Source of the DNA: an uncultured Bacteroidales bacterium
GTDB lineage: Bacteria > Bacteroidota > Bacteroidia > Bacteroidales > FEN-979
Direction: 5' to 3'
DNA: 64,000 nt
NCBI GenBank assembly: GCA_903875045.1
Contig: CAIQUS010000175.1
Location: 10,409 to 74,408, forward strand
The notes under the pieces are model-generated. The model had not been told where the DNA came from, made no database searches, and saw only the letters and a list, made by a program, of their open reading frames with translations. This document shows, in pieces, positions 1-64,000 of this stretch; position 1 is the first letter of the stretch, and the number at the start of each line of letters is the position of its first letter. The position numbers and the translations under genes were made by a program.

Positions 1-347
1 CGGTGAATACCTTTGCCCAGACTGTTGAACCTCAGCATAAACTTCAGCCCCGGTGTAAAATTCTTGTCTCTGATTGCCCATCCCTGAATGCTGTCAGTCA
101 GTTTGAAAAACAAGGTATCGCCGGTAAACTGCGCGTGGATGGAGGAGAAACTGAGAACACTGTCAACCACAACAGAAAAGAGGGGCTGGGAAACCGGAAG
201 ATCAATTTTACCCGCTTTTTCGGTAATAACAGATTTGATCATGAACAGGTTCGCCGGATCGTGCCCTAAGTTTTGCAGGTTTGTTTGGGCAAACAGTTGA
301 TATGAAATTTGAAGTAAAAGAGATGACAACCAGAAGACCTTTTTCAT
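1..347 (-). CDS. secreted hypothetical protein, N-terminal part only (gene runs off the left edge)
   Basis: Absent from the ORF track because no stop lies in the window. ATG at 347 (minus) opens a stop-free frame down to position 1: MKKVFWLSSLLLQISYQLFAQTNLQNLGHD..., a typical signal peptide. Track ORFs 3..269 and 88..300 (+) look like its antisense shadow. Confidence 0.5.
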   Translation of the reverse strand, partial: MKKVFWLSSLLLQISYQLFAQTNLQNLGHDPANLFMIKSVITEKAGKIDLPVSQPLFSVVVDSVLSFSSIHAQFTGDTLFFKLTDSIQGWAIRDKNFTPGLKFMLRFNSLGKGIH

Positions 348-359
348 GACAAACGACCA

Positions 360-851
360 TTATCGTTTTCCGTAAAACAGATCACGTTGTGAAAAAGCAT
401 GCTCATGTTCCAGCAGCCATTTTTTCCGCTTCAGTCCGCCGCGGTAACCGACCAAACGGCCATTTGATCCGATGACCCGGTGGCAGGGGACAATAATTGA
501 AACCGGGTTATTGCCGTTTGCCCCGCCCACTGCCCTGAATGCCTTGACATTACCGGTTCTTCGAGCCAATTCAAGGTAAGAGATGGTTTGTCCATAAGGT
601 ATTTTCAAAAGTTCGTTCCAAACCTTCAGCTGAAAAGGGGAACCATCAAGGTCAAGTTTGATGTCAAATTCGACCCGGGAGCCATGGAAATACTCATCGA
701 GTTGATCGATGCAGGTCCTGAGACATGCAGGGATATGCTGAGGTTTGACCTTAAAATTAAGGAAATACAAACTATTTATCCCTTTTTCTGAACCAGTAAC
801 CTCCAGATGGCCAATGGGTGTTTTCAGGAAGGCCCGATGCATCGGGTTCAT
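360..851 (-). CDS. ogt: O6-alkylguanine-DNA alkyltransferase (MGMT/Ogt family)
   Basis: Active-site motif PCHRVIGSNG and the DNA-binding wing (YGQTISYLELARRTG) are present. I start at MNPMHRAF (851) rather than the track start 923, because the upstream gene's stop codon is at 853-855 and the extension is not protein-like. Confidence 0.85.
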   Translation of the reverse strand: MNPMHRAFLKTPIGHLEVTGSEKGINSLYFLNFKVKPQHIPACLRTCIDQLDEYFHGSRVEFDIKLDLDGSPFQLKVWNELLKIPYGQTISYLELARRTGNVKAFRAVGGANGNNPVSIIVPCHRVIGSNGRLVGYRGGLKRKKWLLEHEHAFSQRDLFYGKR

Positions 852-852
852 A

Positions 853-1065
853 TCAGGGAGTTTTTGCTTTCCAACTTTTCCAGGAAAAAAACAGCATGAT
901 AAGTCCGAAGACCAGCATGCCACATCCCGACCAGAGATTGATATTTATACCCAGCGACCGGCTGTACAAGGCTTCGTCGCCTCCGGTAACAATTCCGAAT
1001 ACAGTAAGAAGGAACCCCAGGATGGTGAACATCAGGCCTATCGGAAATTTTATATCTATACCCAT
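853..1065 (-). CDS. small two-TM membrane protein, probable accessory subunit of the upstream symporter
   Basis: 70 aa with two hydrophobic helices (FPIGLMFTILGFLLTVFGIV and SGCGMLVFGLIMLFF). Sits 68 nt downstream of the SSS transporter on the same strand and abuts ogt. Confidence 0.5.
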   Translation of the reverse strand: MGIDIKFPIGLMFTILGFLLTVFGIVTGGDEALYSRSLGININLWSGCGMLVFGLIMLFFSWKSWKAKTP

Positions 1066-1133
1066 AGTGTTAATTAGTTAATATGATGATGTGATATTGT
1101 GATAATGTGATGATTTGAGCCTGCGTTGTTTTC

Positions 1134-2867
1134 CTACCAGAATAATATTGTTAATATGGTACCGATGGTGAGTACCAGTATTGCCAGGGTGGATGAACGC
1201 TGATACCATGCCACATCAGTTTCGATATGTCGTGGTGTGAGGGAATAAACAAGTCCTTTCAGCTCATCGTCCGATTTTTTCTGTTTTGTTGCAAGTGACA
1301 GAAAAACAGTGACCAATGCGCTGGTTGTGAAAGCAAAAATAGCGGTCCAGAAATTCTGCGCCATTTCCACAGGGTATGTATGAAGGTTGGTAATCCAGCC
1401 ACCTTTTACAAGGGTTGCAGCACCTTCAGGAACAGTTAATCCATGGTGCAACAGTGCAATGAAGAAACCTGCCAGCAAGCCGGTAAAGGCAGCATGGCCG
1501 GTCGTTCTTTTCCAGAACATTCCTAAAAAGATGACCGCAAACAACGGGGCATTGATCATGGAGAAAATTGTTTGCAGGAAATCCATGATATTTCCGAAAA
1601 GGCTGGCAAGGTAAGCTGCTGCAATACTAACGATAACCCCAAAAATCGTTGCCATGCGACCGACAAACAAATAATGTTTGTCATCGGCTTCCTTATTCGA
1701 AGTAACCGGACGAATATAGCTCTGGTAAATATCGTAGGTCCATACTGTGTTGAACGCGGATACATTTCCGGCCATTCCCGACATGAAGGAGGCAAGTAAG
1801 GCCGTAATTCCCAATCCCAGTACACCGGCAGGCAGGTATTGCTTCAACAGTGCGATGATGGTGTAATCATAATTATAATGGCCTGGTGAAATTTCAGGTA
1901 AAGTGAAACCAGATCCTTGTTTATTCAACAGGACAAGGGCAGCAATTCCGGGAACGATGATAAGAAATGGAATGAACATCTTAGGCAATGCGCCAATAAG
2001 AGGCGTATTCCTGGCTGCTGTTGGCGATTCGGCCGACATGGCGCGTTGTACAATTAAAAAGTTGGTGCACCAATATCCAAAAGATAACACAAATCCAAGA
2101 CCGGCAGCGATGCCATACCATTCAACACCCAGTGGATTCGCTTTGGCCGATCCGGTGTATTTCCACGTTGTTGTCCATGTATCGGGTGCAAATCCTTTTG
2201 CCGACACGATCGGAGCCAGTTGTTCTTTCATCCCATCCCATCCGCCTAAGTCCTGAAGACTCAGAATTACAATAGGCAGCAGGCCGATGACAATGATAAA
2301 GAATTGCAGGACTTCGTTGTAAATCGCAGAAGAGAGGCCGCCAAGGTAAGTATAACCGAGAACGATGGCAGCGGAAAGCACCAGGCTGAGATGGAAGTTC
2401 CACCCCAATACTTTTTCCATCAGGATGGCCAGTGCATACATCGAAATTCCGGATGCCAGGATGGTCATTACCGCAAAAAGGATGGCATTTAACCCTCGGG
2501 TTTTTTCATCAAATCTCAACTTCAGATATTCCGGAACAGACCTCGCTTTTGATCCATAATAAAAAGGCATCATGAATAAAGCAAGGAACACCATGGCCGG
2601 GATGGCGCCAACCCAATAAAAGTGAGTTGTTAACATGCCATACTTTGCCCCTGATCCGGTCATACCCATTACTTCAAGGGCTCCAAGATTTGTCGAGATA
2701 AAAGCAAGGCCGGCGACCCATGCCGGCATTGATCGTCCGGCTTCAAGGAATGCATTGGCATCCTTCATATAACGTTTTAGCGCCCATCCGATCCCCAGAA
2801 CAAAGGCGAAATATACGATCATGATGGTGTAATCAATCCAGCTGAGAACAAAACCTGTTTCTGTCAT
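1134..2867 (-). CDS. sodium:solute symporter (SSS) family transporter
   Basis: About 13 hydrophobic segments. The SSS-like N-terminal region reads FLEAGRSMPAWVAGLAFISTNLGALEVMGMTGSGAKYG. Start placed at MTETGFVLSWIDY (2867); the track ORF extends to 2927. Confidence 0.85.
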   Translation of the reverse strand: MTETGFVLSWIDYTIMIVYFAFVLGIGWALKRYMKDANAFLEAGRSMPAWVAGLAFISTNLGALEVMGMTGSGAKYGMLTTHFYWVGAIPAMVFLALFMMPFYYGSKARSVPEYLKLRFDEKTRGLNAILFAVMTILASGISMYALAILMEKVLGWNFHLSLVLSAAIVLGYTYLGGLSSAIYNEVLQFFIIVIGLLPIVILSLQDLGGWDGMKEQLAPIVSAKGFAPDTWTTTWKYTGSAKANPLGVEWYGIAAGLGFVLSFGYWCTNFLIVQRAMSAESPTAARNTPLIGALPKMFIPFLIIVPGIAALVLLNKQGSGFTLPEISPGHYNYDYTIIALLKQYLPAGVLGLGITALLASFMSGMAGNVSAFNTVWTYDIYQSYIRPVTSNKEADDKHYLFVGRMATIFGVIVSIAAAYLASLFGNIMDFLQTIFSMINAPLFAVIFLGMFWKRTTGHAAFTGLLAGFFIALLHHGLTVPEGAATLVKGGWITNLHTYPVEMAQNFWTAIFAFTTSALVTVFLSLATKQKKSDDELKGLVYSLTPRHIETDVAWYQRSSTLAILVLTIGTILTILFW

Positions 2868-2993
2868 TGTTTTTTGTTTTTTTATCTCATGCTGAAGCAT
2901 GAGGTTGTATGAGGTTAGAGCAAACAAAATTAGAAGTATATTTTTATTAACGGTAACTTTGAAGCCGGAAAATCATAAAAAGGATAAAAAACA

Positions 2994-4151
2994 TTGAAAA
3001 CAAGTGCATTTTTAGTATTTATAACCATCGTCCTCATTGTCTACGGACTGGTTAACAGTTATATTTTTGTGCGGGGCTTGCAGGCAATCCCGATAGGTTC
3101 GGCCTGGAGACCATGGTATATTGCTGGGTTTTGGTGCATCGCATCCACTTTTATCCTGGCGAGATTTATGGAACGGGCATATCCGGGCGGCTTTACCGGG
3201 GTTGTTACCTGGATTGGATCATTCTGGCTTGCTTTTATGCTTTATTTTATTTTGATTGCCATATTCATTGATCTCGCCCGGGCAATTAACTATTTTCTAC
3301 ACATCATCCCGCAATCATTTTATGTTGATTACCAGAAAACCAAGGTAATCTTACTATTGAGTACCCTTGCATTGGTCTCAATCATTGTGGTGATTGGGTT
3401 CATCAATGCCCGGACACCCGTGATCAGGAAACTGGAACTGCATATCGGAAAGGTAGTAAACGGCGACAAATCTCTCAACATCGTGATGGCTTCCGACATC
3501 CACCTTGGGACCATCATTGCAAAGCGAAAAGCCAACAGGCTGGTTGCCTCGATCAATGAGTTGCATCCCGACATTGTTCTTTTTGCCGGTGATGTGGTAG
3601 ATGAAGATCTTGCCCCTGTGATCAATAACAACCTGGGTGTGAATCTTTTGCAGATCAGATCAAAACTTGGTGTATATGCAATCACCGGGAACCATGAATA
3701 CATAGGAGGCGTTGAACCTGCTGTAAAATATCTCCGTGAACATGGCGTTACGATGCTGCGTGATACAGCCATATTCATCGGAGAAAGGTTTTATCTTGTG
3801 GGTCGTGAGGACCGGGACCGGTCGCGGTTTTCGGGTAAAAACCGCAAGGAATTAGCTGAACTGATGCAACTTGTCTCCCCAGGTTACCCTGTGATCCTGT
3901 TAGATCATCAACCATTCAATCTGGAGCATTCCGTTGAACAAGGTATTGACCTTCAGCTTTCAGGCCATACGCATCATGGGCAGCTTTGGCCATTCAACCA
4001 TATTACCAACGCAATATATGAGATCAGTTGCGGTTACAAACTGATCGGGAATACCCATTTTTACGTATCTACAGGGTTTGGCACATGGGGCCCGCCGGTG
4101 AGGTTGGGTAACCGGCCTGAAATTGTACAGATAAAGTTAACTTTTGATTAG
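2994..4151 (+). CDS. membrane-anchored metallophosphoesterase (YkuE-like calcineurin-fold phosphatase)
   Basis: Four N-terminal TM helices are followed by the metallophosphoesterase motifs SDIHLG, GDVVDE, GNHEY and GHTHHGQ. A TTG start is the first possible start after an in-frame TAA. Confidence 0.85.
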   Translation: MKTSAFLVFITIVLIVYGLVNSYIFVRGLQAIPIGSAWRPWYIAGFWCIASTFILARFMERAYPGGFTGVVTWIGSFWLAFMLYFILIAIFIDLARAINYFLHIIPQSFYVDYQKTKVILLLSTLALVSIIVVIGFINARTPVIRKLELHIGKVVNGDKSLNIVMASDIHLGTIIAKRKANRLVASINELHPDIVLFAGDVVDEDLAPVINNNLGVNLLQIRSKLGVYAITGNHEYIGGVEPAVKYLREHGVTMLRDTAIFIGERFYLVGREDRDRSRFSGKNRKELAELMQLVSPGYPVILLDHQPFNLEHSVEQGIDLQLSGHTHHGQLWPFNHITNAIYEISCGYKLIGNTHFYVSTGFGTWGPPVRLGNRPEIVQIKLTFD

Positions 4152-4183
4152 TCAGGGGGTTGGAAGATATAGAAACAGCACTT

Positions 4184-5419
4184 ATGAAAAAACTATCGTT
4201 CAGAACTTACCCGGTTATTGCACTCTTTACAGTGCTTCTTATTGTTTCAATCATACTGGTTGTAATCTATTATCAACGGGAAGCCCCTCCCAAACCGGTA
4301 TCTGCCTCCACTCCTCCCCCTGCGATGGCCTATGGGATCCGGATGGACAGTATGAATATTGTTTATGGTTCTGTTTCAAACAATCAAAACCTTTCGGCAT
4401 TGTTATCCGCTTATGTTCCGGATGGTACGATTGACCAGATTGCAAAAAATACCCGGGAAATTTTTGATGTGCGGAAAATCAAAGCAGGCAACCGGTTTGC
4501 AAGGGTGTTTTCAAAGGATACCTTAAAACGAACGCTGTTTTTTATTTATGAAATCAATCCGATTGATTTTGTTGTTTACGACCTGAGAGATTCACTGAAA
4601 GTATATAAAAACAAGAAAAAAGTAACAAGGTTGATCAAAACCGCAAGCGGAACAATCACAAGTTCACTTTGGAACTGTTTTGTAGAGAATAAACTGGATG
4701 TCAATCTCGGGCTTGCACTTTCGGATGTTTATGCGTGGACAGTCGATTTTTACGGATTGCAGAAGGGAGACAATTTCAAGGTAATCTACGAAGAATTATT
4801 TGTTGATAATAAAATGATCGGCATCGACCGTATCCTCGCTTCAAAATTCCAGACCAACGGCAAAGATTTCTATGCCTACCATTTTGAACAGCAAGGCAAG
4901 GGTGCCTATTTTGATGAAAACGGCATAAGCCTTCAACGTTCATTCTTAAAAGCCCCGCTTACCTTTTCACGCATCAGCTCACGTTTTTCACGGTCGCGTA
5001 TGCACCCGATCCTGCGCATTGCCCGCCCCCATTTCGGAGTTGATTATTCAGCGCCACGCGGCACACCTGTGGTATCACTGGGAGATGGAAACGTTAAAGA
5101 AGTCGGGTTTCATGGTGGATTCGGGCGTTTCATCAGCATCCACCACAATTCCGTTTATACCACCACCTATGCCCATTTGTCGGGCTACGCAAAAGGACTG
5201 AAACCAGGCAACCATGTTCAGCAGGGACAGGTGATCGGGTATGTTGGCAGCAGTGGCCTTTCTACGGGGCCACACCTTGATTTCAGGGTATATAAAAATG
5301 GTAGTCCGACTGACCCGTTGAAACTGGAATCGCCCCCATCAAAACCTGTTGAAGCCAAAGATATGCAAAGGTTTATGCAACTGGTTGCAAAGATGAATAC
5401 GGAGTTGAAGGCAAAGTGA
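4184..5419 (+). CDS. M23 family peptidoglycan metalloendopeptidase
   Basis: HFGVDYSAPRGTPVVSLGDG (HxxxD) and GSSGLSTGPHLDFRV motifs, with an N-terminal TM anchor. ATG at 4184 (MKKLSFRTY) is preferred over the TTG at 4160. Confidence 0.85.
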   Translation: MKKLSFRTYPVIALFTVLLIVSIILVVIYYQREAPPKPVSASTPPPAMAYGIRMDSMNIVYGSVSNNQNLSALLSAYVPDGTIDQIAKNTREIFDVRKIKAGNRFARVFSKDTLKRTLFFIYEINPIDFVVYDLRDSLKVYKNKKKVTRLIKTASGTITSSLWNCFVENKLDVNLGLALSDVYAWTVDFYGLQKGDNFKVIYEELFVDNKMIGIDRILASKFQTNGKDFYAYHFEQQGKGAYFDENGISLQRSFLKAPLTFSRISSRFSRSRMHPILRIARPHFGVDYSAPRGTPVVSLGDGNVKEVGFHGGFGRFISIHHNSVYTTTYAHLSGYAKGLKPGNHVQQGQVIGYVGSSGLSTGPHLDFRVYKNGSPTDPLKLESPPSKPVEAKDMQRFMQLVAKMNTELKAK

Positions 5420-5441
5420 GGGAATGGCTGGGTAATGCAGC

Positions 5442-6086
5442 TCAATCATCTGAGATGTTTAAATCATAAATACTACGGATGCTTGAAAAGTATGCGCCCA
5501 GGTTCACATCAAGCTCTTTCAGCAATCCGTTATGCAGGTCGTATACCCAGGCATGGATTTGCGGGAAACCGGTTTTATACCATCTGCGCTGTACATGGTC
5601 AATTTTAACAATATTCACGCACTGTTCGATCACATTCAGTTCCACCAGCCTGTCAAATTTCAACCGGGGATCATCCATTTCATCCAATTCATGCTGATGA
5701 ATCCGGTATACATCGCGTAAAGTTTGCAGCCAACTGTTCAATTGCCCCATATCTGTTGGATGTAAGGCTGCTTTCACTCCCCCGCAACCATAGTGACCGC
5801 ATACGATGATATGTTGTATGTCAAGGTATTCTACTGCATATTGAATCACTGCGTTAATATTGTTGTCGGTGCCAACGACAAGGTTTGCAATGTTGCGGTG
5901 AACGAACACCTCTCCCTCATCCAGTCCCATGATCACATTGGCAGGAACCCTGCTGTCGGAGCAGCCTATGTATAAAAAATGGGGTTTCTGATCGCGTGCA
6001 AGCTTTTCAAAAAAGTGTTCATCCTGGGCAAGTTTACTTTGCACCCAGGCTTTATTGTTCTCAAAAATCTGAAGGTATGAATCCAT
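5442..6086 (-). CDS. can: beta-class carbonic anhydrase
   Basis: Reads co-linearly with E. coli Can as I recall it. Zinc-ligand motifs CSDSRVP and GHYGCGG are present, plus FVHRNIANLV. Confidence 0.9.
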   Translation of the reverse strand: MDSYLQIFENNKAWVQSKLAQDEHFFEKLARDQKPHFLYIGCSDSRVPANVIMGLDEGEVFVHRNIANLVVGTDNNINAVIQYAVEYLDIQHIIVCGHYGCGGVKAALHPTDMGQLNSWLQTLRDVYRIHQHELDEMDDPRLKFDRLVELNVIEQCVNIVKIDHVQRRWYKTGFPQIHAWVYDLHNGLLKELDVNLGAYFSSIRSIYDLNISDD

Positions 6087-6284
6087 GTGCTGTTTAAATT
6101 TGAATAAAATTACAAAAATCAGCGATAGCCGATTTTTTTTTACCTCAACCCCCGATGAATGATTCTTGTTTTTTCCCTTTTCTTAGCAAAATACTCTTTG
6201 ATTTGCTCAAAATCCAAATCTGCAATTTCACGGCTAATTTCATCCCTGGCTTGACGCATAAATTCTACTGCATCAAACTCTTTT

Positions 6285-6751
6285 TTATTTTTCGCTTTCA
6301 AAACTTATCATTTCTTGCGGTGAATGAATTTCGAGCATTGGATAACCGGATTTTAGATTGACCGCATTATATCCCCGGATCCGGTTATAATTCAAAATGT
6401 GCTTAAAATTCCAGCTAATTAAAACATCAGCTCTGTTAATCGTGGCTAAAACTATATGAATACAATCATCTCTGCTTGTTTTGCCAACTACATTTTCGGT
6501 ATGTATCTATCCGCCAGTTCAATGGATTCAGGAGTGATCTCAATATACTCAATCATTTCTTTTGGCAATCCATTGCTAAAGTCCTTTACTTTTTGAGGAG
6601 CATTTCCCAATTCACTTTCAGTTAACTCAGAATAGAGGATTCGAGTATTCTCGTTTTGGATTGAAGCAAACAACTGCTTCGTAATCAACTCAAACTCCTC
6701 GTCAAATTATCCTCCGAAAACAGATGTGTCAATATAATATTTGGGCTTCAT
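6285..6751 (-). pseudogene. PIN-domain toxin gene (type II TA-like), disrupted
   Basis: Minus-strand reading gives MKPKYYIDTSVFGG-TAA-FDEEFELITKQLF...ADRYIPKM-TAG. After a frame change it continues ENVVGKTSRDDCIHIVLATINRADVLISWNFKHILNYNRIRGYNAVNLKSGYPMLEIHSPQE. That is one in-frame stop plus one frameshift in an otherwise recognisable PIN-like protein. Confidence 0.6.
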
Positions 6752-6810
6752 AAGGCTTGTCTTTAATACCCAGATAGCATTTTTGACAAACCTTTCACAA
6801 TAATTTCCTT

Positions 6811-6903
6811 GCCCATAACGTCTACTTGCAGCCGCAACAAAGGTTAATCTTTACAAAGCAGAATTAATTATGGTTTTGTTGCAGGTGCAAACTCGTTATG
6901 GGC
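6811..6903. repeat. 93-bp imperfect palindrome with GCCCATAAC / GTTATGGGC termini (attC-like hairpin)
   Basis: The left arm gcccataacgtctacttgcagccgcaacaaagg (6811-6843) pairs with the right arm ggttttgttgcaggtgcaaactcgttatgggc (6872-6903), with a few bulges. The 12-mer cttgcccataac recurs at 7415-7426. Confidence 0.55.
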
Positions 6904-6912
6904 ACGGTTTTC

Positions 6913-7272
6913 TTATTCCTTTTTGAGCTCAAATAATTTTTTATTTGTCTCGCTATCAAATGATAATAAGTGGTCAGTTATGCTGTCGTGAGTAAAATAA
7001 ACCATTTTGTTGCCCAAAATGGCAACCATCTTTTGATTTTTTAAATCAAATAATGCGTTCGTTTTTTCATCAGGTGCTTTTGTCCGTGAAATTTCAAAAC
7101 CATTTCCTTTTTTTGAAATTGTTATATGAGATACTAGATTGTCAGTCCTTTCCGGGGTAATAACCCATTTACCAATGAATTTTTCGCTTTGTGCACATGA
7201 TGTCTTTGTGGAAAATAAACAAACGGTTAAGGAAATAAAGGCCACGATAAAGAATATTTTACTTTTTCCCAT
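6913..7272 (-). CDS. small secreted/lipoprotein-like hypothetical protein
   Basis: 119-aa ORF with signal peptide MGKSKIFFIVAFISLTVCLFSTKTSCAQ. I recognise no family. Confidence 0.55.
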   Translation of the reverse strand: MGKSKIFFIVAFISLTVCLFSTKTSCAQSEKFIGKWVITPERTDNLVSHITISKKGNGFEISRTKAPDEKTNALFDLKNQKMVAILGNKMVYFTHDSITDHLLSFDSETNKKLFELKKE

Positions 7273-7547
7273 TTTATTAATATTAAATTGTAATACTAAA
7301 TTAGCATGTCTGATTATGCTCCGTTTGGGTGGTTTCTGGTCTCCACTTTCTTAATTATTCTGTGTCTGTCACTATAGGTTGTCAGCCTTTCTATGACCTT
7401 TGTTGTTTATTAAACTTGCCCATAACTCGCTAACCACAACATTGTGTTTATTTCGATTCCTTACGCAATTAATTTGGTAATAATTCGTAAAAATATGCTA
7501 AAAAGTGGAATAATTGTTCTAATCACAAAAAAAATCATAAAATATGC

Positions 7548-7584
7548 ATAAAAATCAAAAACCCTGCCATTGCTGACAGGGTTT
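7548..7584 (-). terminator. rho-independent terminator (minus strand)
   Basis: Stem aaaccctg / cagggttt (7559-7566 and 7577-7584) around a 10-nt loop. On the minus strand it is followed by TTTTGATTTTTAT. Confidence 0.6.
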
Positions 7585-7902
7585 GAATGCACACACACTT
7601 CACTTGAACAAATGTAATAGTTTACCAGGTTATTTTTTTTACCGTCTGCACCGTTCTGGATCATATCTGGCTTTTCATGCCACCACAGGAACCGGGATTG
7701 TTTCCGGTTGGCCTGGCCAGGTCAACGAGCGAAACGGTGAGCGCACCAATGGGGCGCGGGGCGACGCTGGCTATTACCAGCACACCGATTACCCATAGGG
7801 GTTTACCCCGATGGCGGTGCCGATCGTGGCCCCCGACAGAACCACGAAAATGAGTGTCACCATAATTTTCATTGTATATTTCATGACAGGTGAACGGGAG
7901 AG

Positions 7903-7934
7903 CCCTCTCCCTGAAGAGAGGGTTGGGTGAGGTG
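7903..7934. repeat. GC-rich hairpin repeat, half-copy (family F1)
   Basis: ccctctc-cctgaa-gagaggg hairpin followed by ttgggtgaggtg. The same hairpin plus a GGGTTGAGTGAGGTG arm occurs at 25923-25954, and related sequence occurs at 32307-32381. Confidence 0.6.
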
Positions 7935-7989
7935 AATTGAGGAAAGGCAAAATTGCAGTATTTTGAGTATTTTAGCAAAAAAAAATCCG

Positions 7990-10900
7990 ATGGTAAAACA
8001 ATACGATCTCCTGCTTATCCTGTTTTTTTGTTTTTCGTCAGTAAATACATTTTCCAGTGGTGGCCCCGGTGATACCACCACGGTACAAACCTTTACTTTT
8101 GGTTCGAAGCAGGAAGGCAAATTTCTATTTCCTGATGGGTCGCACCGGTGGGGCAAAATTTTGATGGATTATACCCTTAAATGCAACCCTGCCCAGAATC
8201 CTGCCTGCGGGGAATGGGATTATCTCACCTATACTTATCTGTACAGGCACACCGGTAAATGGGATTCAACCAGGTATACCCATGCCAATTACACCTGGAA
8301 TGGTCAAACACCGGATTCACTGATGTATATGGACAACGATTCGTGGTCATTCATACCTTATTTCGAATATTTCAATCAAACCCTGCCGGCGACAACTGCC
8401 CTGGCTGGTGACAGCACCAGCAAATCCCGGTATTTTTTTAGCAATGATGCCACCGATTCAAGGTCCCAGTTTATTTATACTTCTGCCGAACTTGCCCTGG
8501 CCGGAGTCCTGCCGGGCGAAATCACCGGTTTACGCTTCAAATTTTCAGAAGTTGGAAGTCCACTTAAAAGACTCAGAATCAGGATTAAAAACACAACATC
8601 TGATTCCCTGAATCCTGTAAATATTGAAAGTTCAGGGTTTAACGAGGTGCTGGCCCGTGACTGGAAGTTCGATGGGATTGGCTGGCAGATAATCCCGTTC
8701 ACCTTTCCATTTACATGGGATGGAACCTCGAGCATCATTGTGGATATCAGCTATGAAAAACGCTTGCCTGGCGGGCTGAATGAGACTTTTTCAGGGATTC
8801 CGGCATCAGGTTCTCTGATAAGTTCCGGCGTTGATGACGGATTTTTAAAGTTCCGGGATATGGATTTTGTGAAAGTTCCGGCATCAGTTTTTTCAACACT
8901 CGACAGTGAGGTCACGGTGGCTTTCTGGCAATATGGCGATCCGTTGCTGCAGCCGCAGGATAACACGCTGTTTGAGGGGTTTGACAGTGCCGGCAGAAGG
9001 GTGCTCAATGTTCATCTGCCCTGGAGCAATGGCAGGGTATACTGGGATGCCGGTCGTGATTCGACCGGTTACGACCGCATCAACCAAATGGTGAGTGACC
9101 CTGCGAAATACCGTGGAAAATGGAACCACTGGGCTTTTACCAAGGATGCCATCAAAGGACGGATGAAGATTTATCTGAATGGCCAGCTATGGTTTATGCA
9201 GGGAACCAGATACCGTACTTTTGCGGGAATAAAAACGTTCAGGATCGGAAGCGATGGTTCAGGCACTGCAAACTTTTATGATGGTTTGCTTGATGAGTTT
9301 TCAATTTGGAACAAAGCGCTCAGCGATACGGCCATCCGGGCATTCATGTATCAGGATATTTCAAATAATCATCCCGATTATATGCACTTGCTCGCCTATT
9401 ATCAATTCAATTCCATGGCCGGTTTTACGGCATTTGATGCCTCTCCCGGCGGGCATGATGCAACTTTGTCCGGATATCCTGAATGGCAGGGATACAAGGG
9501 AAAAGATCTTTTCCGGAATTTCAATAAGTTGAACGATCGTCCATGTGTTATTCTGGAACAGGGAAACTACAATTCCGCCACACTCGATTCAACCTTAAAA
9601 GTGGACACCGTTGCTAAATCACCCATTATGATTGTTCTTTATGGCGACACCATTCATCCCTACCTTCCTACCGATACACTCACCAAATACCCTGCATGGT
9701 ATGCTGATTATATTTATAATCCGCACGGGCAGGCCATCGATTCTGCTTTAGTAACCCCAAACGGGATGTTCCGCAAAAAGGATTACATCTATTACGGAAA
9801 GCCCTTCGAACTTCTTGAAAGATTTGAACTGGCAAGGTACATCACCCCTTATGGGAACAACCTGAGCCTGGGAAATGGCTGGACCTGGCAATTTGACCTT
9901 ACCGATTATGCACCGTTGCTGCGCGATTCTGTACACCTTTCAGCCGGGAACTGGCAGGAGTTACTCGATATGAAATTCAGGATGATCGAAGGAATACCAC
10001 CCAGGGATGTCCTTGGAATTATGAATATTTATTCCGGAAATCATGGATATGCCAACGAAAGCCAGCATAACCTTCCGCCAGTTACGGTAATCATTGACAC
10101 CAATGTGCACCAGGCCCGATTAAAGATGCGCATCACAGGACATGGTTTCGGCGGAAACCTCAATTGTTCAGAATTTTGCTCACGCACCAATGAACTGAAA
10201 ATTGATGGACTGCATGCATATAATCACGTTGTATGGCGGGCCGACTGTGGCCTGAACCCCCTTTACCCGCAGGGGGGAACATGGCTCTACGACCGTGCTG
10301 AGTGGTGCCCGGGGGCTGAAGTACGGACGAAAAATTTTGAATTGTCCCATCTGGTCATTCCAGGAGATTCGATGACAATTGATTACGACCTTCAGCAGGG
10401 CTATATCTGGAATGGACAGGGAAGCTGGCCTTATTATGCCATTGAATCTCAGCTAATCACTTATGGGAAGCCAAATTTCAAACTGGATGCTGCCATGGAA
10501 GAGATACTGGCACCAAACGACCAAAAACTCTATAACAGGTATAACCCCCTTTGCGGACGTCCCTTCATTGCCATCAAAAACAATGGCACAGAATCTTTAC
10601 ACAGTGCGGTCATTGAATTCGGCCCGGCAGGAGGGAAAGTTCAATCTTATACCTGGACGGGTAATCTTGCCTTCCAGGATACTGCGCGGATTCTGCTTCC
10701 TGCCATTGACTGGAGCGACTGGACCGGTGGAGATAACCGGTTTTTATTTCGGGTTTCCCATCCGAATGGCGGAACAGACGAGTACACTGTGAATGATGCC
10801 ATGAGCGCCCCATTTGTCATTCCGCCAACATGGGAAAATCAACTCATTTTAAAGTTTAAAACAAATCATCTGGCAAGTTCACTGTCATGGGCTTTAACCG

Positions 10901-11439
10901 ATCAGGATGGTGGTATCGTATACGAGAATGGTCCGTTGGAAAACAATACGATTTATATTGATACTTTCAACTTGTCAAAAGGCTGTTACCGGATGATCAT
11001 CCGCAATGCCGATGGTGAAGGGCTTAATTACTGGGCCAACATGCCACCTTATGGCAACGGTACTTCCGGGTATGCACAGATCAAGAGCATGTCGGGGGCG
11101 TTGATAAAATCTTTCCAGGGAGATTTTGGCAGGGAGGTCGCCCAGAGTTTCACAGTGGGGATGACCATCGATGTACCTGAATTGCATCCCGGGGGATATG
11201 TCAATATCTATCCAAATCCCACACAAGGAAACTTTGATATTGCGATCATTCTCGATCACCCTCAAAAAGTGTCCGTTTACATACATGATGCCATGGGAAA
11301 AAGGATTTACCGGGAAATTTTTAACATGATTGAACGAAAAGTCATTCCCATGGAACTAACCTCCTCCCCTGCTGGAATCTACATTGTTACCATTATTACA
11401 GAAACAGGAACAACCATGAATAAAATTGTGAAATATTAA
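7990..11439 (+). CDS. T9SS-secreted PNGase F-like protein with inserted LamG (concanavalin-A-like) domain
   Basis: The N-terminus TVQTFTFGSKQEGKFLFPD...KCNPAQNPACGEWDYL resembles the first beta-sandwich of PNGase F (CDEWDR region). RITGHGFGGNLNCSEFC...PQGGTWLYDRAEWCPGAEV resembles the second (GWGH...CAEWC...RAGWCPG). A LamG signature LDEFSIWNKALS lies between them. The C-terminus IYPNPTQGNFDI...IVKY is a T9SS sorting domain. ATG at 7990 with a signal peptide is preferred to the track start 7963. Confidence 0.7.
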   Translation: MVKQYDLLLILFFCFSSVNTFSSGGPGDTTTVQTFTFGSKQEGKFLFPDGSHRWGKILMDYTLKCNPAQNPACGEWDYLTYTYLYRHTGKWDSTRYTHANYTWNGQTPDSLMYMDNDSWSFIPYFEYFNQTLPATTALAGDSTSKSRYFFSNDATDSRSQFIYTSAELALAGVLPGEITGLRFKFSEVGSPLKRLRIRIKNTTSDSLNPVNIESSGFNEVLARDWKFDGIGWQIIPFTFPFTWDGTSSIIVDISYEKRLPGGLNETFSGIPASGSLISSGVDDGFLKFRDMDFVKVPASVFSTLDSEVTVAFWQYGDPLLQPQDNTLFEGFDSAGRRVLNVHLPWSNGRVYWDAGRDSTGYDRINQMVSDPAKYRGKWNHWAFTKDAIKGRMKIYLNGQLWFMQGTRYRTFAGIKTFRIGSDGSGTANFYDGLLDEFSIWNKALSDTAIRAFMYQDISNNHPDYMHLLAYYQFNSMAGFTAFDASPGGHDATLSGYPEWQGYKGKDLFRNFNKLNDRPCVILEQGNYNSATLDSTLKVDTVAKSPIMIVLYGDTIHPYLPTDTLTKYPAWYADYIYNPHGQAIDSALVTPNGMFRKKDYIYYGKPFELLERFELARYITPYGNNLSLGNGWTWQFDLTDYAPLLRDSVHLSAGNWQELLDMKFRMIEGIPPRDVLGIMNIYSGNHGYANESQHNLPPVTVIIDTNVHQARLKMRITGHGFGGNLNCSEFCSRTNELKIDGLHAYNHVVWRADCGLNPLYPQGGTWLYDRAEWCPGAEVRTKNFELSHLVIPGDSMTIDYDLQQGYIWNGQGSWPYYAIESQLITYGKPNFKLDAAMEEILAPNDQKLYNRYNPLCGRPFIAIKNNGTESLHSAVIEFGPAGGKVQSYTWTGNLAFQDTARILLPAIDWSDWTGGDNRFLFRVSHPNGGTDEYTVNDAMSAPFVIPPTWENQLILKFKTNHLASSLSWALTDQDGGIVYENGPLENNTIYIDTFNLSKGCYRMIIRNADGEGLNYWANMPPYGNGTSGYAQIKSMSGALIKSFQGDFGREVAQSFTVGMTIDVPELHPGGYVNIYPNPTQGNFDIAIILDHPQKVSVYIHDAMGKRIYREIFNMIERKVIPMELTSSPAGIYIVTIITETGTTMNKIVKY

Positions 11440-11458
11440 CAGTTTTGTTTTTATTTCC

Positions 11459-11466
11459 TAAGTTTG
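11459..11466 (+). promoter_or_regulatory. candidate Bacteroidota -7 promoter box (TAAGTTTG)
   Basis: Matches the TAnnTTTG consensus, 28 nt upstream of the ATG at 11494. A TTTG at 11444-11447 is closer than the usual -33 spacing. Confidence 0.25.
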
Positions 11467-11493
11467 CAGCAAATTTACTAAAACTAAAACCTC

Positions 11494-12228
11494 ATGAAAA
11501 AAACGTTATCCGTTGCAATCATTGCCTTGTTATTTATTGCAGGCCCCCTTATGTCACAAAAACAACTCTATTTTGGGCTTGCCGGTACCGGATTGAGTTC
11601 TGTTATCACCAACCAGAATAATTATGGACTACCCTTTGAAATGGATTATGCTTTTACCATGGGAGGCTCTGGCAATGCAAACATCGGTTTCGACTTTAGC
11701 AACAATATTGGATTGAAACTTGAAATCGGATATTCAATCCTGGGCCAGAAATACACTGACACTTACAATGATACGGTTTATAGCAGAAATATTAAACTGA
11801 ACTATTTACAAATTCCGTTGTTATTTAAATTCAGAACCGGAGGGGATGTGGCAAAATTCTATCTGTTGGTAGGTCCACAGCTTAACCTGCTCCTTTCTGC
11901 TTCGCAGAAGTATTTGAAACAGGATGACATCTTCAATGAAAACTTTACCCCTTCGGACTGGACCAAACCTGTTTTAATCGGTCAGGAAACAATCACCGAC
12001 CGTTATAATTCAATGGATATCATGGGCCGGCTGGATATCGGGGTAGATATCAACCTTGCCAAAAGTCTCTTTTTAAATGTCGGCCTCACCATGGCTTATG
12101 GATTTACGGATATCAACGCAACCGACTGGCAGATAAAAGATCATACCGGGAATTATAATCCTTCCCATAACATTTATGGTGGCATCAACTTTGGCATCAA
12201 TTATGTCTTACCCATCGGATCGAAGTAA
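11494..12228 (+). CDS. outer-membrane beta-barrel protein (porin-family/PorT-like fold)
   Basis: Signal peptide MKKTLSVAIIALLFIAGPLMSQ. Alternating-polarity beta strands run throughout, with an aromatic-rich C-terminal strand (GGINFGINYVL). Confidence 0.6.
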   Translation: MKKTLSVAIIALLFIAGPLMSQKQLYFGLAGTGLSSVITNQNNYGLPFEMDYAFTMGGSGNANIGFDFSNNIGLKLEIGYSILGQKYTDTYNDTVYSRNIKLNYLQIPLLFKFRTGGDVAKFYLLVGPQLNLLLSASQKYLKQDDIFNENFTPSDWTKPVLIGQETITDRYNSMDIMGRLDIGVDINLAKSLFLNVGLTMAYGFTDINATDWQIKDHTGNYNPSHNIYGGINFGINYVLPIGSK

Positions 12229-12255
12229 GTATCTGAAAAATAAAATGTTAGATGG

Positions 12256-12285
12256 AGGCTGCCTGAATAGGTGGCCTTTTTTTTT
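12256..12285. terminator. possible bidirectional terminator between convergent genes
   Basis: An imperfect stem, aggctgc / gtggcct with G-U pairs, is followed by a run of nine T. It lies between the stop at 12228 (+) and the stop at 12284 (-). Confidence 0.4.
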
Positions 12286-13795
12286 ACAAAGTAAACCACG
12301 AACTGCCATCACTGTAGTCCTCAACAATCTGTGGCGAATTATTCATTTTAAAGGTGCCAAGCAAGCCGGAAACCTCCTGCCTGATTTCAACCATTGCATT
12401 GTCCACCATATCCTGCCTGAAGCCTTTTGAACCCAATGTTATCACCAGTTCCATTGAAACGATCCTGCTCACTATTTTGCCCAGTTCCACCAACTTCCGT
12501 TGAGGCAGGGTGGTCAATAAATCAAACTGCAACTGATCCTGCATTGCCCTTGCTGCATTTTCGGTGTGCCGGTAGTGTTTAAGAAAACTGTACAGATTAT
12601 GTTCCCTTGATTTTTTCATTCGCTTTATCAATCCTTCAGCAACCTGTGCATAAAGCATATCGTTTGAGCCTTCAAAAATCTGAAATGGCCGGCTATCGAT
12701 AATCCCACGGCCTCCAATATGGCTGAATCTGTATGCCTTAGCCCCGGTAAGTTGAACGAGAGATTGAGCTGCTTCCTGCATAAGATCCGTTACGAAACTT
12801 TTTATCGAATTGGCAACCATGCTACTGGCAGAGAGGTCATGCTCCAATCCTGCATTTTGGCTGCTATAGGCACACATAGCTGAAGCAATCGTAAAAGATG
12901 CCTGAAGTCTTGCCAGGCGCTGCTGAACCTGATCGTAATGAATCAGGCTGTGTCCCCCGGCCCTTCGATGCCGGCAATGGTCAAAAGCCTCATCCATCAT
13001 CCGCTGAATAAAACCAAGCGCCATACCCGGAAAATGGAGGCGGCTTCTGTGCAACAGGTCGAGGAGCAACTTGATCCCTGTAGTTTTTGGAACAAGACGG
13101 TGCGATGCCGGTACATGTATATCAATCAGGTTTCGCCCGTAAGGAATCTGGTGAAGTCCAAGATTGTCAAAAAGTTCATCTACTACGATTTTCTGCCCAG
13201 GCTGTGTCACATCGCAGATGAAAAAATCGATGTCGCGTTTAAGTTCACCGCTGACACCCATTTCGCGGGCGGTGAGCAGCCAGTATTGGGCGGAGCCAGT
13301 GAGCCCTGCCCAGTGTTTTGTACCCCGGATTTGAAAATGACCATCGTCCCTGGCAATGAAAGAAGTTTGCATATTCAGTGCATCGGTTCCGAAACCGGGT
13401 TCAGTGATCATGAGTCCGCCCATGTTCCCATCGTTCATAAACTTGCTGAAAATCACGCCTTTGACCTCCTCCCTGGCATATTTTACCACGGGTTGGATAA
13501 ACAATCCCGAATTGATGCCGAGCGTGAGTGAAAGGGCAAGCGATTCATACGAAGCCGCAGAAAGCGTTGCCAGAATTTCATCGATCCGCCCTCCCCTGCC
13601 GCCAAACTCACATGGAATGCTAACAGAAAGCGGGTTAACAGGCATAATTTCATTGAGTAGACCGGATGGGATACCACGTGGCAGAATTAACCGATCCGTT
13701 TCTTCCTGTTCCCTGTATACTTTCTTCATCCGGTCCTTCAAATCTTTCAGAAACGACTGAAAAGGGATCTGCTCATACATACTGCTAATTTTCAT
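12284..13795 (-). CDS. acyl-CoA dehydrogenase family protein
   Basis: 503 aa with ACAD-like blocks: GGLMITEPGFGTDALNMQT, GTKHWAGLTG, FEGSNDMLYAQVAEGL. Confidence 0.8.
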   Translation of the reverse strand: MKISSMYEQIPFQSFLKDLKDRMKKVYREQEETDRLILPRGIPSGLLNEIMPVNPLSVSIPCEFGGRGGRIDEILATLSAASYESLALSLTLGINSGLFIQPVVKYAREEVKGVIFSKFMNDGNMGGLMITEPGFGTDALNMQTSFIARDDGHFQIRGTKHWAGLTGSAQYWLLTAREMGVSGELKRDIDFFICDVTQPGQKIVVDELFDNLGLHQIPYGRNLIDIHVPASHRLVPKTTGIKLLLDLLHRSRLHFPGMALGFIQRMMDEAFDHCRHRRAGGHSLIHYDQVQQRLARLQASFTIASAMCAYSSQNAGLEHDLSASSMVANSIKSFVTDLMQEAAQSLVQLTGAKAYRFSHIGGRGIIDSRPFQIFEGSNDMLYAQVAEGLIKRMKKSREHNLYSFLKHYRHTENAARAMQDQLQFDLLTTLPQRKLVELGKIVSRIVSMELVITLGSKGFRQDMVDNAMVEIRQEVSGLLGTFKMNNSPQIVEDYSDGSSWFTL

Positions 13796-14010
13796 TTATT
13801 GATTTCCAGTTGTTCAAGCTCAAGCCCACATCTGGTTTTATGGTGCAAATGTACCAGTTTCTCAGGAAATATTTCTTTGACAATCCTATGAAAATATTTG
13901 AAAACCAAAATGTTTGATTAAGGTAATATTTCAAATAAAAAGTGACGTTTTTTTTTGGGCCATGTATACGTGAAAATGTTTACTTTTAACCTTGCTAACA
14001 ATGCATTCAA

Positions 14011-16101
14011 ATGAAAACTAAACCAGACCTAAATAAACCGGGCACTGATGTAGTAAAAGACATACAACTGAGTGATATTTTCGATATTGACGAGATACAG
14101 CACCTGCAGGATTTATTTTCAGATGCCATGGGTGTCGCGTCCATTATCACCCATCCGGATGGTACGCCAATAACGAAACCGAGTAATTTCTGCAGGTTGT
14201 GCAATGACATTATCCGTAATACAGAAAGAGGACGTGCAAATTGCTATCAGTCGGATGCAATTCTTGGTCGTATGAGCACTTCAGGGGCAATTGTGCAGCC
14301 TTGCCTGAGCGGAGGTTTATGGGATGCAGGAGCCGGCATTGCTGTGGGCGGTAAAAATATTGCCAACTGGTTAATCGGACAGGTACGGAACGAGGAATTG
14401 GATGAGCAGCGAATGATTCGGTACGCCGATGAGATTGGTGCAAACAAAGAAGAGTTCATGGCGGCGTTGAGGGAAGTCCCGATGATGTCCCTTGACCAGT
14501 TTAAAAAAGTTTCGAATATGCTTTTTGCATTTGCCAATGAACTTTCACAAAAGGTTTACAACAATTTTCAACTGAAAATGCAAAATGCTGCACATGAAGA
14601 TGCATTGAACGCATTACGTGAAAGTGAAGAGTTTAACCGCCAAATCATGCAGAATGCCAACGAAGGTATTTGGATGGTTGACATGAATGAAAATACAACC
14701 TACATCAACAGTAAAATGGCGGATATGTTAGGCTATACTGTTGAGGAGATGACCGGAATGAATGTGTCTGACTTTCTGATTCCTGAAGATATCCAGGATC
14801 ACAGAGATAAAACATTTCAGCGGATGGCCGGGAACCCCGGTCATTATGAGCGGCGAATTAAACAAAAAAACGGAGAGGAAATATGGACGATTGTTTCTTC
14901 AAGTTCAATCATCGATAAAACAGGTGTTTATTCCGGTTCGCTCGGTATGTTTCAGGACATCACTGAGCGTAAACAAGCTGAGGAAAAAATCAAAAAAATC
15001 GGACTCCATTATCAGGCCATCATTGAAAAAGCACCTGACGGGATTGTACTGATCAATAACGACGGAGCATTTATCTACGTCAGCCCTGCGGCTGCGAAGA
15101 TGTTCGGACTCAGTGTTGAAGAGGCGATTTCCCGTCACCCCAATGACTACACACATCCTGATGATTTGCCTATGGTTTTAGGCGAATTATTCAAGTTGCT
15201 TGAAGATCCTTCATATACTCCAACCCTGCAATACCGTTTCGCCGATAACACCGGAAACTGGAAATGGATTGAAAGTACGATGAGTAATTTGCTTGCTGAT
15301 CCCAATGTTGAAGCGATTGTGATTAATTTCCGTGATATCTCTGACCGAAAACAGTCAGAAAAAGAGCTACGTGAATTAAACAATGAATTGGATACACGTG
15401 TTCAACAACGTACAACTGAACTGGAGGCAGCCATTAAAGAGCTTGAAACATTTTCCTACTCTGTTTCACATGACCTGAAAGCGCCATTGAGGCACATCAA
15501 TGGATTTCTTGAGATTTTTCTTGAAAAAACATCTGCAAACTTCACGGAAGAAGAACTTGGTTATCTGAAAAACATTTCCCGTTCTGCATCGGAAATGGGG
15601 CTGCTGATTGATGCAATCCTCTCCTTTTCGAGGCTCAACCAGGCTGAATTACGAAAAACCAGAATCCAGTCCTCTGTAATGGTCCGGCAAGTTATTAATT
15701 TCTTTGAACCGGAAATACAAAACAGGCAGATTACTTTCCATGTTGAGCCACTTCATGATGTTCAAGGTGATGAAGGCCTTATCAGGCAAGTATGGACCAA
15801 CCTGATTTCAAATGCGATCAAATATACCGGTAAAAAGTCTGAAGCGATAATCGAAATTGGCAGTTTCTCAACCCCAACTGAAACTGCTTTTTTTGTAAAA
15901 GACAACGGCGCAGGGTTTAACATGAAATATGTACATAAATTATTTGGTGTTTTCCAACGGCTGCATAAGTCACGTGAATTTGACGGGATAGGGATCGGAT
16001 TGGCCAATGTTAACCGAATCGTTAAGCGTCATGGGGGCCATTGCCGGGCCGAAGGCGAACAGGATAAAGGTGCGACTTTTCACTTTAGTATACCGGATTA
16101 A
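14011..16101 (+). CDS. sensor histidine kinase: PocR - PAS - PAS - HisKA/HATPase (class-A transmitter)
   Basis: PocR-type domain (IFDIDEIQHLQDLFSDAMGVASIITHPDGTPITKPSNFCRLC...ANCYQSD...QPCLSGGLWDAG...GQV). Two PAS S-boxes. H-box FSYSVSHDLKAPLRHINGF, N-box NLISNAIKYTG, G-boxes DNGAGF and GIGIGLANV. Confidence 0.9.
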   Translation: MKTKPDLNKPGTDVVKDIQLSDIFDIDEIQHLQDLFSDAMGVASIITHPDGTPITKPSNFCRLCNDIIRNTERGRANCYQSDAILGRMSTSGAIVQPCLSGGLWDAGAGIAVGGKNIANWLIGQVRNEELDEQRMIRYADEIGANKEEFMAALREVPMMSLDQFKKVSNMLFAFANELSQKVYNNFQLKMQNAAHEDALNALRESEEFNRQIMQNANEGIWMVDMNENTTYINSKMADMLGYTVEEMTGMNVSDFLIPEDIQDHRDKTFQRMAGNPGHYERRIKQKNGEEIWTIVSSSSIIDKTGVYSGSLGMFQDITERKQAEEKIKKIGLHYQAIIEKAPDGIVLINNDGAFIYVSPAAAKMFGLSVEEAISRHPNDYTHPDDLPMVLGELFKLLEDPSYTPTLQYRFADNTGNWKWIESTMSNLLADPNVEAIVINFRDISDRKQSEKELRELNNELDTRVQQRTTELEAAIKELETFSYSVSHDLKAPLRHINGFLEIFLEKTSANFTEEELGYLKNISRSASEMGLLIDAILSFSRLNQAELRKTRIQSSVMVRQVINFFEPEIQNRQITFHVEPLHDVQGDEGLIRQVWTNLISNAIKYTGKKSEAIIEIGSFSTPTETAFFVKDNGAGFNMKYVHKLFGVFQRLHKSREFDGIGIGLANVNRIVKRHGGHCRAEGEQDKGATFHFSIPD

Positions 16102-16113
16102 CAACGGATTCAA

Positions 16114-18582
16114 ATGAAAGAGGAACCAAAAAGAAAAAACAAAAAGACTGAAAATTTAATTGAGATTCAGTTTATTGACCTTTTTAACCTTGAAAAGGTC
16201 CAGCAGATGCAGGATCTTTTTGCAGATGCTACGGGTGTGGCTTCAATCATAACGCATCCCGATGGTACGCCTATTACGAAACCCAGCAATTTTTGCAGGC
16301 TTTGCAAGGATATCATCCGAAAAACTGAAAAAGGGCTTGCAAACTGTTATCATTCTGATGCAGTGCTTGGTAGTCACAGTAATAGCAAACCTGCGGTTCT
16401 GCCTTGTCTGAGCGGAGAATTATGGGACGCCGGAGCACAAATTACTGTTGGTGATAAGCATATTGCAAACTGGTTAATCGGGCAGGTCAGGAATGAGGCC
16501 TTGGATGAACAGCGTGTTATTCAGTATGCCGATGAAATCGGGGTCAATCAGGATGATTTTTTGGCAGCGCTGCGCGAAGTCCCGGTAATGCCGGTTGATC
16601 AGTTTGAAAAAGTATCGAAATTGCTTTTTTCTTTGGCAATGGAATTTTCTGAAAAAGCACTCAGTAATCTTCAATTGAAATTACAGACGGATGAACAAGA
16701 AAAGGCCAAAGAGACGATCCGTGAAATTGAATGGTTTAACAAGCGTATCATTGAAACAGCCAATGAAGGAATCTGGGTTCTGGATACAGATTACAATACA
16801 ACCTTCCTGAATGCCAAAATGGCTGGAATGCTTGGATATTCGATTGAAGAGGTAATGGCCATGAAAATGACTGAATTTATTTTCCCCGACGATCATCTGG
16901 ATCATCTTGAAAAAAGGGCTCAGCGTGTTGCAGGGAAACCTGGTTTTTATGAGCGTAAGTTTAAACAAAAAAATGGCTCGGCAATATGGACACTTGTATC
17001 ATCTACACCAATCATTGATGAGGATGGCACTTTTATCGGTTCCTTCGGCATGATCCTGGACATCAACGAACGCAAGAAGGCAGATGAAGAACTTCTGGAA
17101 AGGAAAATCAAGTACAGGGGATTGAGTGAAGCAGCTTTTGAAGCGATTTTTTTCTCCGAAAAGGGCATTTGCATTGAACAGAACCAAACTGCAGAAAGGA
17201 TGTTTGGTTATACTTCTGAGGAAGCCATTGGCAGGTATGGAACTGACTGGATAGTACCTGAAGACAGGGCCATGGTCATGGAAAATATGGTGCGAGGCTT
17301 CGAGGAACCTTATGAAGCAACCGCATTAAAAAAAGATGGCACCACGTTCCCTTGCATGTTACGTGGCAAGATGATGCATTACAAAGGGAAAAATGTCCGG
17401 GTTACATCGTTAAACGATATTACCGTTCGCAAACAAACGGAGATTGCGCTCAAGGAGAGCGAGGCACGATTCAGAAACCTGTTGGAAGAGGTAGAATCTG
17501 TCTCCATTCAGGGGTATGGGCCTGATGGTACCACACAATACTGGAACCAGGCTTCGGAGCATTTGTATGGATACACAGCAGAAGAGGCAATCGGAAACAA
17601 CCTCCTTGACCTCATCATACCACCAGAATTACGCGGGGATGTTAAGCAGGCAATCCAGTGGATGGCTGAAACCGGTAAGTCGGTTCCTTCATCGGAATTA
17701 TCTCTGATGCGCAAGGATGGTTCTCGTGTCCCGGTTTTCTCCCACCACACCATCATTAAACTACCCGGCAGGAAGCAGGAATTATTCTGCATTGACATGG
17801 ACCTTACCGAGCGAAAAAAGTCAGAAAACGAGATCCATCAATTGAACCTGGAATTGGATCAACGTGTCATTCAACGCACTGCACAGCTGGAATCTGCCAT
17901 CAGGGAACTTGAATCTTTTTCCTATTCCGTGTCACATGATTTGAAAGCGCCATTGAGGCACATCAACGGATTTCTGAAACTCTTTCTTGAAAACATTTCA
18001 GTCGAACTGACCAGGGAAGAACTTGGGTATTTGAATAAGGTGACTGTTGCAGCAATTGAAATGGAACACCTGATTGATGCAATACTTTCATTTTCAAGAC
18101 TAAATACCACAGAGTTACGAAAAACAACCATTCATTCAACCTTGCTGGTTAAACAGGTAGTCAAATTCTTCGAACAGGAAACATCACAACGAATAATTGC
18201 CTTCAACATCGCCCCCCTGCCCGATATTATGGGCGATGAAGGGATGATCCGGCAAGTATGGACAAACCTGATATCAAATGCAATAAAGTATACAGGTAAA
18301 CTTTCCGAAGCCGTCATTGACATTGGCAGTGAAACTTTGGATGACAAAACAACTTTTTTTATCAAAGATAACGGAGCAGGGTTCAACATGAAATATGCTG
18401 ATAAACTTTTCGGGGCATTCAAAAGACTGCATTCAGCAAGGGAATTCGAAGGTATAGGGATCGGGTTGGCCAATGTTAACCGGATTGTCAGGCGCCACGG
18501 AGGGCACTGCCATGCCACAGGCGAACAGGGTAACGGGGCTACTTTTTATTTTTCAATACCAAACCAACCACCTAATACCTGA
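16114..18582 (+). CDS. sensor histidine kinase: PocR - PAS x3 - HisKA/HATPase (class-A transmitter)
   Basis: The N-terminal ~170 aa are a close paralog of the PocR domain in the preceding gene, with the same four Cys. Three PAS modules follow, then the H-box FSYSVSHDLKAPLRHINGF. Confidence 0.9.
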   Translation: MKEEPKRKNKKTENLIEIQFIDLFNLEKVQQMQDLFADATGVASIITHPDGTPITKPSNFCRLCKDIIRKTEKGLANCYHSDAVLGSHSNSKPAVLPCLSGELWDAGAQITVGDKHIANWLIGQVRNEALDEQRVIQYADEIGVNQDDFLAALREVPVMPVDQFEKVSKLLFSLAMEFSEKALSNLQLKLQTDEQEKAKETIREIEWFNKRIIETANEGIWVLDTDYNTTFLNAKMAGMLGYSIEEVMAMKMTEFIFPDDHLDHLEKRAQRVAGKPGFYERKFKQKNGSAIWTLVSSTPIIDEDGTFIGSFGMILDINERKKADEELLERKIKYRGLSEAAFEAIFFSEKGICIEQNQTAERMFGYTSEEAIGRYGTDWIVPEDRAMVMENMVRGFEEPYEATALKKDGTTFPCMLRGKMMHYKGKNVRVTSLNDITVRKQTEIALKESEARFRNLLEEVESVSIQGYGPDGTTQYWNQASEHLYGYTAEEAIGNNLLDLIIPPELRGDVKQAIQWMAETGKSVPSSELSLMRKDGSRVPVFSHHTIIKLPGRKQELFCIDMDLTERKKSENEIHQLNLELDQRVIQRTAQLESAIRELESFSYSVSHDLKAPLRHINGFLKLFLENISVELTREELGYLNKVTVAAIEMEHLIDAILSFSRLNTTELRKTTIHSTLLVKQVVKFFEQETSQRIIAFNIAPLPDIMGDEGMIRQVWTNLISNAIKYTGKLSEAVIDIGSETLDDKTTFFIKDNGAGFNMKYADKLFGAFKRLHSAREFEGIGIGLANVNRIVRRHGGHCHATGEQGNGATFYFSIPNQPPNT

Positions 18583-18589
18583 TAAAAAA

Positions 18590-19240
18590 ATGCCAATGAT
18601 CGATAATAAACTTTTTTTAACCTATCAATCCAGTCTGCTTTCTGGCTCCCGATCGGGCTGCACTCAGATTGTGAACGGTCTGATCAAGTCGGAAATATCA
18701 ATCAAAGAACTGTATATCAATCTTTTTCAGCGTTCGATGTACGAAGTGGGAACCCTTTGGGAACAAAACAAAATATCCGTAGCAACAGAACACCTGTGTA
18801 CATCGGTTACCGAATACCTGATCAGTCTGTGCTACCCTTCGATTTTCTCGGCGGAACATACCGGTAAAAAAGCTATCATAACTTGTACGCCAGGCGAATA
18901 TCATCAGATCGGTGCACGAATGGTAGCCGACTATTTCGAACTTCATGGATGGGATGGCTATTATTTAGGGGCAGATACGCCTGCAGATGAACTGATCAAG
19001 TTTACAACTGAAAAACTCCCAGACCTGATGGCCATTTCCATCAGTGTTTCATTCAACCATGCCAACCTGCTCCGGCTGGTTGATAAAATACGGCATACCT
19101 TTCCCGACCTGACCATTTTGGTTGGCGGACAGGGATTCAGATGGGGAGGCGACGAGGCGTTCCAATCTTTGGAAAATATTTATCTCATCAGGTCCCTCGA
19201 TGAACTTGAAACGAAATTCTTAAATCCCCAGGCAACATGA
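18590..19240 (+). CDS. stand-alone cobalamin (B12)-binding domain protein, CarH/AerR-like
   Basis: Four-helix-bundle motif W-x9-E-H (LWEQNKISVATEHL, nt 18758-18793). Rossmann-type B12 motif E-x-H-x-x-G (GEYHQIGARMV, nt 18896-18913). Start at MPMIDNK (18590), 7 nt after the previous stop. Confidence 0.8.
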   Translation: MPMIDNKLFLTYQSSLLSGSRSGCTQIVNGLIKSEISIKELYINLFQRSMYEVGTLWEQNKISVATEHLCTSVTEYLISLCYPSIFSAEHTGKKAIITCTPGEYHQIGARMVADYFELHGWDGYYLGADTPADELIKFTTEKLPDLMAISISVSFNHANLLRLVDKIRHTFPDLTILVGGQGFRWGGDEAFQSLENIYLIRSLDELETKFLNPQAT

Positions 19241-20358
19241 TGCCCGAAACCTCCCCTATCCTTGCCGACTACATCATGCGCGATTCTACCATGGTTTTCC
19301 TTATCATTGGTAAAGAAGGGAACATTTTGGAATCCAACAATTTTACTGATGCACTTGTTGGTAAGAAGTTAAAAGGCCTTGCATTAAATGAGCTTTTTAT
19401 TGATTTCGGCAAGGCTCTTGACCTGGATCAGCTCTTGAAAGAATCCACTGAAAAAACACTTGTGAACCTTTCTACAGCAGCAAATCTTCCTGAAACGTAT
19501 TACTTCCGGTTTTACGATCTTGGCAACACCATACTAGCTCTGGGTGAAGCCAATAATTATGAGATCGGGCTTTTGCGCAAAAGCATGTTGGAGTTAAACC
19601 AGGAACTGAACAACCTTACCCGGGAACTTCAAAAAAAGAATGCAGAGTTAAAGAAACTCAACGAACTGAAAAACCAATTCCTTGGTATTGCTGCGCATGA
19701 TCTGAGGAATCCGATCGGGATCATCATGGGTTATAGTGATTTTCTTTTGGAAGAATTGATCGAAGAACTTACGCCTGATCAGATTGTAATGCTGGAAACC
19801 ATTCAGAATACAAGTGAGTTTATGCTGCATTTACTGAATGAACTCTTAGACCTCAGCGCCATTGAATCGGGTAAACTGAGATTAGAAAAACAAAAATCAG
19901 ACATTTCAGCCCTGATCAGGAAAAATATCACCATCAATGGTGTTATCGCGGCAAAAAAGAATATTCAAATTCAGATGCAGTCTTTTGAATCCATTCCCGA
20001 TGTATTGTTTGATGAAAACAAAATCGAACAGATACTTAACAACTTGATTAGCAATGCTATAAAATTTTCATTGGCTGGTACGACGGTCAGAGTAAATCTC
20101 TTTTTAACCGGCGACCATGTTACCGTGGCGGTGGCCGATCAGGGCCAGGGTATCCCGCCTCACGAAATTGACAGGTTATTTAAACCATTTCAGGTTACCA
20201 GCGTAAAAAGTACAGGGGGTGAAAAATCAACCGGACTGGGGCTGTCGATCGTACGGAATATTATCCTGGGGCATGGTGGTAAGATATGGGTTGAGAGCAA
20301 GGTCGGTGTCGGGTCGACGTTTTACTTTTCACTCCCCCTCCTGCGACCTAGCCCGTAA
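19237..20358 (+). CDS. histidine kinase with degenerate PAS-like N-terminal domain, translationally coupled to the B12-binding protein
   Basis: Its ATG overlaps the upstream stop (ATGA). H-box FLGIAAHDLRNPIG, N-box NLISNAIKFS, G-boxes DQGQGI and GLGLSIV. Confidence 0.9.
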   Translation: MMPETSPILADYIMRDSTMVFLIIGKEGNILESNNFTDALVGKKLKGLALNELFIDFGKALDLDQLLKESTEKTLVNLSTAANLPETYYFRFYDLGNTILALGEANNYEIGLLRKSMLELNQELNNLTRELQKKNAELKKLNELKNQFLGIAAHDLRNPIGIIMGYSDFLLEELIEELTPDQIVMLETIQNTSEFMLHLLNELLDLSAIESGKLRLEKQKSDISALIRKNITINGVIAAKKNIQIQMQSFESIPDVLFDENKIEQILNNLISNAIKFSLAGTTVRVNLFLTGDHVTVAVADQGQGIPPHEIDRLFKPFQVTSVKSTGGEKSTGLGLSIVRNIILGHGGKIWVESKVGVGSTFYFSLPLLRPSP

Positions 20359-20422
20359 CCGACTTTGGAGAGTTTTGACAAAGAATAAAACCTAAAATCC
20401 GGACCCAAAAACAGTTGAAATT

Positions 20423-20866
20423 ATGACAAAAGATGATTTAATTTTAAAAGCTGAGGCGCTAAGGCAGCCATCGGATCTATCGGCAAAAGAATTTAACGAA
20501 AAAGGTCAGTTTCTGGCTGCAGAAATGAACCGGCTGATGCTTACACGAACTGACCTTGATAACCTGATCGGTCAGGGCAATATCACAATGATGGAGGATA
20601 ACCACCGGAACCATGCCCGGTTCATGTCATCTGTATTTATCTGTTTCCAACCCGATGTTCTTGTTGAAACAGTACTTTGGGTATACAGGGCCTACCGTGC
20701 CCATGGATTTCACCTCACCTATTGGCCTGCTCAGCTCGATCAATGGGTTGAACTTTTGAAGGTACAGCTGTCACCTGAAACGTTTCAGGAAATTTACCCT
20801 TTCTATCATTGGATGATCATCCACCAGTCGGCATTTGTAAATGAAAGCGATAAAATGAGAGGTTAA
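20423..20866 (+). CDS. hypothetical all-alpha His/Trp-rich protein
   Basis: 147-aa ORF in the same transcriptional direction, with small gaps on both sides. I recognise no family. Notable segments are MEDNHRNHARFM, YRAYRAHGFHLTYWP and FYHWMIIHQ. Confidence 0.6.
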   Translation: MTKDDLILKAEALRQPSDLSAKEFNEKGQFLAAEMNRLMLTRTDLDNLIGQGNITMMEDNHRNHARFMSSVFICFQPDVLVETVLWVYRAYRAHGFHLTYWPAQLDQWVELLKVQLSPETFQEIYPFYHWMIIHQSAFVNESDKMRG

Positions 20867-20893
20867 GCAGAAAAGTGTGCTATAAAATGGATT

Positions 20894-23521
20894 ATGGAGA
20901 GTAAAAAGAAAAAGATACTGATTATTGATGATAACAAGGATAACCATGTTGTGCTGAAAGCATTGCTAAACGAGTCGTTCCCCGATATTTCGATCCTGTC
21001 CGCTTTATCTGGTGCAGTTGGCCTTGAACTGGCAGCTTCTGACGACCCTGATGTGATCCTGCTCGATATTATCATGCCTGGCATGGATGGTTTTGAAGTT
21101 TGTCAAAGATTGAAAAATGACAAAAACCTCGGCGATATCCCGGTCGTTTTTGTAACTTCACTGATGGGTGAAAAGGAAACCCGGATTCGTGCCCTGGAAG
21201 TTGGTGCCGAAGCCTTCCTGACCAAACCCGTCGATGAAATTGAACTTACTGCCCAGATCCGTGCCATGTTGAAGATCAAAGCGGCCAACCTTGAAAAACG
21301 TGATGAAAAAAGAAAGCTTGTTTCGGTGGTGGAGGAACAGCTCCTTGAGATAAAATCAACTCAAATTGCCACCCTGAACATGCTCGAAGATGTGACCAGG
21401 GAAAATGAGGCTCGTAAGAAAAGTGAGGAAGCCTTATCCAAAAGCGAAGAAAAATACAGGACCATTTTTGAAAATGTTCAGGATGTATTTTATCAAACCA
21501 ATCTCGAGGGTGCAATTATTGACATCAGCCCGTCTATTTTTTATTTCTCTCAATATACACGGGAGGAACTGATCGGTGCCCCTGTATTCACCTTGTATTT
21601 CAACCGCAGTGACAGGCAAAACCTTATCAATACTATTTTTAAAAATGGCGAGTTAAGAGATTATGAATTAAAGTTTAAGAAAAAAAACGGTGAGATAAAC
21701 TATGTTTCAATCAATGCCCGGTTGATTTACGATGCCAATGGAAAACCAACCCATATTGATGGGGCCATCAGGGATATCCATTTTCGTAAACTGGCAGGAA
21801 ATCGCATGGATATTTCTTCGCGAATCCTGAATTCACTGAATACTTCCTCGATCCTCTCTCATACCATCAAACTCACCATCGACCTTATTCAAAATGAAAC
21901 CGGGTGTGATGCTATTGGAATCCGGTTAAAAAATGGTACCGATTTTCCTTTTTATATCCAGAGTGGTTTCAGTGATGATTTTCTTCGTACCGAAAATACC
22001 CTTCTCGGAAAAACAGAAGCTGGTACAGTATGCCTCGATAACAACGGCAACCCTTGTCTCGAATGTACCTGCGGCCTCGTTATTTCTGATCAAAAAAACA
22101 CCTCAAATCCTTTGTTTACCGAAGGTGGGAGTTTCTTTACAAACTACTCACCTGTATTATTGGATCTTACTGGCTCTGATGAACCCAGACATCACCCCCG
22201 CAACCTTTGTATTCATGAAGGCTTTCTATCATTTGCCCTTATTCCGATTCGTGCGAAAGGGGAAATTGTCGGACTGATGCAGCTGAATGACCGGAAAAAA
22301 GATTGCTTTACCACCGACATGATCCAGTTCCTTGAGAGCATTGGCGAAATTATCGGTGTTGCAGTGATGCGACGACACGCCGAAGAAGCGCTTGAAAGAA
22401 GCCACAAACTGCTTTTTAATCTTTCTGAACAGGTACCGGGCGTAATTTATCAATACAGGCTTTACCCCGATGGACACTCCTGCTTCCCCTATTCGAGTTC
22501 GGGTATGAACGAAATTTATGAAGTGACCCCCGAGGAGGTACGTGAGGATGCGACAGCTGTATTTGGAATGATACATCCCGATGACCACTCTCGTGTTTCT
22601 GAATTAATTTATGAATCAGCCCGTACACTGAAACATTTCGATTGCGAGTACCGTGTCATTCTGCCACGGCAGGGATTGCGCTGGCGGTATAGCGATGCAC
22701 TGCCCCAACGGATGGAGGATAACAGCACACTCTGGCATGGAATTATTTATGACATCACTGCCAGAAAAGAGGTGGAAAAAGAGTTGCTGGAGTTAAACAA
22801 CGATTTGGATAAACGTGTAAACCAGCGCACTGCTGAACTTGAAGCTGCAAATAAAGACCTGGAAGCTTTTTCATACTCTGTTTCCCATGATCTCAAAGCG
22901 CCTTTGAGGCACATCAATGGATTTATCGGGCTCTTTCTTGAGAATAAAACAACAGAATTCACGGAAGAAGAATTGGGATACCTGAAAAAAATTACGGATG
23001 CAGCAGGCGAAATGGCGCACCTGATCGACGCGTTACTTTCATTTTCAAGGCTGAACCTGGCCGAATTGCACAAGGCCAGGATCAATACACCAGAAATGGT
23101 CAGACAGGTTATCAATTTTTTTGAACCGGAAATGCAAAACAGAAAAATCACATTCAATTTGGGAACACTTCCTGAAATAAAAGGGGATGAAGAACTAATG
23201 CATCTGGTTTGGACCAACCTGATTGCAAATGCCATTAAATATACCAGTAAAAAACCTGAAGCAGTTATCGATATTGGCAGTATGTCAACCGATAAGGAAA
23301 CTACCTTTTACATCAGGGATAACGGGGCTGGATTTAATATGAAGTATGCCTCCAAATTATTCGGGGTCTTTCAGAGGCTTCATAAATCAAGGGATTTCGA
23401 TGGCGTTGGAATTGGATTGGCCAATGTGAGCAGGATTGTCAGGCGGCATGGGGGACAGTGTCGTGCAGAAGGGGAACCGGATAAGGGGGCAACTTTTTAC
23501 TTTAGCATTCCCTCATCATAA
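20894..23521 (+). CDS. receiver-PAS-GAF-PAS histidine kinase (class-A transmitter)
   Basis: N-terminal REC (IIDDNKDN...LLDIIMPGMDG...FLTKP). PAS (KYRTIFENVQDVFYQT). GAF with the Cys cluster CLDNNGNPCLECTCG. A second PAS. H-box FSYSVSHDLKAPLRHINGF. Confidence 0.9.
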   Translation: MESKKKKILIIDDNKDNHVVLKALLNESFPDISILSALSGAVGLELAASDDPDVILLDIIMPGMDGFEVCQRLKNDKNLGDIPVVFVTSLMGEKETRIRALEVGAEAFLTKPVDEIELTAQIRAMLKIKAANLEKRDEKRKLVSVVEEQLLEIKSTQIATLNMLEDVTRENEARKKSEEALSKSEEKYRTIFENVQDVFYQTNLEGAIIDISPSIFYFSQYTREELIGAPVFTLYFNRSDRQNLINTIFKNGELRDYELKFKKKNGEINYVSINARLIYDANGKPTHIDGAIRDIHFRKLAGNRMDISSRILNSLNTSSILSHTIKLTIDLIQNETGCDAIGIRLKNGTDFPFYIQSGFSDDFLRTENTLLGKTEAGTVCLDNNGNPCLECTCGLVISDQKNTSNPLFTEGGSFFTNYSPVLLDLTGSDEPRHHPRNLCIHEGFLSFALIPIRAKGEIVGLMQLNDRKKDCFTTDMIQFLESIGEIIGVAVMRRHAEEALERSHKLLFNLSEQVPGVIYQYRLYPDGHSCFPYSSSGMNEIYEVTPEEVREDATAVFGMIHPDDHSRVSELIYESARTLKHFDCEYRVILPRQGLRWRYSDALPQRMEDNSTLWHGIIYDITARKEVEKELLELNNDLDKRVNQRTAELEAANKDLEAFSYSVSHDLKAPLRHINGFIGLFLENKTTEFTEEELGYLKKITDAAGEMAHLIDALLSFSRLNLAELHKARINTPEMVRQVINFFEPEMQNRKITFNLGTLPEIKGDEELMHLVWTNLIANAIKYTSKKPEAVIDIGSMSTDKETTFYIRDNGAGFNMKYASKLFGVFQRLHKSRDFDGVGIGLANVSRIVRRHGGQCRAEGEPDKGATFYFSIPSS

Positions 23522-23582
23522 ATGGGAAGCATTTGACAGGCAAATAAAACTTATAAATAATTCACTACTATTAAATATTCAA

Positions 23583-25874
23583 ATGGAAAACAGGATAAGC
23601 ATTCTTCACCTCGAAGATCAGGAGGCAGACTCGATTCTGATAAAATCGTTAATCAGCAAATGGTTCAATTCTTTTGACTATTATTTTGTTGATGATGAAG
23701 ACAGTTTCATGAAAGCGCTTGAGGAGAAAAAGATTGATGTTATATTATCTGATTTTGAACTCCCGGATTATTCGGGATCAGATGCACTTCTTCTTGTAAA
23801 AAAACAGTACCCGCATATTCCGTTTATATTCGTTACAGGCAAAATGGGAGAAGACTCTGCGATTGAATCACTTCTGAATGGTGCCACGGATTATGTGATG
23901 AAATCTAAACCGGAACGCCTTGTACCAGCCATTAAACGTGTACTCTACGAAGCGGAATTGCTGAAAGACCGTATTGCTTCTGACAAAGCATTGCGCGACA
24001 GTGAAGAAAAATATCGCAACCTGGTTGAAAATATCAGCGATGTCATTTTTGAAGTCGACAGTCAATGGAAAATTCAATATATTAGTCCGGTAATAGAGAA
24101 AATTATTGGCTTTACACCAAAAGAGTTAACCGGCAACTCTTTTATCAATTTCGTATACGATCGTGATACGCCAACGCTCACTGATCTATTTTCTGAACTT
24201 CACCATAAGGTTGAAGCAGCGCACGAACACAGGTGCATGACCAAAACCGGGGATATTTGCTGGGTGCGTACCTCCATCAAAGGAATTTTTGAAGGTGACA
24301 CATTTATTGGCGGCAGCGGTACATTAATTGACATTACCAAACGGAAGCAGGATGAGGAGGCTCTTTTTAAGGAACAATACCTCATGGAAATTCTGATGAA
24401 CATCATCCCCGACCATCTCTATTTTAAAGACATTGACAGCAAATTTATCAGGATCAGTAAATCCAATAATTCCTCCTTTCATCTGAATGACGCATCAGAA
24501 GCCATTGGTAAAACCGACTATGATTTTTTCACGGAAGAACATGCGCGGACTGCATACGAGGATGAACAGGAAATCATCAGAACCGGGAAACCAATCATCA
24601 AGGAGGAAAGGGAAACTTGGGTCAATGGTCCCGACACGTGGGTTTTTACAACAAAACTGCCCCTGCGCGACCGCGAAGGGAACATTGTGGGCACTTTTGG
24701 TATTTCCAGGGATATAACAGAACGTAAACGGTTTGAAGAGGAACTGCTTAAAGCAAAAGAGAGAGCTGAAGCCAGCGACCGGCTTAAAACCGCATTTATG
24801 CGCAACATCTCCCACGAAATCCGTACACCCCTGAATGGGATTCTGGGATTTGGACAATTGGTTTCAGAACCCAATATTTCGCACTCCGACAAAGAAGAGT
24901 TCCTCATGATGCTGAATGAGAGTTGCGACAGGCTTATCAATACGGTGACCAACATCATGGATACCTCACTCATCGTATCCGGTAACCAGGATGTACAAAA
25001 GAAGAATGTTTCGCTGGTTGGTATGCTCGATGAACTCTATAACAAATTCAATCACCGCTGTGTACAGAAAAAAATAGTCCTGTCGGTACAAAAGCAACCG
25101 GTTCCGGATGATTTCCTTATAAAATCAGACCCGGAACTTTTAAACAAAGTGATGAACCACCTCATCGACAATGCCATTAAATACACCAAGGCTGGTTTCA
25201 TTGAATTCGGCAGCCGCATTGCGGAAAAAGATGTAGTTCTTTTTGTAAAGGATTCAGGAATAGGGATAAGTGTCAGCGAACAACAACGTATTTTCGAGCA
25301 CTTCAGCCAGGGAGATGTTTCGAATACCCGCGATCATGAAGGCAGCGGGCTTGGTCTTTCTATTGCAAAAGGACTGGTGGAACTGCTTGGTGGACGTATT
25401 TGGGTCGAATCGGTGAAGGGCGAAGGATCATCGTTTTTCGTCACAATCCCCATGGAAGATACCGAAACGGAGAACCTTGTTACTCCGCTGAAAAGCATCG
25501 AAAAATCTGACAAACCACTTATCCTGATTGCAGATGACGAAGAAACAAACTGTATGTTGCTGGAACGGATTCTCAGAAAGGAGGGAATTGATGTTGTTGT
25601 TGTAACCGATGGTCAGCAAGCAGTGGAAGCCTGCAGGCAAAACGAGGCGATATCCATGGTGCTTATGGATCTTAAAATGCCCGTCATGGACGGTTTTGAA
25701 GCAACCAAAATCATTAAAGGTTTTAACCCTGATTTGCCTGTAATTGCACTTTCGGCATTTGCACTCAGCGGGGATGAAAAACGCGCACTGGCAGCCGGTT
25801 GCAACGATTATATGACGAAACCATTGCGTAAGGATTTGCTGTTGCGTAAACTATTGCAATATGGGGTACATTGA
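23583..25874 (+). CDS. hybrid histidine kinase: REC - PAS - PAS - HisKA/HATPase - REC
   Basis: Start at MENRISILHLEDQEAD (23583); the track ORF's N-terminal extension overlaps the previous gene. H-box [15 protein letters not shown]-terminal REC (LIADDEETN...LMDLKMPVMDG...MTKP). Confidence 0.9.
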   Translation: MENRISILHLEDQEADSILIKSLISKWFNSFDYYFVDDEDSFMKALEEKKIDVILSDFELPDYSGSDALLLVKKQYPHIPFIFVTGKMGEDSAIESLLNGATDYVMKSKPERLVPAIKRVLYEAELLKDRIASDKALRDSEEKYRNLVENISDVIFEVDSQWKIQYISPVIEKIIGFTPKELTGNSFINFVYDRDTPTLTDLFSELHHKVEAAHEHRCMTKTGDICWVRTSIKGIFEGDTFIGGSGTLIDITKRKQDEEALFKEQYLMEILMNIIPDHLYFKDIDSKFIRISKSNNSSFHLNDASEAIGKTDYDFFTEEHARTAYEDEQEIIRTGKPIIKEERETWVNGPDTWVFTTKLPLRDREGNIVGTFGISRDITERKRFEEELLKAKERAEASDRLKTAFMRNISHEIRTPLNGILGFGQLVSEPNISHSDKEEFLMMLNESCDRLINTVTNIMDTSLIVSGNQDVQKKNVSLVGMLDELYNKFNHRCVQKKIVLSVQKQPVPDDFLIKSDPELLNKVMNHLIDNAIKYTKAGFIEFGSRIAEKDVVLFVKDSGIGISVSEQQRIFEHFSQGDVSNTRDHEGSGLGLSIAKGLVELLGGRIWVESVKGEGSSFFVTIPMEDTETENLVTPLKSIEKSDKPLILIADDEETNCMLLERILRKEGIDVVVVTDGQQAVEACRQNEAISMVLMDLKMPVMDGFEATKIIKGFNPDLPVIALSAFALSGDEKRALAAGCNDYMTKPLRKDLLLRKLLQYGVH

Positions 25875-25878
25875 AAAA

Positions 25879-25954
25879 CACCTCAACCCCCAACCCCTTC
25901 TCCTCAAGGAGAAGGGAAAATTCCCTCTCCTTGAAGAGAGGGTTGAGTGAGGTG
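25879..25954. repeat. GC-rich nested-hairpin element (family F1), complete copy
   Basis: Outer arms cacctcaaccc ... gggttgagtgaggtg enclose two hairpins: cccttctcc-tcaa-ggagaaggg (25895-25916) and ccctctc-cttgaa-gagaggg (25923-25942). Confidence 0.75.
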
Positions 25955-25982
25955 AATGGAAATTAGAATTTAACATATATTT

Positions 25983-26450
25983 ATGGAAAACCAACCGGCA
26001 GAAATTTTCTGTTTCACCATCGAAAATCAACAGTTTGCGATTCCTTTGACCTGTGTCGACCAGGTTCTTATGGCCGTTGCTGTATCTCCCGTGCCGAATT
26101 CTTCCGAACTTTTACATGGGCTCATCGATTACCATGGAACCCTGGTAGCTGTTATTAACCTTAGGTTCAGACTAAAATTGCCTTTAAAGCCCATCCGCAT
26201 CAGCAACAGATTTATCATTGCCAATACCTCCAAACGGAAAATTGCCCTCGTGGCCGATGAAGTATATGGTGTTATTGTACCTGAGATTAAGGACCTGATT
26301 TCGGCTGATGACCTGGACACTGATTTGGAAGCCACCGGAATTCTCCGTCGTGATGACGGAATCATCCTCATCTATGATATTGAAGGCTTTCTTTCCAATC
26401 AGGATGAAATTTTAATATATGATACAATTGATAATACAATAAATGAATAA
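25983..26450 (+). CDS. cheW: CheW-like coupling protein
   Basis: 155-aa single CheW domain (FAIPLTCVDQVL...LHGLIDYHGTLVAVINLR...IALVADEV). Confidence 0.85.
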   Translation: MENQPAEIFCFTIENQQFAIPLTCVDQVLMAVAVSPVPNSSELLHGLIDYHGTLVAVINLRFRLKLPLKPIRISNRFIIANTSKRKIALVADEVYGVIVPEIKDLISADDLDTDLEATGILRRDDGIILIYDIEGFLSNQDEILIYDTIDNTINE

Positions 26451-26453
26451 GTT

Positions 26454-27932
26454 ATGATCCCGGAGCATCATCTGCAGGAATTAAGGACAATGGTTGCAAT
26501 GCAGCTGGGCTGGGATTTCCCAGCCAACCGCAGCAATGACCTTGAGCGTGGAATTCTTGCTACAGCAAAAGAACTTGGGATCACCGAAACACCAAAGGCC
26601 ATTCACAGCTGGTTGGCTGGTATGTCATGGAATAAAAAGGAACTTGATATTCTCTCCTCCCACCTCACGGTTGGCGAAACCTATTTTTTTCGTGAAAAAG
26701 CTGGTTTGGACGTTTTCAAACAAAGGATCATCCCTGAAATCATCAGAGAGCGCATAGGAAGTGACCAGTACTTCCGCCTCTGGTGTGCAGGATGCTGTAC
26801 AGGCGAAGAACCGTACACCCTGGCCATAATCCTCCATGAATTGATCCCGGATATCCGGAACTGGAAAATTTCAATCCTTGCGACCGACATCAACCGTACA
26901 TTCCTGAAAAAAGCCCAAACCGGAATTTACAGCCAATGGTCATTTCGCGAAACACCCCAGGCAGCAAAAAACAGGTATTTTTCTACAGTTGGCAAAGATT
27001 GGGAAATTATCCCGGAAATCAAAAAGATGGTGAGTTTCTCCTATCTCAACCTCGCTGAAGATCAGTATCCGTCAACGCTGACGAATACTCATAACCTGGA
27101 TGTGATTTTCTGCCGGAATGTATTGATGTATTTCATCCCGCAACAGATCAGGACGACTGCCCAACGCTTCTATCAATCTCTCTCTGACAACGGATGGCTC
27201 ATCACCAGTGCTGTTGAAATGCATGACGACTATTTTTCTGATTTTTCCGGCGTGAGGTGCGAACAAGGCACTTTTTACAGAAAGGTGTCAAAAACTACCG
27301 GAATCCCTAATGCCGCAGATTTGGATCCCCGGATCAGATTCATTCCGCAACGGAGTAAGCCCGTGACCAACAGAAAAGGCAAAGTGGCTCCTTCACCCGG
27401 ATATAAACCTATTGCAGTGAAGTCACTGGAAAAAACCGGAGATCAATTACTTCCCGACTTAAAAACAGTTCAGGATCATTTTGATAAGGGAAGGTATCAG
27501 CTTTGTATTGAACAATCGATCCATTTACTCGCGGTAAAACCGTTGGCCACCAAAGCGTTAACCTTGTTGGTTCAATCTTTTGCGAACATGGGAAACCTCA
27601 CAGAAGCACGAATGTGGGGCGAAAAACTGCTTTTACAGAATGACATAACGGCTGATGCCTATTATCTGGTGGCTACCATATTGATGGAGGAAAATGAACC
27701 TCTGAAGGCCGAATCCACCTTGAAACGGGCGCTGTACCTTGATCCTCAACATCTTTTATCACACTTTCTGATGGGAAACATTGTTCGTCAACTTGGTAAA
27801 AATGTTGTTGCTGCCAAACATTTCAGGAACGTAAAAGACCTCCTGGCACCATTTCAGGATAACGAAGTGGTACCCGGGTCTGAAGGGTTAACCGCCGGAA
27901 GAATGAAATCAATTATAGAAACGATATTGTGA
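26454..27932 (+). CDS. cheR: chemotaxis protein methyltransferase CheR with C-terminal TPR extension
   Basis: ETYFFRE motif. SAM-binding FRLWCAGCCTGEEPYTLAI and ILATDIN. The C-terminal ~130 aa are TPR-like (AYYLVATILMEENEPLKAESTLKRALYLDP), as in WspC/FrzF-type CheR. Confidence 0.9.
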   Translation: MIPEHHLQELRTMVAMQLGWDFPANRSNDLERGILATAKELGITETPKAIHSWLAGMSWNKKELDILSSHLTVGETYFFREKAGLDVFKQRIIPEIIRERIGSDQYFRLWCAGCCTGEEPYTLAIILHELIPDIRNWKISILATDINRTFLKKAQTGIYSQWSFRETPQAAKNRYFSTVGKDWEIIPEIKKMVSFSYLNLAEDQYPSTLTNTHNLDVIFCRNVLMYFIPQQIRTTAQRFYQSLSDNGWLITSAVEMHDDYFSDFSGVRCEQGTFYRKVSKTTGIPNAADLDPRIRFIPQRSKPVTNRKGKVAPSPGYKPIAVKSLEKTGDQLLPDLKTVQDHFDKGRYQLCIEQSIHLLAVKPLATKALTLLVQSFANMGNLTEARMWGEKLLLQNDITADAYYLVATILMEENEPLKAESTLKRALYLDPQHLLSHFLMGNIVRQLGKNVVAAKHFRNVKDLLAPFQDNEVVPGSEGLTAGRMKSIIETIL

Positions 27933-27964
27933 TGAATGTCGAAATTAATACGTAAACTTGACAG

Positions 27965-28477
27965 ATGAAAGATGAACAGTTGATTCTTCAGGAGCGTGCA
28001 AAAAAGATTGCAGGATGGAAAACTGAATTGACATCAAAAGGCGAATCGCTTGTGGTGGTTGAATTTCAGCTTATTCCTGAAAGATATTGCATTGCCGGTT
28101 CCTTTGTTACAGAGGTTTTACCTCTCAAAGCAATCACGCCGATTCCCGGTGTTCCTGCCTTTGTTCTTGGTGTGATGAATGTACGGGGAAAAATCATCTC
28201 CATCATCAACCTTAAAACCTTCTTCAACCTGAAAGAGACAGGTATTACTCAACTGAATAAGATTATCATCGTCAAACAAAACCAAATGGAATTTGCAATA
28301 GTGACCGATGCAATAACAGGGACACGCGAAATTTTACTGAGCAGCCTGAGCGCTCCCCCGGTCACACTCAGTGGCATTGGTGCTGATTATATAAAAGGTG
28401 TCACACCCGATGGGCTTATTCTGCTCGACATTGCGACGGTTTTATCAAGTAAATCAATCATTGTAAATCAAAAATAA
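27965..28477 (+). CDS. cheW: CheW-like coupling protein (second copy)
   Basis: 170-aa CheW domain (YCIAGSFVTEVLPLKAITPIPGVPAFVLGVMNVRGKIISIINL). Confidence 0.85.
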   Translation: MKDEQLILQERAKKIAGWKTELTSKGESLVVVEFQLIPERYCIAGSFVTEVLPLKAITPIPGVPAFVLGVMNVRGKIISIINLKTFFNLKETGITQLNKIIIVKQNQMEFAIVTDAITGTREILLSSLSAPPVTLSGIGADYIKGVTPDGLILLDIATVLSSKSIIVNQK

Positions 28478-28549
28478 ATAAATACTTCCCCCGGAAGTGG
28501 GAGTGAAAAGGTCAGGTTTATTAATCAATTAATCAACAGGAGAAAAATT

Positions 28550-30043
28550 ATGAAATCAAAATCTATTCTCAGTACCCGTTCAAAACTTTTTTTGGGTTTC
28601 GGACTCATATTATTGGGTGTAATTGCCCTGGTAATCGTAGCCTATATTAATATGGTGAAACTGAACAAAATTGAAGATGAAATCATACAATCGTTTGAGG
28701 TTACCGAGATATTGATACAAATCAGGTCGGATGAGAACAGGATGAGAACCCTGATGCTGGAGATGATTCTCAATAAGGATGAGATAAAGAATAAAAAACT
28801 GGAAAAATCGATTCTCGAAAAGGTCGACTCAGTTTCAAAATTTTTATCCCAAATCAAAGAGAAAATTAAATTTTTCCCGGAAAATGTTGAAAAATTTGAT
28901 ACCCTTGAGAAACAAATGATATACTATTGTGAAATCCGCATGCAACTCATTGACTTAATCAAAGCTGATAAATTAGACGACGCAAAAGCCTTTATTGACG
29001 AAAAGGTAGATCCACAATGGGATGTGGCTAGGAATTACACATACACATTGCAAAAATCGCAGCAAAAGCACAGGGACATGAATGATGCAGAATTGAAAGA
29101 TGCATCAAGAATTGAAACTATTACCCTGATTACGATGGGAATTGGTTTGGTAGCACTGTCACTGATCATTTTAGCCTGGATGTTCAGAATGCTTAGAAAG
29201 ATTTTCGCCGAGATCAACAACAGCGTGAATATCCTTGGAACATCTGCCACAGAAATCCTTACTACAGTTACGGAAGTATCCACCGGCGCCACTGAAACGG
29301 CAACCTCTGTTGCTGAAACGGCCACCACCGTGGAGGAAATCCGCCAAACAGCCATGCTGGCCACCCAGAAAGCGCAATCGGTGCTACTTAGCTCACAACG
29401 AGCTTCAGAAGCAGCTGAAAATGGAAAGGAATCTGTTCTTCAAACCATTGAAGGCATGAAACGTATTGACCAGCAAATGAACCTGATCGCAGAAACCATT
29501 GTGAAACTATCAGAACAAAACCGATCCATTGGCGAAATTACATCAACAGTAAACGACATTGCTGATCAGTCTAACCTGCTGGCAGTCAATGCCGCCATTG
29601 AGGCAGCCAAAGCCGGTGAACAGGGACGCGGCTTTGCCGTTGTCGCCCAGGAAATCAGAAGCCTGTCGGAACAGTCAAAACAGGCTACTACTCAGGTGAA
29701 GGAGATTTTGAACGATGTTCAAAAAGCTGTAAATCAAGCCGTAATGGCTACTGAACAAGGATCAAAAGCAGTCGAAAATGGCAGCAATCTTGCCACACAG
29801 AGTGGTGAGATGATCGAAACCCTTGCTGATAGCGTAAATGAAGCAGCCCAATCTGTTATTCAGATTTCAACCTCCATCCAGCAACAGATGACAGGTATGG
29901 ACCAGATTGTACCTGCTTTGGGAAATATTAAACAAGCCAGCGAGCAAAATGTAGTTGGTATCAGGCAAACACAAACAGCAGCCCACAACCTGAATGATCT
30001 TGGGCAGAATCTGAAAAAAATTGTTGAAAAGTTCACTATCTGA
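28550..30043 (+). CDS. methyl-accepting chemotaxis protein (two TM segments, helical periplasmic domain)
   Basis: TM1 LFLGFGLILLGVIALVIVAYI and TM2 ITLITMGIGLVALSLIILAWMF. The conserved hairpin tip reads ADQSNLLAVNAAIEAAKAGEQGRGFAVVAQEIRSLSEQS. I see no obvious HAMP between TM2 and the signalling domain. Confidence 0.9.
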   Translation: MKSKSILSTRSKLFLGFGLILLGVIALVIVAYINMVKLNKIEDEIIQSFEVTEILIQIRSDENRMRTLMLEMILNKDEIKNKKLEKSILEKVDSVSKFLSQIKEKIKFFPENVEKFDTLEKQMIYYCEIRMQLIDLIKADKLDDAKAFIDEKVDPQWDVARNYTYTLQKSQQKHRDMNDAELKDASRIETITLITMGIGLVALSLIILAWMFRMLRKIFAEINNSVNILGTSATEILTTVTEVSTGATETATSVAETATTVEEIRQTAMLATQKAQSVLLSSQRASEAAENGKESVLQTIEGMKRIDQQMNLIAETIVKLSEQNRSIGEITSTVNDIADQSNLLAVNAAIEAAKAGEQGRGFAVVAQEIRSLSEQSKQATTQVKEILNDVQKAVNQAVMATEQGSKAVENGSNLATQSGEMIETLADSVNEAAQSVIQISTSIQQQMTGMDQIVPALGNIKQASEQNVVGIRQTQTAAHNLNDLGQNLKKIVEKFTI

Positions 30044-30050
30044 ACCTGCC

Positions 30051-32276
30051 ATGGATAAAAAGCAAGAAGCGTTTCTACTCGAGTTGATTTCTGACTTCAA
30101 AATCGAAGCAGCTGAGCATCATAAGGCTATTGTAAATGGTTTGCTGAAACTTGAAAAGAATCCCCCTGTTCCTGATTCAAAGTCATTGATCGAAACTGTT
30201 TTCCGTGAAATTCACAGCCTTAAAGGAGCTGCAAGGGCTGTAAACCTCATGGACATAGAACGACTTTGTCAATCCATTGAAAGTGTTTTTCACCTTGCCA
30301 AACAAGGAACACTTATGTTATCTGCTCCGCTGTTCGATATTTTGTATAAGGCTGTTGACATCCTCGGAGTGATGCTTTTGGAAGTTGAAGTCAAGGATAA
30401 AAGGATCGGGGCAAATACTTTATCCCAGTTGATGAAACGAATAGAACTTCAAATTAGTCAAAGCACACACGATAAGATAGATGCTCCGGCACCATTACAA
30501 GATGAGCAAATTAAGAAGGAAGAAGTCGTCGTAAAACCTGCCATCCCACCAGTTGAGATGCCTCAGGCTGAAAAGATTGAAGAAGAGCAGCCGGAACCGG
30601 TATCTGCTTTGGATTCATTGCCATTACAGCCTGCCGGTGTTGAAAAGCCTGCATCAAGTGACACTGTAAGAATTGCAACATCAAAACTTGGCGTGCTTTT
30701 ACGTGAAGCTGAAGAGTTTATTTCGGTCAAAGCCACACTGGGATTCTATATCAAGGAGTTGAAAAAAAAGCAGTTTAAAGAACTTAACCTGCTTGTGAAC
30801 GAGATGGAGCAGTTCCACCGGTCCATGTCACGCATGGTGGATGACCTTTTATTGGACATTAAAACGACGTTGCTTTACCCCTTTTCATCGCTCCTTGAAA
30901 TCGTTCCAAAAATTGTAAGGGATCTCGGAAAATCATATAACAAGGAGATCAAATTAACGATTCACGGAGGGGAAATTGAAATTGACAGGCGAATCCTTGA
31001 AGAGATCAAGGATCCGCTGATCCACCTGATCCGAAACTGCATCGACCATGGCATCGAACCTGTTGAAATAAGGAAACAGGCCGGGAAAATCTCAACCGGG
31101 AGCCTTGAAATTTCGGTCATACAAATAACGGGACGGGATGTGGAATTACATATTCACGATGATGGCGCCGGAATCGACAAAGCACGGGTCATCAAATCGG
31201 CCCTTAAAATGGGCATTGTTACCAACGATGCAATTAGCCGCATGACTGACAAAGAGATATATAATTTGATTTTCAGGTCGGGAGTTTCAACAAGTCCTTT
31301 CATTACCGATATTTCAGGCAGGGGACTGGGAATGGCTATTGTTGCTGAAAAGGTATCCAACTTAGGCGGAAACATTGCCATGGATTCCATTCCCGGACAA
31401 GGGACCACTTTTGTGATCAGCCTGCCCGTTACACTATCCACTTTCAGGGGTATTTTAATCCGGATCAACGAACAATTGTTCATCATACCCACTACTTCCG
31501 TTGAAAGGGCCATTCGGGTATTCAAAAAGGATATTAAATCTGTTGAGTCAAAACAAATCATTACACAAAATAACGAAAGCTTTGCATTGGTAAGGGTCGG
31601 CGATGTACTGGGTCTCCCTCACAGGAAATCAAAAAATGACGTTGGACTGCCAATGCCGGTATTAATTCTTACCCTGGCCCGGAAAAAAATCGCCTTTATG
31701 GTTGACGAAGTTTTGGGAGAGCAGGAAGGCATGGTAAAACATCTCGGGCCTCAATTGGTCCATGTCCGCAATATTGCGGGTGCCACCGTTCTTGGCAATG
31801 GCCGGGTAATTCCAATTCTCAATGTTGAAGAGATGATGGAATCGGCCACACATGTCATGGAAACCGCTCCGGATACTGAAACATCAGGCAGTACAGAAAA
31901 TTCGGAAGGAGGACCAAAACATATTCTTGTAGCCGAAGACTCGATCACTTTGCGTTCATTGCTTAGAAATATCATTGAATCATCAGGTTATAGCGTAAAA
32001 ACAGCTGTGGACGGAATGGAGGCTCTGCAGTTTTTAAAAAATGAGACGTTCGACCTGGTTGTTTCAGATGTTGAAATGCCAAGACTGAATGGTTTTGATT
32101 TAACAGCCAAAATAAGGGGTGACAAACGACTTTCCGATATCCCGGTCATACTGGTCACGGCACTTGATTCGGCCGATGACAGACAGAAAGGAATGGAATC
32201 GGGCGCCAATGCCTATATTATCAAAGGAAGTTTTGAGCAAAGCAATCTGACTGAAATGATTAAAAGGTTGATATGA
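30051..32276 (+). CDS. cheA: CheA-CheY hybrid kinase (HPt - linker - dimerisation - HATPase - CheW-like - REC)
   Basis: HPt HSLKGAARAV. A Pro/Glu-rich linker. HATPase (HLIRNCIDHGIE, DDGAGID, GRGLGMAIV). P5 CheW-like domain. C-terminal REC (LVAEDSITL...VSDVEMPRLNG...IIKG). Start at MDKKQEAF, 7 nt after the mcp stop. Confidence 0.9.
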   Translation: MDKKQEAFLLELISDFKIEAAEHHKAIVNGLLKLEKNPPVPDSKSLIETVFREIHSLKGAARAVNLMDIERLCQSIESVFHLAKQGTLMLSAPLFDILYKAVDILGVMLLEVEVKDKRIGANTLSQLMKRIELQISQSTHDKIDAPAPLQDEQIKKEEVVVKPAIPPVEMPQAEKIEEEQPEPVSALDSLPLQPAGVEKPASSDTVRIATSKLGVLLREAEEFISVKATLGFYIKELKKKQFKELNLLVNEMEQFHRSMSRMVDDLLLDIKTTLLYPFSSLLEIVPKIVRDLGKSYNKEIKLTIHGGEIEIDRRILEEIKDPLIHLIRNCIDHGIEPVEIRKQAGKISTGSLEISVIQITGRDVELHIHDDGAGIDKARVIKSALKMGIVTNDAISRMTDKEIYNLIFRSGVSTSPFITDISGRGLGMAIVAEKVSNLGGNIAMDSIPGQGTTFVISLPVTLSTFRGILIRINEQLFIIPTTSVERAIRVFKKDIKSVESKQIITQNNESFALVRVGDVLGLPHRKSKNDVGLPMPVLILTLARKKIAFMVDEVLGEQEGMVKHLGPQLVHVRNIAGATVLGNGRVIPILNVEEMMESATHVMETAPDTETSGSTENSEGGPKHILVAEDSITLRSLLRNIIESSGYSVKTAVDGMEALQFLKNETFDLVVSDVEMPRLNGFDLTAKIRGDKRLSDIPVILVTALDSADDRQKGMESGANAYIIKGSFEQSNLTEMIKRLI

Positions 32277-32306
32277 AAGACACTCCCCTGCGCTTTGAGG
32301 AGAAAG

Positions 32307-32444
32307 CACCTCACCCAACCCTCTCCTCAACGAGAGGGCTCCCCCCTTCTCCTTGAGGAGAAGGGGCCGGGGGTTGAGGTGCATTGTTCAGAAGGGGCCG
32401 GGGGTTGAGGTGCTTTTCTCAGCAGGGGCCGGGAGTTGAGGTGA
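32307..32444. repeat. composite GC-rich element (family F1) ending in 3 tandem 31-bp units
   Basis: cacctcacccaaccctctcctcaacgagaggg, then the hairpin ccccttctcc-ttga-ggagaagggg (32343-32366). Next come three copies of a(a)ggggccggg(g/a)gttgaggtg at 32361, 32392 and 32424 (31-bp period). The element fills most of the only large gap in the che cluster. Confidence 0.8.
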
Positions 32445-32480
32445 AGTGGTAAAACAGAAGTGTGACGAGGTAAGAATAAA

Positions 32481-33587
32481 ATGATGAACGAAAAAAAAAT
32501 ACGGGTTTTAATTGTGGAGGATACACTCGTTGGACAGGGTTTATTGAAAGGAATTTTAGCAGAAGATCCAAGGTTCGAGGTGATCGGACTTGCACAGAAT
32601 GGAAAACTGGCCGTTGATTTCGTTGCAAAATACCTTCCCGATGTGGTTAGTATGGATATTTATATGCCTGTAATGGATGGTGTTGAAGCTACACGGCTCA
32701 TCATGCGCATTGCACCCGTCCCGATAGTGATTGTAAGCAGTTTTTACAATACAAGTGAAATAAAAATGTCATTCAGCATTCTGGAAGCCGGCGCTTTAAC
32801 CATTCTTCCCAGGCCTTATGGCCCCGGTCATCCTGAATTTACCCGGACTGCCCGAAATTACAGGAATACGCTAAAAATGATGTCGGAAGTGAAGGTTTTC
32901 GCAAGGCGTACAAGTTCATTTCCTGATGCTTCAGACCATGACAGAAGCCGAAAAGTTTCTCAAACTAATCCTTCGGCTCCGCTAAACTCAGGTAGCCCAC
33001 GCAATGGTATGGTGAAACCGGGTGCCCTGGAAAAATACAAAATCATTGCCATTGGCGCATCTGCAGGAGGTCCTATTGCCACTCAATCGATTCTTCAAGG
33101 GCTTCAAAAAACCATTCCTGTTCCTATACTGATCGTTCAGCATATTGATTCAAATTTTGCTGAAGGGTATTGCGATTGGTTAAACGCATCTTCCAATCTA
33201 CCGGTTCACATTGCTTCCAATGGAATGCAAATGCTCCCCGGACATGTCTATCTGCCCCCAGGAGACCTCCACCTTGGATTGCTGCGTGAAGGGGTAATCG
33301 CTGTTTCAAACAATCCGCCAGAGAAAGGTTTACGCCCTGCTGTCAGCTTCCTTTTTAAATCTGTTAATATGGTGTATGGCAAACATTCCATCTGTATCCT
33401 TTTATCAGGAATGGGAGCCGATGGTGCCACAGAGTTGAAAACCTTACATGATGCAGGTGCACTTACCATTGCCCAGGATGCCCAAACTGCACTGGTACAT
33501 GGCATGCCTGGGGAAGCAATCCGGTTAGGGGGGGCATCCCGGATTCTTTCGCCCAATGAAATAGTTAGTGAAATTAGTAAAATTTAA
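32481..33587 (+). CDS. cheB: protein-glutamate methylesterase CheB (REC + methylesterase)
   Basis: REC (RVLIVEDT...SMDIYMPVMDG). Catalytic blocks IAIGASAGGP, LIVQHID and LSGMGADG. Confidence 0.9.
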   Translation: MMNEKKIRVLIVEDTLVGQGLLKGILAEDPRFEVIGLAQNGKLAVDFVAKYLPDVVSMDIYMPVMDGVEATRLIMRIAPVPIVIVSSFYNTSEIKMSFSILEAGALTILPRPYGPGHPEFTRTARNYRNTLKMMSEVKVFARRTSSFPDASDHDRSRKVSQTNPSAPLNSGSPRNGMVKPGALEKYKIIAIGASAGGPIATQSILQGLQKTIPVPILIVQHIDSNFAEGYCDWLNASSNLPVHIASNGMQMLPGHVYLPPGDLHLGLLREGVIAVSNNPPEKGLRPAVSFLFKSVNMVYGKHSICILLSGMGADGATELKTLHDAGALTIAQDAQTALVHGMPGEAIRLGGASRILSPNEIVSEISKI

Positions 33588-33598
33588 AAATAAAAAAA

Positions 33599-34858
33599 AT
33601 GAACATGCAAACATCATTTCAGATTTCATTGGGTAAAGGCTATATTCTGGCCGTTGAAGATTCCATGGTCCAGGCTAAAAAACTGAAGAATTTTTTAGAC
33701 ACCAACAACCTGAACAGTGTGATTTTTTCAAATGCAATCGATGCATTCACTGCAGCAATTGAGAATCCGCCCATACTTGTGATCAGTGATATTGTTATGC
33801 CTGAAATGGATGGATACGAATTCTGTTCAAAACTAAAATCGCATCCGGTATTAAGAGAAATACCTGTCATCCTGCTCACCTCCCTGCGTGATTCACTGGA
33901 TATCATCAAAGGATTGCAGGCCGGTGCTGATAATTTTATTACAAAGCCTTATGAGGAGCAATACTTGCTGTCAAGAATTCATTACCTTCTTGCTAACCGC
34001 GACATGAGGAGTAGCGGTTCAGCAGAAATGGTAATGGAAATCATGTTCAGGGGGGGGAAATATAAAATCAACTCCGATAAAAAACAGATATTGGACTTGC
34101 TCTTATCTGTTTATGAAGCCGCTGTTGAAAGAAATGATCAATTAATTTCAACCCAGGCCGAACTCCAGGCATCAAATGAAAACCTGACGGCTGCCAACCA
34201 GGAGCTGGATGCTTTTTCTGCCACCGTATCGCATGACTTGCGTTCTCCCTTGAATATTGTAGCCGGTTATACCCAGGTTATTCAGGAGAGTTATGCAGAT
34301 GTCCTCGATGCTGAAGCAAAGGATTTTCTGGACAGGATCCTTACCTCTGCTTTTTCAATGTCGAAACTCATTGACGATCTGCTTCAGTTTTCGCGATCGG
34401 GAAGAACGGAAATTCGCACCGAATTCGTCAACCTTAGCGAAATGGCAAGCGCAATTGTTGAAGAAATTGTTCCCCGGGATAAAGGCAATAAAGCTGTATT
34501 CAATATCCAAAGCGGGCTATTGTCAAAGGCTGACCCAAACCTGATTCATGTGGTACTCGTTAATTTGTTGGGAAATGCCTTGAAATATTCCGGTAAAGTT
34601 GAGAACCCTGTGATTACCTTCGACAAGACTGGTTCAGGCAGAGAGACTGTTTTCTATATCAAAGACAACGGGGCCGGCTTTAACATGGCCAAAGCGGATA
34701 AGCTTTTCAATCCTTTTCAGCGTCTCCATAGCAATCAGGAATTTGTTGGTACCGGCGTAGGCCTTGCTACAGTTCGGCGAATTATTGAACGACATGGAGG
34801 CAGGATATGGGCAGAATCGGAGCCTGGAAAAGGAGCTACTTTCTTTTTTACATTATAA
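33599..34858 (+). CDS. receiver-histidine kinase (REC - coiled coil - HisKA/HATPase)
   Basis: REC (LAVEDSMVQ...[11 protein letters not shown]...ITKP). H-box [31 protein letters not shown] and GTGVGLATV. It sits in the position occupied by WspR in Wsp clusters. Confidence 0.9.
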
Positions 34859-34865
34859 CCGAAGG

Positions 34866-37100
34866 ATGAAGAAGCATCTGATCGCCATATTGCTCTTTGC
34901 TGCAGTATTTGCCGGTGTCCTTTTCACCTGGCAAACCATTAGACGCGCTGACCGGGAACTGCGCGATGATTTGCTATTAAAAACCCGGATGGTCGCCCAT
35001 TCAGTAGATTTCGAACTTCTGAAGGCGCTGACAGGTACATCGTCTGACCTTGAAAAACCAGAATATCTAAAGATTAAGCAACAGCTTACCTTTATCAGGA
35101 ATGCCAATCCGCATTGCCGTTTCATTTATCTGATAGGCTGCAGGCCGGGCGATACCGTATTTTTCTTCGTCGACAGCGAGCCAGCAGGATCAAAGGATGA
35201 ATCACCCGCCGGGCAAATCTATGAGGATGTTCCCGACGACTATCGCCGTGTGTTTAAAACCGGTGTTGCTGTCACTGAAGGTCCTGCCACCGACCGCTGG
35301 GGCACCTGGCTCACAGGGCTCATTCCGATGGTTGATCCGGCATCGGGTAAAATTATCGCGGTGCTCTGTATGGATATTAATGCGAACACCTGGAAGTGGG
35401 ATGTTGCCGCAAGAGCGGCCCTTCCTGTTGGTTTAATGTTGTTGCTCCTGATTGTGATTGTAGCAGCTGCAAGGGATATCATTAGTCGTAAAAAGGCGGC
35501 GAAAGAACTTCTCATCGCAAAGGAGCAGGCAGATGCTGCCAGCAATGCCAAATCAGAATTTCTTGCCAACATGAGCCACGAAATTCGTACACCCCTCAAC
35601 GGTGTGATCGGGTTCACCGATTTACTGTTAAAAACCCCACTCAACGAAGTACAGCAGAAATATGTTGAAAATGTAAATATTTCAGGTCATTCATTGCTTG
35701 GCGTGATCAACGATATTCTTGACTTTTCAAAAATTGAAGCAGGAAAACTGGATATTGAAGTCATAAGAATGGATATCATTGAACTGGCCGAGCAGGCAAC
35801 CGACATTATCAAATATCAGGCAGGGAAAAAAGGGCTTGAACTTCTGCTCGACATTCAGCCTGATATGCCTCGCTTTGCTGTTGTTGACCCAATCCGGCTG
35901 AAACAGATACTGGTAAATCTTCTGGGAAATGCAGTGAAATTTACCGAATCAGGTGAAGTGCTGTTAAAGGTACACTTTACCCCGAAAGATACTGTATCAG
36001 GATTTTTCAGTTTTGCAATACGGGATACCGGAATCGGCATCAATGAGGAACAGAAAAAAAAGTTGTTTAAAGCCTTTTCCCAGGCCGATACTTCAACCAC
36101 CCGAAAATTCGGTGGCACCGGTCTTGGGCTTACAATTTCAAATATGCTTGCCGAAAAGATGGGAAGTAAAATTGAAGTGGAAAGTGAGATCGGGAAAGGC
36201 TCAAAATTCTTTTTTACAATTGAAACTATTTGTGGGTATGGTGAGAAGCTTGATTCACAAAGCCTTTCGCACATAAACAGGGTAATGGTCATCGATGATA
36301 ACGACCAAAACCGTTTGATCCTTGAGCGTGTCTTTGAAAGTTGGGGCATTGGTTTTACTGGTTGCAGCAACGGGCTGGATGCTCTGAAAATCATCGAACC
36401 GACTAACCCTTATGATGTAATTATTGTTGATTATCACATGCCATTTCTCAATGGTTTAACAACGATAAAACGAATTCGGGAGGATCTGAAACTCACTCCG
36501 GAAATGCAACCGGTAATCCTTTTGCATAGTGTGTCGGAAGATGAAGGGATTCATGATGAATGCAAAAGGCTTGGTGTAAGGTTTAACCTGCATAAACCCG
36601 TGAAATCCCAGGAATTGATCCAGTACCTTAAAAATCTTCACAAACATCCAAATTCTGAGTTGCCAGATGCTGAAAGGACAAAAAGGGAAGAAATTGTGCT
36701 ATCCGTCACCGGGGATCAGCCGGTCATTCTGATTGCTGAAGATGTAAAAATGAATATGATGCTGATCAAAGCTGTGATTGGTAAACTGCTGCCCGATGCT
36801 AAAATTATTGAGGCTGTCAATGGCAAAGAGGCGGTGGAAACAATCAGGAAGATCACACCAACATTGGTATTAATGGACGTTCAGATGCCTGTGATGGATG
36901 GTATTCATGCAACCATGGAGATAAGAAAAAATGAACAGCGTGGCCATGCGCATATTCCAATCATCGCACTTACCGCAGGAGCGCTGAAAACGGAAGAAGA
37001 GATTTGCCGAAATGCCGGAATGGATGATTTTCTGACTAAACCCATTGAACCGAAAGCACTGCAGACGATTTTAAAAAAATATTTAGCCTCTTCAGGGTAA
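34866..37100 (+). CDS. hybrid sensor kinase: 2-TM periplasmic sensor - HisKA/HATPase - REC - REC
   Basis: Start at [20 protein letters not shown] (34866). A ~190-aa periplasmic domain lies between TM1 and TM2 ([17 protein letters not shown]). H-box [11 protein letters not shown]. Two complete receivers (VIDDNDQN...VDYHMP and IAEDVKMN...[11 protein letters not shown]). Confidence 0.9.
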
Positions 37101-37163
37101 GGATCAAAGGCAATTTTGATTGCTTGCCTGAAACAGGGTTTTGCTTCAACAAAAAAATAAAAT

Positions 37164-38690
37164 ATGATCGCTGACCCAATTGATAACAAATCACCTTCAG
37201 AATCCCTGAACAGCCTTCGGTTTAGTGAAATATTCAACCTCGAAGAACTTCAGCGAATGCAGGATTTGCTCTCTGATTCTACAGGGATTTCGTCAGTGAT
37301 TAAGCTAACTGATGGTACACCGGTTACCAGGCCAAGCATTTTTCAACCGCAGCATCATGAAATGGCTCCTTTCCCGGAAACATGGAGTAATGCTGCAACC
37401 ATTGAACTGGATGGTAAACCTGTTGCCAGTTGGCTGATCAGCTATGAAAAAAATGGGGAGACGGATGAACAGAACACATTGCATCTGAACAAGGCTGCAC
37501 AGTTGTTATCGGCCTATTCCAATGAAATTTCATCAAAGGCCAACAATCATTTGAAGCAGCTTCAACGAATTGATGAGATTGAGAAGAAAAATGCATTGTT
37601 GAAAGAAAATGAGGAAAAACTCAAAGCATTATTTGAAACGATGCCAAATGGGTTTTACCGCTCTACACCCGACGGATATTATGTTGATGCAAATCTGGCC
37701 ATGGTGAAAATGCTGGGGTATGATTCCAAAGAGGAACTCCTGAAGGTCTATATTCCAACCGACATTTATGTAAGTCCTGCAGAAAGAGACGATTTCAACA
37801 GATCAAATGAAGATTTTATCAGTGATTTTGAAGTTTACCGCCTGAAAACCAAAGATGGACGGATAATATGGCTTGAGGACAATGCCAGATATATCAGGGA
37901 CGAAAACGGGAAATTAATTTACAATGAAGGAATTTGTCGCGACATTACTGACCGCCTGAGATCTGAAGCTGAAATTAAACTTCAGAATGAGCAGCTTATA
38001 AAATTAAATGCAGAAAAAGACAAATTCTTCTCCATCATCGCCCACGACCTGCGCAGCCCCTTCAATAGTTTCCTGGGACTTACCAAAATAATGGCAGAAG
38101 AACTTCCTTCGCTCACCATGGCCGAAATACAGATGTTTGCAGTCAGTATGGAGAAATCAGCCGCCAATCTGTTCCGGTTGCTCGAAAACCTGCTTCAATG
38201 GGCAAGAATGCAGCAAGGGTTAATTCCAATCAACCAGGAGGTTGTTAGCTTACTCCCCGTTGTGGATGAAAGCATTGAAATGATGCTTGAACAGGCAAAA
38301 ACCAAAAATATTGCCATTAAGAATGATATTCCTGACGATTTAAAAGTATTTGCAGATAGCAATATCCTACAAACTGTGATCAGAAACCTCGTATCGAATG
38401 CGGTGAAATTTACCCTCAAAGGAGGAAATATTACCCTTTCTGCAAATGAAACCGGAAATAACTGCATCGAAATATCTATAAGAGATTCCGGAATTGGGAT
38501 GGACCACGCCATCATGGATAATTTATTCAGGCTCGATGTTCAAACAAGCAGAAAAGGCACCGATGGCGAACCAAGCAGCGGACTCGGGTTGATCCTCTGC
38601 AAAGATTTCATTGAAAAACATGGAGGGAATTTAAGAGTAGAAAGCGAAGAAGGAAAAGGCTCAACTTTTTATTTTACAATACCCTATTAG
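37164..38690 (+). CDS. histidine kinase with degenerate PocR-like domain - PAS - HisKA/HATPase (class-B transmitter)
   Basis: The N-terminus FSEIFNLEELQRMQDLLSDSTGISSVIKLTDGTPVTRPS aligns with the PocR domains of 14011 and 16114, but the Cys-containing core is missing. H-box FFSIIAHDLRSPFNSFLG. C-terminus GEPSSGLGLILCKDFIEKHGG. Confidence 0.85.
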   Translation: MIADPIDNKSPSESLNSLRFSEIFNLEELQRMQDLLSDSTGISSVIKLTDGTPVTRPSIFQPQHHEMAPFPETWSNAATIELDGKPVASWLISYEKNGETDEQNTLHLNKAAQLLSAYSNEISSKANNHLKQLQRIDEIEKKNALLKENEEKLKALFETMPNGFYRSTPDGYYVDANLAMVKMLGYDSKEELLKVYIPTDIYVSPAERDDFNRSNEDFISDFEVYRLKTKDGRIIWLEDNARYIRDENGKLIYNEGICRDITDRLRSEAEIKLQNEQLIKLNAEKDKFFSIIAHDLRSPFNSFLGLTKIMAEELPSLTMAEIQMFAVSMEKSAANLFRLLENLLQWARMQQGLIPINQEVVSLLPVVDESIEMMLEQAKTKNIAIKNDIPDDLKVFADSNILQTVIRNLVSNAVKFTLKGGNITLSANETGNNCIEISIRDSGIGMDHAIMDNLFRLDVQTSRKGTDGEPSSGLGLILCKDFIEKHGGNLRVESEEGKGSTFYFTIPY

Positions 38691-38693
38691 AAT

Positions 38694-40697
38694 ATGAAAA
38701 AACTATTGCCATTTTTTTTCCTTTTGATGCCATGCACAGAATCACCTGCACAAAAACAAGGTAATGAACTCATTGATTCATTGACATGGAGACTGAAAAG
38801 TGCCATTGAGGATACAGGCAAGGTGAGATTATTAGGAAAATTATCCTTCCAGTATTACAGGTTTGATACCGACAGCGGGATTTATTATGCTGAAAAAGCC
38901 ATCATGCTTGCTGAACAGCTGAATTGGGACTTAGGCCTGGCATTTTCCTATAATTATCTGGGCACCAATTATGCAGTAAAGGGTAATTACCCGAAGGCAT
39001 TGGAGTATTTTCATAAATCCCTGTCAAAATATACGGCCATTGGCGACAAACAAGGCGTAGCATTTTTATGCAACAATCTGGGCAACTTTTATCGGATCCG
39101 AAAAGAATTTCCTAAAGCCATTGAATTCATCCAAAAAGCAATTGCGATCAACATAAATGGGAATAATAAACTGGACCTGGCAAAAAATTACAACAACCTG
39201 GGGTCTGTGTACAATTTAATGGCCAATTATCCGAAATCAAATGATTTTTACCTGCGGGCATTAAGCCTGGCCCGTGAAATCAATAATCAGGAACTTGTCG
39301 CATTGCTCCTGACCAACATTGCTGAGAACAAATCAAAAATGAAAGACTATTGCGAGGCCCTTGAATTGGGACTGGAAGCCATTAAAATAAGCGAGGAGTT
39401 GGATGCTGATTACGACCGCGCCGTTTATTGCGGATACGTTGCGGAAATATATTTTTTAATTGCCAGTGATAGCGTAAAGGTTACCAGGCAATGCCGCTAT
39501 TATTTTCTTGACAAGCATAAGGATCTGCTATATGCAGAAAAGTATCTGATAATTTCGATCCAATTGTTAGAGAAGATCAATGACCAGGCCCTGTTGTCGG
39601 AGAATTCACTGCTGCTTTCACAGGTCTACGAGAAATTAGGCGATGATAAAAATGCACTGGTGTACTATAAGAAATATTCGACAAATAAAGATTCGGTATT
39701 TTCCAATGATAACAATGTTAAAATTGCCATCATCGAAAAAAAGCGGGAAGTTGAACTTAAGGATCAGCAGATTATCATTCAACAGCTGATGATTGAAAAA
39801 AAGAATGCCCTCATTGCCACCCAGGTTGTTCTTCTCATCCTGTTTGTGCTCATGACTGCACTCATTTCCTACTACTTTTATAGAAAAAGAAAAAAGCAAA
39901 AGGCAATTCGTATCGAAGAGGAGAGAAAAAAGGAACAGAATGATATCCTCAAACAGAATGAAATATTGGAGTCAAGGGTGGCCGAGCGTACCAGACAACT
40001 TGAAAGTATCAATAGAGAGCTCACTTTCCATACCAATGAAATTGAACAGTTTACCTACATTGCTACCCATGACCTGCAGGAACCTTTGCGTACACTCAGT
40101 AGTTTTAGCGGCATTATCAAAGAGGAATATGGCGGAAAACTCGATGATGACGGAAATAAATATATTGACTTTATTTACCAGTCATCAAACCGGATGACAG
40201 AACTGGTAAGGGGTTTACTTGAGTTTTCCCTATTGGGAAAGACACGCGAAACGACCATTGTTGATTGCAATGATGTCGTTGCCGAAGTGCTTGCCGATAT
40301 GGGTGGTTCTATTCAGGAAAGTAATGCCAGGATAACCGTACAGGATCTTCCCATGGTAAACGGATGTGCCACAGAATTAAGGCTGTTATTCCAGAATCTG
40401 ATCAACAATGCCATCAAATATCGGAACAGGGATGTTCCCCCGGAAATAACCATTTCAGCGGAAAAGCACCATCAGGAATGGGTCTTTGCGATCCATGACA
40501 ATGGCATTGGAATTCCGGAAAAAGATCGTGAAAGAATTTTCATCATTTTCAAACGGTTGCATAATCGGAATGAGTATGGTGGAACTGGCATCGGACTGGC
40601 ACATTGTAAGAAAATAGTGGAATTGCATGGGGGAAATATCCGGGTAGAACCTGGGAAGGAGAATGGATCCATTTTCAAATTTTCAATTCCGGTATGA
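38694..40697 (+). CDS. TPR-repeat / single-TM histidine kinase (class-C transmitter)
   Basis: Signal peptide, then about seven TPR-like repeats (AFSYNYLGTNYAVKGNYPKALEYFHKSL and similar). TM ALIATQVVLLILFVLMTALISYYF. H-box FTYIATHDLQEPLRT. TGIGLAHCKKIVELHGG. Confidence 0.9.
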   Translation: MKKLLPFFFLLMPCTESPAQKQGNELIDSLTWRLKSAIEDTGKVRLLGKLSFQYYRFDTDSGIYYAEKAIMLAEQLNWDLGLAFSYNYLGTNYAVKGNYPKALEYFHKSLSKYTAIGDKQGVAFLCNNLGNFYRIRKEFPKAIEFIQKAIAININGNNKLDLAKNYNNLGSVYNLMANYPKSNDFYLRALSLAREINNQELVALLLTNIAENKSKMKDYCEALELGLEAIKISEELDADYDRAVYCGYVAEIYFLIASDSVKVTRQCRYYFLDKHKDLLYAEKYLIISIQLLEKINDQALLSENSLLLSQVYEKLGDDKNALVYYKKYSTNKDSVFSNDNNVKIAIIEKKREVELKDQQIIIQQLMIEKKNALIATQVVLLILFVLMTALISYYFYRKRKKQKAIRIEEERKKEQNDILKQNEILESRVAERTRQLESINRELTFHTNEIEQFTYIATHDLQEPLRTLSSFSGIIKEEYGGKLDDDGNKYIDFIYQSSNRMTELVRGLLEFSLLGKTRETTIVDCNDVVAEVLADMGGSIQESNARITVQDLPMVNGCATELRLLFQNLINNAIKYRNRDVPPEITISAEKHHQEWVFAIHDNGIGIPEKDRERIFIIFKRLHNRNEYGGTGIGLAHCKKIVELHGGNIRVEPGKENGSIFKFSIPV

Positions 40698-40773
40698 AAA
40701 ACAGCAGGAAAATATCATAGTAACCAGGGTCATTCAAAAGGGTAATGTCATGATTGCGTAAGGCTTGTCATAT

Positions 40774-42558
40774 ATGATTAATAACTTACAAATGAGAAAT
40801 TTAGGCATATATTCACGAATACTGATCATGATCATATTAACCGGTCTGTTTTTCTTAATTCTTTTAACAATATTTTACCTGACGAACAAGAAGCAGGAAG
40901 ATTTATTACATCGTTCATCCCAGGCGCAGTACAACAATGAAGTGAACTCTTTACTCATACTAAAAACAGCAACGATCAAACAAGTTGTGTTTGATTATAC
41001 TTTCTGGAATGAATTTGTGGCAAATATCTATAAAAACGATACCGTTTGGTTCGAAAATAACATTTCAACCGTTCTCAAATCCTTCCATTTTGACTATATA
41101 TGTGTTTTTGACACCAATTTTAATCTTGTTCATGAAGCTTCTGAAGGAGGAATTGTTACGCCTGGTTTTATTTCCAGTGAAATTTTGAAAGAGGTCAGAA
41201 AAACAAAATTCATACACTTTTTTCAAAATACGGATAATGGATTGATTGAGATTAGTGGTGCCACCATTCATCCCGACAATGATCCTTCACACACCCTCAC
41301 AAAACCAAGTGGTTATTTATTCATAGTGAAAAGCTGGAATCGAAACTTTCTGGAGCAATTGATGGAGCTTAGTGTTTCAAAAATTGAGATCTACTTTCAT
41401 TCTGATTCGATCCCCAACAATGATCCTAACGCCATTGCGGCAGTAAAACGACTCCCCGGCTGGAATGATGAATGCGCAGCCCAGATCGTTTTTACAAGAA
41501 CCCTCACTTCCTTCCAGCTATACCATAAAATGTCAGTGGTAATCATGCTGGTCATGTTAGGCTCTGTGTTGGGTACCTGGTTTGTTTTTCATATGATGAC
41601 ACGAAAGTTGATCAATGAACCATTAAAACTGGTAACACATATCCTGAAAACGGGAAGTCTGAAACATATCAGTGAACTTCAGCAGTGCAAAGGTGAGTTC
41701 AGGGATATCGGGATGCTTTTTAGCAATTTCATTAACCAGAAGGATCAGCTCAGGCTTGCCAAGGAAAATGCGGATGAGGCTCACAACCGATACATCACTG
41801 AACGATTGCAGGCAGATAAAGAAATTCTTGAATTAAATGAGAATCTCGACCATCTTGTCAAACAACGTACAGCCGAACTTGAAACCGCAAACAGGGAGCT
41901 TGAAACTTTCTCGTTCTCTGTTTCACATGATTTAAAAACGCCATTAAGGCATATTACCGGGTATATTGGTCTTTTTACAGAAAGTAAATCAGCAGAACTC
42001 ACTGAGGACGAATCAGGATACCTTAAAAAAATTACCATTGCAGCCACACAGATGTCCCAGCTGATTGATGCATTGTTGACATTTTCAAGGCTCAACCTTA
42101 CCCAATTGAGAAAAACAAAGATTTCTTCAAATGATATGGTTCTTCAGGTTCTTAACTTCTTTGAACCGGATCTGACAAATCGAAAAATCTCATTCAACAT
42201 AGCACCTCTGCCCGATATAAAAGGCGATGAGGATATGATCCGGCAAGTCTGGACGAACCTGATATCAAATGCAATAAAATATACCGGCAAAAAACCTGAA
42301 GCAATTATTGAAATTGGCAGTGAGACAAATAACGGCGAAACAACCTTTTTTGTGAAAGATAACGGTGCAGGCTTTAACATGAAATACGCCGAAAAATTAT
42401 TTAATGTTTTCCAGCGGTTGCATAAACCCAGGGATTTTGAAGGAATCGGGATTGGACTAGCCAATGTAAACCGGATCGTAAAGCGCCATGGGGGCCAATG
42501 TCGCGCCGAAGGTGAGCCGGACAAAGGAGCAGTGTTCTATTTTAGTTTACCGGAATAA
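40774..42558 (+). CDS. CHASE4-like extracytoplasmic sensor histidine kinase (class-A transmitter)
   Basis: TM1 ILIMIILTGLFFLILLTIFYL. A sensor segment with the CHASE4-like pattern DYTFWNEFVANIYKND...FDYICVFDTNFNLVHEA. TM2. H-box FSFSVSHDLKTPLRHITGY. Start ATG 40774 or 40792; the track gives TTG 40765. Confidence 0.85.
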   Translation: MINNLQMRNLGIYSRILIMIILTGLFFLILLTIFYLTNKKQEDLLHRSSQAQYNNEVNSLLILKTATIKQVVFDYTFWNEFVANIYKNDTVWFENNISTVLKSFHFDYICVFDTNFNLVHEASEGGIVTPGFISSEILKEVRKTKFIHFFQNTDNGLIEISGATIHPDNDPSHTLTKPSGYLFIVKSWNRNFLEQLMELSVSKIEIYFHSDSIPNNDPNAIAAVKRLPGWNDECAAQIVFTRTLTSFQLYHKMSVVIMLVMLGSVLGTWFVFHMMTRKLINEPLKLVTHILKTGSLKHISELQQCKGEFRDIGMLFSNFINQKDQLRLAKENADEAHNRYITERLQADKEILELNENLDHLVKQRTAELETANRELETFSFSVSHDLKTPLRHITGYIGLFTESKSAELTEDESGYLKKITIAATQMSQLIDALLTFSRLNLTQLRKTKISSNDMVLQVLNFFEPDLTNRKISFNIAPLPDIKGDEDMIRQVWTNLISNAIKYTGKKPEAIIEIGSETNNGETTFFVKDNGAGFNMKYAEKLFNVFQRLHKPRDFEGIGIGLANVNRIVKRHGGQCRAEGEPDKGAVFYFSLPE

Positions 42559-42571
42559 TTTGCAATATGCC

Positions 42572-44062
42572 ATGACGAAAAAATATCTGCTATACATGGT
42601 CATCATCTGGGTAATGGTGATCACAATATCATTCTCCTGGAATTATTACATCATCAGATCCGGTACGTTAGAACTTGTTATGAACAAGGCACATTCATTT
42701 TTCAGCCAGATAGTTGTTACCCGGGCCTGGAATTCATCACATGGCGGAATATACGTGCCGGTAACGGTAAAAACTCAGCCAAACCCTTATTTAAGTGATT
42801 CATTGAGGGATGTAGTCACCATTGATGGCTTAAAACTGACCAAAATCAATCCGGCATTTATGACTCGTCAAATTGCTGAAATCAATAATGTTGAGAATGA
42901 GTTGCGGTTTCATATCACCAGTTTGAATCCGATCAGGCCGGGAAACATAGCCGATCAATGGGAAAATAAGGTGTTGAAGGGGTTTGAACGGAATAAAGAT
43001 GAAATTCTGGAATTGGTGCAAAACGACTCTGTGTCCGAATACCGTTACATGGCACCTTTGATAACAGCTAAAAGTTGTCTGAAATGCCATGCCGTTCAAG
43101 GGTATGAGGAGGGCGACATCAGAGGGGGTATCAGTATTTCCTTCCCTTCAGCCCTTTATACAAATTCACAGGAGAGTCAGACATTTTACCTGTTAACAGC
43201 CCATTTACTGATTCTGATCCTTGGGCTTGCAGGATTGGCAAAATATTACAAAACAACCAGCCATTACTTTTCCGTGATTAAAATAAAAAATGATGAATTG
43301 GAAACCGAACGTAATTTGCTTCGTCAGGCCAACCTTGATTTGTCGAGACTGGTAGCCGAAAAGGATAAGTTTTTTTCAATCCTTGCACATGACCTGCGAA
43401 ACCCGTTCAATGGTTTTTTAGGGTTGACCGAGGTGATGGCCGATGATTTGCCCGATATGACCAGGGATGAAATTCATGGCATGGCTTTGAGCCTCAAGAA
43501 ATCGGCGATAAACGTATTCGGTCTTTTGGAAAATCTGCTTGACTGGTCGAGGATGGAACAAGGGTTGATTCCTTTCAATCCTGCTGAGATACAAATTCTT
43601 CCGATCATTGAGGAAAGCATTGTACCGGCCATGGAAGTTGCTAAAAATAAAGAGATCGGAATAACTTACGATATTCCGTCTGATTTAGTTGTTTTTGCTG
43701 ATCCAAATTTCATCCAGGCCATCGTCCGGAATCTTGTAATGAATGCGGTGAAATTTACTCCCCGGGGAGGCTTGGTCACAATTTCTGCTAAACCAACTGC
43801 ACATCGATTCATCGAAATTGCCATTCAAGATTCTGGCATCGGTATGTCGGAAGATATGGTTGATAATCTGTTTCACTTTGATGGTCAGACAAATAGAAAA
43901 GGGACAGCGGGTGAACCCAGTTCCGGCCTGGGATTGCTGATCTGCAAGGATTTTATCGAAAAGCATCACGGCAAGATGAGCGTAGAGAGTAAAGAAGGAT
44001 TAGGAAGTACTTTTTATTTTACATTACCAATCGGAAATGAACATGAAAAATCTGATCATTGA
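42572..44062 (+). CDS. c-type-heme (Tll0287/DUF3365-like) sensor histidine kinase (class-B transmitter)
   Basis: TM anchor, then the DUF3365 pattern NPAFMTRQ...LNPIRPGNIADQWE...YRYMAPLITAKSCLKCHAVQGYEEGDIRGGISISFP, with CxxCH at nt 43076-43090. TM2. H-box FFSILAHDLRNPFNGFLG. Confidence 0.85.
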   Translation: MTKKYLLYMVIIWVMVITISFSWNYYIIRSGTLELVMNKAHSFFSQIVVTRAWNSSHGGIYVPVTVKTQPNPYLSDSLRDVVTIDGLKLTKINPAFMTRQIAEINNVENELRFHITSLNPIRPGNIADQWENKVLKGFERNKDEILELVQNDSVSEYRYMAPLITAKSCLKCHAVQGYEEGDIRGGISISFPSALYTNSQESQTFYLLTAHLLILILGLAGLAKYYKTTSHYFSVIKIKNDELETERNLLRQANLDLSRLVAEKDKFFSILAHDLRNPFNGFLGLTEVMADDLPDMTRDEIHGMALSLKKSAINVFGLLENLLDWSRMEQGLIPFNPAEIQILPIIEESIVPAMEVAKNKEIGITYDIPSDLVVFADPNFIQAIVRNLVMNAVKFTPRGGLVTISAKPTAHRFIEIAIQDSGIGMSEDMVDNLFHFDGQTNRKGTAGEPSSGLGLLICKDFIEKHHGKMSVESKEGLGSTFYFTLPIGNEHEKSDH

Positions 44063-44108
44063 TTCTGGCCAGGAATCCCCAAATATTCACCCGGGCAATC
44101 CTTTCTTC

Positions 44109-46514
44109 ATGAAAGGGAGCCTGACCCGGGATAAAATGGCTGAAATTATCCTGGTATTGTTTCTGACACTCACTTCAACAACTTTGCAAGGCCAGCAATT
44201 TTCGGCTGAGAAGAATGTATACACCGTTGCCATTGACAAAGAATATGAACCGTATGAATTTTTAAACCATGAAAACCACGCAGATGGTTTTACAACTGAT
44301 CTGTTAAGGGAAATCGGCCTCGCTACCGGCATAACTTTTACTTTTATTCCGATGACATGGAGTGAAGCATTTACGGCATTTAACCAGGGGAAAGTTGATC
44401 TGGTCAATATGATTTACACCCCCGAACGAGCCATGCTTTACGATTTTTCAATACCTCACAGTCAAATCACACAGGCTCTTTTTCGTGCAGAAAATGCTCC
44501 CGGCATTCAAAATATATCTTCTTTAGCCGGTCATCGTATTGGTTTTCAAGAAAATGACATTTCGCTGACGAATTTCGCAAACCGTACCGACTTTAAAAAA
44601 GTTATTTTCAATTCCAAGTTAGACGGTCTGTTAAATATTAATATTGGTGAAATAGATGCTTTTTTCTGTGCGCAGCAGCCTGGTATCAGCATCATACTCA
44701 AGTACAATTTTAAAAATGTAGACCTCGCAGAAGGAGAACTCTTCTCACAAAATTTCGCCTTTGCAACCCATAAGGGAAAGCCTGGTCTCATTGGCTTGCT
44801 CAATCATCAGATCAATGAATTAGAGGCTTCCGGAAAATTGCAGGCACTCCAGGACAAATGGCTTTCAAGAAAGCTCAGTGTTCCTGGCTGGAAGGAAAAA
44901 AACCAGGTTTTCCTTTTGACGCTGGGAGGTATCCTGTGCGGATCCTTCATTTTACTTCTGATTTGGACCAGAAGTTTACAGAGCCGGGTATTGTCTAAAA
45001 CAAAGTCATTAAAAGCGAGTGAGGAACGATTCAGGCTGTTATTTGAAGGAGCACCGGATGCCATGATCCTTACTGATGCGGTAACCTGGAACGTGCTTGA
45101 AGTAAACAATGCTACTTGCCGGTTATTGGGAAAAGACCGCGAAGATATCATTGGGATTCACCAATCTGACCTGCATCCACCTCATCTGGAATTAAGTTCA
45201 AAAAAGATATTTGAAAATCATTTACTTGATTTACAGGTTCATGGGTTTACCCAGCCGGCTGAGACTGTCATTCTTCGTTCTGATGGTGCAGAAGTTCCCG
45301 TTGAAATACTCTCCCAGATAATTCAGATTAATGAACGTCCTGTGGTCATGGGCACATTTCGTGATATCACCGGGAGAAAGCAGGCAGAAATGGCTGCACG
45401 TGACAGTGAACGAAAAGTCAATAACATACTTGAAAAATCACCATTCCACATCTGGGCATTTGACGGAGAGATCTACAATTATGTAAATAAAGCATACTTT
45501 GATTATACCGGTTTGGAAAAAACCAAAACGTTAACACCTGAAACATGGACAAATTATGTTCATCCCGATGATTTGGCCGAAGCCGGAAAAATATGGGCGA
45601 ACGCATGGAGTTACCAGGTTGAGCATGATAATTATTTCCGGTTGATCAGCAAGGAAGGCATCTACAGGGATTTTTGGTGTCATGCTGTACCTATTTTTGA
45701 TGAACAGGGAAAATTCAAAATGTTTCAGGGTTTCAATATCGACATTACCGATCGTACAAAGGCTGAAAAAGCGCTTAACCAGTTAAATGTGGAATTGGAT
45801 CAGCGTGTTAAACAACGTACTGCCGAACTTGAAGACGCGAACAAGGCACTTGAATCTTTTTCCTATTCTGTTTCGCACGATTTGAAAGCACCTTTAAATC
45901 ATATCAAAGGGTTTATCAATCTTTTCTTTCAAAACAGTTCCACCGAACTAACAGAAGAAGGACAGGAATATTTGAAAAAGATCACTGCGGAAGCAACCCA
46001 CATGGGAAACCTGATTGAAGCCATGCTGGCTTTTGCGCGGCTGACGTTAGCTCCCTTGCAAAAAACCAGGATACATTCATCAGATATGGTGCAGCAGGTG
46101 ATTCATTTTTATGCCCCGGAATTGGAAAACAGAAACGTCACATTTAAAGTGGCACCCTTGCCGGATATTTACGGAGATGAAGACCTCCTCAGGCAGGTGT
46201 GGGCCAACTTCATCTCGAATGCCATTAAATATACTGGCAGGAAGGCAGAGGCAGTCATAGAAATAGGTGCCATCGTCACCAAAAGTGAAACAACTTTCTT
46301 TATTAAGGATAACGGCGCCGGTTTTCACATGAAGCATGCTGAAAAATTATTCGGAGTTTTCCAACGATTGCATAAAATGAGTGATTTCGAAGGTGTTGGG
46401 ATCGGACTTGCCAACGTGAACAGGATTGTATTCCGTCATGGTGGCACCTGCCGCGCTGAAGGAGAACCGGAAAAAGGAGCAACCTTTTATTTTTGCTTAC
46501 CCAACTCAACTTAA
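44109..46514 (+). CDS. periplasmic solute-binding (SBP_bac_3) - TM - PAS - PAS histidine kinase (class-A transmitter)
   Basis: Venus-flytrap-like domain (YTVAIDKEYEPYEF...GFTTDLLREIG...MTWSEAF...GKVDLV). TM FLLTLGGILCGSFILLLIW. Two PAS modules. H-box FSYSVSHDLKAPLNHIKGF. The start is uncertain: 44109, 44136, or the track's 44037, which overlaps the previous gene. Confidence 0.85.
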   Translation: MKGSLTRDKMAEIILVLFLTLTSTTLQGQQFSAEKNVYTVAIDKEYEPYEFLNHENHADGFTTDLLREIGLATGITFTFIPMTWSEAFTAFNQGKVDLVNMIYTPERAMLYDFSIPHSQITQALFRAENAPGIQNISSLAGHRIGFQENDISLTNFANRTDFKKVIFNSKLDGLLNINIGEIDAFFCAQQPGISIILKYNFKNVDLAEGELFSQNFAFATHKGKPGLIGLLNHQINELEASGKLQALQDKWLSRKLSVPGWKEKNQVFLLTLGGILCGSFILLLIWTRSLQSRVLSKTKSLKASEERFRLLFEGAPDAMILTDAVTWNVLEVNNATCRLLGKDREDIIGIHQSDLHPPHLELSSKKIFENHLLDLQVHGFTQPAETVILRSDGAEVPVEILSQIIQINERPVVMGTFRDITGRKQAEMAARDSERKVNNILEKSPFHIWAFDGEIYNYVNKAYFDYTGLEKTKTLTPETWTNYVHPDDLAEAGKIWANAWSYQVEHDNYFRLISKEGIYRDFWCHAVPIFDEQGKFKMFQGFNIDITDRTKAEKALNQLNVELDQRVKQRTAELEDANKALESFSYSVSHDLKAPLNHIKGFINLFFQNSSTELTEEGQEYLKKITAEATHMGNLIEAMLAFARLTLAPLQKTRIHSSDMVQQVIHFYAPELENRNVTFKVAPLPDIYGDEDLLRQVWANFISNAIKYTGRKAEAVIEIGAIVTKSETTFFIKDNGAGFHMKHAEKLFGVFQRLHKMSDFEGVGIGLANVNRIVFRHGGTCRAEGEPEKGATFYFCLPNST

Positions 46515-46598
46515 CCCCAAACCCAAGGGTGGATGTTCTCCCCTTCTCCAGGCGAGGCATCATATTCACTTTTGAGAATACAACTAACAGACAACCTC

Positions 46599-48299
46599 AT
46601 GAACAACCACCAAAAAACGAAGGAAGAACTTATTCAGGAATTACGGGAATTGCAGCAGGAAAATAATAGAATTTCATCCCTGAATGCGATCAGCAAGGCT
46701 GAAAGAGAAGAAGCGGAGAAGGCATTGAGAGTGAGTGAAGAAAGATTCCGCACCCTTTTTGAACGCACTGTAAACGGCGTACGCATTGTAAACCAGGAAG
46801 GTTTTATTATCGAAGAAAACCGGGCTATGTCTGAAATTACCGGCATTCCAAACGAGCAAACCATTGCCAGACCAATTTGGGATATTCTTTTTCGACAAAC
46901 TCCATTTGCCAGCCAAACACCTGAAACGTATAGCCGGATCAAGGAGGCTATAGCAAAGATCCTTCGTGAAGGGAGATTTCCTGAAAATTGGATAACATTG
47001 ACGAACAATTTACAATCTGCAGATGGATCCTTAAAAACCGTCAAATCGAACTATTTTTCAGTAAAAACACCATACGAAACCTTGTTTTATGCAATTGTCC
47101 ATGATGTAACTGATATTGTAAAAGCTCATGACGAATTGCTTGCTGCAAAAACCGAAATTGAAAAAAGCGAAGAAACATATCGTAAAGATCTCATCCTGTT
47201 ACATTCCATTTTTGAAAGCCCGATGGATATCATCATTTTTGCACTCGATACCAATTATTGTTACACCGCTTTTACCAAATTTCATAGTCAGACCATTAAA
47301 AAGATTTGGGGGGTTGATATTCAGATTGGAATGAACATGCTTGATGTAATTTTAAGACCCGATGACCGGGAAAAGGCGAAGAAAAATTTTGATAGGGTTT
47401 TAAATGGGGAGAAATTTATTTTGACTGAGGAATATGGCGATCAGGAACGGTACAGAACTTTTTACGACAATCATTACAGTTGTATTAAAAATTCAGATGG
47501 TCAAGTCGTTGGCATATCGGTTTTTGTGATTGATGTAACACAGCGCAGGCAGGCAGAAATTAGCATTAACCAGTTAAATGAAACCCTTGAAGACCGGATC
47601 GCTGAGCGCACCAATGAACTTGAACTCAAAATGAAGGAAATTGAACAATTTACCTACATCGCATCCCACGACCTTCAGGAACCGCTCCGGACAATGATTA
47701 CCCTGACAAGGCTTCTTCAGGAAGAGAACGCCGGAAAATTAAATGAGGATGGAAATAAATCCATTGAATTGATTTCCAATTCAGCAATCCGCATGAATGA
47801 ATTGGTCAAGGGATTACTCGACTATTCCTTTCTTGGGCAGGAACGGGTTTTAACAAAGGTTGATTGCAGCAAAATTGTTGGTGAAGTACTTTCTGACATG
47901 GCTGATTCCATCAGGATAAGTCAGGCAAAAATAACCCTGTGTGAACTCCCATTCGTTGATGGTTATGCGACAGAATTAAGATTGTTGTTCCAGAACCTTA
48001 TCAACAATTCGATCAAATTCCGCTCAAAAGAAAAATTCCCTGAGATAAAAATTTCAGCCGGCGATAGGGAAAAAGATTATATCTTTACAATTGAGGATAA
48101 TGGCATCGGTATTCAGGCAAGCGACAAAGAAAAAATTTTCATCATCTTCAAACGCACTCACAACCGGAATGAATATGAGGGAACGGGTATTGGCCTGGCG
48201 CATTGCAAAAAAATAGTAAAATTGCATGGAGGGAAGATTTGGGTGGAATCCACACCCGGTATCGGAAGTGCATTTAGTTTTACAATCCCAAAACAGTAA
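46599..48299 (+). CDS. cytoplasmic PAS - PAS histidine kinase (class-C transmitter)
   Basis: Start at MNNHQKTKEEL (46599). PAS S-boxes (RFRTLFERTVNG and LLHSIFESPMD). H-box FTYIASHDLQEPLRT. TGIGLAHCKKIVKLHGG. Confidence 0.9.
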   Translation: MNNHQKTKEELIQELRELQQENNRISSLNAISKAEREEAEKALRVSEERFRTLFERTVNGVRIVNQEGFIIEENRAMSEITGIPNEQTIARPIWDILFRQTPFASQTPETYSRIKEAIAKILREGRFPENWITLTNNLQSADGSLKTVKSNYFSVKTPYETLFYAIVHDVTDIVKAHDELLAAKTEIEKSEETYRKDLILLHSIFESPMDIIIFALDTNYCYTAFTKFHSQTIKKIWGVDIQIGMNMLDVILRPDDREKAKKNFDRVLNGEKFILTEEYGDQERYRTFYDNHYSCIKNSDGQVVGISVFVIDVTQRRQAEISINQLNETLEDRIAERTNELELKMKEIEQFTYIASHDLQEPLRTMITLTRLLQEENAGKLNEDGNKSIELISNSAIRMNELVKGLLDYSFLGQERVLTKVDCSKIVGEVLSDMADSIRISQAKITLCELPFVDGYATELRLLFQNLINNSIKFRSKEKFPEIKISAGDREKDYIFTIEDNGIGIQASDKEKIFIIFKRTHNRNEYEGTGIGLAHCKKIVKLHGGKIWVESTPGIGSAFSFTIPKQ

Positions 48300-48305
48300 A
48301 CAACC

Positions 48306-48734
48306 ATGAAGAAATTAAACTGTGTATTGCTTGTGGACGATAACGAGTCTGACAATTTTATTCACAAAAGGGTTCTTGAAAAATCCGAGATCACCAAAAG
48401 CATTGCTGTTGCCCTGAACGGTCAGGAAGCGCTTGATTTTCTTAAAACAAAAATTAACAAGCCACAATCGGAAGATGCATATTGTCAGCCTGATTTGATT
48501 TTTCTGGATATCAACATGCCGGTCATGGATGGGTGGGAGTTTCTTGATGAATATCATAAACTTGAAAATGATCAGAAAGGGAAAGTGGTTTTTATCATGC
48601 TCACAACCTCTTTGAACCCGGTCGACAGGAGCAGAGCCGAACAAATGATTACCGGCGGATGTTTTCAGTTCAAACCCCTTACCCAGGAAATGATTAATAC
48701 CATCATGAAGATTCACTTTCCGGAATACCTTTAG
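48306..48734 (+). CDS. single-domain (receiver-only) response regulator
   Basis: 142 aa: LLVDDNESDN...LIFLDINMPVMDGWEF...IMLTTS...FKPL. There is no output domain. It begins 6 nt after the preceding kinase, the same architecture as Rcp1-type partners of SHDLQEPLR-type kinases. Confidence 0.9.
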   Translation: MKKLNCVLLVDDNESDNFIHKRVLEKSEITKSIAVALNGQEALDFLKTKINKPQSEDAYCQPDLIFLDINMPVMDGWEFLDEYHKLENDQKGKVVFIMLTTSLNPVDRSRAEQMITGGCFQFKPLTQEMINTIMKIHFPEYL

Positions 48735-48868
48735 AATTTTTGAATTTGGATGTCAGGTTAATACTTTCGGCTCAGGTCAGGTTACCGGCAAGTTACCGTT
48801 AAGTATTAGTAATTATCATATTTTTTAAACAAATACACACAGTAATAAAAAACGTAAACCTAAAGAAA

Positions 48869-49687
48869 ATGAAAACAATTATTATTTCAATCACTTTAAT
48901 GCTTTTCAACATGATATCAGTATTTGCACAAGATGCCGAAGGATGTGTTGATCATCCGCTATTTAACAGAATGCCGAATTATACAATAAGAGAATGTGCT
49001 AAAAACTTTGGTATTACTGATCTGGTTATGGCTGATGGCAATTCAAAAACTATTGAAGGTTACAAAACCACGGTTACTTATGATTTTAATACAGAAGGCG
49101 GAAAACAAGCATATTCTTTTTATCAAGTTGTAAAGAACTACGAAAACGCCCTTGCCAAATATGGTGTGAAAAGAATTTATTTGGCTTCACAATATGCAAC
49201 TCTATTTTGCAAATCAGGAGGGAAATCTATTTGGATTGGTATTGAAGCTGCTTCAGATGTTGCAGAATCATATACGCTTACCATTATGGAAATTGAAGAG
49301 ATGAAACAAGATATTCAAGCATCTGCAATACTTGACGGGTTAAACAAAGATGGTTTTATAGCGCTGGATATACTTTTCGAAACAGGAAAATCTGTAATAC
49401 AAAAAGAGTCTCTACCAATCATTGACCAGATCTATGAAATGTTGAAAGGGGCTCCAAACATGAAAATATCAATTGAAGGTCATACGGATAATGTTGGTGA
49501 TGCTGCCAGTAACAAAAAACTTAGTAACGACAGGGCAAAATCCGTTGTGGATGTTCTCATTGCAAAGGGTATCGACAAATCAAGATTGTCGTCAATTGGC
49601 TGGGGCCAGGAAAAACCAGTTGCCGATAACAGAACTGATGAAGGCAGAGCCAAAAACAGACGTGTGGAAATTGTAAAGAAATCATAA
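48869..49687 (+). CDS. OmpA-family protein
   Basis: Signal peptide. C-terminal OmpA domain: FETGKSVIQKES...GHTDNVGDAASNKKLSNDRAKSVVDVL...RAKNRRVEIV. Confidence 0.85.
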   Translation: MKTIIISITLMLFNMISVFAQDAEGCVDHPLFNRMPNYTIRECAKNFGITDLVMADGNSKTIEGYKTTVTYDFNTEGGKQAYSFYQVVKNYENALAKYGVKRIYLASQYATLFCKSGGKSIWIGIEAASDVAESYTLTIMEIEEMKQDIQASAILDGLNKDGFIALDILFETGKSVIQKESLPIIDQIYEMLKGAPNMKISIEGHTDNVGDAASNKKLSNDRAKSVVDVLIAKGIDKSRLSSIGWGQEKPVADNRTDEGRAKNRRVEIVKKS

Positions 49688-49698
49688 ACGTTGATCAT

Positions 49699-49762
49699 CA
49701 ATCCCAAATCGTAAATCGTAAATCGTAAATCCCAAATCGTAAATCGTAAATCCCAAATCCCC
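49699..49762. repeat. 7-bp tandem array (family F2)
   Basis: The minus-strand reading is GGG GATTTGG GATTTAC GATTTAC GATTTGG GATTTAC GATTTAC GATTTAC GATTTGG GATTG. It starts 12 nt after the OmpA-family stop and ends on the base before the hglS ATG (49763). Confidence 0.9.
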
Positions 49763-50569
49763 ATGTCCCACCACACAATCTTCGACCACCTCTGGGCCGA
49801 CTACTGCCACCAGAATCCTTCCACAAAAAAGGTTTACGATCTGTTTATTGGTGAAGGCGAAACAGTCATCAACGACCATATTGCCATTCGGACATTCCGG
49901 CATCCGGCCATCGGAGTGGATGGTCTATCGCGGATCTTTCTGAAAAACGGTTATGAATACCGGGGTGACTACCATTTCGAAACAAAAAAATTGTATGCCA
50001 AACACTTTGAACACAAAACCGACCAGGAGGCTCCGCGTGTGTTTATCAGTGAATTGCTAACCGGGGAATTCAGTCCTTTTTTACAGCATACAGTTGGCAA
50101 ATGGATCTCGCAAATCCCGGTAACCATGTATGATTCAGATGATCTGATCTTTGCCGGGAATATTTCAGGTAAACCTTCATTTGAAGTGTATGAAAAGTTA
50201 CGGACTGAATCGGAATACGCGGCCTGGCTGTATGTGAATGGTTTTTGTGCCAACCATTTTACAGTCAGTGTAAACCGCTTGAATAAATTGGATTCCGTCC
50301 GGAAAGTCAACGAATTTCTGAAATTGCATGGGTTTCAGCTTAACGATACCGGCGGGGAAATCCAGGGAACCCCTGAAGAACTCCTTGAGCAATCAAGCAT
50401 ACGGGCAGGAATGGTGAATTTTGATTTTATCGAAGGAACATTTGAAATTCCGGGATGCTACTATGAATTTGCAAAGCGATACCCCGACACCAATGGCAAA
50501 TTGTATAGCGGTTTTATTGCAAAATCGGCCGATAAAATATTCGAATCCACGAATTTTTATAAAAAGTGA
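49763..50569 (+). CDS. hglS: DUF1338 / 2-oxoadipate dioxygenase-decarboxylase (HglS-like)
   Basis: 268 aa. The N-terminal pattern IFDHLWADYCHQNPSTKKVYDLF...VINDHIAIRTF is typical of DUF1338 (VOC-fold). Size and the C-terminal FIAKSADKIFEST also fit the family. Confidence 0.7.
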   Translation: MSHHTIFDHLWADYCHQNPSTKKVYDLFIGEGETVINDHIAIRTFRHPAIGVDGLSRIFLKNGYEYRGDYHFETKKLYAKHFEHKTDQEAPRVFISELLTGEFSPFLQHTVGKWISQIPVTMYDSDDLIFAGNISGKPSFEVYEKLRTESEYAAWLYVNGFCANHFTVSVNRLNKLDSVRKVNEFLKLHGFQLNDTGGEIQGTPEELLEQSSIRAGMVNFDFIEGTFEIPGCYYEFAKRYPDTNGKLYSGFIAKSADKIFESTNFYKK

Positions 50570-52065
50570 CCAATCCTTTTACATCAATTTTCGGATTTGT
50601 ACTGTTTATGGTGGGAATTTCCTGTTCCGATGGCGGTTCAGGACAGGGACACGAAAAAAAATCCATACCAAAACCGGGTGTGGTCCATGAAAAAATAGTG
50701 TGTGCAGAGAGGCCAGGCAGATCGTATGCCTTGTATCTGCCGGAACCGGCCCCACCTCAAACAAGTGAGGCATCCCCGCCGGGTTCTGCTCAAAGAGGCC
50801 AGGACCAGCCATCTCCCCCACCTCACCAACGGAGTCGGAATTCAGGCAATCAGCTTTATCCTGTTTTGATTGTTTTTGATCCGCATGGCGACGGGATGTT
50901 TCCGCTCAAATTGTATCAGAATCTGGCTGAAAAATATGGATTTATCATGCTGGGGTCGAATGATTCCAAAAACGGGCTGCCGGCAGAAGAAGTAAATAGC
51001 ATTGCAGATGCCTTGATACATGAAGCTCGTACTGTTTATCCTGTGGACACAAACCGCATTTATCTTCTCGGGTTTTCAGGAGGTGCGCGTGTTGCAGCCA
51101 TGGCAGCGCTTTATCAGGTTCAGGTGAAAGGGATCATTGGTTGCGGTGCCGGGTTTGGTAACACTGAACAGCCAATCAAATACAAATTTGATTACTTCGG
51201 TATTGCCGGAACTGCAGATTTCAACATGCATGAAATGCTGCAGTTGGATGATGCTTTAACCAGGGCAGGTTTTCGCCATTTCATCACTACCTTCCCCGGG
51301 ATACATGCCTGGCCCCCCGTCGCGGTGATGGAGGATGGTTTTATCTGGATCACCCTCAATGCAATGAAAGATGGGATGGTAAAAAAAGATGATTCCTTTA
51401 TTTCCGGTGTGAATACCTGGTTTGAGAAACGCTTTGAGACGTTGGTCAAAAATAACGAACTCATCGGGGCCGCAAACATTTGCAGGGAGGCAGTCTCTTT
51501 CCTCGAAGGCTTGAAACCTGTAGATTATTTCAATGGTGAACTTACCAGACTTGAAAAACAACCAGCCTACCTTGCGCAGCTTGCCTTGCGTGAAAGCGTT
51601 ATGAAGAGTGAAGAAGAAGAAAAACAGGAACTGATGCAGGCCTTGCAGGCCAAAGACCTGGCCTGGTGGACCAAAAGAATTTCGAATTTCAAATCTCGAG
51701 TTTCAAAAAATGAATTAATAAACAGCAAGATTAACCCCGAAGATACGCTGAAAAACAGGAGATTGCTTTCTTTCTTAAGCCTTTACTGTTATATGAATGC
51801 CAATGCAGCACTGGCCCGGCAGGACGAAAACGCAGCAATAAAAATTATCGCTATATATGAACTTGTTGATCCGGTAAACCCCGAACCCAATTACATGCGT
51901 GCGGTTTTGCTGGCCCGGCGGTCGGACAATGAAGCGGCTTTAACCCAGCTCAGCATGTCCGTTTCAAAAGGGTTTACGGATAAAGCACGTTTGAACGCAC
52001 AACCTGAATTCCGCCAACTGAACAGCTCAACCTCCTGGGATGACTTGATGAAAAGTATAAAATAA
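50566..52065 (+). CDS. lipoprotein with alpha/beta-hydrolase-like N-domain and helical-repeat C-domain
   Basis: A GTG start overlaps the hglS stop (GTGA). Lipobox FMVGISC. Esterase-like blocks YALYLP...VLIVFDPHGDG...IYLLGFSGGARVA (GxSxG). Contains an in-frame Pro-rich GC-rich segment at 50740-50853. Confidence 0.6.
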   Translation: MTNPFTSIFGFVLFMVGISCSDGGSGQGHEKKSIPKPGVVHEKIVCAERPGRSYALYLPEPAPPQTSEASPPGSAQRGQDQPSPPPHQRSRNSGNQLYPVLIVFDPHGDGMFPLKLYQNLAEKYGFIMLGSNDSKNGLPAEEVNSIADALIHEARTVYPVDTNRIYLLGFSGGARVAAMAALYQVQVKGIIGCGAGFGNTEQPIKYKFDYFGIAGTADFNMHEMLQLDDALTRAGFRHFITTFPGIHAWPPVAVMEDGFIWITLNAMKDGMVKKDDSFISGVNTWFEKRFETLVKNNELIGAANICREAVSFLEGLKPVDYFNGELTRLEKQPAYLAQLALRESVMKSEEEEKQELMQALQAKDLAWWTKRISNFKSRVSKNELINSKINPEDTLKNRRLLSFLSLYCYMNANAALARQDENAAIKIIAIYELVDPVNPEPNYMRAVLLARRSDNEAALTQLSMSVSKGFTDKARLNAQPEFRQLNSSTSWDDLMKSIK

Positions 52066-55000
52066 TGGATAACAAACAGTTTCAGCTCAAAATAGCAGGT
52101 TTGCAAACTGCATTCGAAGGTGATATTTATTCGGATGATACCCACCGGCTGCTTTATGCAACCGATGCATCGGCCTACCGGGAAATCCCTTTAGGGGTCG
52201 CACGACCAAAAAATGCCGGCGATATCAGGCAACTTATCCGGTTTGCCAATGAAACAAAGGTTCCGCTTATTCCGCGTGCTGCCGGTACTTCACTGGCCGG
52301 CCAGGTAGTTGGTTCCGGACTGGTGGTGGATGTGTCGCGCTACATGACGCAAATCCTGGAGATCAATGCTGCAGAACACTGGGTACGGGTGCAACCGGGC
52401 GTAATCCTCGACGAACTGAATAAAGTTGTTGAAAAACAGGGACTTTTCTTCGGCCCCGAAACCAGCACATCCAGCCGCTGTATGATGGGCGGCATGACAG
52501 GTAACAACTCATGCGGAGCCCACTCTATCCTTTATGGCAGTACCCGTGATCATGTGATTTCAGTCAAAGGATTGCTAAGCGATGGTTCTGAAGTGGAATT
52601 CAGTGAATTAACCCCGGATGAATTCAGGAATAAATGTTCCGGGGATGCACTTGAAAACAAAATATACCGTCAGATCAGCGAAATACTCTCCGACCCTGAA
52701 ACACAGGAAAACATCCGGAAAGAGTACCCCGATCCCTCTATTCACCGGCGCAACACAGGCTACGCTTTGGATCTTCTTTTAAACACAGCACCTTTTCGTC
52801 CCGGGGTGGAATTTTCCAATTTCCAATTTCCAATTTCCAATTTCGAAACGAACCCTTCGCCTGTCCACCCGCCCACCCGCCCACTTGTCCACCCCTTCAA
52901 CTTCTGCAAACTCATCGTCGGCAGCGAAGGTACCCTCATCTTCATGACCGAGATCAAGTTGAACCTGGTTCCTTTGCCACCGAAGGAGAAAGCGTTGATT
53001 TGTGTGCATTGCCATACCATTGCAGAATCTTTGAAAGCAAACCTGATTGCCCTTAAATATGGTCCCGGTTCTGTAGAATTGATGGATAAGGCAATCATGG
53101 ACTGCACACGCGACAACATCACGCAGCGGCAGAACCGGTTTTTCATCGAAGGTGACCCGGGTGCCATTCTCATCATTGAGTTTGCCCGTGAAACACGGGA
53201 AGAAATATTGGATATTTACACTCGTCTCGAGGCTGAAATGCGTTCTGCCGGACTTGGATATCATTTCCCGATCGTTTTTCCACCCGACGTAAAAAAGGTA
53301 TGGGACCTGCGGAAAGCCGGGCTCGGAGTGCTTTCAAACTATCCGGGCGACCGGAAACCCGTTCCTGTTACGGAAGATACTGCAGTTTCCCCGGCTGTTC
53401 TTCCTGATTATATTGAGGAGTTCAACCAGATGCTTGTCCGTCTCGGGCTTGATTGTGTTTACTACGCCCACGTTGGTTCCGGGGAATTGCATCTTCGTCC
53501 CGTGCTCAACCTCAAGGATCCCGGGGATGTTGAACTTTTTCATACTGTCGCACTTGAAACGGCGAAATTGGTGAAGAAGTACAACGGATCCCTGTCAGGA
53601 GAACATGGCGATGGCCGTTTACGTGGTGAATTCATTCCCCTGATGCTGGGGGAAAAAATCTATAACCTGTTTAAAAGTATCAAGGAAGTTTGGGACCCGA
53701 ACCATATTTTCAATCCGAACAAGATCGTTGATACCCCGAAAATGAATACAAATCTGCGGTTCAAGCCCGGAATGCCTGTGCGTGACATTCCGACCGTATT
53801 TGACTTTTCGGGAAGTCATGGGATTCTTCGCGCAGCAGAACAGTGCAATGGTTCGGGCGACTGCCGCAACACAGTCATCACCGGTCGGTATATGTGTCCG
53901 TCGTACATGGCTGTGAAAGATGAAAACACCACAACACGTGCACGGGCAAACTTGCTCAGGGAGTTTCTAACCAACTCACCAAAATTGAATCCATTTGATC
54001 ATCAGGAGATCTATGATGTGATGGATTTATGCTTATCCTGTAAAGCCTGTAAATCGGAATGCCCTTCGAACGTTGATGTTGCCAAACTAAAAGCCGAATT
54101 TCTCCAACACTGGTATGATGCACATGGAATTTCACTGCGTTCGCGGCTGATCGCCAACATTACACGGGTAAATCAACTTGGAAGCTTCGCTCCTTCCCTT
54201 TTCAATTTCTTTCTGAAAAACCGTCTCTTTTCCGGGATCACAAAAAATATTCTTGGCTTTGCACCTGACAGGAATATCCCGTTACTCTATGCCACAACGC
54301 TCCGCAGCTGGGCGGCTAAAAACCTGCAGCGAGGCAGGGACAGTACCAAATCAGACGCTGACAGACCAACCGGTCGTACCATCTATTTATTTGCCGATGA
54401 ATTCACAAATTTCAATGATGTTGAGATTGGCATCAAGGCCATCAAACTGTTAAATGCCTTCGGTTACCACGTGATTATCCCCGATCATGCTGAAAGCGGT
54501 CGCACTTATCTGTCGAAAGGGCTTATCAGGAAAGCAAAACAACTGGCCGTTGAAAATGTAAATAAATTAAAGGACCTGATCTCCGCTGAAACGCCCTTGA
54601 TCGGTATTGAACCCTCTGCCATCCTCACCTTCCGCGACGAATATCCCGAACTGGTCGATACCTCGCTGAAAGAAACCGCTGTGAATTTGGCGAAAAATGC
54701 ATTGATGTTTGATGAGTTTTTGGTGAAGATCACCTCCGGTGAAGGGAAAGAACACTTTCAAACCCCCTCCGGACTTTTTACAGATAAATCCCGGATTATC
54801 AAGCTGCACGGACATTGCCATCAAAAAGCACTGGCATCTGTCGGATCAACAAAACAGATGCTGATGATACCTGCCAATTATAAGGTGGAGGAGATCAAAT
54901 CGGGTTGCTGCGGCATGGCAGGCTCGTTTGGTTATGAGGAGGAGCACTATGAAGTATCGATGAAAGTCGGGGAACTCGTGCTGTTTCCTGAAGTCAGGAA

Positions 55001-55121
55001 AGCGGCACAGGATGTGATCATCGCAGCCCCGGGAACTTCATGCCGCCACCAGATCATGGATGGCACAGGCAGGAAAGCGTTGCATCCGATTGAGGTGCTC
55101 TTTGATGCGTTGGGGAGATAG
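52065..55121 (+). CDS. ydiJ: FAD-linked oxidase fused to Fe-S/CCG domains (YdiJ-like, candidate D-2-hydroxyglutarate dehydrogenase)
   Basis: The ATG overlaps the upstream stop (TAATG). FAD_binding_4 block IPRAAGTSLAGQ. GlcD-like C-domain GSLSGEHGDGRLR. Ferredoxin-type CLSCKACKSECP plus CNGSGDCRN. C-terminal CCG-type CCGMAGSFG. Confidence 0.8.
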   Translation: MDNKQFQLKIAGLQTAFEGDIYSDDTHRLLYATDASAYREIPLGVARPKNAGDIRQLIRFANETKVPLIPRAAGTSLAGQVVGSGLVVDVSRYMTQILEINAAEHWVRVQPGVILDELNKVVEKQGLFFGPETSTSSRCMMGGMTGNNSCGAHSILYGSTRDHVISVKGLLSDGSEVEFSELTPDEFRNKCSGDALENKIYRQISEILSDPETQENIRKEYPDPSIHRRNTGYALDLLLNTAPFRPGVEFSNFQFPISNFETNPSPVHPPTRPLVHPFNFCKLIVGSEGTLIFMTEIKLNLVPLPPKEKALICVHCHTIAESLKANLIALKYGPGSVELMDKAIMDCTRDNITQRQNRFFIEGDPGAILIIEFARETREEILDIYTRLEAEMRSAGLGYHFPIVFPPDVKKVWDLRKAGLGVLSNYPGDRKPVPVTEDTAVSPAVLPDYIEEFNQMLVRLGLDCVYYAHVGSGELHLRPVLNLKDPGDVELFHTVALETAKLVKKYNGSLSGEHGDGRLRGEFIPLMLGEKIYNLFKSIKEVWDPNHIFNPNKIVDTPKMNTNLRFKPGMPVRDIPTVFDFSGSHGILRAAEQCNGSGDCRNTVITGRYMCPSYMAVKDENTTTRARANLLREFLTNSPKLNPFDHQEIYDVMDLCLSCKACKSECPSNVDVAKLKAEFLQHWYDAHGISLRSRLIANITRVNQLGSFAPSLFNFFLKNRLFSGITKNILGFAPDRNIPLLYATTLRSWAAKNLQRGRDSTKSDADRPTGRTIYLFADEFTNFNDVEIGIKAIKLLNAFGYHVIIPDHAESGRTYLSKGLIRKAKQLAVENVNKLKDLISAETPLIGIEPSAILTFRDEYPELVDTSLKETAVNLAKNALMFDEFLVKITSGEGKEHFQTPSGLFTDKSRIIKLHGHCHQKALASVGSTKQMLMIPANYKVEEIKSGCCGMAGSFGYEEEHYEVSMKVGELVLFPEVRKAAQDVIIAAPGTSCRHQIMDGTGRKALHPIEVLFDALGR
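52809..52895. repeat. 7-bp array plus inverted 8-bp array embedded in frame inside the ydiJ-like CDS
   Basis: Four perfect CCAATTT units at 52816-52843. Then ctgtccac ccgcccac ccgcccac ttgtccac (52861-52892), the reverse complement of the GTGGRCRR units found at 55122-55171. Confidence 0.85.
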
Positions 55122-55171
55122 CGGGCAGGTGGACAGGTGGGCAGGTTGGCAAGTGGGCAAGTGACAGGTGG
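55122..55171. repeat. 8-bp tandem array (family F3)
   Basis: cgggcag GTGGACAG GTGGGCAG GTTGGCAA GTGGGCAA GTGACAG GTGG begins on the base after the TAG stop at 55119-55121. Confidence 0.9.
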
Positions 55172-55215
55172 ATGAATCATTTTGTATCTTTGCAAAAGAT
55201 AAAACTTACCAAAGG

Positions 55216-57615
55216 GTGATAAGATCTTTTTTTTCTATACCGTGCTTTCTCTGGATTTTTAGTATTTGTGGGATTTTTGTTTCAACAAATGCGTCAGGGC
55301 AGCTCACAGTTGTGCAGGGAGCCGCTTTGGGAATGACTCCTTTGCAACTCGTGCAAAACTACCTGGTTGGAGCCGGAATTACGGTGAGCAATGTCACATT
55401 TAACGGGACTTCCGAAAGCATCACCTCCAATCAGGTTGGTACTTTTGCCACATCTGGTGGCGCAACAACCCAACTGGGACTTGCAGGTGGTATATTGATG
55501 ACTTCGGGCAAGGCAAGCATTGCCATCGGGCCAAATAATTCGGGAAGCGCCGGGTATCAGGTTGGCGGACCTGGTGATCCTGACCTCAACGTGTTGTCGG
55601 GATCCAACACCTTCGATAAAGCAGTGATCGAATTTGATTTCATTCCTCAGTTTGACACCGTGCGGTTTCGATATGTATTCGGATCTGATGAATTCTTTGA
55701 ATATTGTAACCAGTTCAATGATGCATTTGGCTTCTTCCTTAGCGGGCCGGGGATCTCTGGTACTTTTTCCAATAACAGTGTGAACATCGCCCGTATGCCG
55801 GGTTCGCTGAATAACTATGTAACGATCAACAATATTTGTGCAAATACATTGTCACGCTGGTCAAATCCATCAGGCGGTACATATTACCAATACGATGGCC
55901 TTACTTACGTTTACACAGCCTGGTACGTTGTACAGCCATGCAATACCTACCATATCAAGCTGGCTATTGGTGATGCTGTTGATAAACAGTATGATTCGGG
56001 GGTGTTTCTCGAACAGAACAGTTTCAGCAGTCCCGGGGTGAATATGATCAACAACAGTACCATTCCGCTTCTTGGAAACAAAGCCGTTGAAGGTTGCAAC
56101 GATGTGGCCATTAATTTCAGACTGGAGGCCATCCTTACCTACCCGTATACCATTCATTACTCGGTTGGGGGAACGGCAGTGAATGGCATTGACTACACTC
56201 AGATAAACGATTACGTAACCTTTCCGCCGGGTGAAGACAGTGTGAACGTGATGATCCATCCCATTCCCGATAACCTGCCGGAAGGTCAGAAGACGGTAAT
56301 TCTCAGCCTGAACCAGATTTCATGTGATGGTCAGGTTAAAAGAGATACAGTATATATCGACGACTATATCCCGATGACCATTGAACCAAATCATGATACC
56401 ACTATGTGTTACGGAGGCAGTATCGTCCTGAAAGCCAATACCACCGGTGGAATCATGCCACTTGCCTACCATTGGAATTTCCCGGGAAACGACAGCATTG
56501 CATTCCTCACTCCACCGGTTGGCAACAATGTTTATACGATAAAAGTTACAGATGTTTGTACTCATGCGGTATCTGATACGGCACTGGTTTTGGTTCATCC
56601 GGTTCCTGTGGCCAATGCCGGAACAAATGTGACCATTGCCAACGGAACCAGCACCACCCTGCATGGCACGGCAAGCGGCGGATATGGGAATTACAGCTTT
56701 TCATGGACATCAAATCCTCCGGGTTTCACTTCATCCCTTGCTGAACCATCAACAGGGAATATGACCCACTCAATTATTTATTTACTTACAGTCACTGACC
56801 TTTCCAGTGGTTGTGTGAGTTTATCATCCCAGGTGATTGTATCGGTTGAAGGTGGCATCCTTTCTGTCAACCCTGTTTCAATACCCGACGCGGTGTGCCT
56901 CGGTGACACGGCACATCTTTTTGCCTTGTCCGGAGGCGGTTCAGGTATCTATTCTTACCAGTGGAGTTCAACTCCTGCCGGATTTACTTCCACAGAATCA
57001 AATCCATTCGTAACTCCAACAGAAACAACGTCCTACAGCATTGTTGTCAACGATGGGTTTAACCAATTGAACAGAAGTACCAATGTAGTCGTTTATCCGC
57101 TGCCACAAATCCATCTTGGCCCGGTTGACTCCAGCGTTTGTATTTATGACATTGTGAACCTTGATGCAGGCAACCAGGGTTCAACCTACAAATGGTCGGA
57201 CGGTTCAACCAGCCGCTATCTTAGCGCTTCCACCACAGGAATCGGTTACGACGTTCAAACCTATTCCGTTACAGTAACCAATCAAAACGGATGCGCCAAC
57301 GAGGCAACTATCCATATCGTTTTCACTTTTGACGATTGCGTTGGTGTTGAGGAACATTCTGCAAATGCAAACTTTTCGGTGTTTCCAAATCCGGCACACG
57401 GAACCTTCAGGCTTCTGGTCAGGACTCCGGTTGTTCAAGCGACCGTAGAATTGATTAACATGTTTGGAACAACCATTTTAAGCGGTTCCCTCATTCGATC
57501 AGCAAATCCTGTGATGGACCACGTGTTTGATATTTCAGGTATTCCAGCGGGAATGTATATCCTGTTTGTAAGAAGTGATGCGTTTTCCGGCTCGGTTAAG
57601 CTGGTCGTTCAGTAA
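55216..57615 (+). CDS. T9SS-secreted choice-of-anchor-L domain protein with Ig-like repeats
   Basis: Signal peptide (V)IRSFFSIPCFLWIFSICGIFVSTNASGQ. Choice-of-anchor-L pattern TPLQLVQNYLVGAGITVSNVTFNG...GPGDPDL...AVIEFDFIP...RFRYVFGSDEFFEY...NDAFGFFLSGPGI. C-terminus FSVFPNPAHGTFRL...VKLVVQ is a T9SS sorting domain. There is no ATG, so GTG 55216 is preferred to GTG 55168, which lies inside the repeat. Confidence 0.8.
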   Translation: MIRSFFSIPCFLWIFSICGIFVSTNASGQLTVVQGAALGMTPLQLVQNYLVGAGITVSNVTFNGTSESITSNQVGTFATSGGATTQLGLAGGILMTSGKASIAIGPNNSGSAGYQVGGPGDPDLNVLSGSNTFDKAVIEFDFIPQFDTVRFRYVFGSDEFFEYCNQFNDAFGFFLSGPGISGTFSNNSVNIARMPGSLNNYVTINNICANTLSRWSNPSGGTYYQYDGLTYVYTAWYVVQPCNTYHIKLAIGDAVDKQYDSGVFLEQNSFSSPGVNMINNSTIPLLGNKAVEGCNDVAINFRLEAILTYPYTIHYSVGGTAVNGIDYTQINDYVTFPPGEDSVNVMIHPIPDNLPEGQKTVILSLNQISCDGQVKRDTVYIDDYIPMTIEPNHDTTMCYGGSIVLKANTTGGIMPLAYHWNFPGNDSIAFLTPPVGNNVYTIKVTDVCTHAVSDTALVLVHPVPVANAGTNVTIANGTSTTLHGTASGGYGNYSFSWTSNPPGFTSSLAEPSTGNMTHSIIYLLTVTDLSSGCVSLSSQVIVSVEGGILSVNPVSIPDAVCLGDTAHLFALSGGGSGIYSYQWSSTPAGFTSTESNPFVTPTETTSYSIVVNDGFNQLNRSTNVVVYPLPQIHLGPVDSSVCIYDIVNLDAGNQGSTYKWSDGSTSRYLSASTTGIGYDVQTYSVTVTNQNGCANEATIHIVFTFDDCVGVEEHSANANFSVFPNPAHGTFRLLVRTPVVQATVELINMFGTTILSGSLIRSANPVMDHVFDISGIPAGMYILFVRSDAFSGSVKLVVQ

Positions 57616-57748
57616 ACCTTTTTGCATCCTTTCCGGTACATCAATCCCCTGCAGTTTCAGCGATTTCCGTATGTTGAGTGACTTTTGTCAGGTATTTCGG
57701 TGTAAAGTTATGCTGAATTCAATTTAACCTGATTTTTTTTTCAACAGT

Positions 57749-57779
57749 TTTGTTAGTTCCCGAAAAATGAGTAGGTTTG
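57749..57779 (+). promoter_or_regulatory. candidate Bacteroidota promoter (-33 TTTG / -7 TAGGTTTG)
   Basis: TTTG at 57749-57752 and TAGGTTTG at 57772-57779 are 19 nt apart, matching the Bacteroides TTTG-N19-21-TAnnTTTG consensus. It lies 64 nt upstream of the ATG at 57843. Confidence 0.4.
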
Positions 57780-57842
57780 CACACAATCTCCTGATATTTA
57801 TAAATTCCAAACTATATTTCAAACTCAAAAAGCGAGGTTAGC

Positions 57843-59180
57843 ATGAAAAAAAATGTAATTATTATTGGTGCTGCCGGAAGAGATTTTCATAATTTCAACA
57901 CGTACTATCGCGATAACGCCGATTTTAACGTGGTAGCTTTTACAGCTGCACAAATTCCGGACATAGATGGTCGAAAATACCCTGCCGAACTGGCTGGTAA
58001 ACTTTATCCCAAGGGAATACCCATTTTTGCCGAATCTGAACTGGTTCCGCTGATCAAAAAACACAATGTTGAAATCTGCAACTTTGCCTACAGCGATGTC
58101 CCTTACCAGAGGGTGATGAACATCAGTTCCATCGTGAATGCGGCCGGGGCCAATTTTTTATTGATCGGGCCGAAAGACACCATGATCAAAAGTACAAAAC
58201 CTGTGATTGCTGTTGGTGCCACCCGTACCGGCTGCGGCAAAAGCCAGACTTCACGGAGAATTATTGAAATCCTGATGGCAAAAGGTCTCAAGGTTGTTGC
58301 GGTTCGTCACCCGATGCCATACGGCGACCTGGTTGCTCAGAAAGTTCAGCGTTTTGCAACAGTTGGCGACCTGGCGAAACACAAATGTACCATTGAAGAG
58401 ATGGAAGAGTATGAACCACATGTTGACCGCGGAAATGTTATTTATGCAGGCGTTGATTATGAAGCCATCCTGCGTGCCGCCGAGAAAGATCCGGATGGCT
58501 GCGACATTATCCTCTGGGACGGTGGAAACAATGACTTCCCTTTCTACAAACCCGATCTGATGGTCACGGTAGCCGACCCTCACCGCCCTGGTGCTGAGGA
58601 AAGTTATTACCCCGGTGAAGTAAATATCCGGATTGCAGATGTGGTTGTTCTGAATAAAATCGATTCTGCTTATCCTGAAAACATTAAAACGGTTCGGGAT
58701 AATATTCAGAAAATCAATCCGAAAGCAATTGTTGTCGATGGCGCCTCCCCTATCCGTGTTGATGATGAATCAATCATCCGCGGGAAAAGAGTGCTTGTGA
58801 TCGAAGATGGCCCTACACTTACCCACGGCGAAATGAAGATTGGCGCAGGTGTGGTGGCGGCCCAGAAATATGGCGCTGCCGAATTGGTTGACCCACGCCC
58901 TTATGTTGTTGGAAAATTGGCAGAAACATTTCGCATTTATCCAAATATCGGCCAATTGTTGCCTGCAATGGGCTATGGCGATCAGCAGGTCAAGGATCTT
59001 GAAGCCACCATCAATAAAGTTGTCTGCGATTCAGTGGTCATTGCCACGCCGATCGATCTCAACCGTCTCGTGAAGATCAAGAAACCAAATACCAGGGTTT
59101 ACTATGATCTTCAGGAAATCGGAAAACCCGATCTCGATGATATTCTGGATGGTTTTCTGAAAAAACACAAAATTAAGTAG
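57843..59180 (+). CDS. COG2403-type P-loop NTPase (cyclic 2,3-diphosphoglycerate synthetase-like)
   Basis: 445 aa. N-terminus MKKNVIIIGAAGRDFHNFN...FTAAQIPDI and P-loop VGATRTGCGKSQTS. The layout resembles the predicted-GTPase/cpgS family as I recall it. Confidence 0.6.
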   Translation: MKKNVIIIGAAGRDFHNFNTYYRDNADFNVVAFTAAQIPDIDGRKYPAELAGKLYPKGIPIFAESELVPLIKKHNVEICNFAYSDVPYQRVMNISSIVNAAGANFLLIGPKDTMIKSTKPVIAVGATRTGCGKSQTSRRIIEILMAKGLKVVAVRHPMPYGDLVAQKVQRFATVGDLAKHKCTIEEMEEYEPHVDRGNVIYAGVDYEAILRAAEKDPDGCDIILWDGGNNDFPFYKPDLMVTVADPHRPGAEESYYPGEVNIRIADVVVLNKIDSAYPENIKTVRDNIQKINPKAIVVDGASPIRVDDESIIRGKRVLVIEDGPTLTHGEMKIGAGVVAAQKYGAAELVDPRPYVVGKLAETFRIYPNIGQLLPAMGYGDQQVKDLEATINKVVCDSVVIATPIDLNRLVKIKKPNTRVYYDLQEIGKPDLDDILDGFLKKHKIK

Positions 59181-59182
59181 TT

Positions 59183-59216
59183 AAAAAAAATCCCGGTATT
59201 CACCGGGATTTTTTTA
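59183..59216 (+). terminator. rho-independent terminator
   Basis: A perfect 8-bp stem atcccggt / accgggat (59190-59197 and 59202-59209) with loop attc. It is preceded by an A-run and followed by TTTTTTT. Confidence 0.85.
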
Positions 59217-59255
59217 TATTTATTTAGCTGACAATCAACGATTAATAATGAAAAA

Positions 59256-60167
59256 ATGAAAAATAAGAGTTTAATCTCCATCAATGATTTTACCAGGGAA
59301 GAGCATATCCGCATCCTCGAACTTGCAGGTGCCTTCGAAAAGCGCCCCAGGCAGCACATTCTTGCTGATTATGTGGTAGCTACCCTGTTTTTCGAACCAT
59401 CCACACGTACACGCCTCAGCTTTGAAAGTGCTGCAACCCGTTTGGGAGCCAAGGTAATCGGTTTTACCGACTCCTCCAGTTCATCTGTGACAAAAGGAGA
59501 ATCGTTGCGGGATACCATACTTACGGTTAGCAATTACTGCGATATCATCGTCATGCGCCATCCGAGGGAAGGTAGCGCACGATTTGCCAGCGAAGTCGCC
59601 AAAGTGCCTGTGATCAATGCCGGTGATGGTGCCAACCAACATCCCACACAAACTCTGCTTGACCTATACTCTATCCGGAAAACACAAGGTTCACTGGATA
59701 ACCTGAATGTTGCCTTTGTGGGCGACCTCAAATACGGACGTACCGTTCATTCGCTCGTGCAGGCCCTGTGCAATTACAAAACAACATTTCACCTTGTTTC
59801 ACCACTTGAGTTAAAACTGCCAAGTTCCATCAAAATGTCAATTAAAGAGAGAAATCTAGAGTATTCTCAATCAACAGACTTGCTTGATGTTATTTCCAAG
59901 GTTGACATTTTATATATGACAAGGATACAGAAGGAACGGTTTTCAGATCCGCTGGATTATGAAAAGGTAAAAAACGCTTATATCCTGCGTAACAGTATGC
60001 TTGCAGATGCCAGATCAAACCTCAGGATACTTCACCCGCTGCCCAGGGTGAATGAGATCACAACCGATGTGGATGATAACCCGATGGCCTACTATTTCAC
60101 TCAGGCACTTAACGGGGTTTTCGTTCGTCAGGCTTTGCTTGCATCAATTCTTGGTGTTGTTGAATAA
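59256..60167 (+). CDS. pyrB: aspartate carbamoyltransferase catalytic subunit
   Basis: STRTRLSFE (carbamoyl-phosphate site), HPTQTLLD and HPLPRVNEI motifs. 303 aa. Confidence 0.95.
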
Positions 60168-60186
60168 CAGATAATAAACCATAATC

Positions 60187-60654
60187 ATGGAAAAAGAAAT
60201 TCTCAGAAAAGAACTCAAGGTCTCTGCCATTGAAAATGGCACGGTCATCGATCATATTCCTTCGGCAAGCGTATTCCAGGTTATCAAAATCTTAAACCTG
60301 ACCGAATACCAGAATCAACTATTGATTGCCACCAACCTCGACAGCCAGAAAATGGGAAAAAAGGGGATTATCAAGGTCAGCAATAAATTTTTCAAAAGCG
60401 ATGAAATTAACAAAATTGCCCTTTTTGCCCCTACTGCAACCCTGATCATCATCAAAAACTTCGAAGTGATTGAAAAGAAAAAAGTCGAAGTTCCCGATTT
60501 CGCCGAAAACATTGTAAAATGTTTTAATCCGAATTGCATTACCAACAACGAAGATGTCAATACCAAATTTACTGTCATCGACAAGACCGATCTGAAACTC
60601 AGATGCCATTACTGTGAAAAAATAACAGCCCGGAAGAATATTGCTTTCAGATAA
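60187..60654 (+). CDS. pyrI: aspartate carbamoyltransferase regulatory subunit
   Basis: VSAIENGTVIDHIP allosteric-domain motif and zinc-domain cysteines CFNPNC...CHYCE. 155 aa, 19 nt after pyrB. Confidence 0.9.
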   Translation: MEKEILRKELKVSAIENGTVIDHIPSASVFQVIKILNLTEYQNQLLIATNLDSQKMGKKGIIKVSNKFFKSDEINKIALFAPTATLIIIKNFEVIEKKKVEVPDFAENIVKCFNPNCITNNEDVNTKFTVIDKTDLKLRCHYCEKITARKNIAFR

Positions 60655-61301
60655 TGTTGCACCACGTCACCAGACTGATTGCCGAAGGCGAACATCAACA
60701 GCTCGATTTTAAATTTGAGATCGCCGATGCACACAAAATCGCCCGTACATTGGTTGCATTTGCAAATACCGATGGCGGGCGGTTATTAGTTGGGGTAAAA
60801 GACAACGGTGCCCTGGCAGGGGTGCGCTCAGAAGAGGAATACTATATGGTTGAGGCGGCTGCCAAAATGTACTGCAGGCCGGAAGTTGATTTCACGGTTA
60901 AAGAGTGGACTTTGAACAAAAAGACGATCCTTGAAATCAGGATTTTGAAAAGCGCAACCCGGCCCCATTTCGCACAACAAAAGGAGGGAAACTGGGTAGC
61001 CTATCATCGGGTAAAGGATCAGAATTTTGTCGTCAACCGTATCCTGATGAGAGTTTGGAAACTCGAAAATGCCAATCACGGAGTGTTTTTGAAATTTACT
61101 GATGCTGAGCGATTTCTTCTTGAATATTTGGAGAATAATACTTCTGTCACGCTGTCAAAGTTTATCCGCCTCACCGGAATTTCCAGAAAAAAAGCGGAAG
61201 ATATTCTTGTCCGGTTTTTGCTCCTTAAAATGGTTAATATGAATTTTACCGAAAATTTAACATTTTTCACCAAGAACCACTCTGCAAAACTCACAGAATA
61301 A
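60654..61301 (+). CDS. AlbA_2 (Schlafen-type, divergent AAA-4) domain protein with C-terminal wHTH-like region
   Basis: GEHQQLDFKFE...IARTLVAFANTDGGRLLVGVKDNGALAGV is the AlbA_2 signature. Its ATG overlaps the pyrI stop (TAATG). Confidence 0.75.
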   Translation: MLHHVTRLIAEGEHQQLDFKFEIADAHKIARTLVAFANTDGGRLLVGVKDNGALAGVRSEEEYYMVEAAAKMYCRPEVDFTVKEWTLNKKTILEIRILKSATRPHFAQQKEGNWVAYHRVKDQNFVVNRILMRVWKLENANHGVFLKFTDAERFLLEYLENNTSVTLSKFIRLTGISRKKAEDILVRFLLLKMVNMNFTENLTFFTKNHSAKLTE

Positions 61302-61323
61302 TGGTTAACTTTGCTGATACGAT

Positions 61324-61959
61324 ATGAAAAGACCACTTTTAGCAACATTCGTGTTTTTCCTGACAGCACAGCTATTCTGCCAGGTGGTGCAACAGAATCC
61401 GGGATCTGCTGATAACGATTTTTTTCTTCAGCCAAAGAAATTTAATTATCATGTTACCCTCGGATCTCAGTTTACCTCTGTTTCCGGCTATGGATCAGGA
61501 TTGAACACCTATATCACTCCGAGTTTCACGTACAATTTAAACAAGCGGTTCACCATCGGAGGAGGGGTAAGTATCATACAGACAAATTATTTCAAGTCCA
61601 GGTCATATTTTCAGAACGAACAAACTGCCGGAAGCAATGGAAATTTTACCAGTGCCATGATATTCATTGACGGACAATATATTGTAAATAAACGACTTAC
61701 ATTATCAGGTTCAGCGTTTAAGCAATTTCCAATCAGTCAGAACCCGTTGCCTTATAACCCCTTCAATCCTGTTTCATCAAAGGGAGCCCAGGGAATTAAC
61801 TTTAATGTTGGCTACCAACTTGGGGAACACGTATTTATCCAGGCAGGGTTTCGTTATTCAGAAGGCATAAACCCCTATTACAATGATCCGTTCAGCCGGA
61901 ACCTGTTTATGAATAATACCTTCGGAGCTCCAACAGGGATTGGGGTTTCAGGGTGGTGA
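61324..61959 (+). CDS. outer-membrane beta-barrel hypothetical protein
   Basis: Signal peptide MKRPLLATFVFFLTAQLFCQ. Alternating beta-strand pattern ending in an aromatic-rich C-terminus. Confidence 0.55.
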   Translation: MKRPLLATFVFFLTAQLFCQVVQQNPGSADNDFFLQPKKFNYHVTLGSQFTSVSGYGSGLNTYITPSFTYNLNKRFTIGGGVSIIQTNYFKSRSYFQNEQTAGSNGNFTSAMIFIDGQYIVNKRLTLSGSAFKQFPISQNPLPYNPFNPVSSKGAQGINFNVGYQLGEHVFIQAGFRYSEGINPYYNDPFSRNLFMNNTFGAPTGIGVSGW

Positions 61960-62002
61960 GGGGATTTACAATTTCAGATTTCAGATTTCAGATTTCAGAT
62001 TG
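61960..62002. repeat. 7-bp tandem array (family F2), opposite orientation to 49699-49762
   Basis: GGG GATTTAC AATTTCA GATTTCA GATTTCA GATTTCA GATTG begins on the base after the TGA stop (61957-61959). It lies between convergent genes. Confidence 0.9.
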
Positions 62003-62028
62003 ATGCGTTCGGGGGTTGCATGCCGGGG

Positions 62029-63255
62029 TTATTCATTTTTATTGAAATGATCTGCAATGTATTTCAGGGCTTCGCTGATATCCATGGCATTGCTTGAAGG
62101 GCCTACCCTGATATAGAAGGCTTCATCGAAGCCAGGTTGTCGCAGGAACACGGGTCGGTTACTTTGCTGACACTGAACCATGCAGACTGTTTTCTCATCC
62201 ATTTTTTCAAGAGTTGTCCGGATATAAGGGCTCACATCCCGGCCCAGGCATGTGCGGATTAATGTCCACAGATGCAGGAGGAATTTATCTTCATTCACAA
62301 ATTTATCGCTTTCGATGCCCTCGATGGAACCATCATCGCGAACGCCAATCAGCAATGCACCCCCGGCGGAGTTTAAAAAAGCCGCCATCGTTTTAAGGCA
62401 TGCCCGTTCAACCGCCTGGTTTGTTTTGCCGGCCCTGATATCCCATCTCAGTGTCGATTTAAATTCGACGGTCTCATTCTCCCCCTCCCTGATGAGCAAC
62501 CCGGTTTGACGGGTCGAATTGGTCCGTTGCTCAAGACATTCCAGGTAATCCTGTGATTGGGCTACATCCAGGAGAATGTCAGAAAGCCGGCTTTCGTCCT
62601 GAATTTTCAAAGCAATCAAACCTTTTGTATATTCCGTGGGGCTGATAATACCAAGAATAAGGACCAATGGCAGCACAATGCCCGAATGGTGCAAACCACT
62701 CAATGTCTGTACGACTATTTTTTTTTCTGCCGTAAGCTGAGTGTAACTGACCCGTATCAATTCGGAAAACGGGTGTGCTTCTGTTTCCTGGACAATGATC
62801 TCACTCATGGTCGAATTTACAAACTCATTGATCGACCTGATCAGTGCAGCCAGCGAGATAAAGGCAAAAGAAAAAAGTCTCTCTTCCGGCTGCAATGATT
62901 GAAAATTAACTTTCCCCATTGTTTTGATTGCCACAAAAGGATCTGATTCAAGTATTTGTTCCCACTTGTCTGGAAAAGGGTCACCTTTGGGTTCAAACAC
63001 ATCTTTTTGAAATGCATATAACACAGGTGCCAGCGCATTTCGTACTCTGATGCCTTGTGCAAACATTAAATCGGTTACGATCAATTGCGCAACACGTTCC
63101 GATTCATGAATAAATTCCTTCCCCTGAACTGTCAGCAAAGGTTTTGCTCCATTGAAAATCTGATATTTCAGATCACACCTGACGATGTCAAGTTGTTCAC
63201 TGTTGACTTCTAAAAAGTTGTTATTCTGATAGTCTGCGAAATCATACATGATCAT
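62029..63255 (-). CDS. two-domain protein: unknown ~290-aa N-domain + C-terminal AlbA_2 (Schlafen-type) domain
   Basis: The C-terminal ENETVEFKSTLRWD...CLKTMAAFLNSAGGALLIGVRDDGSIEGIE is an AlbA_2 signature. I do not recognise the N-terminal two thirds. Start at MIMYDFADY (63255 or 63249) rather than the hydrophobic track extension to 63366. Confidence 0.65.
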   Translation of the reverse strand: MIMYDFADYQNNNFLEVNSEQLDIVRCDLKYQIFNGAKPLLTVQGKEFIHESERVAQLIVTDLMFAQGIRVRNALAPVLYAFQKDVFEPKGDPFPDKWEQILESDPFVAIKTMGKVNFQSLQPEERLFSFAFISLAALIRSINEFVNSTMSEIIVQETEAHPFSELIRVSYTQLTAEKKIVVQTLSGLHHSGIVLPLVLILGIISPTEYTKGLIALKIQDESRLSDILLDVAQSQDYLECLEQRTNSTRQTGLLIREGENETVEFKSTLRWDIRAGKTNQAVERACLKTMAAFLNSAGGALLIGVRDDGSIEGIESDKFVNEDKFLLHLWTLIRTCLGRDVSPYIRTTLEKMDEKTVCMVQCQQSNRPVFLRQPGFDEAFYIRVGPSSNAMDISEALKYIADHFNKNE

Positions 63256-63400
63256 AAAGTTTAAATACCCGACATTAAATGCCTCTCCTACAAGGGAGTG
63301 TCTTACTCCCTCTTCTCTGTTTTGCAGGATGAAAGCAAAGAGAATGAGATAAAATAATAAAAACAAAACTAATTAAAAAAAACATCCCATTTATTATTCC

Positions 63401-63408
63401 TAACTTTG
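63401..63408 (+). promoter_or_regulatory. candidate -7 promoter box (TAACTTTG)
   Basis: Matches TAnnTTTG, 51 nt upstream of the ATG at 63459. No clear -33 TTTG. Confidence 0.25.
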
Positions 63409-63458
63409 AATGCCTGAAAGCACATGATAACCTGAAGGTAAACAAAACAAAAAACAGT

Positions 63459-63839
63459 ATGAAAAATCTGATTCGCCTGACTATTCTACTCCTATTAATC
63501 ACTTTTACCCTGTCGGGATGTTATTACGATAAAGAAAATGAATTGTACCCATCTGTCGGGTGTGGGGATACGACAAATGTGACATACGCCAGGTCAATCG
63601 CACCAATTATGGTTGCAAATTGCAATGTTTGCCACAGTGCTTCCAATCCATCGGGAAATGTCATAACCGATAATTATAACTCATTGAGCACCATTGCAAA
63701 GGATGGAAACCTCTGGTATGCGGTGAATTGGGAAGGAGCAGCACAAACACGTATGCCACAGGGAGCTACTGATACAATTTCCATTTGTGACAGAACAAAA
63801 ATTCAAAAGTGGATTGATGCTGGCAGTCCGAATAACTAA
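63459..63839 (+). CDS. lipoprotein with a single CxxCH heme-c motif
   Basis: Lipobox LSGC, then IAPIMVANCNVCHS (CxxCH). 126 aa. Confidence 0.55.
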   Translation: MKNLIRLTILLLLITFTLSGCYYDKENELYPSVGCGDTTNVTYARSIAPIMVANCNVCHSASNPSGNVITDNYNSLSTIAKDGNLWYAVNWEGAAQTRMPQGATDTISICDRTKIQKWIDAGSPNN

Positions 63840-63885
63840 GCGTTAAAAAATACCGTGAATTGCAAATGAAAAATTTGGTTTTAAT

Positions 63886-64000
63886 ATGAAAACGTGGGTC
63901 AAAATTTTACTTGGATTGATCGTGGTTGGTTTGATCGCCCTGTTGCTGGTATACAAATTCCTTTACAACAAACAACATCCTGATTATGAAAATGTTGAAG
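63886..64000 (+). CDS. membrane-anchored hypothetical protein, N-terminal fragment (runs off the right edge)
   Basis: ATG at 63886 opens MKTWVKILLGLIVVGLIALLLVYKFLYNKQHPDYENVE with no stop before the window end. Not in the track. Confidence 0.4.
   Translation, partial: MKTWVKILLGLIVVGLIALLLVYKFLYNKQHPDYENVE

Follow-up and report, generated by a model that had tools for sequence, protein, structure and literature searches.

A histidine kinase island in an uncultured Bacteroidales bacterium: a probable mosaic around a chemosensory cassette of the ACF type

Within a 64-kb stretch of DNA (the window) from an uncultured member of the Bacteroidales with affinity to Prolixibacteraceae and Draconibacterium, the 34.7 kb between positions 14011 and 48734 encode 13 histidine kinases together with a Che-like pathway. 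The question raised by this locus is whether so many sensors form one dedicated signal-integration machine, as the initial annotation had proposed, and by what route their signals could leave it. The reading that we favour, with a probability of roughly 0.6, is that the island is a mosaic, built from a conserved core of the ACF ("alternative cellular functions") type, a light-sensor cassette and kinases added in this lineage, with an output that is located elsewhere or provided by a lone receiver. Its components belong to kinds already known, and the island does not amount to one novel machine. What the analysis shows is the domain content, the pattern of conservation, the paralogy and the predicted globin fold with its fusions to B12 domains.

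Layout and gene content

The island contains 22 genes, not the 24 originally counted (the product list given with that count also adds up to 22), and all of them are on the + strand, with no gene of the other strand between them. After correction of the starts by comparison with orthologues and gene calls, the spacers range, as reported, from -4 to 108 nt with a single gap of 204 nt, and the coding density is 97.6%. The inventory was likewise borne out by Pfam: 13 HisKA+HATPase kinases, all retaining the H, N, G1 and G2 boxes; CheA, two CheW, CheR-TPR, CheB and one four-helix-bundle MCP; one B12-binding protein, a 147-aa protein with no Pfam match and one lone receiver. Chance falls far short of explaining 14 kinases within 34.7 kb when the other 29 kb hold none; much of the excess is accounted for by the paralogy described below. 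The two largest gaps carry repeats:

25879..25950, - strand: REP/MITE-like palindromic element in the HK5-cheW1 gap
32283..32451, + strand: REP/MITE-like palindrome and 3 x 31-nt tandem repeat, in the cheA-cheB gap

The second of these fills the 204-nt gap (32277-32480), where a repeat had already been noticed; its RNA fold reaches -81.4 kcal/mol (z -4.8), and the element is also present in an independent assembly (L001). The 108-nt gap (25875-25982), second in size, contains a copy of the same repeat, with an RNA hairpin of -45.6 kcal/mol (z -5.7).

The very tight spacing of the genes, and gaps free of terminator-like hairpins on the + strand, would fit one or a few long operons just as well, and such operons would favour a unit more integrated than a mosaic. 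Together with the high coding density, these features count for the first alternative, namely that the whole island is one dedicated integration machine, expressed from one operon or a few and wired as a single phosphorylation network with a common output, which we consider unlikely. The shared strand, offered as a mark of the island, does not help it: the + strand run goes on past 48734 for another 13 kb, to 61959, across unrelated metabolic genes, and co-orientation is therefore a property of the region.

The chemosensory cassette and its terminal kinase

The centre of the island (25983-34858) is occupied by seven genes, with domains assigned by Pfam:

25983..26450, + strand: CheW1
26454..27932, + strand: CheR with C-terminal TPR (CheR 75-251, TPR 379-458)
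27965..28477, + strand: CheW2
28550..30043, + strand: MCP with a periplasmic four-helix-bundle sensor and 2 TM segments
30051..32276, + strand: CheA-REC hybrid (Hpt with the HSLKG His, HATPase, CheW, REC)
32481..33587, + strand: CheB (REC and methylesterase)
33599..34858, + strand: HK6 (REC-HisKA-HATPase), terminal gene of the Che-like cassette

Whether the island is conserved was examined in 15 related Bacteroidales/Prolixibacteraceae loci, viewed up to 10 kb on each side of the cassette. Only the series CheW-CheR-CheW-MCP-CheA(REC)-CheB-[REC-HisKA-HATPase] is held in common, and the kinases around it vary between relatives, even where the flanking genes are shared. Apart from its seven-gene core, the island is a lineage-specific patchwork, which speaks against one dedicated machine. 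CheW1 has matches in 13 of the 15 loci, being missing from L007 and from L013, whose contig begins within the MCP gene; CheA has orthologues at 46-71% identity in L003-L017; and an HK6 orthologue (58-81% identity) lies directly 3' of cheB in all 14 loci that reach past cheB. HK6 is the best-conserved gene of the cassette in nearly every locus, and its receiver and REC-DHp linker are its best-conserved parts (68-88% conserved).

Five species carry the cassette by itself (L005, L007, L009, L015 and L016), with no other REC or kinase gene near it in up to 10 kb per side, the L009 sequence ending about 300 nt after the REC-kinase gene. The downstream neighbours checked in L005, L010, L015 and L016 encode Abi, LolA, alpha-galactosidase and SPOR/TPR proteins. 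The same chromosomal site can also hold different kinases: L014 has the upstream ACAD and OMP genes in common with the island, L008 the downstream REC, HGLS and hydrolase genes, and both have far fewer kinases. In favour of a single machine, L008 and L014 nevertheless keep some of the accessory order, namely PocR kinase, HK5, Che genes, HK6, TPR kinase and, further on, the final receiver.

By architecture, rather than by class-specific models, the core is an ACF chemosensory pathway. Its hallmarks are a CheA-REC without a P2 domain (Pfam finds only Hpt, HATPase_c, CheW and Response_reg), a CheR-TPR, two CheW and a multidomain REC-kinase regulator in the cluster. CheR-TPR marks ACF-type clusters, and HisKA+HATPase is found in about 40% of the response regulators that CheR-TPR clusters encode (PMC3447774). 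Like the Wsp pathway of P. aeruginosa and P. putida and the CheR-TPR clusters of that survey, the cassette combines these components with CheB and one MCP, ends in a multidomain response regulator and has no CheY or CheZ. It differs from Wsp in ending in a REC-kinase and not in REC-GGDEF, from the Wsp/ACF gene order in that the MCP gene is fourth instead of first, and in its host phylum, since Bacteroidota are not among the ACF phyla listed in PMC3447774.

The closest studied analogue is the CheA3 -> CheS3 step of Rhodospirillum centenum, where CheA3 has been shown experimentally to phosphorylate the receiver of CheS3 and only CheS3 phosphorylates CheY3, a protein without an output domain (PMC3868531). 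The Che3 cluster and our cassette both join a CheA-REC to a second kinase with an N-terminal receiver (PMC3868531, PMC4436063). They are not orthologous, and the analogy is one of mechanism: CheS3 is a REC-REC-PAS-HWE kinase, whereas HK6 has no PAS, and cheY3 lies inside the R. centenum cluster, whereas the conserved cassette includes no lone receiver gene. On this analogy HK6 would be the conserved output gene of the cassette. The membrane MCP would control CheA, CheR and CheB would supply adaptation, and CheA would phosphorylate CheB and the receiver that it carries itself. The output step of the pathway would be phosphorylation of the HK6 N-terminal receiver by CheA, a transfer that we infer, like every other in this account, here from CheA3 -> CheS3 -> CheY3. 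The phosphorylated receiver would then switch the kinase/phosphatase activity of HK6 toward a response regulator encoded away from the cassette. The "missing output" that had been remarked on is partly a matter of definition, because a REC-kinase is itself the usual output of such pathways; what stands of that remark is the lack of an effector domain, described below.

HK5, a REC-HK-REC hybrid directly upstream of cheW1, is by its distribution a recurrent accessory of the cassette. Similar hybrids occur at 9 of the 15 related loci: orthologues (62-78%) directly upstream of cheW in L003, L008, L014 and L017, shorter versions of about 645 aa upstream of the cassette in L004, L010, L011 and L012, and one downstream on the opposite strand in L006.

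A B12-kinase-globin cassette

Between the second and fourth kinases of the island (18590-20866) lies a trio of genes:

18590..19240, + strand: stand-alone B12-binding_2 + B12-binding protein of photocobilin/CarH type, 216 aa (Pfam; start corrected)
19237..20358, + strand: HK3, a short soluble kinase with an unassigned ~135-aa N-terminal domain and HisKA-HATPase (Pfam), its start overlapping the B12 gene by 4 nt
20423..20866, + strand: photoglobin-like protein of 147 aa, predicted phycobiliprotein fold, third gene of the cassette

The B12 protein carries Wx9EH and ExHxxG motifs, that is, both the Trp-x9-Glu-His cap and the His lower ligand, and has a partial NCBIfam match to CarH. Its best PDB match is 8J2W (SasPcob; E=1e-18), with the motifs aligned (GTLWEQNKISVATEH vs GVLWQANRWSVAQEH in the cap, GEYHQIG vs GEWHALP at the ligand).

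The 147-aa protein, listed at first as an unknown, has no Pfam or NCBIfam match and 295 homologues, which are 56-100% identical among the 120 listed. Its AlphaFold2 model (pLDDT 97.4) is that of a phycobiliprotein-like globin: the best 50 Foldseek matches are almost all phycobiliproteins (allophycocyanin, phycocyanin) or the allophycocyanin-derived smURFP, at TM 0.53-0.68 and with E values of only 0.05-0.4. Five homologues (P0199, P0209, P0226, P0243 and P0253) are fused to B12-binding_2+B12-binding domains, with the globin N-terminal. The protein is thus better described as a photoglobin-like partner of a sensor, as far as the model can tell; a role as output or Hpt was rejected on the globin fold and these fusions.

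The same trio recurs in L085, L086 and L087, with full-length HK3 orthologues (49-50% identical) in the first two, and we regard it as a cassette of three genes, conserved across phyla, for a putative light sensor. The B12-type motifs, globin fold, trio and fusions together match the described photoglobin (PMC8717448) and photocobilins (PMC10979010). The likeness extends from the CarH-type B12 module and predicted phycobiliprotein-like globin (compare PDB 8J2W) to the setting, with the pair embedded among two-component genes; in the published systems, too, stand-alone globins adjoin B12-binding genes and fused forms exist. Unlike photocobilin, the island pair is split into two genes with a kinase gene between them, and its globin belongs to a subfamily without HMMER-detectable similarity to the globin of 8J2W: a profile of 46 homologues retrieved no PDB chain at E<=10, 8J2W included. 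No Cys is invariant or near-invariant among these 46, and the conserved distal Cys of photoglobin is absent; the crystallised SasPcob likewise has no Cys linkage (PMC10979010). The N-terminal place of the globin in the fused homologues is a further difference. The B12 protein and stand-alone globin may be pictured as a split photocobilin that would gate HK3 by light or by cobalamin state.

For the organization of the island, what matters is that this cassette is portable. It occurs independently in unrelated genomes and was found in no relative within 10 kb of the Che cassette, which tells against a single machine and is in keeping with a second alternative, namely that the island is an accretion of unrelated orphan kinases, in which the Che cassette and each kinase signal separately to regulators elsewhere. 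On that account, the kinases would be clustered without functional integration, simply because they were duplicated in tandem at a site permissive for insertion. We hold this to be possible though rather doubtful; the variable kinase content among relatives and the gap repeats, which suggest a plastic region, also point its way.

Kinase families, receivers and the output

The remaining genes, with Pfam assignments and the transmitter families defined below, are as follows:

14011..16101, + strand: HK1, PocR-PAS-PAS-HisKA-HATPase, family A
16114..18582, + strand: HK2, PocR-PAS x3-HisKA-HATPase, family A
20894..23521, + strand: HK4, REC-PAS-GAF(7 Cys)-PAS-HisKA-HATPase, family A
23583..25874, + strand: HK5, REC-PAS-PAS-HisKA-HATPase-REC hybrid
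34866..37100, + strand: HK7, 2-TM periplasmic sensor-HisKA-HATPase-REC-REC hybrid
37164..38690, + strand: HK8, truncated PocR-PAS-HisKA-HATPase, family C
38694..40697, + strand: HK9, TPR-TM-HisKA-HATPase, family B
40765..42558, + strand: HK10, CHASE4-HisKA-HATPase, family A
42572..44062, + strand: HK11, Tll0287-like (CLKCH c-haem motif)-HisKA-HATPase, family C
44109..46514 (start 44037 or 44109), + strand: HK12, SBP_bac_3-TM-PAS-PAS-HisKA-HATPase, family A
46533..48299, + strand: HK13, PAS-PAS-HisKA-HATPase, family B
48306..48734, + strand: single-domain response regulator with intact DD/D/T/K, 6 nt after HK13

The inputs, whose ligands are putative, are as varied as first described: two intact PocR domains and one truncated to positions 1-41 of 162, about 14 PAS modules by Pfam (about 15 had been estimated), a GAF with 7 Cys, CHASE4, Tll0287 with CLKCH, SBP_bac_3, TPR and a 2-TM periplasmic kinase. 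The transmitters behind them are much less so. Three paralogous families account for nine of the 13 kinases; their five (A), two (B) and two (C) members are 61-73%, 60% (HK9 vs HK13) and 61% (HK8 vs HK11) identical over aligned cores; the BLAST blocks cover 246-257 aa, begin just before HisKA and are 57-73% identical over all three families. HK1 is 61-73% identical to HK2, HK4, HK10 and HK12. The nine sensors joined to these transmitters are unrelated, and similar transmitters on unrelated sensors indicate duplication and sensor shuffling, by which the kinases outside the two cassettes would have been added in this lineage. Some have counterparts among the relatives (HK4 in L017, 69%, and L003, 59%; HK9 in L014, 65%). 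The transmitters of HK3, HK5, HK6 and HK7 are mutually dissimilar (27-32% identity).

These families bear on both alternatives. Tandem duplication and diverse, unrelated sensors are what an accretion of separately signalling kinases would leave, and the suspicion that such arrays are ordinary paralogue clusters holds for nine of the 13 kinases, though not for the island as a whole. Only three transmitter types among nine kinases would suit a single network, whereas the dissimilarity of the other four transmitters would not. The same pattern is perhaps one of convergence on shared partners. In family A the residues at H+7, +8, +11, +12 and +15 are almost identical, and kinases that gain new partners after duplication reportedly diverge, as a rule, at the DHp specificity positions (Skerker and Laub), which weighs against fully separate signalling. 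A shared transmitter does not prove a shared partner, because a few helix 1 specificity residues do differ (Thr/Tyr in HK10, Asn/Lys in HK12). Separate signalling also sits poorly with the recurrence of HK5-like hybrids at the cassette, with the receiver kept at the 3' end of the island in L008, and with 13 kinases lacking any cognate regulator, which is unusual for independent two-component systems.

Where, then, could the signals go? The count of nine receiver domains was confirmed, the phospho-acceptor Asp being kept in all nine, although REC1 of HK7 is without the Thr and Tyr switch residues. Profile searches of the products upheld the claim that output domains are missing: no HTH, GGDEF, EAL, HD-GYP or other effector, whether DNA-binding or enzymatic, was found in the island or the rest of the 64-kb window (Pfam, E<=0.01). 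The only Hpt in the window is, as stated, the P1 domain of CheA; HK5 and HK7 are fully covered by assigned domains, with no length left for a hidden one. A classical His-Asp-His-Asp phosphorelay was rejected, there being no Hpt downstream of these two hybrids in 64 kb. In the three kinases that start at 20894, 23583 and 33599 a receiver does precede the kinase core, which fits kinase-to-kinase steps and, with the lack of cognate DNA-binding regulators in the window, counts for one integrated machine. The proposal that output lies elsewhere or acts through protein contacts stands.

In the mosaic that we favour, HK5 and HK7 would phosphorylate their own receivers, and kinases with a common transmitter probably share a partner: family B the adjacent receiver at 48306, and family A, the closest paralogue group of HK6, perhaps the same target as HK6. 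The final output probably falls to this lone receiver, acting via protein contacts, to orphan regulators encoded at other places in the genome, or to a combination of the two. The receiver has a 72% orthologue at the same end position in L008. In no related locus does a lone REC adjoin the cassette, and the nearest are found where the kinase array ends on its 3' side (L008) and, on the other strand, some 3.5 kb downstream (L006). The receiver is annotated as CheY-like by one source.

That annotation could suggest a motility pathway, with the cassette exerting Frz-like control of gliding and the receiver serving as its CheY in direct contact with the gliding/T9SS motor. The host has T9SS-sorted proteins (Por_Secre_tail), and the composition of the cassette (two CheW, MCP, CheA-REC, CheR-TPR, CheB) is presumably equal to that of the M. 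xanthus Frz pathway. Yet the receiver lies 13.4 kb downstream of the cassette, directly after HK13, and most relatives lack it in the vicinity of their cassette; the gene that ends the cassette in a conserved manner encodes a REC-kinase and not a CheY or a FrzZ-like protein; and no gliding genes adjoin the cassette. All of this makes the account very improbable.

A bolder version of convergence, for which we see little prospect, is a multikinase hub in which the ACF pathway (via HK6), the five family A kinases and the split B12/photoglobin sensor all feed one receiver or orphan regulator. If true, one behavioural or developmental decision of a non-flagellated Bacteroidales bacterium would integrate chemical, redox, haem, solute and light inputs. 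Bacteroidota would then gain their first Che-like system of defined role, and a split photocobilin would for the first time have a physiological context. Multikinase networks that converge on a single-domain receiver are exemplified by KinA-E -> Spo0F of B. subtilis and the alphaproteobacterial MrrA hub. The island resembles both in having several orphan kinases with different inputs, a stand-alone receiver as candidate hub and no cognate DNA-binding regulator near the kinases; its convergence is read from shared transmitter families only, and, unlike KinA-E/Spo0F, it has no Hpt or Spo0B-like relay protein within the window. The kinase genes of known multikinase networks are usually dispersed, whereas here they stand in an array.

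Gene content and layout of the island

The island forms an unbroken series of + strand open reading frames in the ORF listing, and its principal elements, together with the genes that follow it, are as follows.

Principal features of the island and its downstream flank (window coordinates)
14011-48734, + strand: island, with its histidine kinases numbered HK1 to HK13 in order
18590-20866, + strand: B12/globin cassette (B12-binding protein 18590-19240, HK3 19237-20358, 147-aa protein 20423-20866)
25983-34858, + strand: core cassette, cheW1-cheR(TPR)-cheW2-MCP-cheA(REC)-cheB-HK6
48306-48734, + strand: lone receiver
After the island to 61959, + strand: OmpA, HGLS, hydrolase, FAD oxidase, T9SS-sorted protein, PyrB/PyrI and a Schlafen-like gene

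Pfam assigns the island 13 HisKA+HATPase kinases, all retaining the H, N, G1 and G2 boxes, whose sensors comprise two intact PocR domains and a third of which only positions 1-41 of 162 remain, some 14 PAS modules, a GAF domain with 7 Cys, CHASE4, SBP_bac_3, TPR and a 2-TM periplasmic domain; one kinase carries a Tll0287 sensor with a CLKCH haem motif. The Che set consists of CheW, CheR-TPR, CheW, a 4HB MCP, CheA (Hpt-HATPase-CheW-REC) and CheB, and the other products are the B12-binding protein, the lone receiver and the 147-aa protein, which has no Pfam match at E<=0.01. The phospho-acceptor Asp is retained in 9/9 receivers, and the first receiver of HK7 lacks the Thr and Tyr switch residues. 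The domain list of the initial annotation, made from sequence alone, is thereby matched almost item for item, and its claim that output domains and any Hpt beyond CheA P1 are missing is borne out: across the island and the flanking 29 kb, Pfam finds no HTH, GGDEF, EAL, HD-GYP or other effector domain and no further Hpt. The flanking genes encode transport, peptidase, carbonic anhydrase, T9SS cargo, acyl-CoA dehydrogenase and pyrimidine functions, and the Por_Secre_tail domains present in the window place the host in Bacteroidota. The conclusion that the output is either elsewhere or not transcriptional holds. Past the window, the one 2.7-kb contig recovered by exact-protein match contains no regulator genes. 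The unusual trait of the island is its density, with fourteen kinases in 35 kb and no regulator bearing an effector domain.

Six gene starts were corrected, namely 30051 and 34866 from gene calls on independent contigs, 23583 from orthologue alignments, 18590 from homologue length, and 42572 and 44109 as the first in-frame ATG past the preceding stop. With these starts we count 22 genes instead of the 24 claimed, at a coding density of 97.6%, and the reported spacers are reproduced, from -4 to 108 nt with a single exception of 204 nt. The all-plus-strand layout is true of the island but does not mark it out, as the run passes the island end and continues through 48869-61959, 13 kb of unrelated genes; cumulative GC skew climbs over the same span, and this suggests regional strand bias rather than an operon signal. 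Independent JGI and ENA contigs carry an identical HK6 and agree with the window in its neighbours and in the 204-nt gap, which rules out an assembly artefact.

The island's only two large gaps, which bracket cheW1 to cheA, are filled by opposite-orientation copies of a ~75-nt GC-rich palindromic REP/MITE-like element (25879-25950 and 32283-32451), the second followed by a 3 x 31-nt tandem. The predicted RNA hairpin is -45.6 kcal/mol (z -5.7) for the first copy, and that for the second is -81.4 kcal/mol (z -4.8). The element might serve in transcript termination, attenuation or stabilisation; it is absent from the cheA-cheB gap of two related loci (L008 and L014). Scans of the island for sigma-70 promoters and intrinsic terminators are uninformative, because they yield match counts like those of shuffled sequence and use a consensus unsuited to Bacteroidota. 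The Bacteroidetes-type promoter TTTG-N17-23-TAnnTTTG has three matches in the window and none in the island, which is chance level. Rfam returns no family at gathering score anywhere in the window, including 6100-7960, a stretch of low GC (0.37) with few ORFs between the carbonic anhydrase gene and a large T9SS-sorted protein gene. At the other end, two Schlafen/AlbA_2-domain proteins (60654-61301, + strand, and 62029-63366, - strand) flank a 211-aa protein without a Pfam match.

The Che-like cassette in related genomes

CheA orthologues with 46-71% identity occur in 15 loci (L003-L017) of Bacteroidales, Prolixibacteraceae and Draconibacterium MAGs, and the sole constant block in their synteny map is CheW-CheR-CheW-MCP-CheA(REC)-CheB-[REC-HisKA-HATPase], which is entire in most loci, lacks CheR in L009 and is cut at contig ends in L013 and L017. 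The REC-kinase gene comes directly after cheB wherever a locus reaches past cheB (14 of 14, 58-81% identity). In almost all loci it is the most conserved gene of the cassette, and within it the receiver and receiver-DHp linker are conserved most strongly (68-88%). Five loci (L005, L007, L009, L015 and L016) have no further REC or kinase genes around the cassette in the available sequence of <=10 kb per side, and the neighbours, where checked, are unrelated (Abi, LolA, alpha-galactosidase, SPOR or TPR proteins); in nine loci the cassette adjoins a REC-PAS-kinase-REC hybrid like HK5. This pattern across 15 related loci does not support the initial picture of a single dedicated machine, and it divides the answer on conservation, since the seven-gene cassette is conserved but the kinase array is expanded in this lineage. 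The window shares its upstream flank (acyl-CoA dehydrogenase, OMP) with L014 and its downstream end (the lone receiver, at 72% identity, HGLS and hydrolase) with L008, and despite these common flanks each of the two loci has only a handful of kinases, from which we infer a conserved chromosomal site and expansion in the window's lineage.

By its gene and domain architecture, the core cassette is assigned to the "alternative cellular functions" (ACF) type of Che-like pathway, a class of which clusters with CheR-TPR are a hallmark (PMC3447774). Each component of the island is of a described kind, be it ACF Che-like pathways with REC-kinase outputs, multikinase arrays, photoglobin/photocobilin sensors or single-domain receivers. 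The occurrence of an ACF-type cassette in Bacteroidales is a smaller new point: Bacteroidota is not among the phyla given for ACF pathways (PMC3447774), and in the literature searched we found no paper combining Prolixibacteraceae with CheA or describing such a pathway there. ACF-type pathways ending in a REC-kinase are common in genomes and almost unstudied, the main example being Rhodospirillum centenum (R. centenum) Che3, and the locus provides a compact, conserved seven-gene version in Bacteroidales. Current concepts are left unchanged, and the main yield is a set of testable candidates.

Two observations concern individual loci. Divergent and just upstream of the cassette, L010 (4112-5935, - strand) and L016 (4135-5961, - strand) encode a soluble protein combining an Fe-only-hydrogenase large-subunit-like domain, 4Fe-4S motifs and an MCP signalling domain, a candidate redox- or H2-sensing chemoreceptor of the Che-like pathway. 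The L012 contig (SACF01000019.1), labelled an Alphaproteobacteria MAG, is collinear with the Bacteroidales contig L011 in near-identical layout, and its label is probably a binning error.

Kinase families and the B12/globin cassette

Aligned over their cores, the 13 transmitters form three families and four singletons.

Transmitter families of the island kinases
Family A: HK1, HK2, HK4, HK10 and HK12; 61-73% identity
Family B: HK9 and HK13; 60% identity
Family C: HK8 and HK11; 61% identity
Singletons: HK3, HK5, HK6 and HK7; ungrouped

The family nearest to HK6 is A, at 38-44% identity. In BLAST, the similar block extends over 246-257 aa, from ~25 residues ahead of HisKA to the C-terminus, and the sensors upstream of it are unrelated, so that one lineage shows sensor modules shuffled onto three transmitter types. 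Duplicated kinases that gain new partners normally diverge at the helix-1 positions that follow the phospho-His. At H+7, +8, +11, +12 and +15, family A reads R/N-H-G-F/Y-I/L throughout, and the hybrid kinases HK5 and HK7 read N-G-G-F-L; because these residues were retained after duplication, common partners are suggested for family A. A different pairing is seen at L008 14590-18262, where a CHASE4-like sensor (47% identity to HK10) lies upstream of PAS and a family-B-type transmitter (61% to HK9), the window counterpart joining CHASE4 to a family-A transmitter (HK10); this is either direct evidence of sensor/transmitter reshuffling or a MAG frameshift.

The 147-aa protein has 295 homologues, with 56-100% identity among the 120 matches listed and named sources that include Deltaproteobacteria, Syntrophus, Planctomycetes and Bacteroidota. 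It has no NCBIfam match, a set of 46 homologues has no Pfam match even at E<=10, and a PDB profile search gave one spurious match only. Its AlphaFold2 model (pLDDT 97.4, 46 homologues) retrieves, in the Foldseek top 50, nearly all allophycocyanin, phycocyanin or allophycocyanin-derived smURFP, at TM 0.53-0.68 and weak E of 0.05-0.4. The same trio of B12-binding protein, ~370-aa kinase and 147-aa-type protein recurs in three unrelated contigs (L085, L086 and L087), with 49-50% identity to the window's kinase and 45-53% to its B12 protein, and no other signalling genes lie nearby in L086 and L087. Among 562 relatives that a profile detects in 1.84 billion representative proteins are fused forms of 366-382 aa, in which the 147-aa-type domain precedes B12-binding_2+B12-binding, and one 258-aa protein (P0152) that fuses the globin homologue to a receiver domain. 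The reading of the 147-aa protein as an Hpt or output domain is rejected from its fold and genomic context.

The best PDB match of the window's B12 protein is the photocobilin SasPcob (8J2W, E=1e-18), with CarH behind at about 3e-9, and its Trp-x9-Glu-His cap and His lower ligand align with 8J2W. Photocobilins bind adenosylcobalamin and biliverdin (PMC10979010) and fit the B12/globin pair; photoglobins, described as stand-alone phycocyanin-related globins almost always adjoining B12-binding genes within two-component systems (PMC8717448), have a setting that fits the 147-aa protein, B12 gene and kinase here. HMMER detects no similarity between the 8J2W globin and the 147-aa family, whose homologues have no conserved Cys, and the label is therefore kept at "photoglobin-like". 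On the modelled structure and the fusions, which gave its identity where the sequence searches did not, we treat the protein as part of the input, not the output. The three separate genes are a natural example of a split arrangement, which could help show how photocobilin-type sensors communicate with kinases. In a further locus (L083 3645-6267), a globin gene lies after a 440-aa kinase and before the gene of a 257-aa receiver protein whose C-terminus bears a Cys-rich motif; this array includes REC-SpoIIE, and similar arrays elsewhere thus do carry output.

Proposed signal flow

About 40% of response regulators in CheR-TPR clusters are REC fused to HisKA+HATPase, and REC phosphorylation has been suggested to modulate the autokinase (PMC3447774). 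In R. centenum Che3, CheA3 has been shown directly to phosphorylate the CheS3 receiver, and CheS3 alone phosphorylates CheY3, a receiver without an output domain (PMC3868531). By analogy, in a scheme whose every phosphotransfer step we infer, the MCP would signal through CheA~P to the HK6 receiver, and HK6 kinase or phosphatase activity would act on a regulator encoded elsewhere, for which the lone receiver at 48306 is one candidate. The other island kinases would provide parallel inputs. Family B probably serves the adjoining lone receiver, since HK13 ends 6 nt from it and the same kinase-receiver adjacency is found in L008; family A possibly shares the target of HK6, and light or cobalamin state would enter through the B12/globin cassette. 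Each of the hybrids HK5 and HK7 would phosphorylate its own receivers; with no Hpt present, these may be sinks or switches with a regulatory role, as has been reported for the receiver of CheA3.

Follow-up and report, generated by a model that had tools for sequence, protein, structure and literature searches.

In Bacillus subtilis, the kinases KinA-E act on Spo0F in a many-to-one network. Networks of this kind are also formed by the Sphingomonas Pak kinases, which act on PhyR via PhyT (PMC5898713), and around the Caulobacter hub MrrA (PMC5964349). The expansion of histidine kinase families was described by Alm, Huang and Arkin in 2006 (PMC1630713): domains are shuffled, kinases are left as orphans and a single copy is kept beside its regulator; a lineage-specific kinase expansion in Desulfovibrio is given in Figure 8 of that paper. 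In Fremyella diplosiphon, dpxABC comprises the kinase DpxA, the single-domain receiver DpxB and the hybrid DpxC, which carries 0–3 PAS domains (PMC13492139).

The locus analysed here lies in a window of 64,000 nucleotides on a contig of 92 kb, whose source genome is absent from the species-representative set. Five of its kinases (K1–K5) share a transmitter subtype. K1–K5 are old paralogues that arose by lineage-specific expansion with sensor exchange and, we infer, likely constitute a many-input funnel onto common acceptor(s); on balance we consider this reading as a whole rather probable. The host of the expansion is an uncultured Bacteroidota-like organism.

Five sensor architectures and one transmitter subtype

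Twenty-two signalling genes in the window form one co-directional array of 35 kb. Those referred to below are listed here, with domains assigned by Pfam for K1–K5, C, E, the kinase at 33599 and the stand-alone receiver.

14011..16101, + strand: K1, PocR-PAS-PAS kinase; K-type module (signalling helix, HisKA, HATPase_c) at 15346-16101
16114..18582, + strand: K2, PocR-PAS3 kinase; K-type module at 17812-18582
20894..23521, + strand: K3, REC-PAS-GAF-PAS kinase; K-type module at 22763-23521
23583..25874, + strand: E, REC-PAS-PAS-HisKA-HATPase-REC hybrid kinase; REC1 at 23595-23942
33599..34858, + strand: REC-HisKA-HATPase kinase at the end of a Che-like cluster
37164..38690, + strand: A, truncated-PocR-PAS kinase; transmitter subtype common to B
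38694..40697, + strand: C, TPR kinase; transmitter of a sister subtype (FTYIATHDLQEPLRT), pairs with D
40774..42558, + strand: K4, CHASE4 membrane kinase; K-type module at 41803-42558; alternative TTG start at 40765
42488..44062, + strand: B, Tll0287-like kinase with A-type transmitter; likely start at 42572
44037..46514, + strand: K5, SBP_bac_3-PAS-PAS kinase; K-type module at 45753-46514; alternative start at 44109
46533..48299, + strand: D, PAS kinase with C-type transmitter, directly 5' of the stand-alone receiver
48306..48734, + strand: stand-alone receiver of 142 aa, final gene of the co-directional array

The gaps between K1 and K2, K3 and E, and D and receiver 48306 are 12, 61 and 6 nt, respectively. 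In kinase A, the Pfam match to PocR covers residues 22-62 only.

A preliminary description of this DNA had reported five kinases ending in one nearly identical transmitter. Coordinates and alignment agree on five such + strand kinases with a single C-terminal transmitter subtype, and the module starts (15346, 17812, 22763, 41803 and 45753) fall 3–25 nt from those proposed. The motif blocks quoted at the time were all found as consensus in the K1–K5 modules, Pfam agrees with the N-terminal architectures (PocR-PAS2, PocR-PAS3, REC-PAS-GAF-PAS, CHASE4 and SBP_bac_3-PAS2), nine receiver domains were again counted in the window, and the two further transmitter pairs are real (37164/42488 at 58% identity and 38694/46533 at 60%). 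The wording "nearly identical" was however too strong. Pairwise identity between the modules of ~250 aa each is 61–73% in protein and 66–73% in DNA, so that 27–39% of residues and 27–34% of nucleotides differ. The K1 module is 69, 73, 69 and 64% identical to those of K2, K3, K4 and K5, and K5 diverges most (61–66% to the others). What remains of the long stretches of nucleotide similarity are exact matches no longer than 25 nt (15476/17942) and 21 nt (15487/22904), both over the H-box.

Any two HisKA/HATPase_c kinases might be expected to share as much, and the same two Pfam families are indeed matched by every one of the window's 13 kinase modules. Mutual identity of 61–73% among the K modules nevertheless compares with 20–43% to eight other kinase modules of the window: 43% for kinase 33599 (against the K3 module), about 32–35% for C and D, 25–28% for the two hybrids and kinase 19237 (also against the K3 module) and 20–28% overall for the remaining modules. 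These pairwise identities refute a trivial resemblance, to which we give practically no credence. Kinase 33599, which carries DNGAGFNM and whose specificity residues are different, is a remote sixth representative of this broad transmitter family.

Comparison of the 5' and 3' halves, suggested earlier as a check, revealed a sharp break in identity at the junction of PAS and signalling helix. Counted over 30-residue windows, identities number 13–28 (mostly about 20) between a point ~40 residues ahead of the phospho-His and the C-terminus, whereas upstream of this point they number only 2–11. K1 and K2 are the exception to the upstream collapse, as PocR and the first PAS are also shared and their N-terminal 400 aa are 54% identical; K2 is a whole-gene paralogue in tandem with K1 and carries additional PAS domains. 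The unit kept whole comprises signalling helix, DHp and catalytic domain, and starts where the preceding PAS ends in "DIT-x-RK". Duplication and then replacement of all upstream parts has given rise to five input architectures with one output type.

Age and relatives of the transmitter copies

The earlier proposal went further and interpreted the 3' halves as a cassette recently duplicated onto five sensors, or homogenised by gene conversion. The sharp identity break, the location of the longest exact DNA matches (25 and 21 nt) within the H-box and a slightly raised identical-codon fraction in K1/K2 (0.58) are in line with this. DNA identity is however just 66–73%, and synonymous sites are near saturation and near random expectation among the K modules (pS 0.68–0.76; dS at least 1.8 or undefined), at a dN of 0.16–0.28. 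At sites with identical amino acids the same codon is used in a fraction of 0.45–0.58, against 0.38–0.39 expected from codon usage alone. A GENECONV-style permutation of concordant-site runs returned no significant conversion tract in any of the ten pairs (global P at least 0.47). Within K1/K2, conservation is lower in the sensor half (54%) than in the transmitter (69%), yet both are old. Recent copying is thus effectively refuted by saturated synonymous sites and the lack of conversion tracts in this test, and we rate it as very improbable. What stands of the cassette idea is its modularity, that is, five sensors, one transmitter subtype and a sharp break. As the modules are only 61–73% identical and old, they are the product of ordinary gene-family expansion with sensor swapping and not a recently copied cassette. 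Purifying selection has kept the module at this level of identity while synonymous sites were randomised.

The K-type transmitter belongs to a pan-bacterial, bacteriophytochrome-type (COG4251-like) subfamily of HisKA/HATPase_c. E values of 1e-20 or below were obtained for 7991 of 8000 scored candidates, many of them named "bacteriophytochrome" kinase by JGI, and in species-representative genomes an identity of 44–58% was reached at 598 loci. Among solved structures, the nearest are 8f71 and the bacteriophytochromes 8uph and 9ys3. A Pfam search for a PAS_2/PHY photosensory core found none in K1–K5, and the GAF of K3 is an ordinary GAF/GAF_2 match. The smallest clade containing K1–K5 was free of reference-genome modules in 93 of 100 bootstraps; such clades did include metagenome proteins from unnamed organisms. 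Clade composition was unstable, with a fixed 17-tip clade recovered in just 4 of 100.

Partner specificity and candidate acceptors

Specificity positions in the first DHp helix, after the phospho-His, read R-H/A-G-F/Y-L/I/M in the K type and are conserved across phyla: of 90 reference-genome modules, 88 carry R, 60 carry H and 25 A, 86 carry G, and 67 carry F and 23 Y, although the homologue sample was partly chosen by words and patterns adjacent to the H-box, which somewhat inflates apparent conservation. These positions are undiverged in K1–K5 though dS is saturated. K5 has Asn in place of Arg at His+7, and kinase 33599 reads N-I-G-Y-V in the first helix. Since the same residues are found in many phyla, identity there marks the subfamily and not K1–K5, and the first helix alone does not suffice to assign a partner. 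In the second helix, the equivalents of V294 and D297 of HK853 are N/K/K/K/K and R/V/D/I/A in K1–K5. The earlier prediction that identical H-boxes imply a single receiver is therefore less secure than first put forward, the first helix being subfamily-wide and the second differing among the five.

Elsewhere, K-type kinases are typically followed by an Rcp-like receiver of ~150 aa and then a REC-PAS(n)-HisKA-HATPase-REC hybrid. A 384-nt receiver domain lies within 250 nt downstream (mostly 25–70 nt) of 58 foreign K-type modules, and in 42 of the 58 a further receiver follows within 800 nt, on an ORF that in 25 cases carries a second, hybrid-like receiver. K3 is the copy that retains the usual downstream neighbour, E, the orthologue of the hybrid found behind K-type kinases in other phyla. 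With an HMM built on foreign hybrid REC1 domains, E REC1 reaches 141 bits (members 77–180; other window receivers at most 54). Like 22 and 21 of 23 foreign REC1 domains, respectively, it carries Asp at D+4 and Leu at D+7. Asp at D+4 occurs in all 58 foreign small receivers and, of the nine receivers in the window, only in E REC1 and 48306. By HMM, the window lacks the canonical small receiver (best 65–68 bits versus at least 176 for true members). Receiver 48306, which scores 65 bits (members 176–228), is the sole stand-alone receiver in the array and is Rcp1/BphR-like, its closest solved structures being 3ilh, DrBphR (6xvu), RcpB and Rcp1. E REC1 is accordingly a candidate phospho-acceptor for K-type kinases, and receiver 48306 a candidate shared acceptor.

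Arrays with several sensors and one transmitter arose independently in other phyla too. A Desulfatiglandales MAG holds four tandem kinases (REC-PAS, MASE3-PAS, PAS-PocR and dCache-HAMP) with transmitters 77–89% identical to one another against at most 66% to any other compared module, beside a single small receiver scoring 209 bits and a single hybrid-type REC1 at 160 bits. Four K-type kinases with transmitters 74–85% identical accompany one small receiver in a Caldilineaceae MAG, and a Lentimicrobiaceae MAG has an array of three.

Differences in the second helix could insulate K1–K5 from one another. Each kinase would then have its own receiver elsewhere, discriminated by the second DHp helix and the loop between the helices, which is the most variable segment of the module, with the first helix as scaffold. 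Alm et al. (PMC1630713) report that the counts of orphan kinases and of orphan regulators are correlated across genomes, and most of the genome lies beyond view, so that cognate receivers of K1, K2, K4 and K5 could lie elsewhere. Second-helix positions however vary freely family-wide while the helix-1 Asp/Leu of the downstream receiver is invariant, several kinases stand beside a single small receiver in the foreign arrays, and just two of nine local receivers look compatible. We regard insulated pathways as possible though unlikely.

Dimer specificity is commonly set by the DHp loop and base, and this segment is the most variable here. That argues against integration among the kinases themselves instead of at a common receiver, in which case the paralogues would heterodimerise or bind one another, as RetS-GacS, or phosphorylate the N-terminal receiver of K3. 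The DHp helices are largely common to the five kinases, an N-terminal receiver is found in K3 and many clade relatives, and multikinase networks of such kind are documented (PMC8498467, PMC8175716). The K3 receiver, however, has N at D+4 and lacks the helix-1 Asp typical of the family. Such integration appears improbable.

Convergence of the K-type kinases on E REC1 and/or receiver 48306 is plausible, because old paralogues have not diverged at the first helix, partner types have not multiplied in the window and foreign arrays present four kinases beside one small receiver. The helix-1 Asp of both receiver types, small and hybrid REC1, would lie opposite the kinase Arg/His, both invariant. With E directly after K3, the small receiver missing and the other four K kinases orphan, the likeliest wiring would be that several or all K-type kinases phosphorylate or dephosphorylate the same acceptor(s), namely the N-terminal receiver of E and/or receiver 48306. 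A many-input funnel of this kind would gate the relay of hybrid kinase E itself.

Comparison with described systems

The best solved relatives of the transmitter are bacteriophytochrome kinases and those of receiver 48306 are DrBphR, RcpB and Rcp1, as in bacteriophytochrome and Cph1-Rcp1 systems; K1–K5 are not phytochromes, and only the output module is of such type. The order of kinase, ~150-aa receiver and REC-PAS(n)-kinase-REC in dpxABC is that of most foreign K-type loci, Nostocales included, a likeness by gene order, and E has two PAS domains, as does DpxC. Unlike in dpxABC, there is no DpxB-like gene between K3 and E, and the K sensors are not cyanobacteriochromes.

Like the many-to-one networks, the array combines different sensors with one transmitter type, offers few single-domain receivers as candidates and includes a downstream relay. 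Convergence was demonstrated biochemically in those systems, whereas here it is suggested by interface residues and gene stoichiometry; the Pak kinases moreover are of the HWE/HisKA_2 class and not HisKA. The expansion of K1–K5 is a pattern already described by Alm et al. in 2006 (PMC1630713). In both cases the kinase domains are paralogous, here closer to one another than to any compared reference-genome module, the upstream sensors differ and are membrane-bound as well as soluble, and most copies are orphans with one beside a signalling partner. The present case differs in phylum and transmitter subfamily, and in that all copies are contained within one 35-kb co-directional array.

The shared transmitter and its upstream edge

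Domain analysis with Pfam confirmed the upstream architectures given in the preliminary description, in which five sensor kinases of different architecture were said to end in a common transmitter module.

K1, 14011–16101, + strand: sensor kinase, PocR-PAS2
K2, 16114–18582, + strand: sensor kinase, PocR-PAS3
K3, 20894–23521, + strand: sensor kinase, REC-PAS-GAF-PAS
K4, 40774–42558, + strand: sensor kinase, CHASE4
K5, 44037 or 44109 to 46514, + strand: sensor kinase, SBP_bac_3-PAS2

PF00512 and PF02518 exceeded the gathering score in all five, which classifies them as class I (HisKA and HATPase_c) sensor histidine kinases, and the H-box SHDLK(A/T)PL and the N/G-box motifs were invariant. The C-terminal ~250 residues aligned without internal gaps and with 110 invariant columns, at pairwise identities of 61–73% in protein and 66–73% in DNA. 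As roughly one third of the positions differ, the term "nearly identical" used for these modules was an overstatement. Transmitters of the other kinases in the window were only 20–43% identical to the K modules (43% for the REC-HisKA-HATPase kinase at 33599–34858, a distant member of the K1–K5 family, ~32–35% for kinases C at 38694 and D at 46533, and 20–28% for the rest). The grouping of K1–K5 is therefore real and goes far beyond shared Pfam domains, and trivial HisKA/HATPase_c domain similarity was ruled out as its source. Two further transmitter pairs that had been proposed were also recovered, kinases A (37164) and B (42488) being 58% and C and D 60% identical.

An identity breakpoint between the 5' and 3' halves was looked for with 30-residue windows anchored on the H-box His and was found ~40 residues before it. 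From about -40 to the C-terminus 13–28 of 30 residues were identical (mostly ~20), as opposed to 2–11 of 30 upstream of -40 in every pair except K1/K2, which are whole-gene tandem duplicates with PocR and the first PAS domain in common (54% identity over 400 residues). Given the position of this break, the signalling helix (RK..EKEL..LN.ELD.RV.QRT.ELE.AN.ELE) is part of the conserved unit together with the DHp and catalytic domains, and the unit begins directly after "DIT-x-RK", the end of the preceding PAS domain. The proposed cassette-like modularity thus holds in the sense of a sharp module boundary with five sensor architectures on one transmitter, and the junction between PAS end and signalling helix is a clean natural example of a site at which kinase modules are cut and rejoined.

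Kinase A (37164–38690) has a K1/K2-like PocR domain of which no more than the first ~40 residues remain, on a different transmitter subtype. One sensor type is therefore also found on different outputs, the reciprocal of the situation in K1–K5.

Age, subfamily and expansion of the module

Recent duplication or gene conversion of the 3' halves, the origin suggested initially, is contradicted by synonymous divergence and by a permutation test. Synonymous differences (pS) among the K modules spanned 0.68–0.76, which puts the Jukes-Cantor dS at 1.8 or more or leaves it undefined, and dN was 0.16–0.28. Where two modules share the amino acid, 45–58% of codons were identical, compared with 38–39% predicted by codon usage alone, and the longest exact DNA matches, of 25 and 21 nt, lay over the H-box. 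GENECONV-style permutation of 411 polymorphic sites in the ten pairs yielded no significant concordant run; the longest covered 6–10 polymorphic sites, with a best pairwise P of 0.03 (uncorrected) and a global P of at least 0.47. A repeat cassette homogenised by gene conversion was rejected on account of the high synonymous divergence and the lack of significant concordant tracts, and since synonymous sites are near saturation and conversion tracts are missing, the duplications are old. The 3' halves are alike through purifying selection, rather than through recent copying or homogenisation.

When the K3 module was used as a database query, 7991 of 8000 scored candidates reached E ≤1e-20. Many matches, the top ones included, carry the JGI name [quoted passage not shown], and their sensors are PAS, GAF, REC, CHASE3 or none recognisable. 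Among 185,579 species-representative genomes at least 598 loci were found, the best match listed being 58% identical (a Lentimicrobiaceae MAG). The 80 loci kept of these were 44–58% identical and came from many phyla, including Bacteroidota, Verrucomicrobiota, Cyanobacteriota, Myxococcota, Chloroflexota, Nitrospirota, Acidobacteriota and Proteobacteria. The closest PDB structures were 8f71 and the full-length bacteriophytochromes 8uph and 9ys3 (E 1e-30 to 1e-35), with HK853 at 1e-18. Judged by sequence, the K-type transmitter belongs to the bacteriophytochrome-type (COG4251-like) subfamily. Bacteriophytochromes proper were ruled out for K1–K5: PAS_2 and PHY, sought with Pfam, were found in none of the five, so that the PAS_2-GAF-PHY core is lacking and only the output module is phytochrome-type. 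The sensor domains are PocR, PAS, GAF, CHASE4 and SBP_bac_3.

The K1–K5 modules are closer to each other (61–73%) than to the reference-genome loci among the matches listed (at most 58%), and in 93 of 100 bootstraps of neighbour-joining trees the smallest clade containing K1–K5 was free of reference-genome modules. The metagenome proteins inside this clade vary between trees, and a fixed clade of 17 tips from the first tree (K1–K5 and 12 metagenome proteins) was dropped as it appeared in 4 of 100 bootstraps. P0002 and P0013, which looked like relatives, proved to be pieces of K1 and K2 themselves. The K1–K5 family of paralogues is old and has been maintained by selection, its module boundary is precise and its sensors have been shuffled, and in itself the window holds nothing surprising to a two-component-system specialist.

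The expansion pattern recurs independently in other phyla. In a Desulfatiglandales MAG (locus L022, CAXXXE010000004.1, 4121–17072) four tandem kinases carry REC-PAS, MASE3-PAS, PAS-PocR and dCache-HAMP sensors on transmitters that are 77–89% identical to each other versus at most 66% to any other module compared; this array shows the pattern in a more extreme and younger form than the window does. Four kinases of a Caldilineaceae MAG (L031) are 74–85% identical, the three scanned being PAS-GAF, multi-PAS and dCache-HAMP-PAS, and three of a Lentimicrobiaceae MAG (L050) are 60–65% identical.

The signalling array and its candidate receivers

K1–K5 lie within an array of 22 co-directional signalling genes (14011–48734, + strand) that are spaced by at most 204 nt and comprise 13 histidine-kinase modules, a Che-like cluster, a B12-binding-domain protein and nine receiver domains, one of them stand-alone. 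Further features of the array and its flanks are as follows.

7963–11439: large secreted protein with Por_Secre_tail (type IX secretion) sorting domain, PNGase-F-like and laminin-G
18590–19240, + strand: B12-binding-domain protein, 7 nt after K2
19237–20358, + strand: sensor-less HisKA kinase, 4-nt overlap with the B12-binding-domain gene
20423–20866: 147-aa protein without Pfam match
23583–25874, + strand: kinase E, a REC-PAS-PAS-HisKA-HATPase-REC hybrid whose first receiver, at 23595–23942, is called REC1
25983–34858 including the kinase at 33599, + strand: complete Che-like cluster (CheW, CheR-TPR, CheW, MCP with 4HB domain, CheA-REC, CheB)
48306–48734, + strand: stand-alone receiver
55168–57615: large secreted protein with Por_Secre_tail sorting domain

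The PocR kinases K1 and K2 and the three genes after them (14011–20866) may constitute a cobalamin- or light-linked signalling operon. The REC-HisKA-HATPase kinase at 33599–34858 starts 11 nt past the end of the Che-like cluster, a layout that recalls CheA3-to-CheS3 of Rhodospirillum centenum (PMC3868531). The Por_Secre_tail domains of the two flanking proteins, together with the closest kinase-module matches among those listed (Lentimicrobiaceae, Bacteroidales and Bacteroidota MAGs), mark the source as an uncultured Bacteroidota-like bacterium. Two ENA metagenome contigs of 3.3 kb (L001 and L002) are independent assemblies of the source organism and both stop ~60 nt past the K1 stop codon, at the K1/K2 junction; short-read assemblies are probably fragmented by the paralogous kinases.

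A receiver-bearing gene follows directly only after K3, none being found directly after K1, K2, K4 or K5. At foreign loci, 58 K-type modules had a 384-nt receiver domain no more than 250 nt downstream (mostly 25–70 nt). A further receiver was located within 800 nt in 42 of the 58, and in 25 that ORF has a second, C-terminal receiver (hybrid-like REC-...-REC). The order of phytochrome-type-transmitter kinase, ~150-aa Rcp-like small receiver and REC-PAS(n)-kinase-REC hybrid was observed in many phyla at loci L004–L082, at ~10.7–13.5 kb within each locus.

Profiles made from three foreign receiver classes gave clean discrimination. REC1 of kinase E scored 141 bits on the hybrid REC1 profile, where members score 77–180 and other window receivers at most 54. 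Kinase E is therefore orthologous to the foreign hybrid kinase, and K3–E, with a gap of 61 nt, is accordingly the copy that retains the ancestral context. A canonical small receiver was sought in all six frames of the window and none was found, the best scores being 68 and 65 bits against 176–228 for members. In L022 a single small receiver (209 bits) and a single hybrid-type REC1 (160 bits) come after the four kinases, and in L031 four kinases stand beside one small receiver; expansion of the kinases alone, next to single partners, is thus a recurring pattern.

Helix 1 of the receiver carries an Asp at D+4 in all 58 small receivers and in 22 of 23 hybrid REC1 domains; this residue is absent from the C-terminal receivers of the hybrids. 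Only two of the nine receivers in the window have it, namely REC1 of kinase E (A-D..L) and the 48306 receiver (S-D..I), and the candidates are narrowed from nine to two. The latter is Rcp1/RcpB/DrBphR-like and lies directly after kinase D. Two relatives in the clade had no adjacent receiver and so offered no clue to a partner. One, P0009, neighbours a CheB-CheR-PAS fusion; the other, the REC-kinase P0008 (67% identical to K3), closes a gas-vesicle (gvp) gene cluster in another MAG (L084/L085:1-11221).

Interface residues and predicted wiring

Positions that we take to be specificity-determining, as is established for HK853-RR468, were mapped by HMMER alignment onto the HK853 variant in 4jas. 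First-helix residues at His+7, +8, +11, +12 and +15 were R-H-G-F-I/L in K1–K3, R-H-G-Y-L in K4 and N-H-G-F-L in K5. In 90 reference-genome modules, picked by patterns outside these positions, the first helix had Arg in 88, His in 60 and Ala in 25, Gly in 86, and Phe in 67 and Tyr in 23. As these residues are nearly alike in all phyla they are a signature of the subfamily and nothing special to K1–K5; the transmitter of kinase D, a sister subtype, likewise has Arg at His+7.

Given an undiverged interface and partner types whose number has not grown, several K-type kinases probably share acceptors, REC1 of kinase E and/or the 48306 receiver, which would in turn feed the hybrid kinase relay. Convergence of all five on one receiver, the prediction of the preliminary description, is plausible. 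The main alternative, less probable but credible, is that the second helix insulates the kinases from one another and that their partners lie elsewhere in the genome. It is favoured by the equivalents of HK853 V294 and D297, which differ among K1–K5 (N/K/K/K/K and R/V/D/I/A); these positions are variable family-wide too. Duplicated two-component pairs usually diverge, avoiding cross-talk. If confirmed, a constant interface combined with repeated expansion of the kinases alone, next to single receivers, would be a counter-example to this rule, and it is this cross-phylum frozen interface with its kinase-only expansions that merits follow-up.

It is conceivable, if on our estimate rather unlikely, that the phytochrome-type transmitter of five or more phyla serves one conserved, largely undescribed relay, from kinase to Rcp-like receiver and hybrid REC1, through a frozen interface (kinase Arg/His, receiver helix 1 Asp/Leu), and that inputs were gained by kinase duplication and sensor swap without re-insulation. 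K1–K5 and the Desulfatiglandales and Caldilineaceae arrays would then be cases of "plug-in input" funnelling into one hybrid kinase.

In gene order, the foreign three-gene arrangement is similar to dpxABC, an operon described not long ago from the cyanobacterium Fremyella (kinase, single-domain receiver, hybrid kinase; PMC13492139). In the window this module is incomplete, as kinase E comes directly after K3 with no small receiver between. Lineage-specific expansion with domain shuffling has been described to give rise to orphan kinases, in some cases leaving a single copy next to the regulator (Alm et al. 2006, PMC1630713). K1–K5 agree with this description in that they resemble each other more than they resemble homologues from other lineages, have five upstream architectures and are mostly orphan.

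Follow-up and report, generated by a model that had tools for sequence, protein, structure and literature searches.

The window, by which we mean the whole 64,000-nucleotide stretch of DNA from an uncultured Bacteroidales bacterium that was analysed, carries three consecutive genes that encode a stand-alone cobalamin-binding protein (hereafter CBD), a histidine kinase and a small helical protein with the fold of a phycobiliprotein-like globin, with further signalling genes on both sides (Table 1).

Table 1. Genes and features at the locus, in window coordinates
Feature	Coordinates	Strand	Basis or remark
Paralogue of the PocR-PAS-PAS-PAS kinase	14011-16101		
PocR-PAS-PAS-PAS histidine kinase	16114..18582	+	Pfam; ends 7-13 nt before the B12 gene
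CBD, stand-alone	18590..19240	+	four-helix bundle and Rossmann B12 domain; Pfam
CBD, W57 codon	18758-18760		
CBD, E67-H68 codons	18788-18793		
CBD, H105 codon	18902-18904		predicted lower axial ligand
Soluble histidine kinase, 373 aa	19237..20358	+	Pfam
Kinase, PAS-like domain	~19258-19560		residues ~8-108
Kinase, helical linker	~19561-19668		
Kinase, HisKA	19669-19872		
Kinase, HATPase_c	20011-20340		
Phycobiliprotein-like globin (photoglobin-type), 147 aa, all-helical	20423..20866	+	AF2 fold, fusions, adjacency
REC-PAS-GAF-PAS-HisKA-HATPase_c hybrid protein	20894..23521	+	Pfam; 27 nt downstream of the globin gene

Pfam finds two domains in the CBD, B12-binding_2 (residues 14-79, 3e-12) and B12-binding (residues 94-185, 3.6e-16), each scoring better than its curated cut-off. 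No third domain was found by Pfam, neither a MerR-type DNA-binding domain nor any other output domain, as an earlier sequence-only reading of this DNA had stated, and the helical bundle begins about 13 residues from the N-terminus. That reading also gave a length of 216 aa, and the open reading frame does translate so from its first ATG, but a second ATG at 18596 (214 aa) is favoured both by gene callers on identical metagenome contigs and by the alignment of homologues, and is likely the true start. The signature residues are supplied by two motifs, LWEQNKISVATEHL with W57, E67 and H68, and GEYHQIG with E103, H105 and G108. These had been recognised as the CarH-type motifs W-x9-E-H and E-x-H-x-x-G, set 37 residues apart, and indeed H68 and H105 are separated by 37 positions, and in a phmmer alignment the signature residues fall on evGeaWhrgeigVAeEH, GerHeiGa and yLGpdtP of T. 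thermophilus CarH, where their counterparts are W131, E141/H142 and H177. Together with E58, all six residues are invariant in 33 homologues of 43-73% identity. A further invariant residue of the CBD is C24. Light-responsive CBDs have been described by a signature of GxxW, EH, GxxH and GxxxP (SignatureFinder; PMC11796333), and all four motifs are present here (G54-T-L-W57, E67-H68, G102-E-Y-H105 and G127-A-D-T-P131), the Gly of GxxH being replaced by Asn in part of the family.

Among solved structures, the CBD is closest to the photocobilins 8J2W/8J2X (1e-18) and 8J2Y, next to CtMerR-CBD (8JBS) and then to CarH (5C8A, ~3e-9), and a light response is known experimentally for these nearest relatives (SasPcob, AbPcob, CtMerR-CBD and TtCarH). 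A likeness to AerR had also been proposed; it holds as a functional analogy only, since the PDB matches of the CBD at E ≤ 0.01 do not include AerR (7TE2). A weak AerR match (0.0074) was obtained with a fused globin-CBD relative. Directly after W57, the position equivalent to H132 of TtCarH is occupied by Glu58 throughout the family. In TtCarH, H132 is the upper-ligand His required for the bis-His light state and for tetramer dissociation (PMC10442372), and thus no CarH-type bis-His light state is expected here. Judged from its sequence, the protein is a predicted cobalamin binder of the CarH/photocobilin type, and its photoresponse, if any, should take the photocobilin route and not that of CarH.

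The stop codon of the CBD gene overlaps the start codon of the kinase gene in an ATGA at 19237-19240, just as had been noted. Pfam matches to HisKA (residues 145-212, 1.3e-14) and HATPase_c (residues 259-368, 4e-29) place the kinase in class I (HisKA), and its translation shows an H-box, AAHDLRNP, together with the N/G-box-like NLISNAIKF, DQGQGI and GLGLSI. The N-terminal region had been called a PAS domain. Zero Pfam matches were obtained for it in the window protein itself, whereas kinase orthologues collected from the genome loci gave weak matches to PAS_8 (23 of 43) and PAS_9 (20 of 43), the best at 3.6e-6, and 'PAS-like' is therefore the right label for what appears to be a divergent, family-specific domain, the fold of which we infer from these weak profile matches. 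As a homologue query on its own, the N-terminus gave no match at E ≤ 1e-3, probably because the coiled-coil linker dominated the word index. Among the loci, the same PAS-like domain is borne by swapped outputs, namely HK, HK-REC(-Hpt), PAS-HK and GGDEF, as one would expect if it served for input or docking.

We examined 80 species-representative genomes from more than 12 phyla for a homologue of the kinase N-terminal 135 aa beside the B12 gene, covering Bacteroidota, Desulfobacterota, SAR324, Spirochaetota, Planctomycetota, Acidobacteriota, Fibrobacteria, Verrucomicrobia, Omnitrophica, Clostridia, Thermotogae and Archaea (Methanofastidiosum, Methanoregula and Thermoplasmata). Desulfonatronum (locus L001) is a carrier that can be grown in culture. 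The PAS-like domain adjoins a B12 gene in 78 of the 80 genomes, directly downstream and on the same strand in 76, and upstream on the opposite strand in two. Between the B12 gene and the downstream PAS-like gene the median gap is -1 nt (≤20 nt in 70 of the 76), and 40 of the pairs overlap, 13 of them by ATGA. Conversely, when the scan was started from the PAS-like domain, the gene immediately upstream was a B12 gene in 47 of the 48 metagenome loci with room upstream. The pair is thus conserved as a unit in other genomes, and this gene order argues strongly that the functional link between CBD and kinase proposed in the sequence-only reading is not due to chance. Mirror-tree co-variation between CBD and PAS-like domain was moderate (r = 0.54), which is too weak to serve as an argument for physical co-evolution. 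Fusions of CBD and kinase were not seen in close relatives. An 822-aa 'B12' ORF (L073) contains a CBD at its C-terminus and nothing else recognisable as a domain, and is probably an over-extended ORF and not a fusion.

The cassette has three genes, and the globin, the gene of which begins 64 nt downstream of the kinase gene, had been overlooked. The globin sequence has no Pfam, NCBIfam or PDB match, and no solved structure was reached from it either with the single sequence or with the family profile, including the globin domain of SasPcob (8J2W). Its assignment thus rests on fold and fusions, and since the profile misses the SasPcob domain, its ligand may differ. With the AF2 model (pLDDT 97.3), the Foldseek top 50 were nearly all allophycocyanin, phycocyanin and biliverdin-smURFP (TM 0.6-0.68, prob 1.0, E-values 0.03-0.3), with cytoglobin and neuroglobin among the lower globin fold matches and heme globins at TM ~0.46. 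The profile matches at 1e-28 to 1e-33 are fusions of the globin with B12-binding_2 and B12-binding; five relatives are fused to a CBD (P0321, P0330, P0345, P0360 and P0367), and a single relative, P0275, is a globin-REC fusion without one. A fold nearest to phycocyanin and allophycocyanin, no heme-globin match in Pfam and B12 genes that are adjacent or fused mark the protein as photoglobin-type. Its highly conserved motifs are MMEDNHRNHARF and VETVLWVYRAYRxHGFxLTYWPAQLD; His61, His64 and His94 are invariant, as are many aromatic and Arg residues, and Asp59, within MMEDNHRNH on helix 54-73, is nearly so and may correspond to the Asp that photoglobins conserve on their ligand-pocket helix. A globin gene adjoins the CBD/kinase pair in 37 of 61 loci, and the roughly 40% of loci in which it is missing mark the globin as accessory; where present, it is a putative third subunit of the sensor.

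We think it probable, if by no means certain, that the segment from 18590 to 20866 encodes a split photocobilin-type adenosylcobalamin (AdoCbl) photoreceptor with the kinase under its control in trans. The CBD would bind AdoCbl base-off/His-on via H105, with the adenosyl group in the W57/E67-H68 pocket, and its dark form would be a head-to-tail dimer. The globin would dock on it in trans, in the manner of the fused photocobilin globin, and contribute or shield a second tetrapyrrole. Green light would cleave the Co-C bond, the adenosyl group would be lost, and since residue 58 is Glu and not His, the expected photoproduct is an aquo/hydroxo-cobalamin monomer as in SasPcob, and not the bis-His state of CarH. 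This oligomeric change would alter the contact of the CBD with the dedicated, divergent PAS-like domain, presumably the sole input of the kinase, and the altered contact would switch, on or off, autophosphorylation and phosphotransfer to REC-domain proteins encoded downstream.

Among known systems, the photocobilins SasPcob and AbDPcob (PDB 8J2W/8J2X/8J2Y; Zhang et al., 2024; PMC10979010) come closest. In their fused form they bind both AdoCbl and biliverdin, their dimers come apart into monomers on illumination with no upper His involved, and a diguanylate cyclase is under their control in trans (PMC10979010). Like the cassette CBD, they have W-x9/10-EH and E/DxH motifs and miss the CarH upper His, and like the cassette they partner a CBD with a phycobiliprotein-like globin, the stand-alone photocobilin also regulating an enzyme in trans. 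However, CBD and globin form one polypeptide in the photocobilins, whereas in the cassette they are separate genes with the kinase gene between them. The cassette globin is a sequence-divergent clade with no profile link to that of SasPcob, the output is a histidine kinase addressed through a dedicated PAS-like domain instead of a fused diguanylate cyclase, and the hosts are mainly anaerobes and archaea instead of actinobacteria. CarH/LitR (TtCarH, PDB 5C8A/5C8D) shares the CBD fold and the AdoCbl-pocket residues, and its transduction principle, a light-driven oligomeric change, is the one proposed here, but it carries a MerR DNA-binding domain, has His132 where the cassette CBD has Glu, and acts by binding DNA and not through a separate kinase. 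AerR/PpaA with CrtJ/PpsR likewise involves a stand-alone cobalamin-binding protein with no output domain that acts on a separate regulator. AerR binds hydroxocobalamin with an upper His ligand, and its target is a transcription factor and not a kinase.

For the globin, close counterparts are the BBAG-2 globins, which occur with B12 proteins, lack the Cys of CXRD and bind biliverdin (Rockwell et al., 2023; PMC10151467). They too are stand-alone, belong to the photoglobin lineage and are encoded with B12-binding proteins, but they come from Myxococcales, where genes for heme oxygenase and bilin reductase lie close by, whereas neither of these, nor any cobalamin gene, was found within the window, and the cassette hosts are anaerobes. 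Operons of photoglobin, B12 and kinase genes have been catalogued computationally (Schneider et al., 2021; PMC8717448). In the passages of that survey drawn on here, stand-alone photoglobin genes adjoin B12-binding_2 + B12-binding and two-component genes, as in the cassette, a coupled light-sensing bundle is predicted, and the loci are stated to be experimentally unstudied; the same passages single out neither the translationally coupled core of CBD and PAS-like kinase nor a PAS-like domain dedicated to docking whose outputs can be exchanged.

The same three-protein complex could instead respond to a signal other than light, the CBD reporting corrinoid availability or identity, or the redox/O2 state of cobalt, and gating the kinase; we consider this rather doubtful. 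Strict anaerobes, sediment dwellers and methanogens make up most of the cassette hosts, and the distribution is dominated by anaerobes and methanogens of sediments and anoxic waters, where light sensing is not obviously useful and the O2-dependent heme oxygenase may be absent; bilin-synthesis genes were not found near the cassette here. In the accounts of AerR-type stand-alone CBDs drawn on here, these proteins work by binding particular cobalamin forms, and in CarH chemistry photo- and redox steps are coupled (PMC10442372). Against a signal other than light, the invariant W-x9-EH pocket and the full light signature set photoreceptor CBDs apart from enzymatic and corrinoid-carrier CBDs, AdoCbl is intrinsically photolabile in a pocket of this type, and the partner globin is of a bilin-binding lineage.

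It is quite unlikely, in our view, that the globin is the primary sensor, holding heme or another non-bilin ligand for gas or redox sensing, with the CBD as scaffold or secondary input. The globin fold with its three invariant His residues and many invariant aromatic and Arg residues, cytoglobin and neuroglobin among the lower fold matches, the globin-REC fusion that has no CBD and the missing sequence match to the biliverdin-binding globin of SasPcob would all fit such a role. However, the top folds are nearly all phycobiliproteins or biliverdin-smURFP, heme globins scoring lower; the globin is missing from about 40% of loci, while hardly any locus lacks the CBD/PAS-kinase pair; members of its family occur fused to CBDs in just the way that photoglobins do; and in the passages of Schneider et al. 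used here the photoglobin family is described as non-heme-binding (PMC8717448). That the B12 protein carries methyl groups on a corrinoid in the manner of MtbC/MtaC and lies by chance beside signalling genes, as the JGI label 'methanogenic corrinoid protein MtbC1' on homologues and weak NCBIfam matches to MtbC, MtaC and MtgC might suggest, is hardly credible and effectively refuted, given NCBIfam scores of 19-33 bits against cut-offs of 215-450, no adjacent methyltransferase genes here or in related loci (a kinase or GGDEF gene is next in 76 of 80), the invariant W-x9-EH photoreceptor motif and best solved relatives that are photoreceptors.

Confirmation of the split photoreceptor would make it the first two-component sensor known in nature to be gated by B12. 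Our literature search found no experimental study of a photoglobin/B12/kinase operon and no report of a B12-gated histidine kinase, in agreement with the statement in the sequence-only reading that such B12-domain/kinase pairs had been noted bioinformatically and none characterised. In the papers drawn on here, characterised B12 photoreceptors are DNA-binding repressors (CarH/LitR), anti-repressors (AerR) and fused enzyme regulators (photocobilin-DGC); a B12-gated kinase, if demonstrated, would extend these by a further class of output and would provide optogenetics with a compact, modular two-component switch for green light. The comparative data point to a minimal unit of CBD and a PAS-like docking domain of ~110 aa, with the globin optional. 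More tentatively, the cassette may be a horizontally mobile, three-protein dual-tetrapyrrole photoreceptor whose AdoCbl-CBD, together with a bilin-type globin acting in trans, gates a kinase (in some lineages a diguanylate cyclase) via the PAS-like docking domain. Through it, strict anaerobes as well as archaea (methanogens and Thermoplasmata) would acquire a sense for green-to-red light, or for light combined with oxidants. The prevalence of the cassette in anaerobic bacteria and archaea raises the question why non-phototrophs should sense light, perhaps as a proxy for an oxic surface, and which tetrapyrrole the globin would hold where the O2-dependent heme oxygenase may be missing.

Lastly, we considered the surroundings of the cassette. 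Rfam and tRNA scans were empty, including for a cobalamin riboswitch, and a sigma-70 promoter/terminator scan of 13.5-27 kb gave the same counts as shuffled sequence, Bacteroidota promoters lying outside the models. A functional connection between PocR and B12 was dropped, as the upstream PocR kinases are not kept with the cassette in other genomes: among the other 80, no PocR-like domain was found near it but for one distant match. These kinases probably represent same-operon context specific to the lineage, outside the conserved cassette. Downstream, the hybrid protein is a candidate phospho-acceptor and next relay step, and in other genomes, too, the cassette is commonly followed by REC-containing genes, with varied outputs.

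In the cassette formed by the B12, kinase and globin genes, the TGA stop of the B12 gene and the ATG of the kinase gene overlap (ATGA), so that the translational coupling from which a sequence-only reading had proposed a functional link between the two products is indeed present. We scanned one genome per GTDB species with the family alignment of the B12 protein (CBD), which returned at least 570 confirmed loci, and analysed the best 80. When the ORFs of these loci were searched with the N-terminal 135 residues of the window's kinase as the sole query, we found a homologue (E 1e-8 to 1e-58) adjoining the B12 gene in 78 of the 80, on the same strand and immediately 3′ in 76. The inferred gap between B12 stop and kinase start in these 76 loci has a median of -1 nt; it is at most 20 nt in 70, the genes overlap in 40, and the overlap is ATGA in 13. 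The hosts of the best 80 loci are bacteria (Bacteroidota, Desulfobacterota, SAR324, Spirochaetota/Leptospirales, Planctomycetota, Acidobacteriota, Fibrobacteria, Verrucomicrobia, Kiritimatiellota, Omnitrophica, Clostridia, Thermotogae and one betaproteobacterium) and archaea (Methanofastidiosum, Methanoregula and Thermoplasmata, including Saliniplasma and Natronoplasma). Reciprocally, metagenome contigs were scanned from the kinase N-terminal domain; 60 loci were returned, 48 of them with at least 500 nt upstream, and a B12-binding gene lies immediately upstream in 47 of the 48. Thirteen loci flagged by the script as lacking a B12 gene were start-codon over-extensions with two overlapping ORFs, and the only one truly without it (L141) is a partial match of 155 aa. 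The proposed link is thus supported from both directions.

Translation confirmed the 216-aa ORF of the B12 gene and its motifs, W57, E67-H68 and E103-x-H105-x-x-G108, at a spacing of 37 from H68 to H105. That length holds from the first ATG; a 214-aa product is annotated on identical metagenome contigs and homologues open with 'MI(T/D)…', which makes the second ATG (18596) the more probable start. Pfam places B12-binding_2 at residues 14-79 and B12-binding at 94-185, both above gathering thresholds, and finds no other domain in the protein. The CarH-type character that had been read from the motifs was borne out: GtlW, EH, GeyH and GadtP align onto the matching CarH motifs (phmmer), and W57, E58, E67, H68, E103, H105 and G108 are invariant across 33 aligned homologues (43-73% identical). 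All four elements of the published light-responsive CBD signature, GxxW, EH, GxxH and GxxxP (PMC11796333), are found. In a phmmer search of all PDB sequences, the top matches were photocobilins, the fused CBD and photoglobin photoreceptors (SasPcob 8J2W/8J2X, 1e-18; AbPcob 8J2Y, 6.5e-13), followed by the Chloracidobacterium MerR CBD (8JBS) and then T. thermophilus CarH and LitR (about 3e-9 to 7e-9). In TtCarH the Trp is directly followed by H132, on which both the ligand switch of the light state and monomerisation depend (PMC10442372), whereas the window protein has an invariant Glu there. SasPcob, also without the upper His, goes from dimer to monomer under illumination, its cobalamin then being water/hydroxide-ligated (PMC10979010), which makes the photocobilin route the precedent that applies here. 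Cys24 (18659-18661) lies in helix 1 of the four-helix bundle; all 33 of 33 stand-alone CBD homologues have it, as do 8 of 15 globin-CBD fusions, whereas SasPcob has Ala. This residue may serve in ligand attachment or in redox chemistry.

Pfam matches nothing in the N-terminal domain (~135 residues) of the kinase in the window. Orthologues of this domain weakly match PAS_8 (23 of 43) and PAS_9 (20 of 43), at best 3.6e-6, and the window copy matches neither; judging by sequence, it would be a divergent PAS. Its outputs vary, the B12 gene always adjoining: HisKA-HATPase is the majority, alongside HK-REC-Hpt, HK-Hpt, PAS-HK(-REC), HK-REC-REC and, in four loci (L058, L060, L073, L117), GGDEF. Proteins of ~200 aa, with the PAS-like domain and a C-terminal tail of ~70 aa without Pfam match and lacking a kinase or GGDEF output (L055, L056, L068, L080, and also L044 and L071, both on the opposite strand), may be adaptor-only versions. 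Such a pattern, one conserved input joined to exchangeable outputs, is to be expected of a domain dedicated to docking or receiving the B12 protein.

The sequence-only reading had described a two-gene unit and overlooked a third gene, encoding the globin. It adjoins the pair in 37 of the 61 loci with room on both sides, 32 times after the kinase and 5 times before the B12 gene. The 147-aa protein has no Pfam, NCBIfam or PDB sequence match, and belongs to a very highly conserved family of ~150 aa, 55-79% identical between phyla, with 34 invariant positions (including MM-DNHRN--RF and V-TV-WV--AYR-HGF---Y-PAQLD-W). Its AlphaFold2 model, built with the family alignment, is all-helical (pLDDT 97.3). 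Nearly all of its top 50 Foldseek matches in the PDB are allophycocyanin, phycocyanin or biliverdin-binding smURFP (TM 0.6-0.68, probability 1.0, E only 0.03-0.3), the two exceptions being cytoglobin and neuroglobin at a lower TM of about 0.46. Among 1.84 billion representatives searched with the family profile there were 557 relatives, several of which (366-382 aa, E 1e-28 to 1e-33) are fusions of the globin to B12-binding_2 and B12-binding that likewise carry the W-x9-EH and ExH motifs. The model of one fusion, P0321 (pLDDT 91, pTM 0.85), matches CarH, CtMerR-CBD, LitR and SasPcob in its CBD half, the last at an rmsd of 1.9-2.1 Å over about 205-211 alignment columns. The cassette with its globin has the photoglobin/photocobilin arrangement known from three papers. 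Stand-alone photoglobins lie 'almost always' beside B12-binding and two-component genes, at loci for which the authors state that no experimental study existed (Schneider et al., PMC8717448); biliverdin is bound by BBAG-2 globins, which are stand-alone and are encoded together with B12 proteins (Rockwell et al., PMC10151467), and fused photocobilins bind AdoCbl and biliverdin and are able to regulate an enzyme in trans (Zhang et al., PMC10979010). The family profile did not reach the SasPcob globin at the sequence level, so the 147-aa globin represents a divergent clade, which may bind another ligand. One relative, P0275, is fused to REC without a B12 domain, and the globin may therefore also partner phosphorelay proteins by itself, on the input or the output side.

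The anatomy of the cassette and its associations are direct observations; its cofactors, stimulus, contacts and sign of regulation we infer from homology and precedent. In the best-supported model the cassette encodes a split AdoCbl photoreceptor of the photocobilin type, which would control the kinase in trans via the PAS-like domain; light-driven adenosyl loss and a changed oligomeric state of the CBD would form the switch, and the globin, as an optional subunit, would provide a second chromophore or shielding. Rival readings are a sensor of corrinoid or redox state that does not respond to light, which is plausible with anaerobic hosts, and a globin that holds heme or another ligand. A methyl-carrier role was rejected, and the JGI name 'MtbC1' finds no support (NCBIfam 19-33 bits against cut-offs of 215-450); in the PDB search, corrinoid proteins of the enzymatic and carrier kinds scored far below the photoreceptors. 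Our literature search found no paper characterising a B12-protein/histidine-kinase system, as had been supposed. Operons of this general type had already been catalogued by computation in 2021, and the cassette is therefore not categorically new. New, as far as could be checked, are the recognition of the CBD gene and the PAS-like-kinase gene, translationally coupled, as the conserved core, the finding that the PAS-like domain is associated exclusively with B12 genes while its outputs are exchanged, and, in anaerobes and archaea, a split layout that includes a divergent clade of globins.

Features of the cassette and its surroundings
Feature	Position	Strand	Remarks
T9SS Por_Secre_tail proteins	7963-11439, 55168-57615
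Two paralogous PocR-PAS histidine kinases	14011-16101, 16114-18582	+	second ends 7-13 nt before B12 gene
B12-binding protein	18590-19240	+	216 aa from first ATG
Histidine kinase	19237-20358	+	373 aa; HisKA 145-212, HATPase_c 259-368 (Pfam)
Phycobiliprotein-like globin	20423-20866	+	147 aa; 64 nt downstream of kinase gene
REC-PAS-GAF-PAS kinase	20894-23521	+	downstream of cassette; REC-PAS-PAS-HK-REC protein also in run
che-type cluster	25983-33587	+	CheW, CheR-TPR, CheW, MCP (4HB_MCP_1), CheA-CheW-REC, CheB
Third kinase, PocR fragment only	37164-38690	+	residues 22-62 (Pfam)
Single-domain REC	48306-48734	+
Two ORFs	50566-52065, 57843-59180	+	499 and 445 aa; no Pfam match at E<=1e-5

The cassette lies in a tightly packed plus-strand run of signalling genes. 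T9SS sorting domains and closest relatives in uncultured Bacteroidales (73%) point to a Bacteroidota origin. PocR kinases were not found beside the cassette in the 80 other genomes, one distant hit aside; in other genomes the genes that follow the cassette often encode REC proteins, whose outputs are of sigma-54 activator, LuxR, GGDEF, HD-GYP, HisKA_2 or hybrid-kinase type. The cassette behaves like a movable input module that each lineage has wired into circuits of its own. Its kinase has the H-box AAHDLRNP as against SHDLKAPLRH common to the neighbouring kinases, and the cassette is therefore a separate module, not a local paralogue. The window lacks genes for heme oxygenase, bilin reductase and cobalamin, and a cobalamin riboswitch is absent from it as well. 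The che-type cluster downstream is complete, in an apparent Bacteroidota genome, and about ten further kinases follow it as far as 48734. The ~34 kb from 14011 to 48734 form a one-strand run almost wholly of signalling genes, with roughly 17 histidine or hybrid kinases whose inputs are PocR, PAS, GAF, TPR, CHASE4, Tll0287-like and SBP_bac_3. The two PocR-PAS kinases and the REC-PAS-GAF-PAS kinase are nearly identical to one another in the phospho-acceptor region (FSYSVSHDLKAPLRHINGF) and in the C-terminal core, which suggests a recent paralogous expansion.
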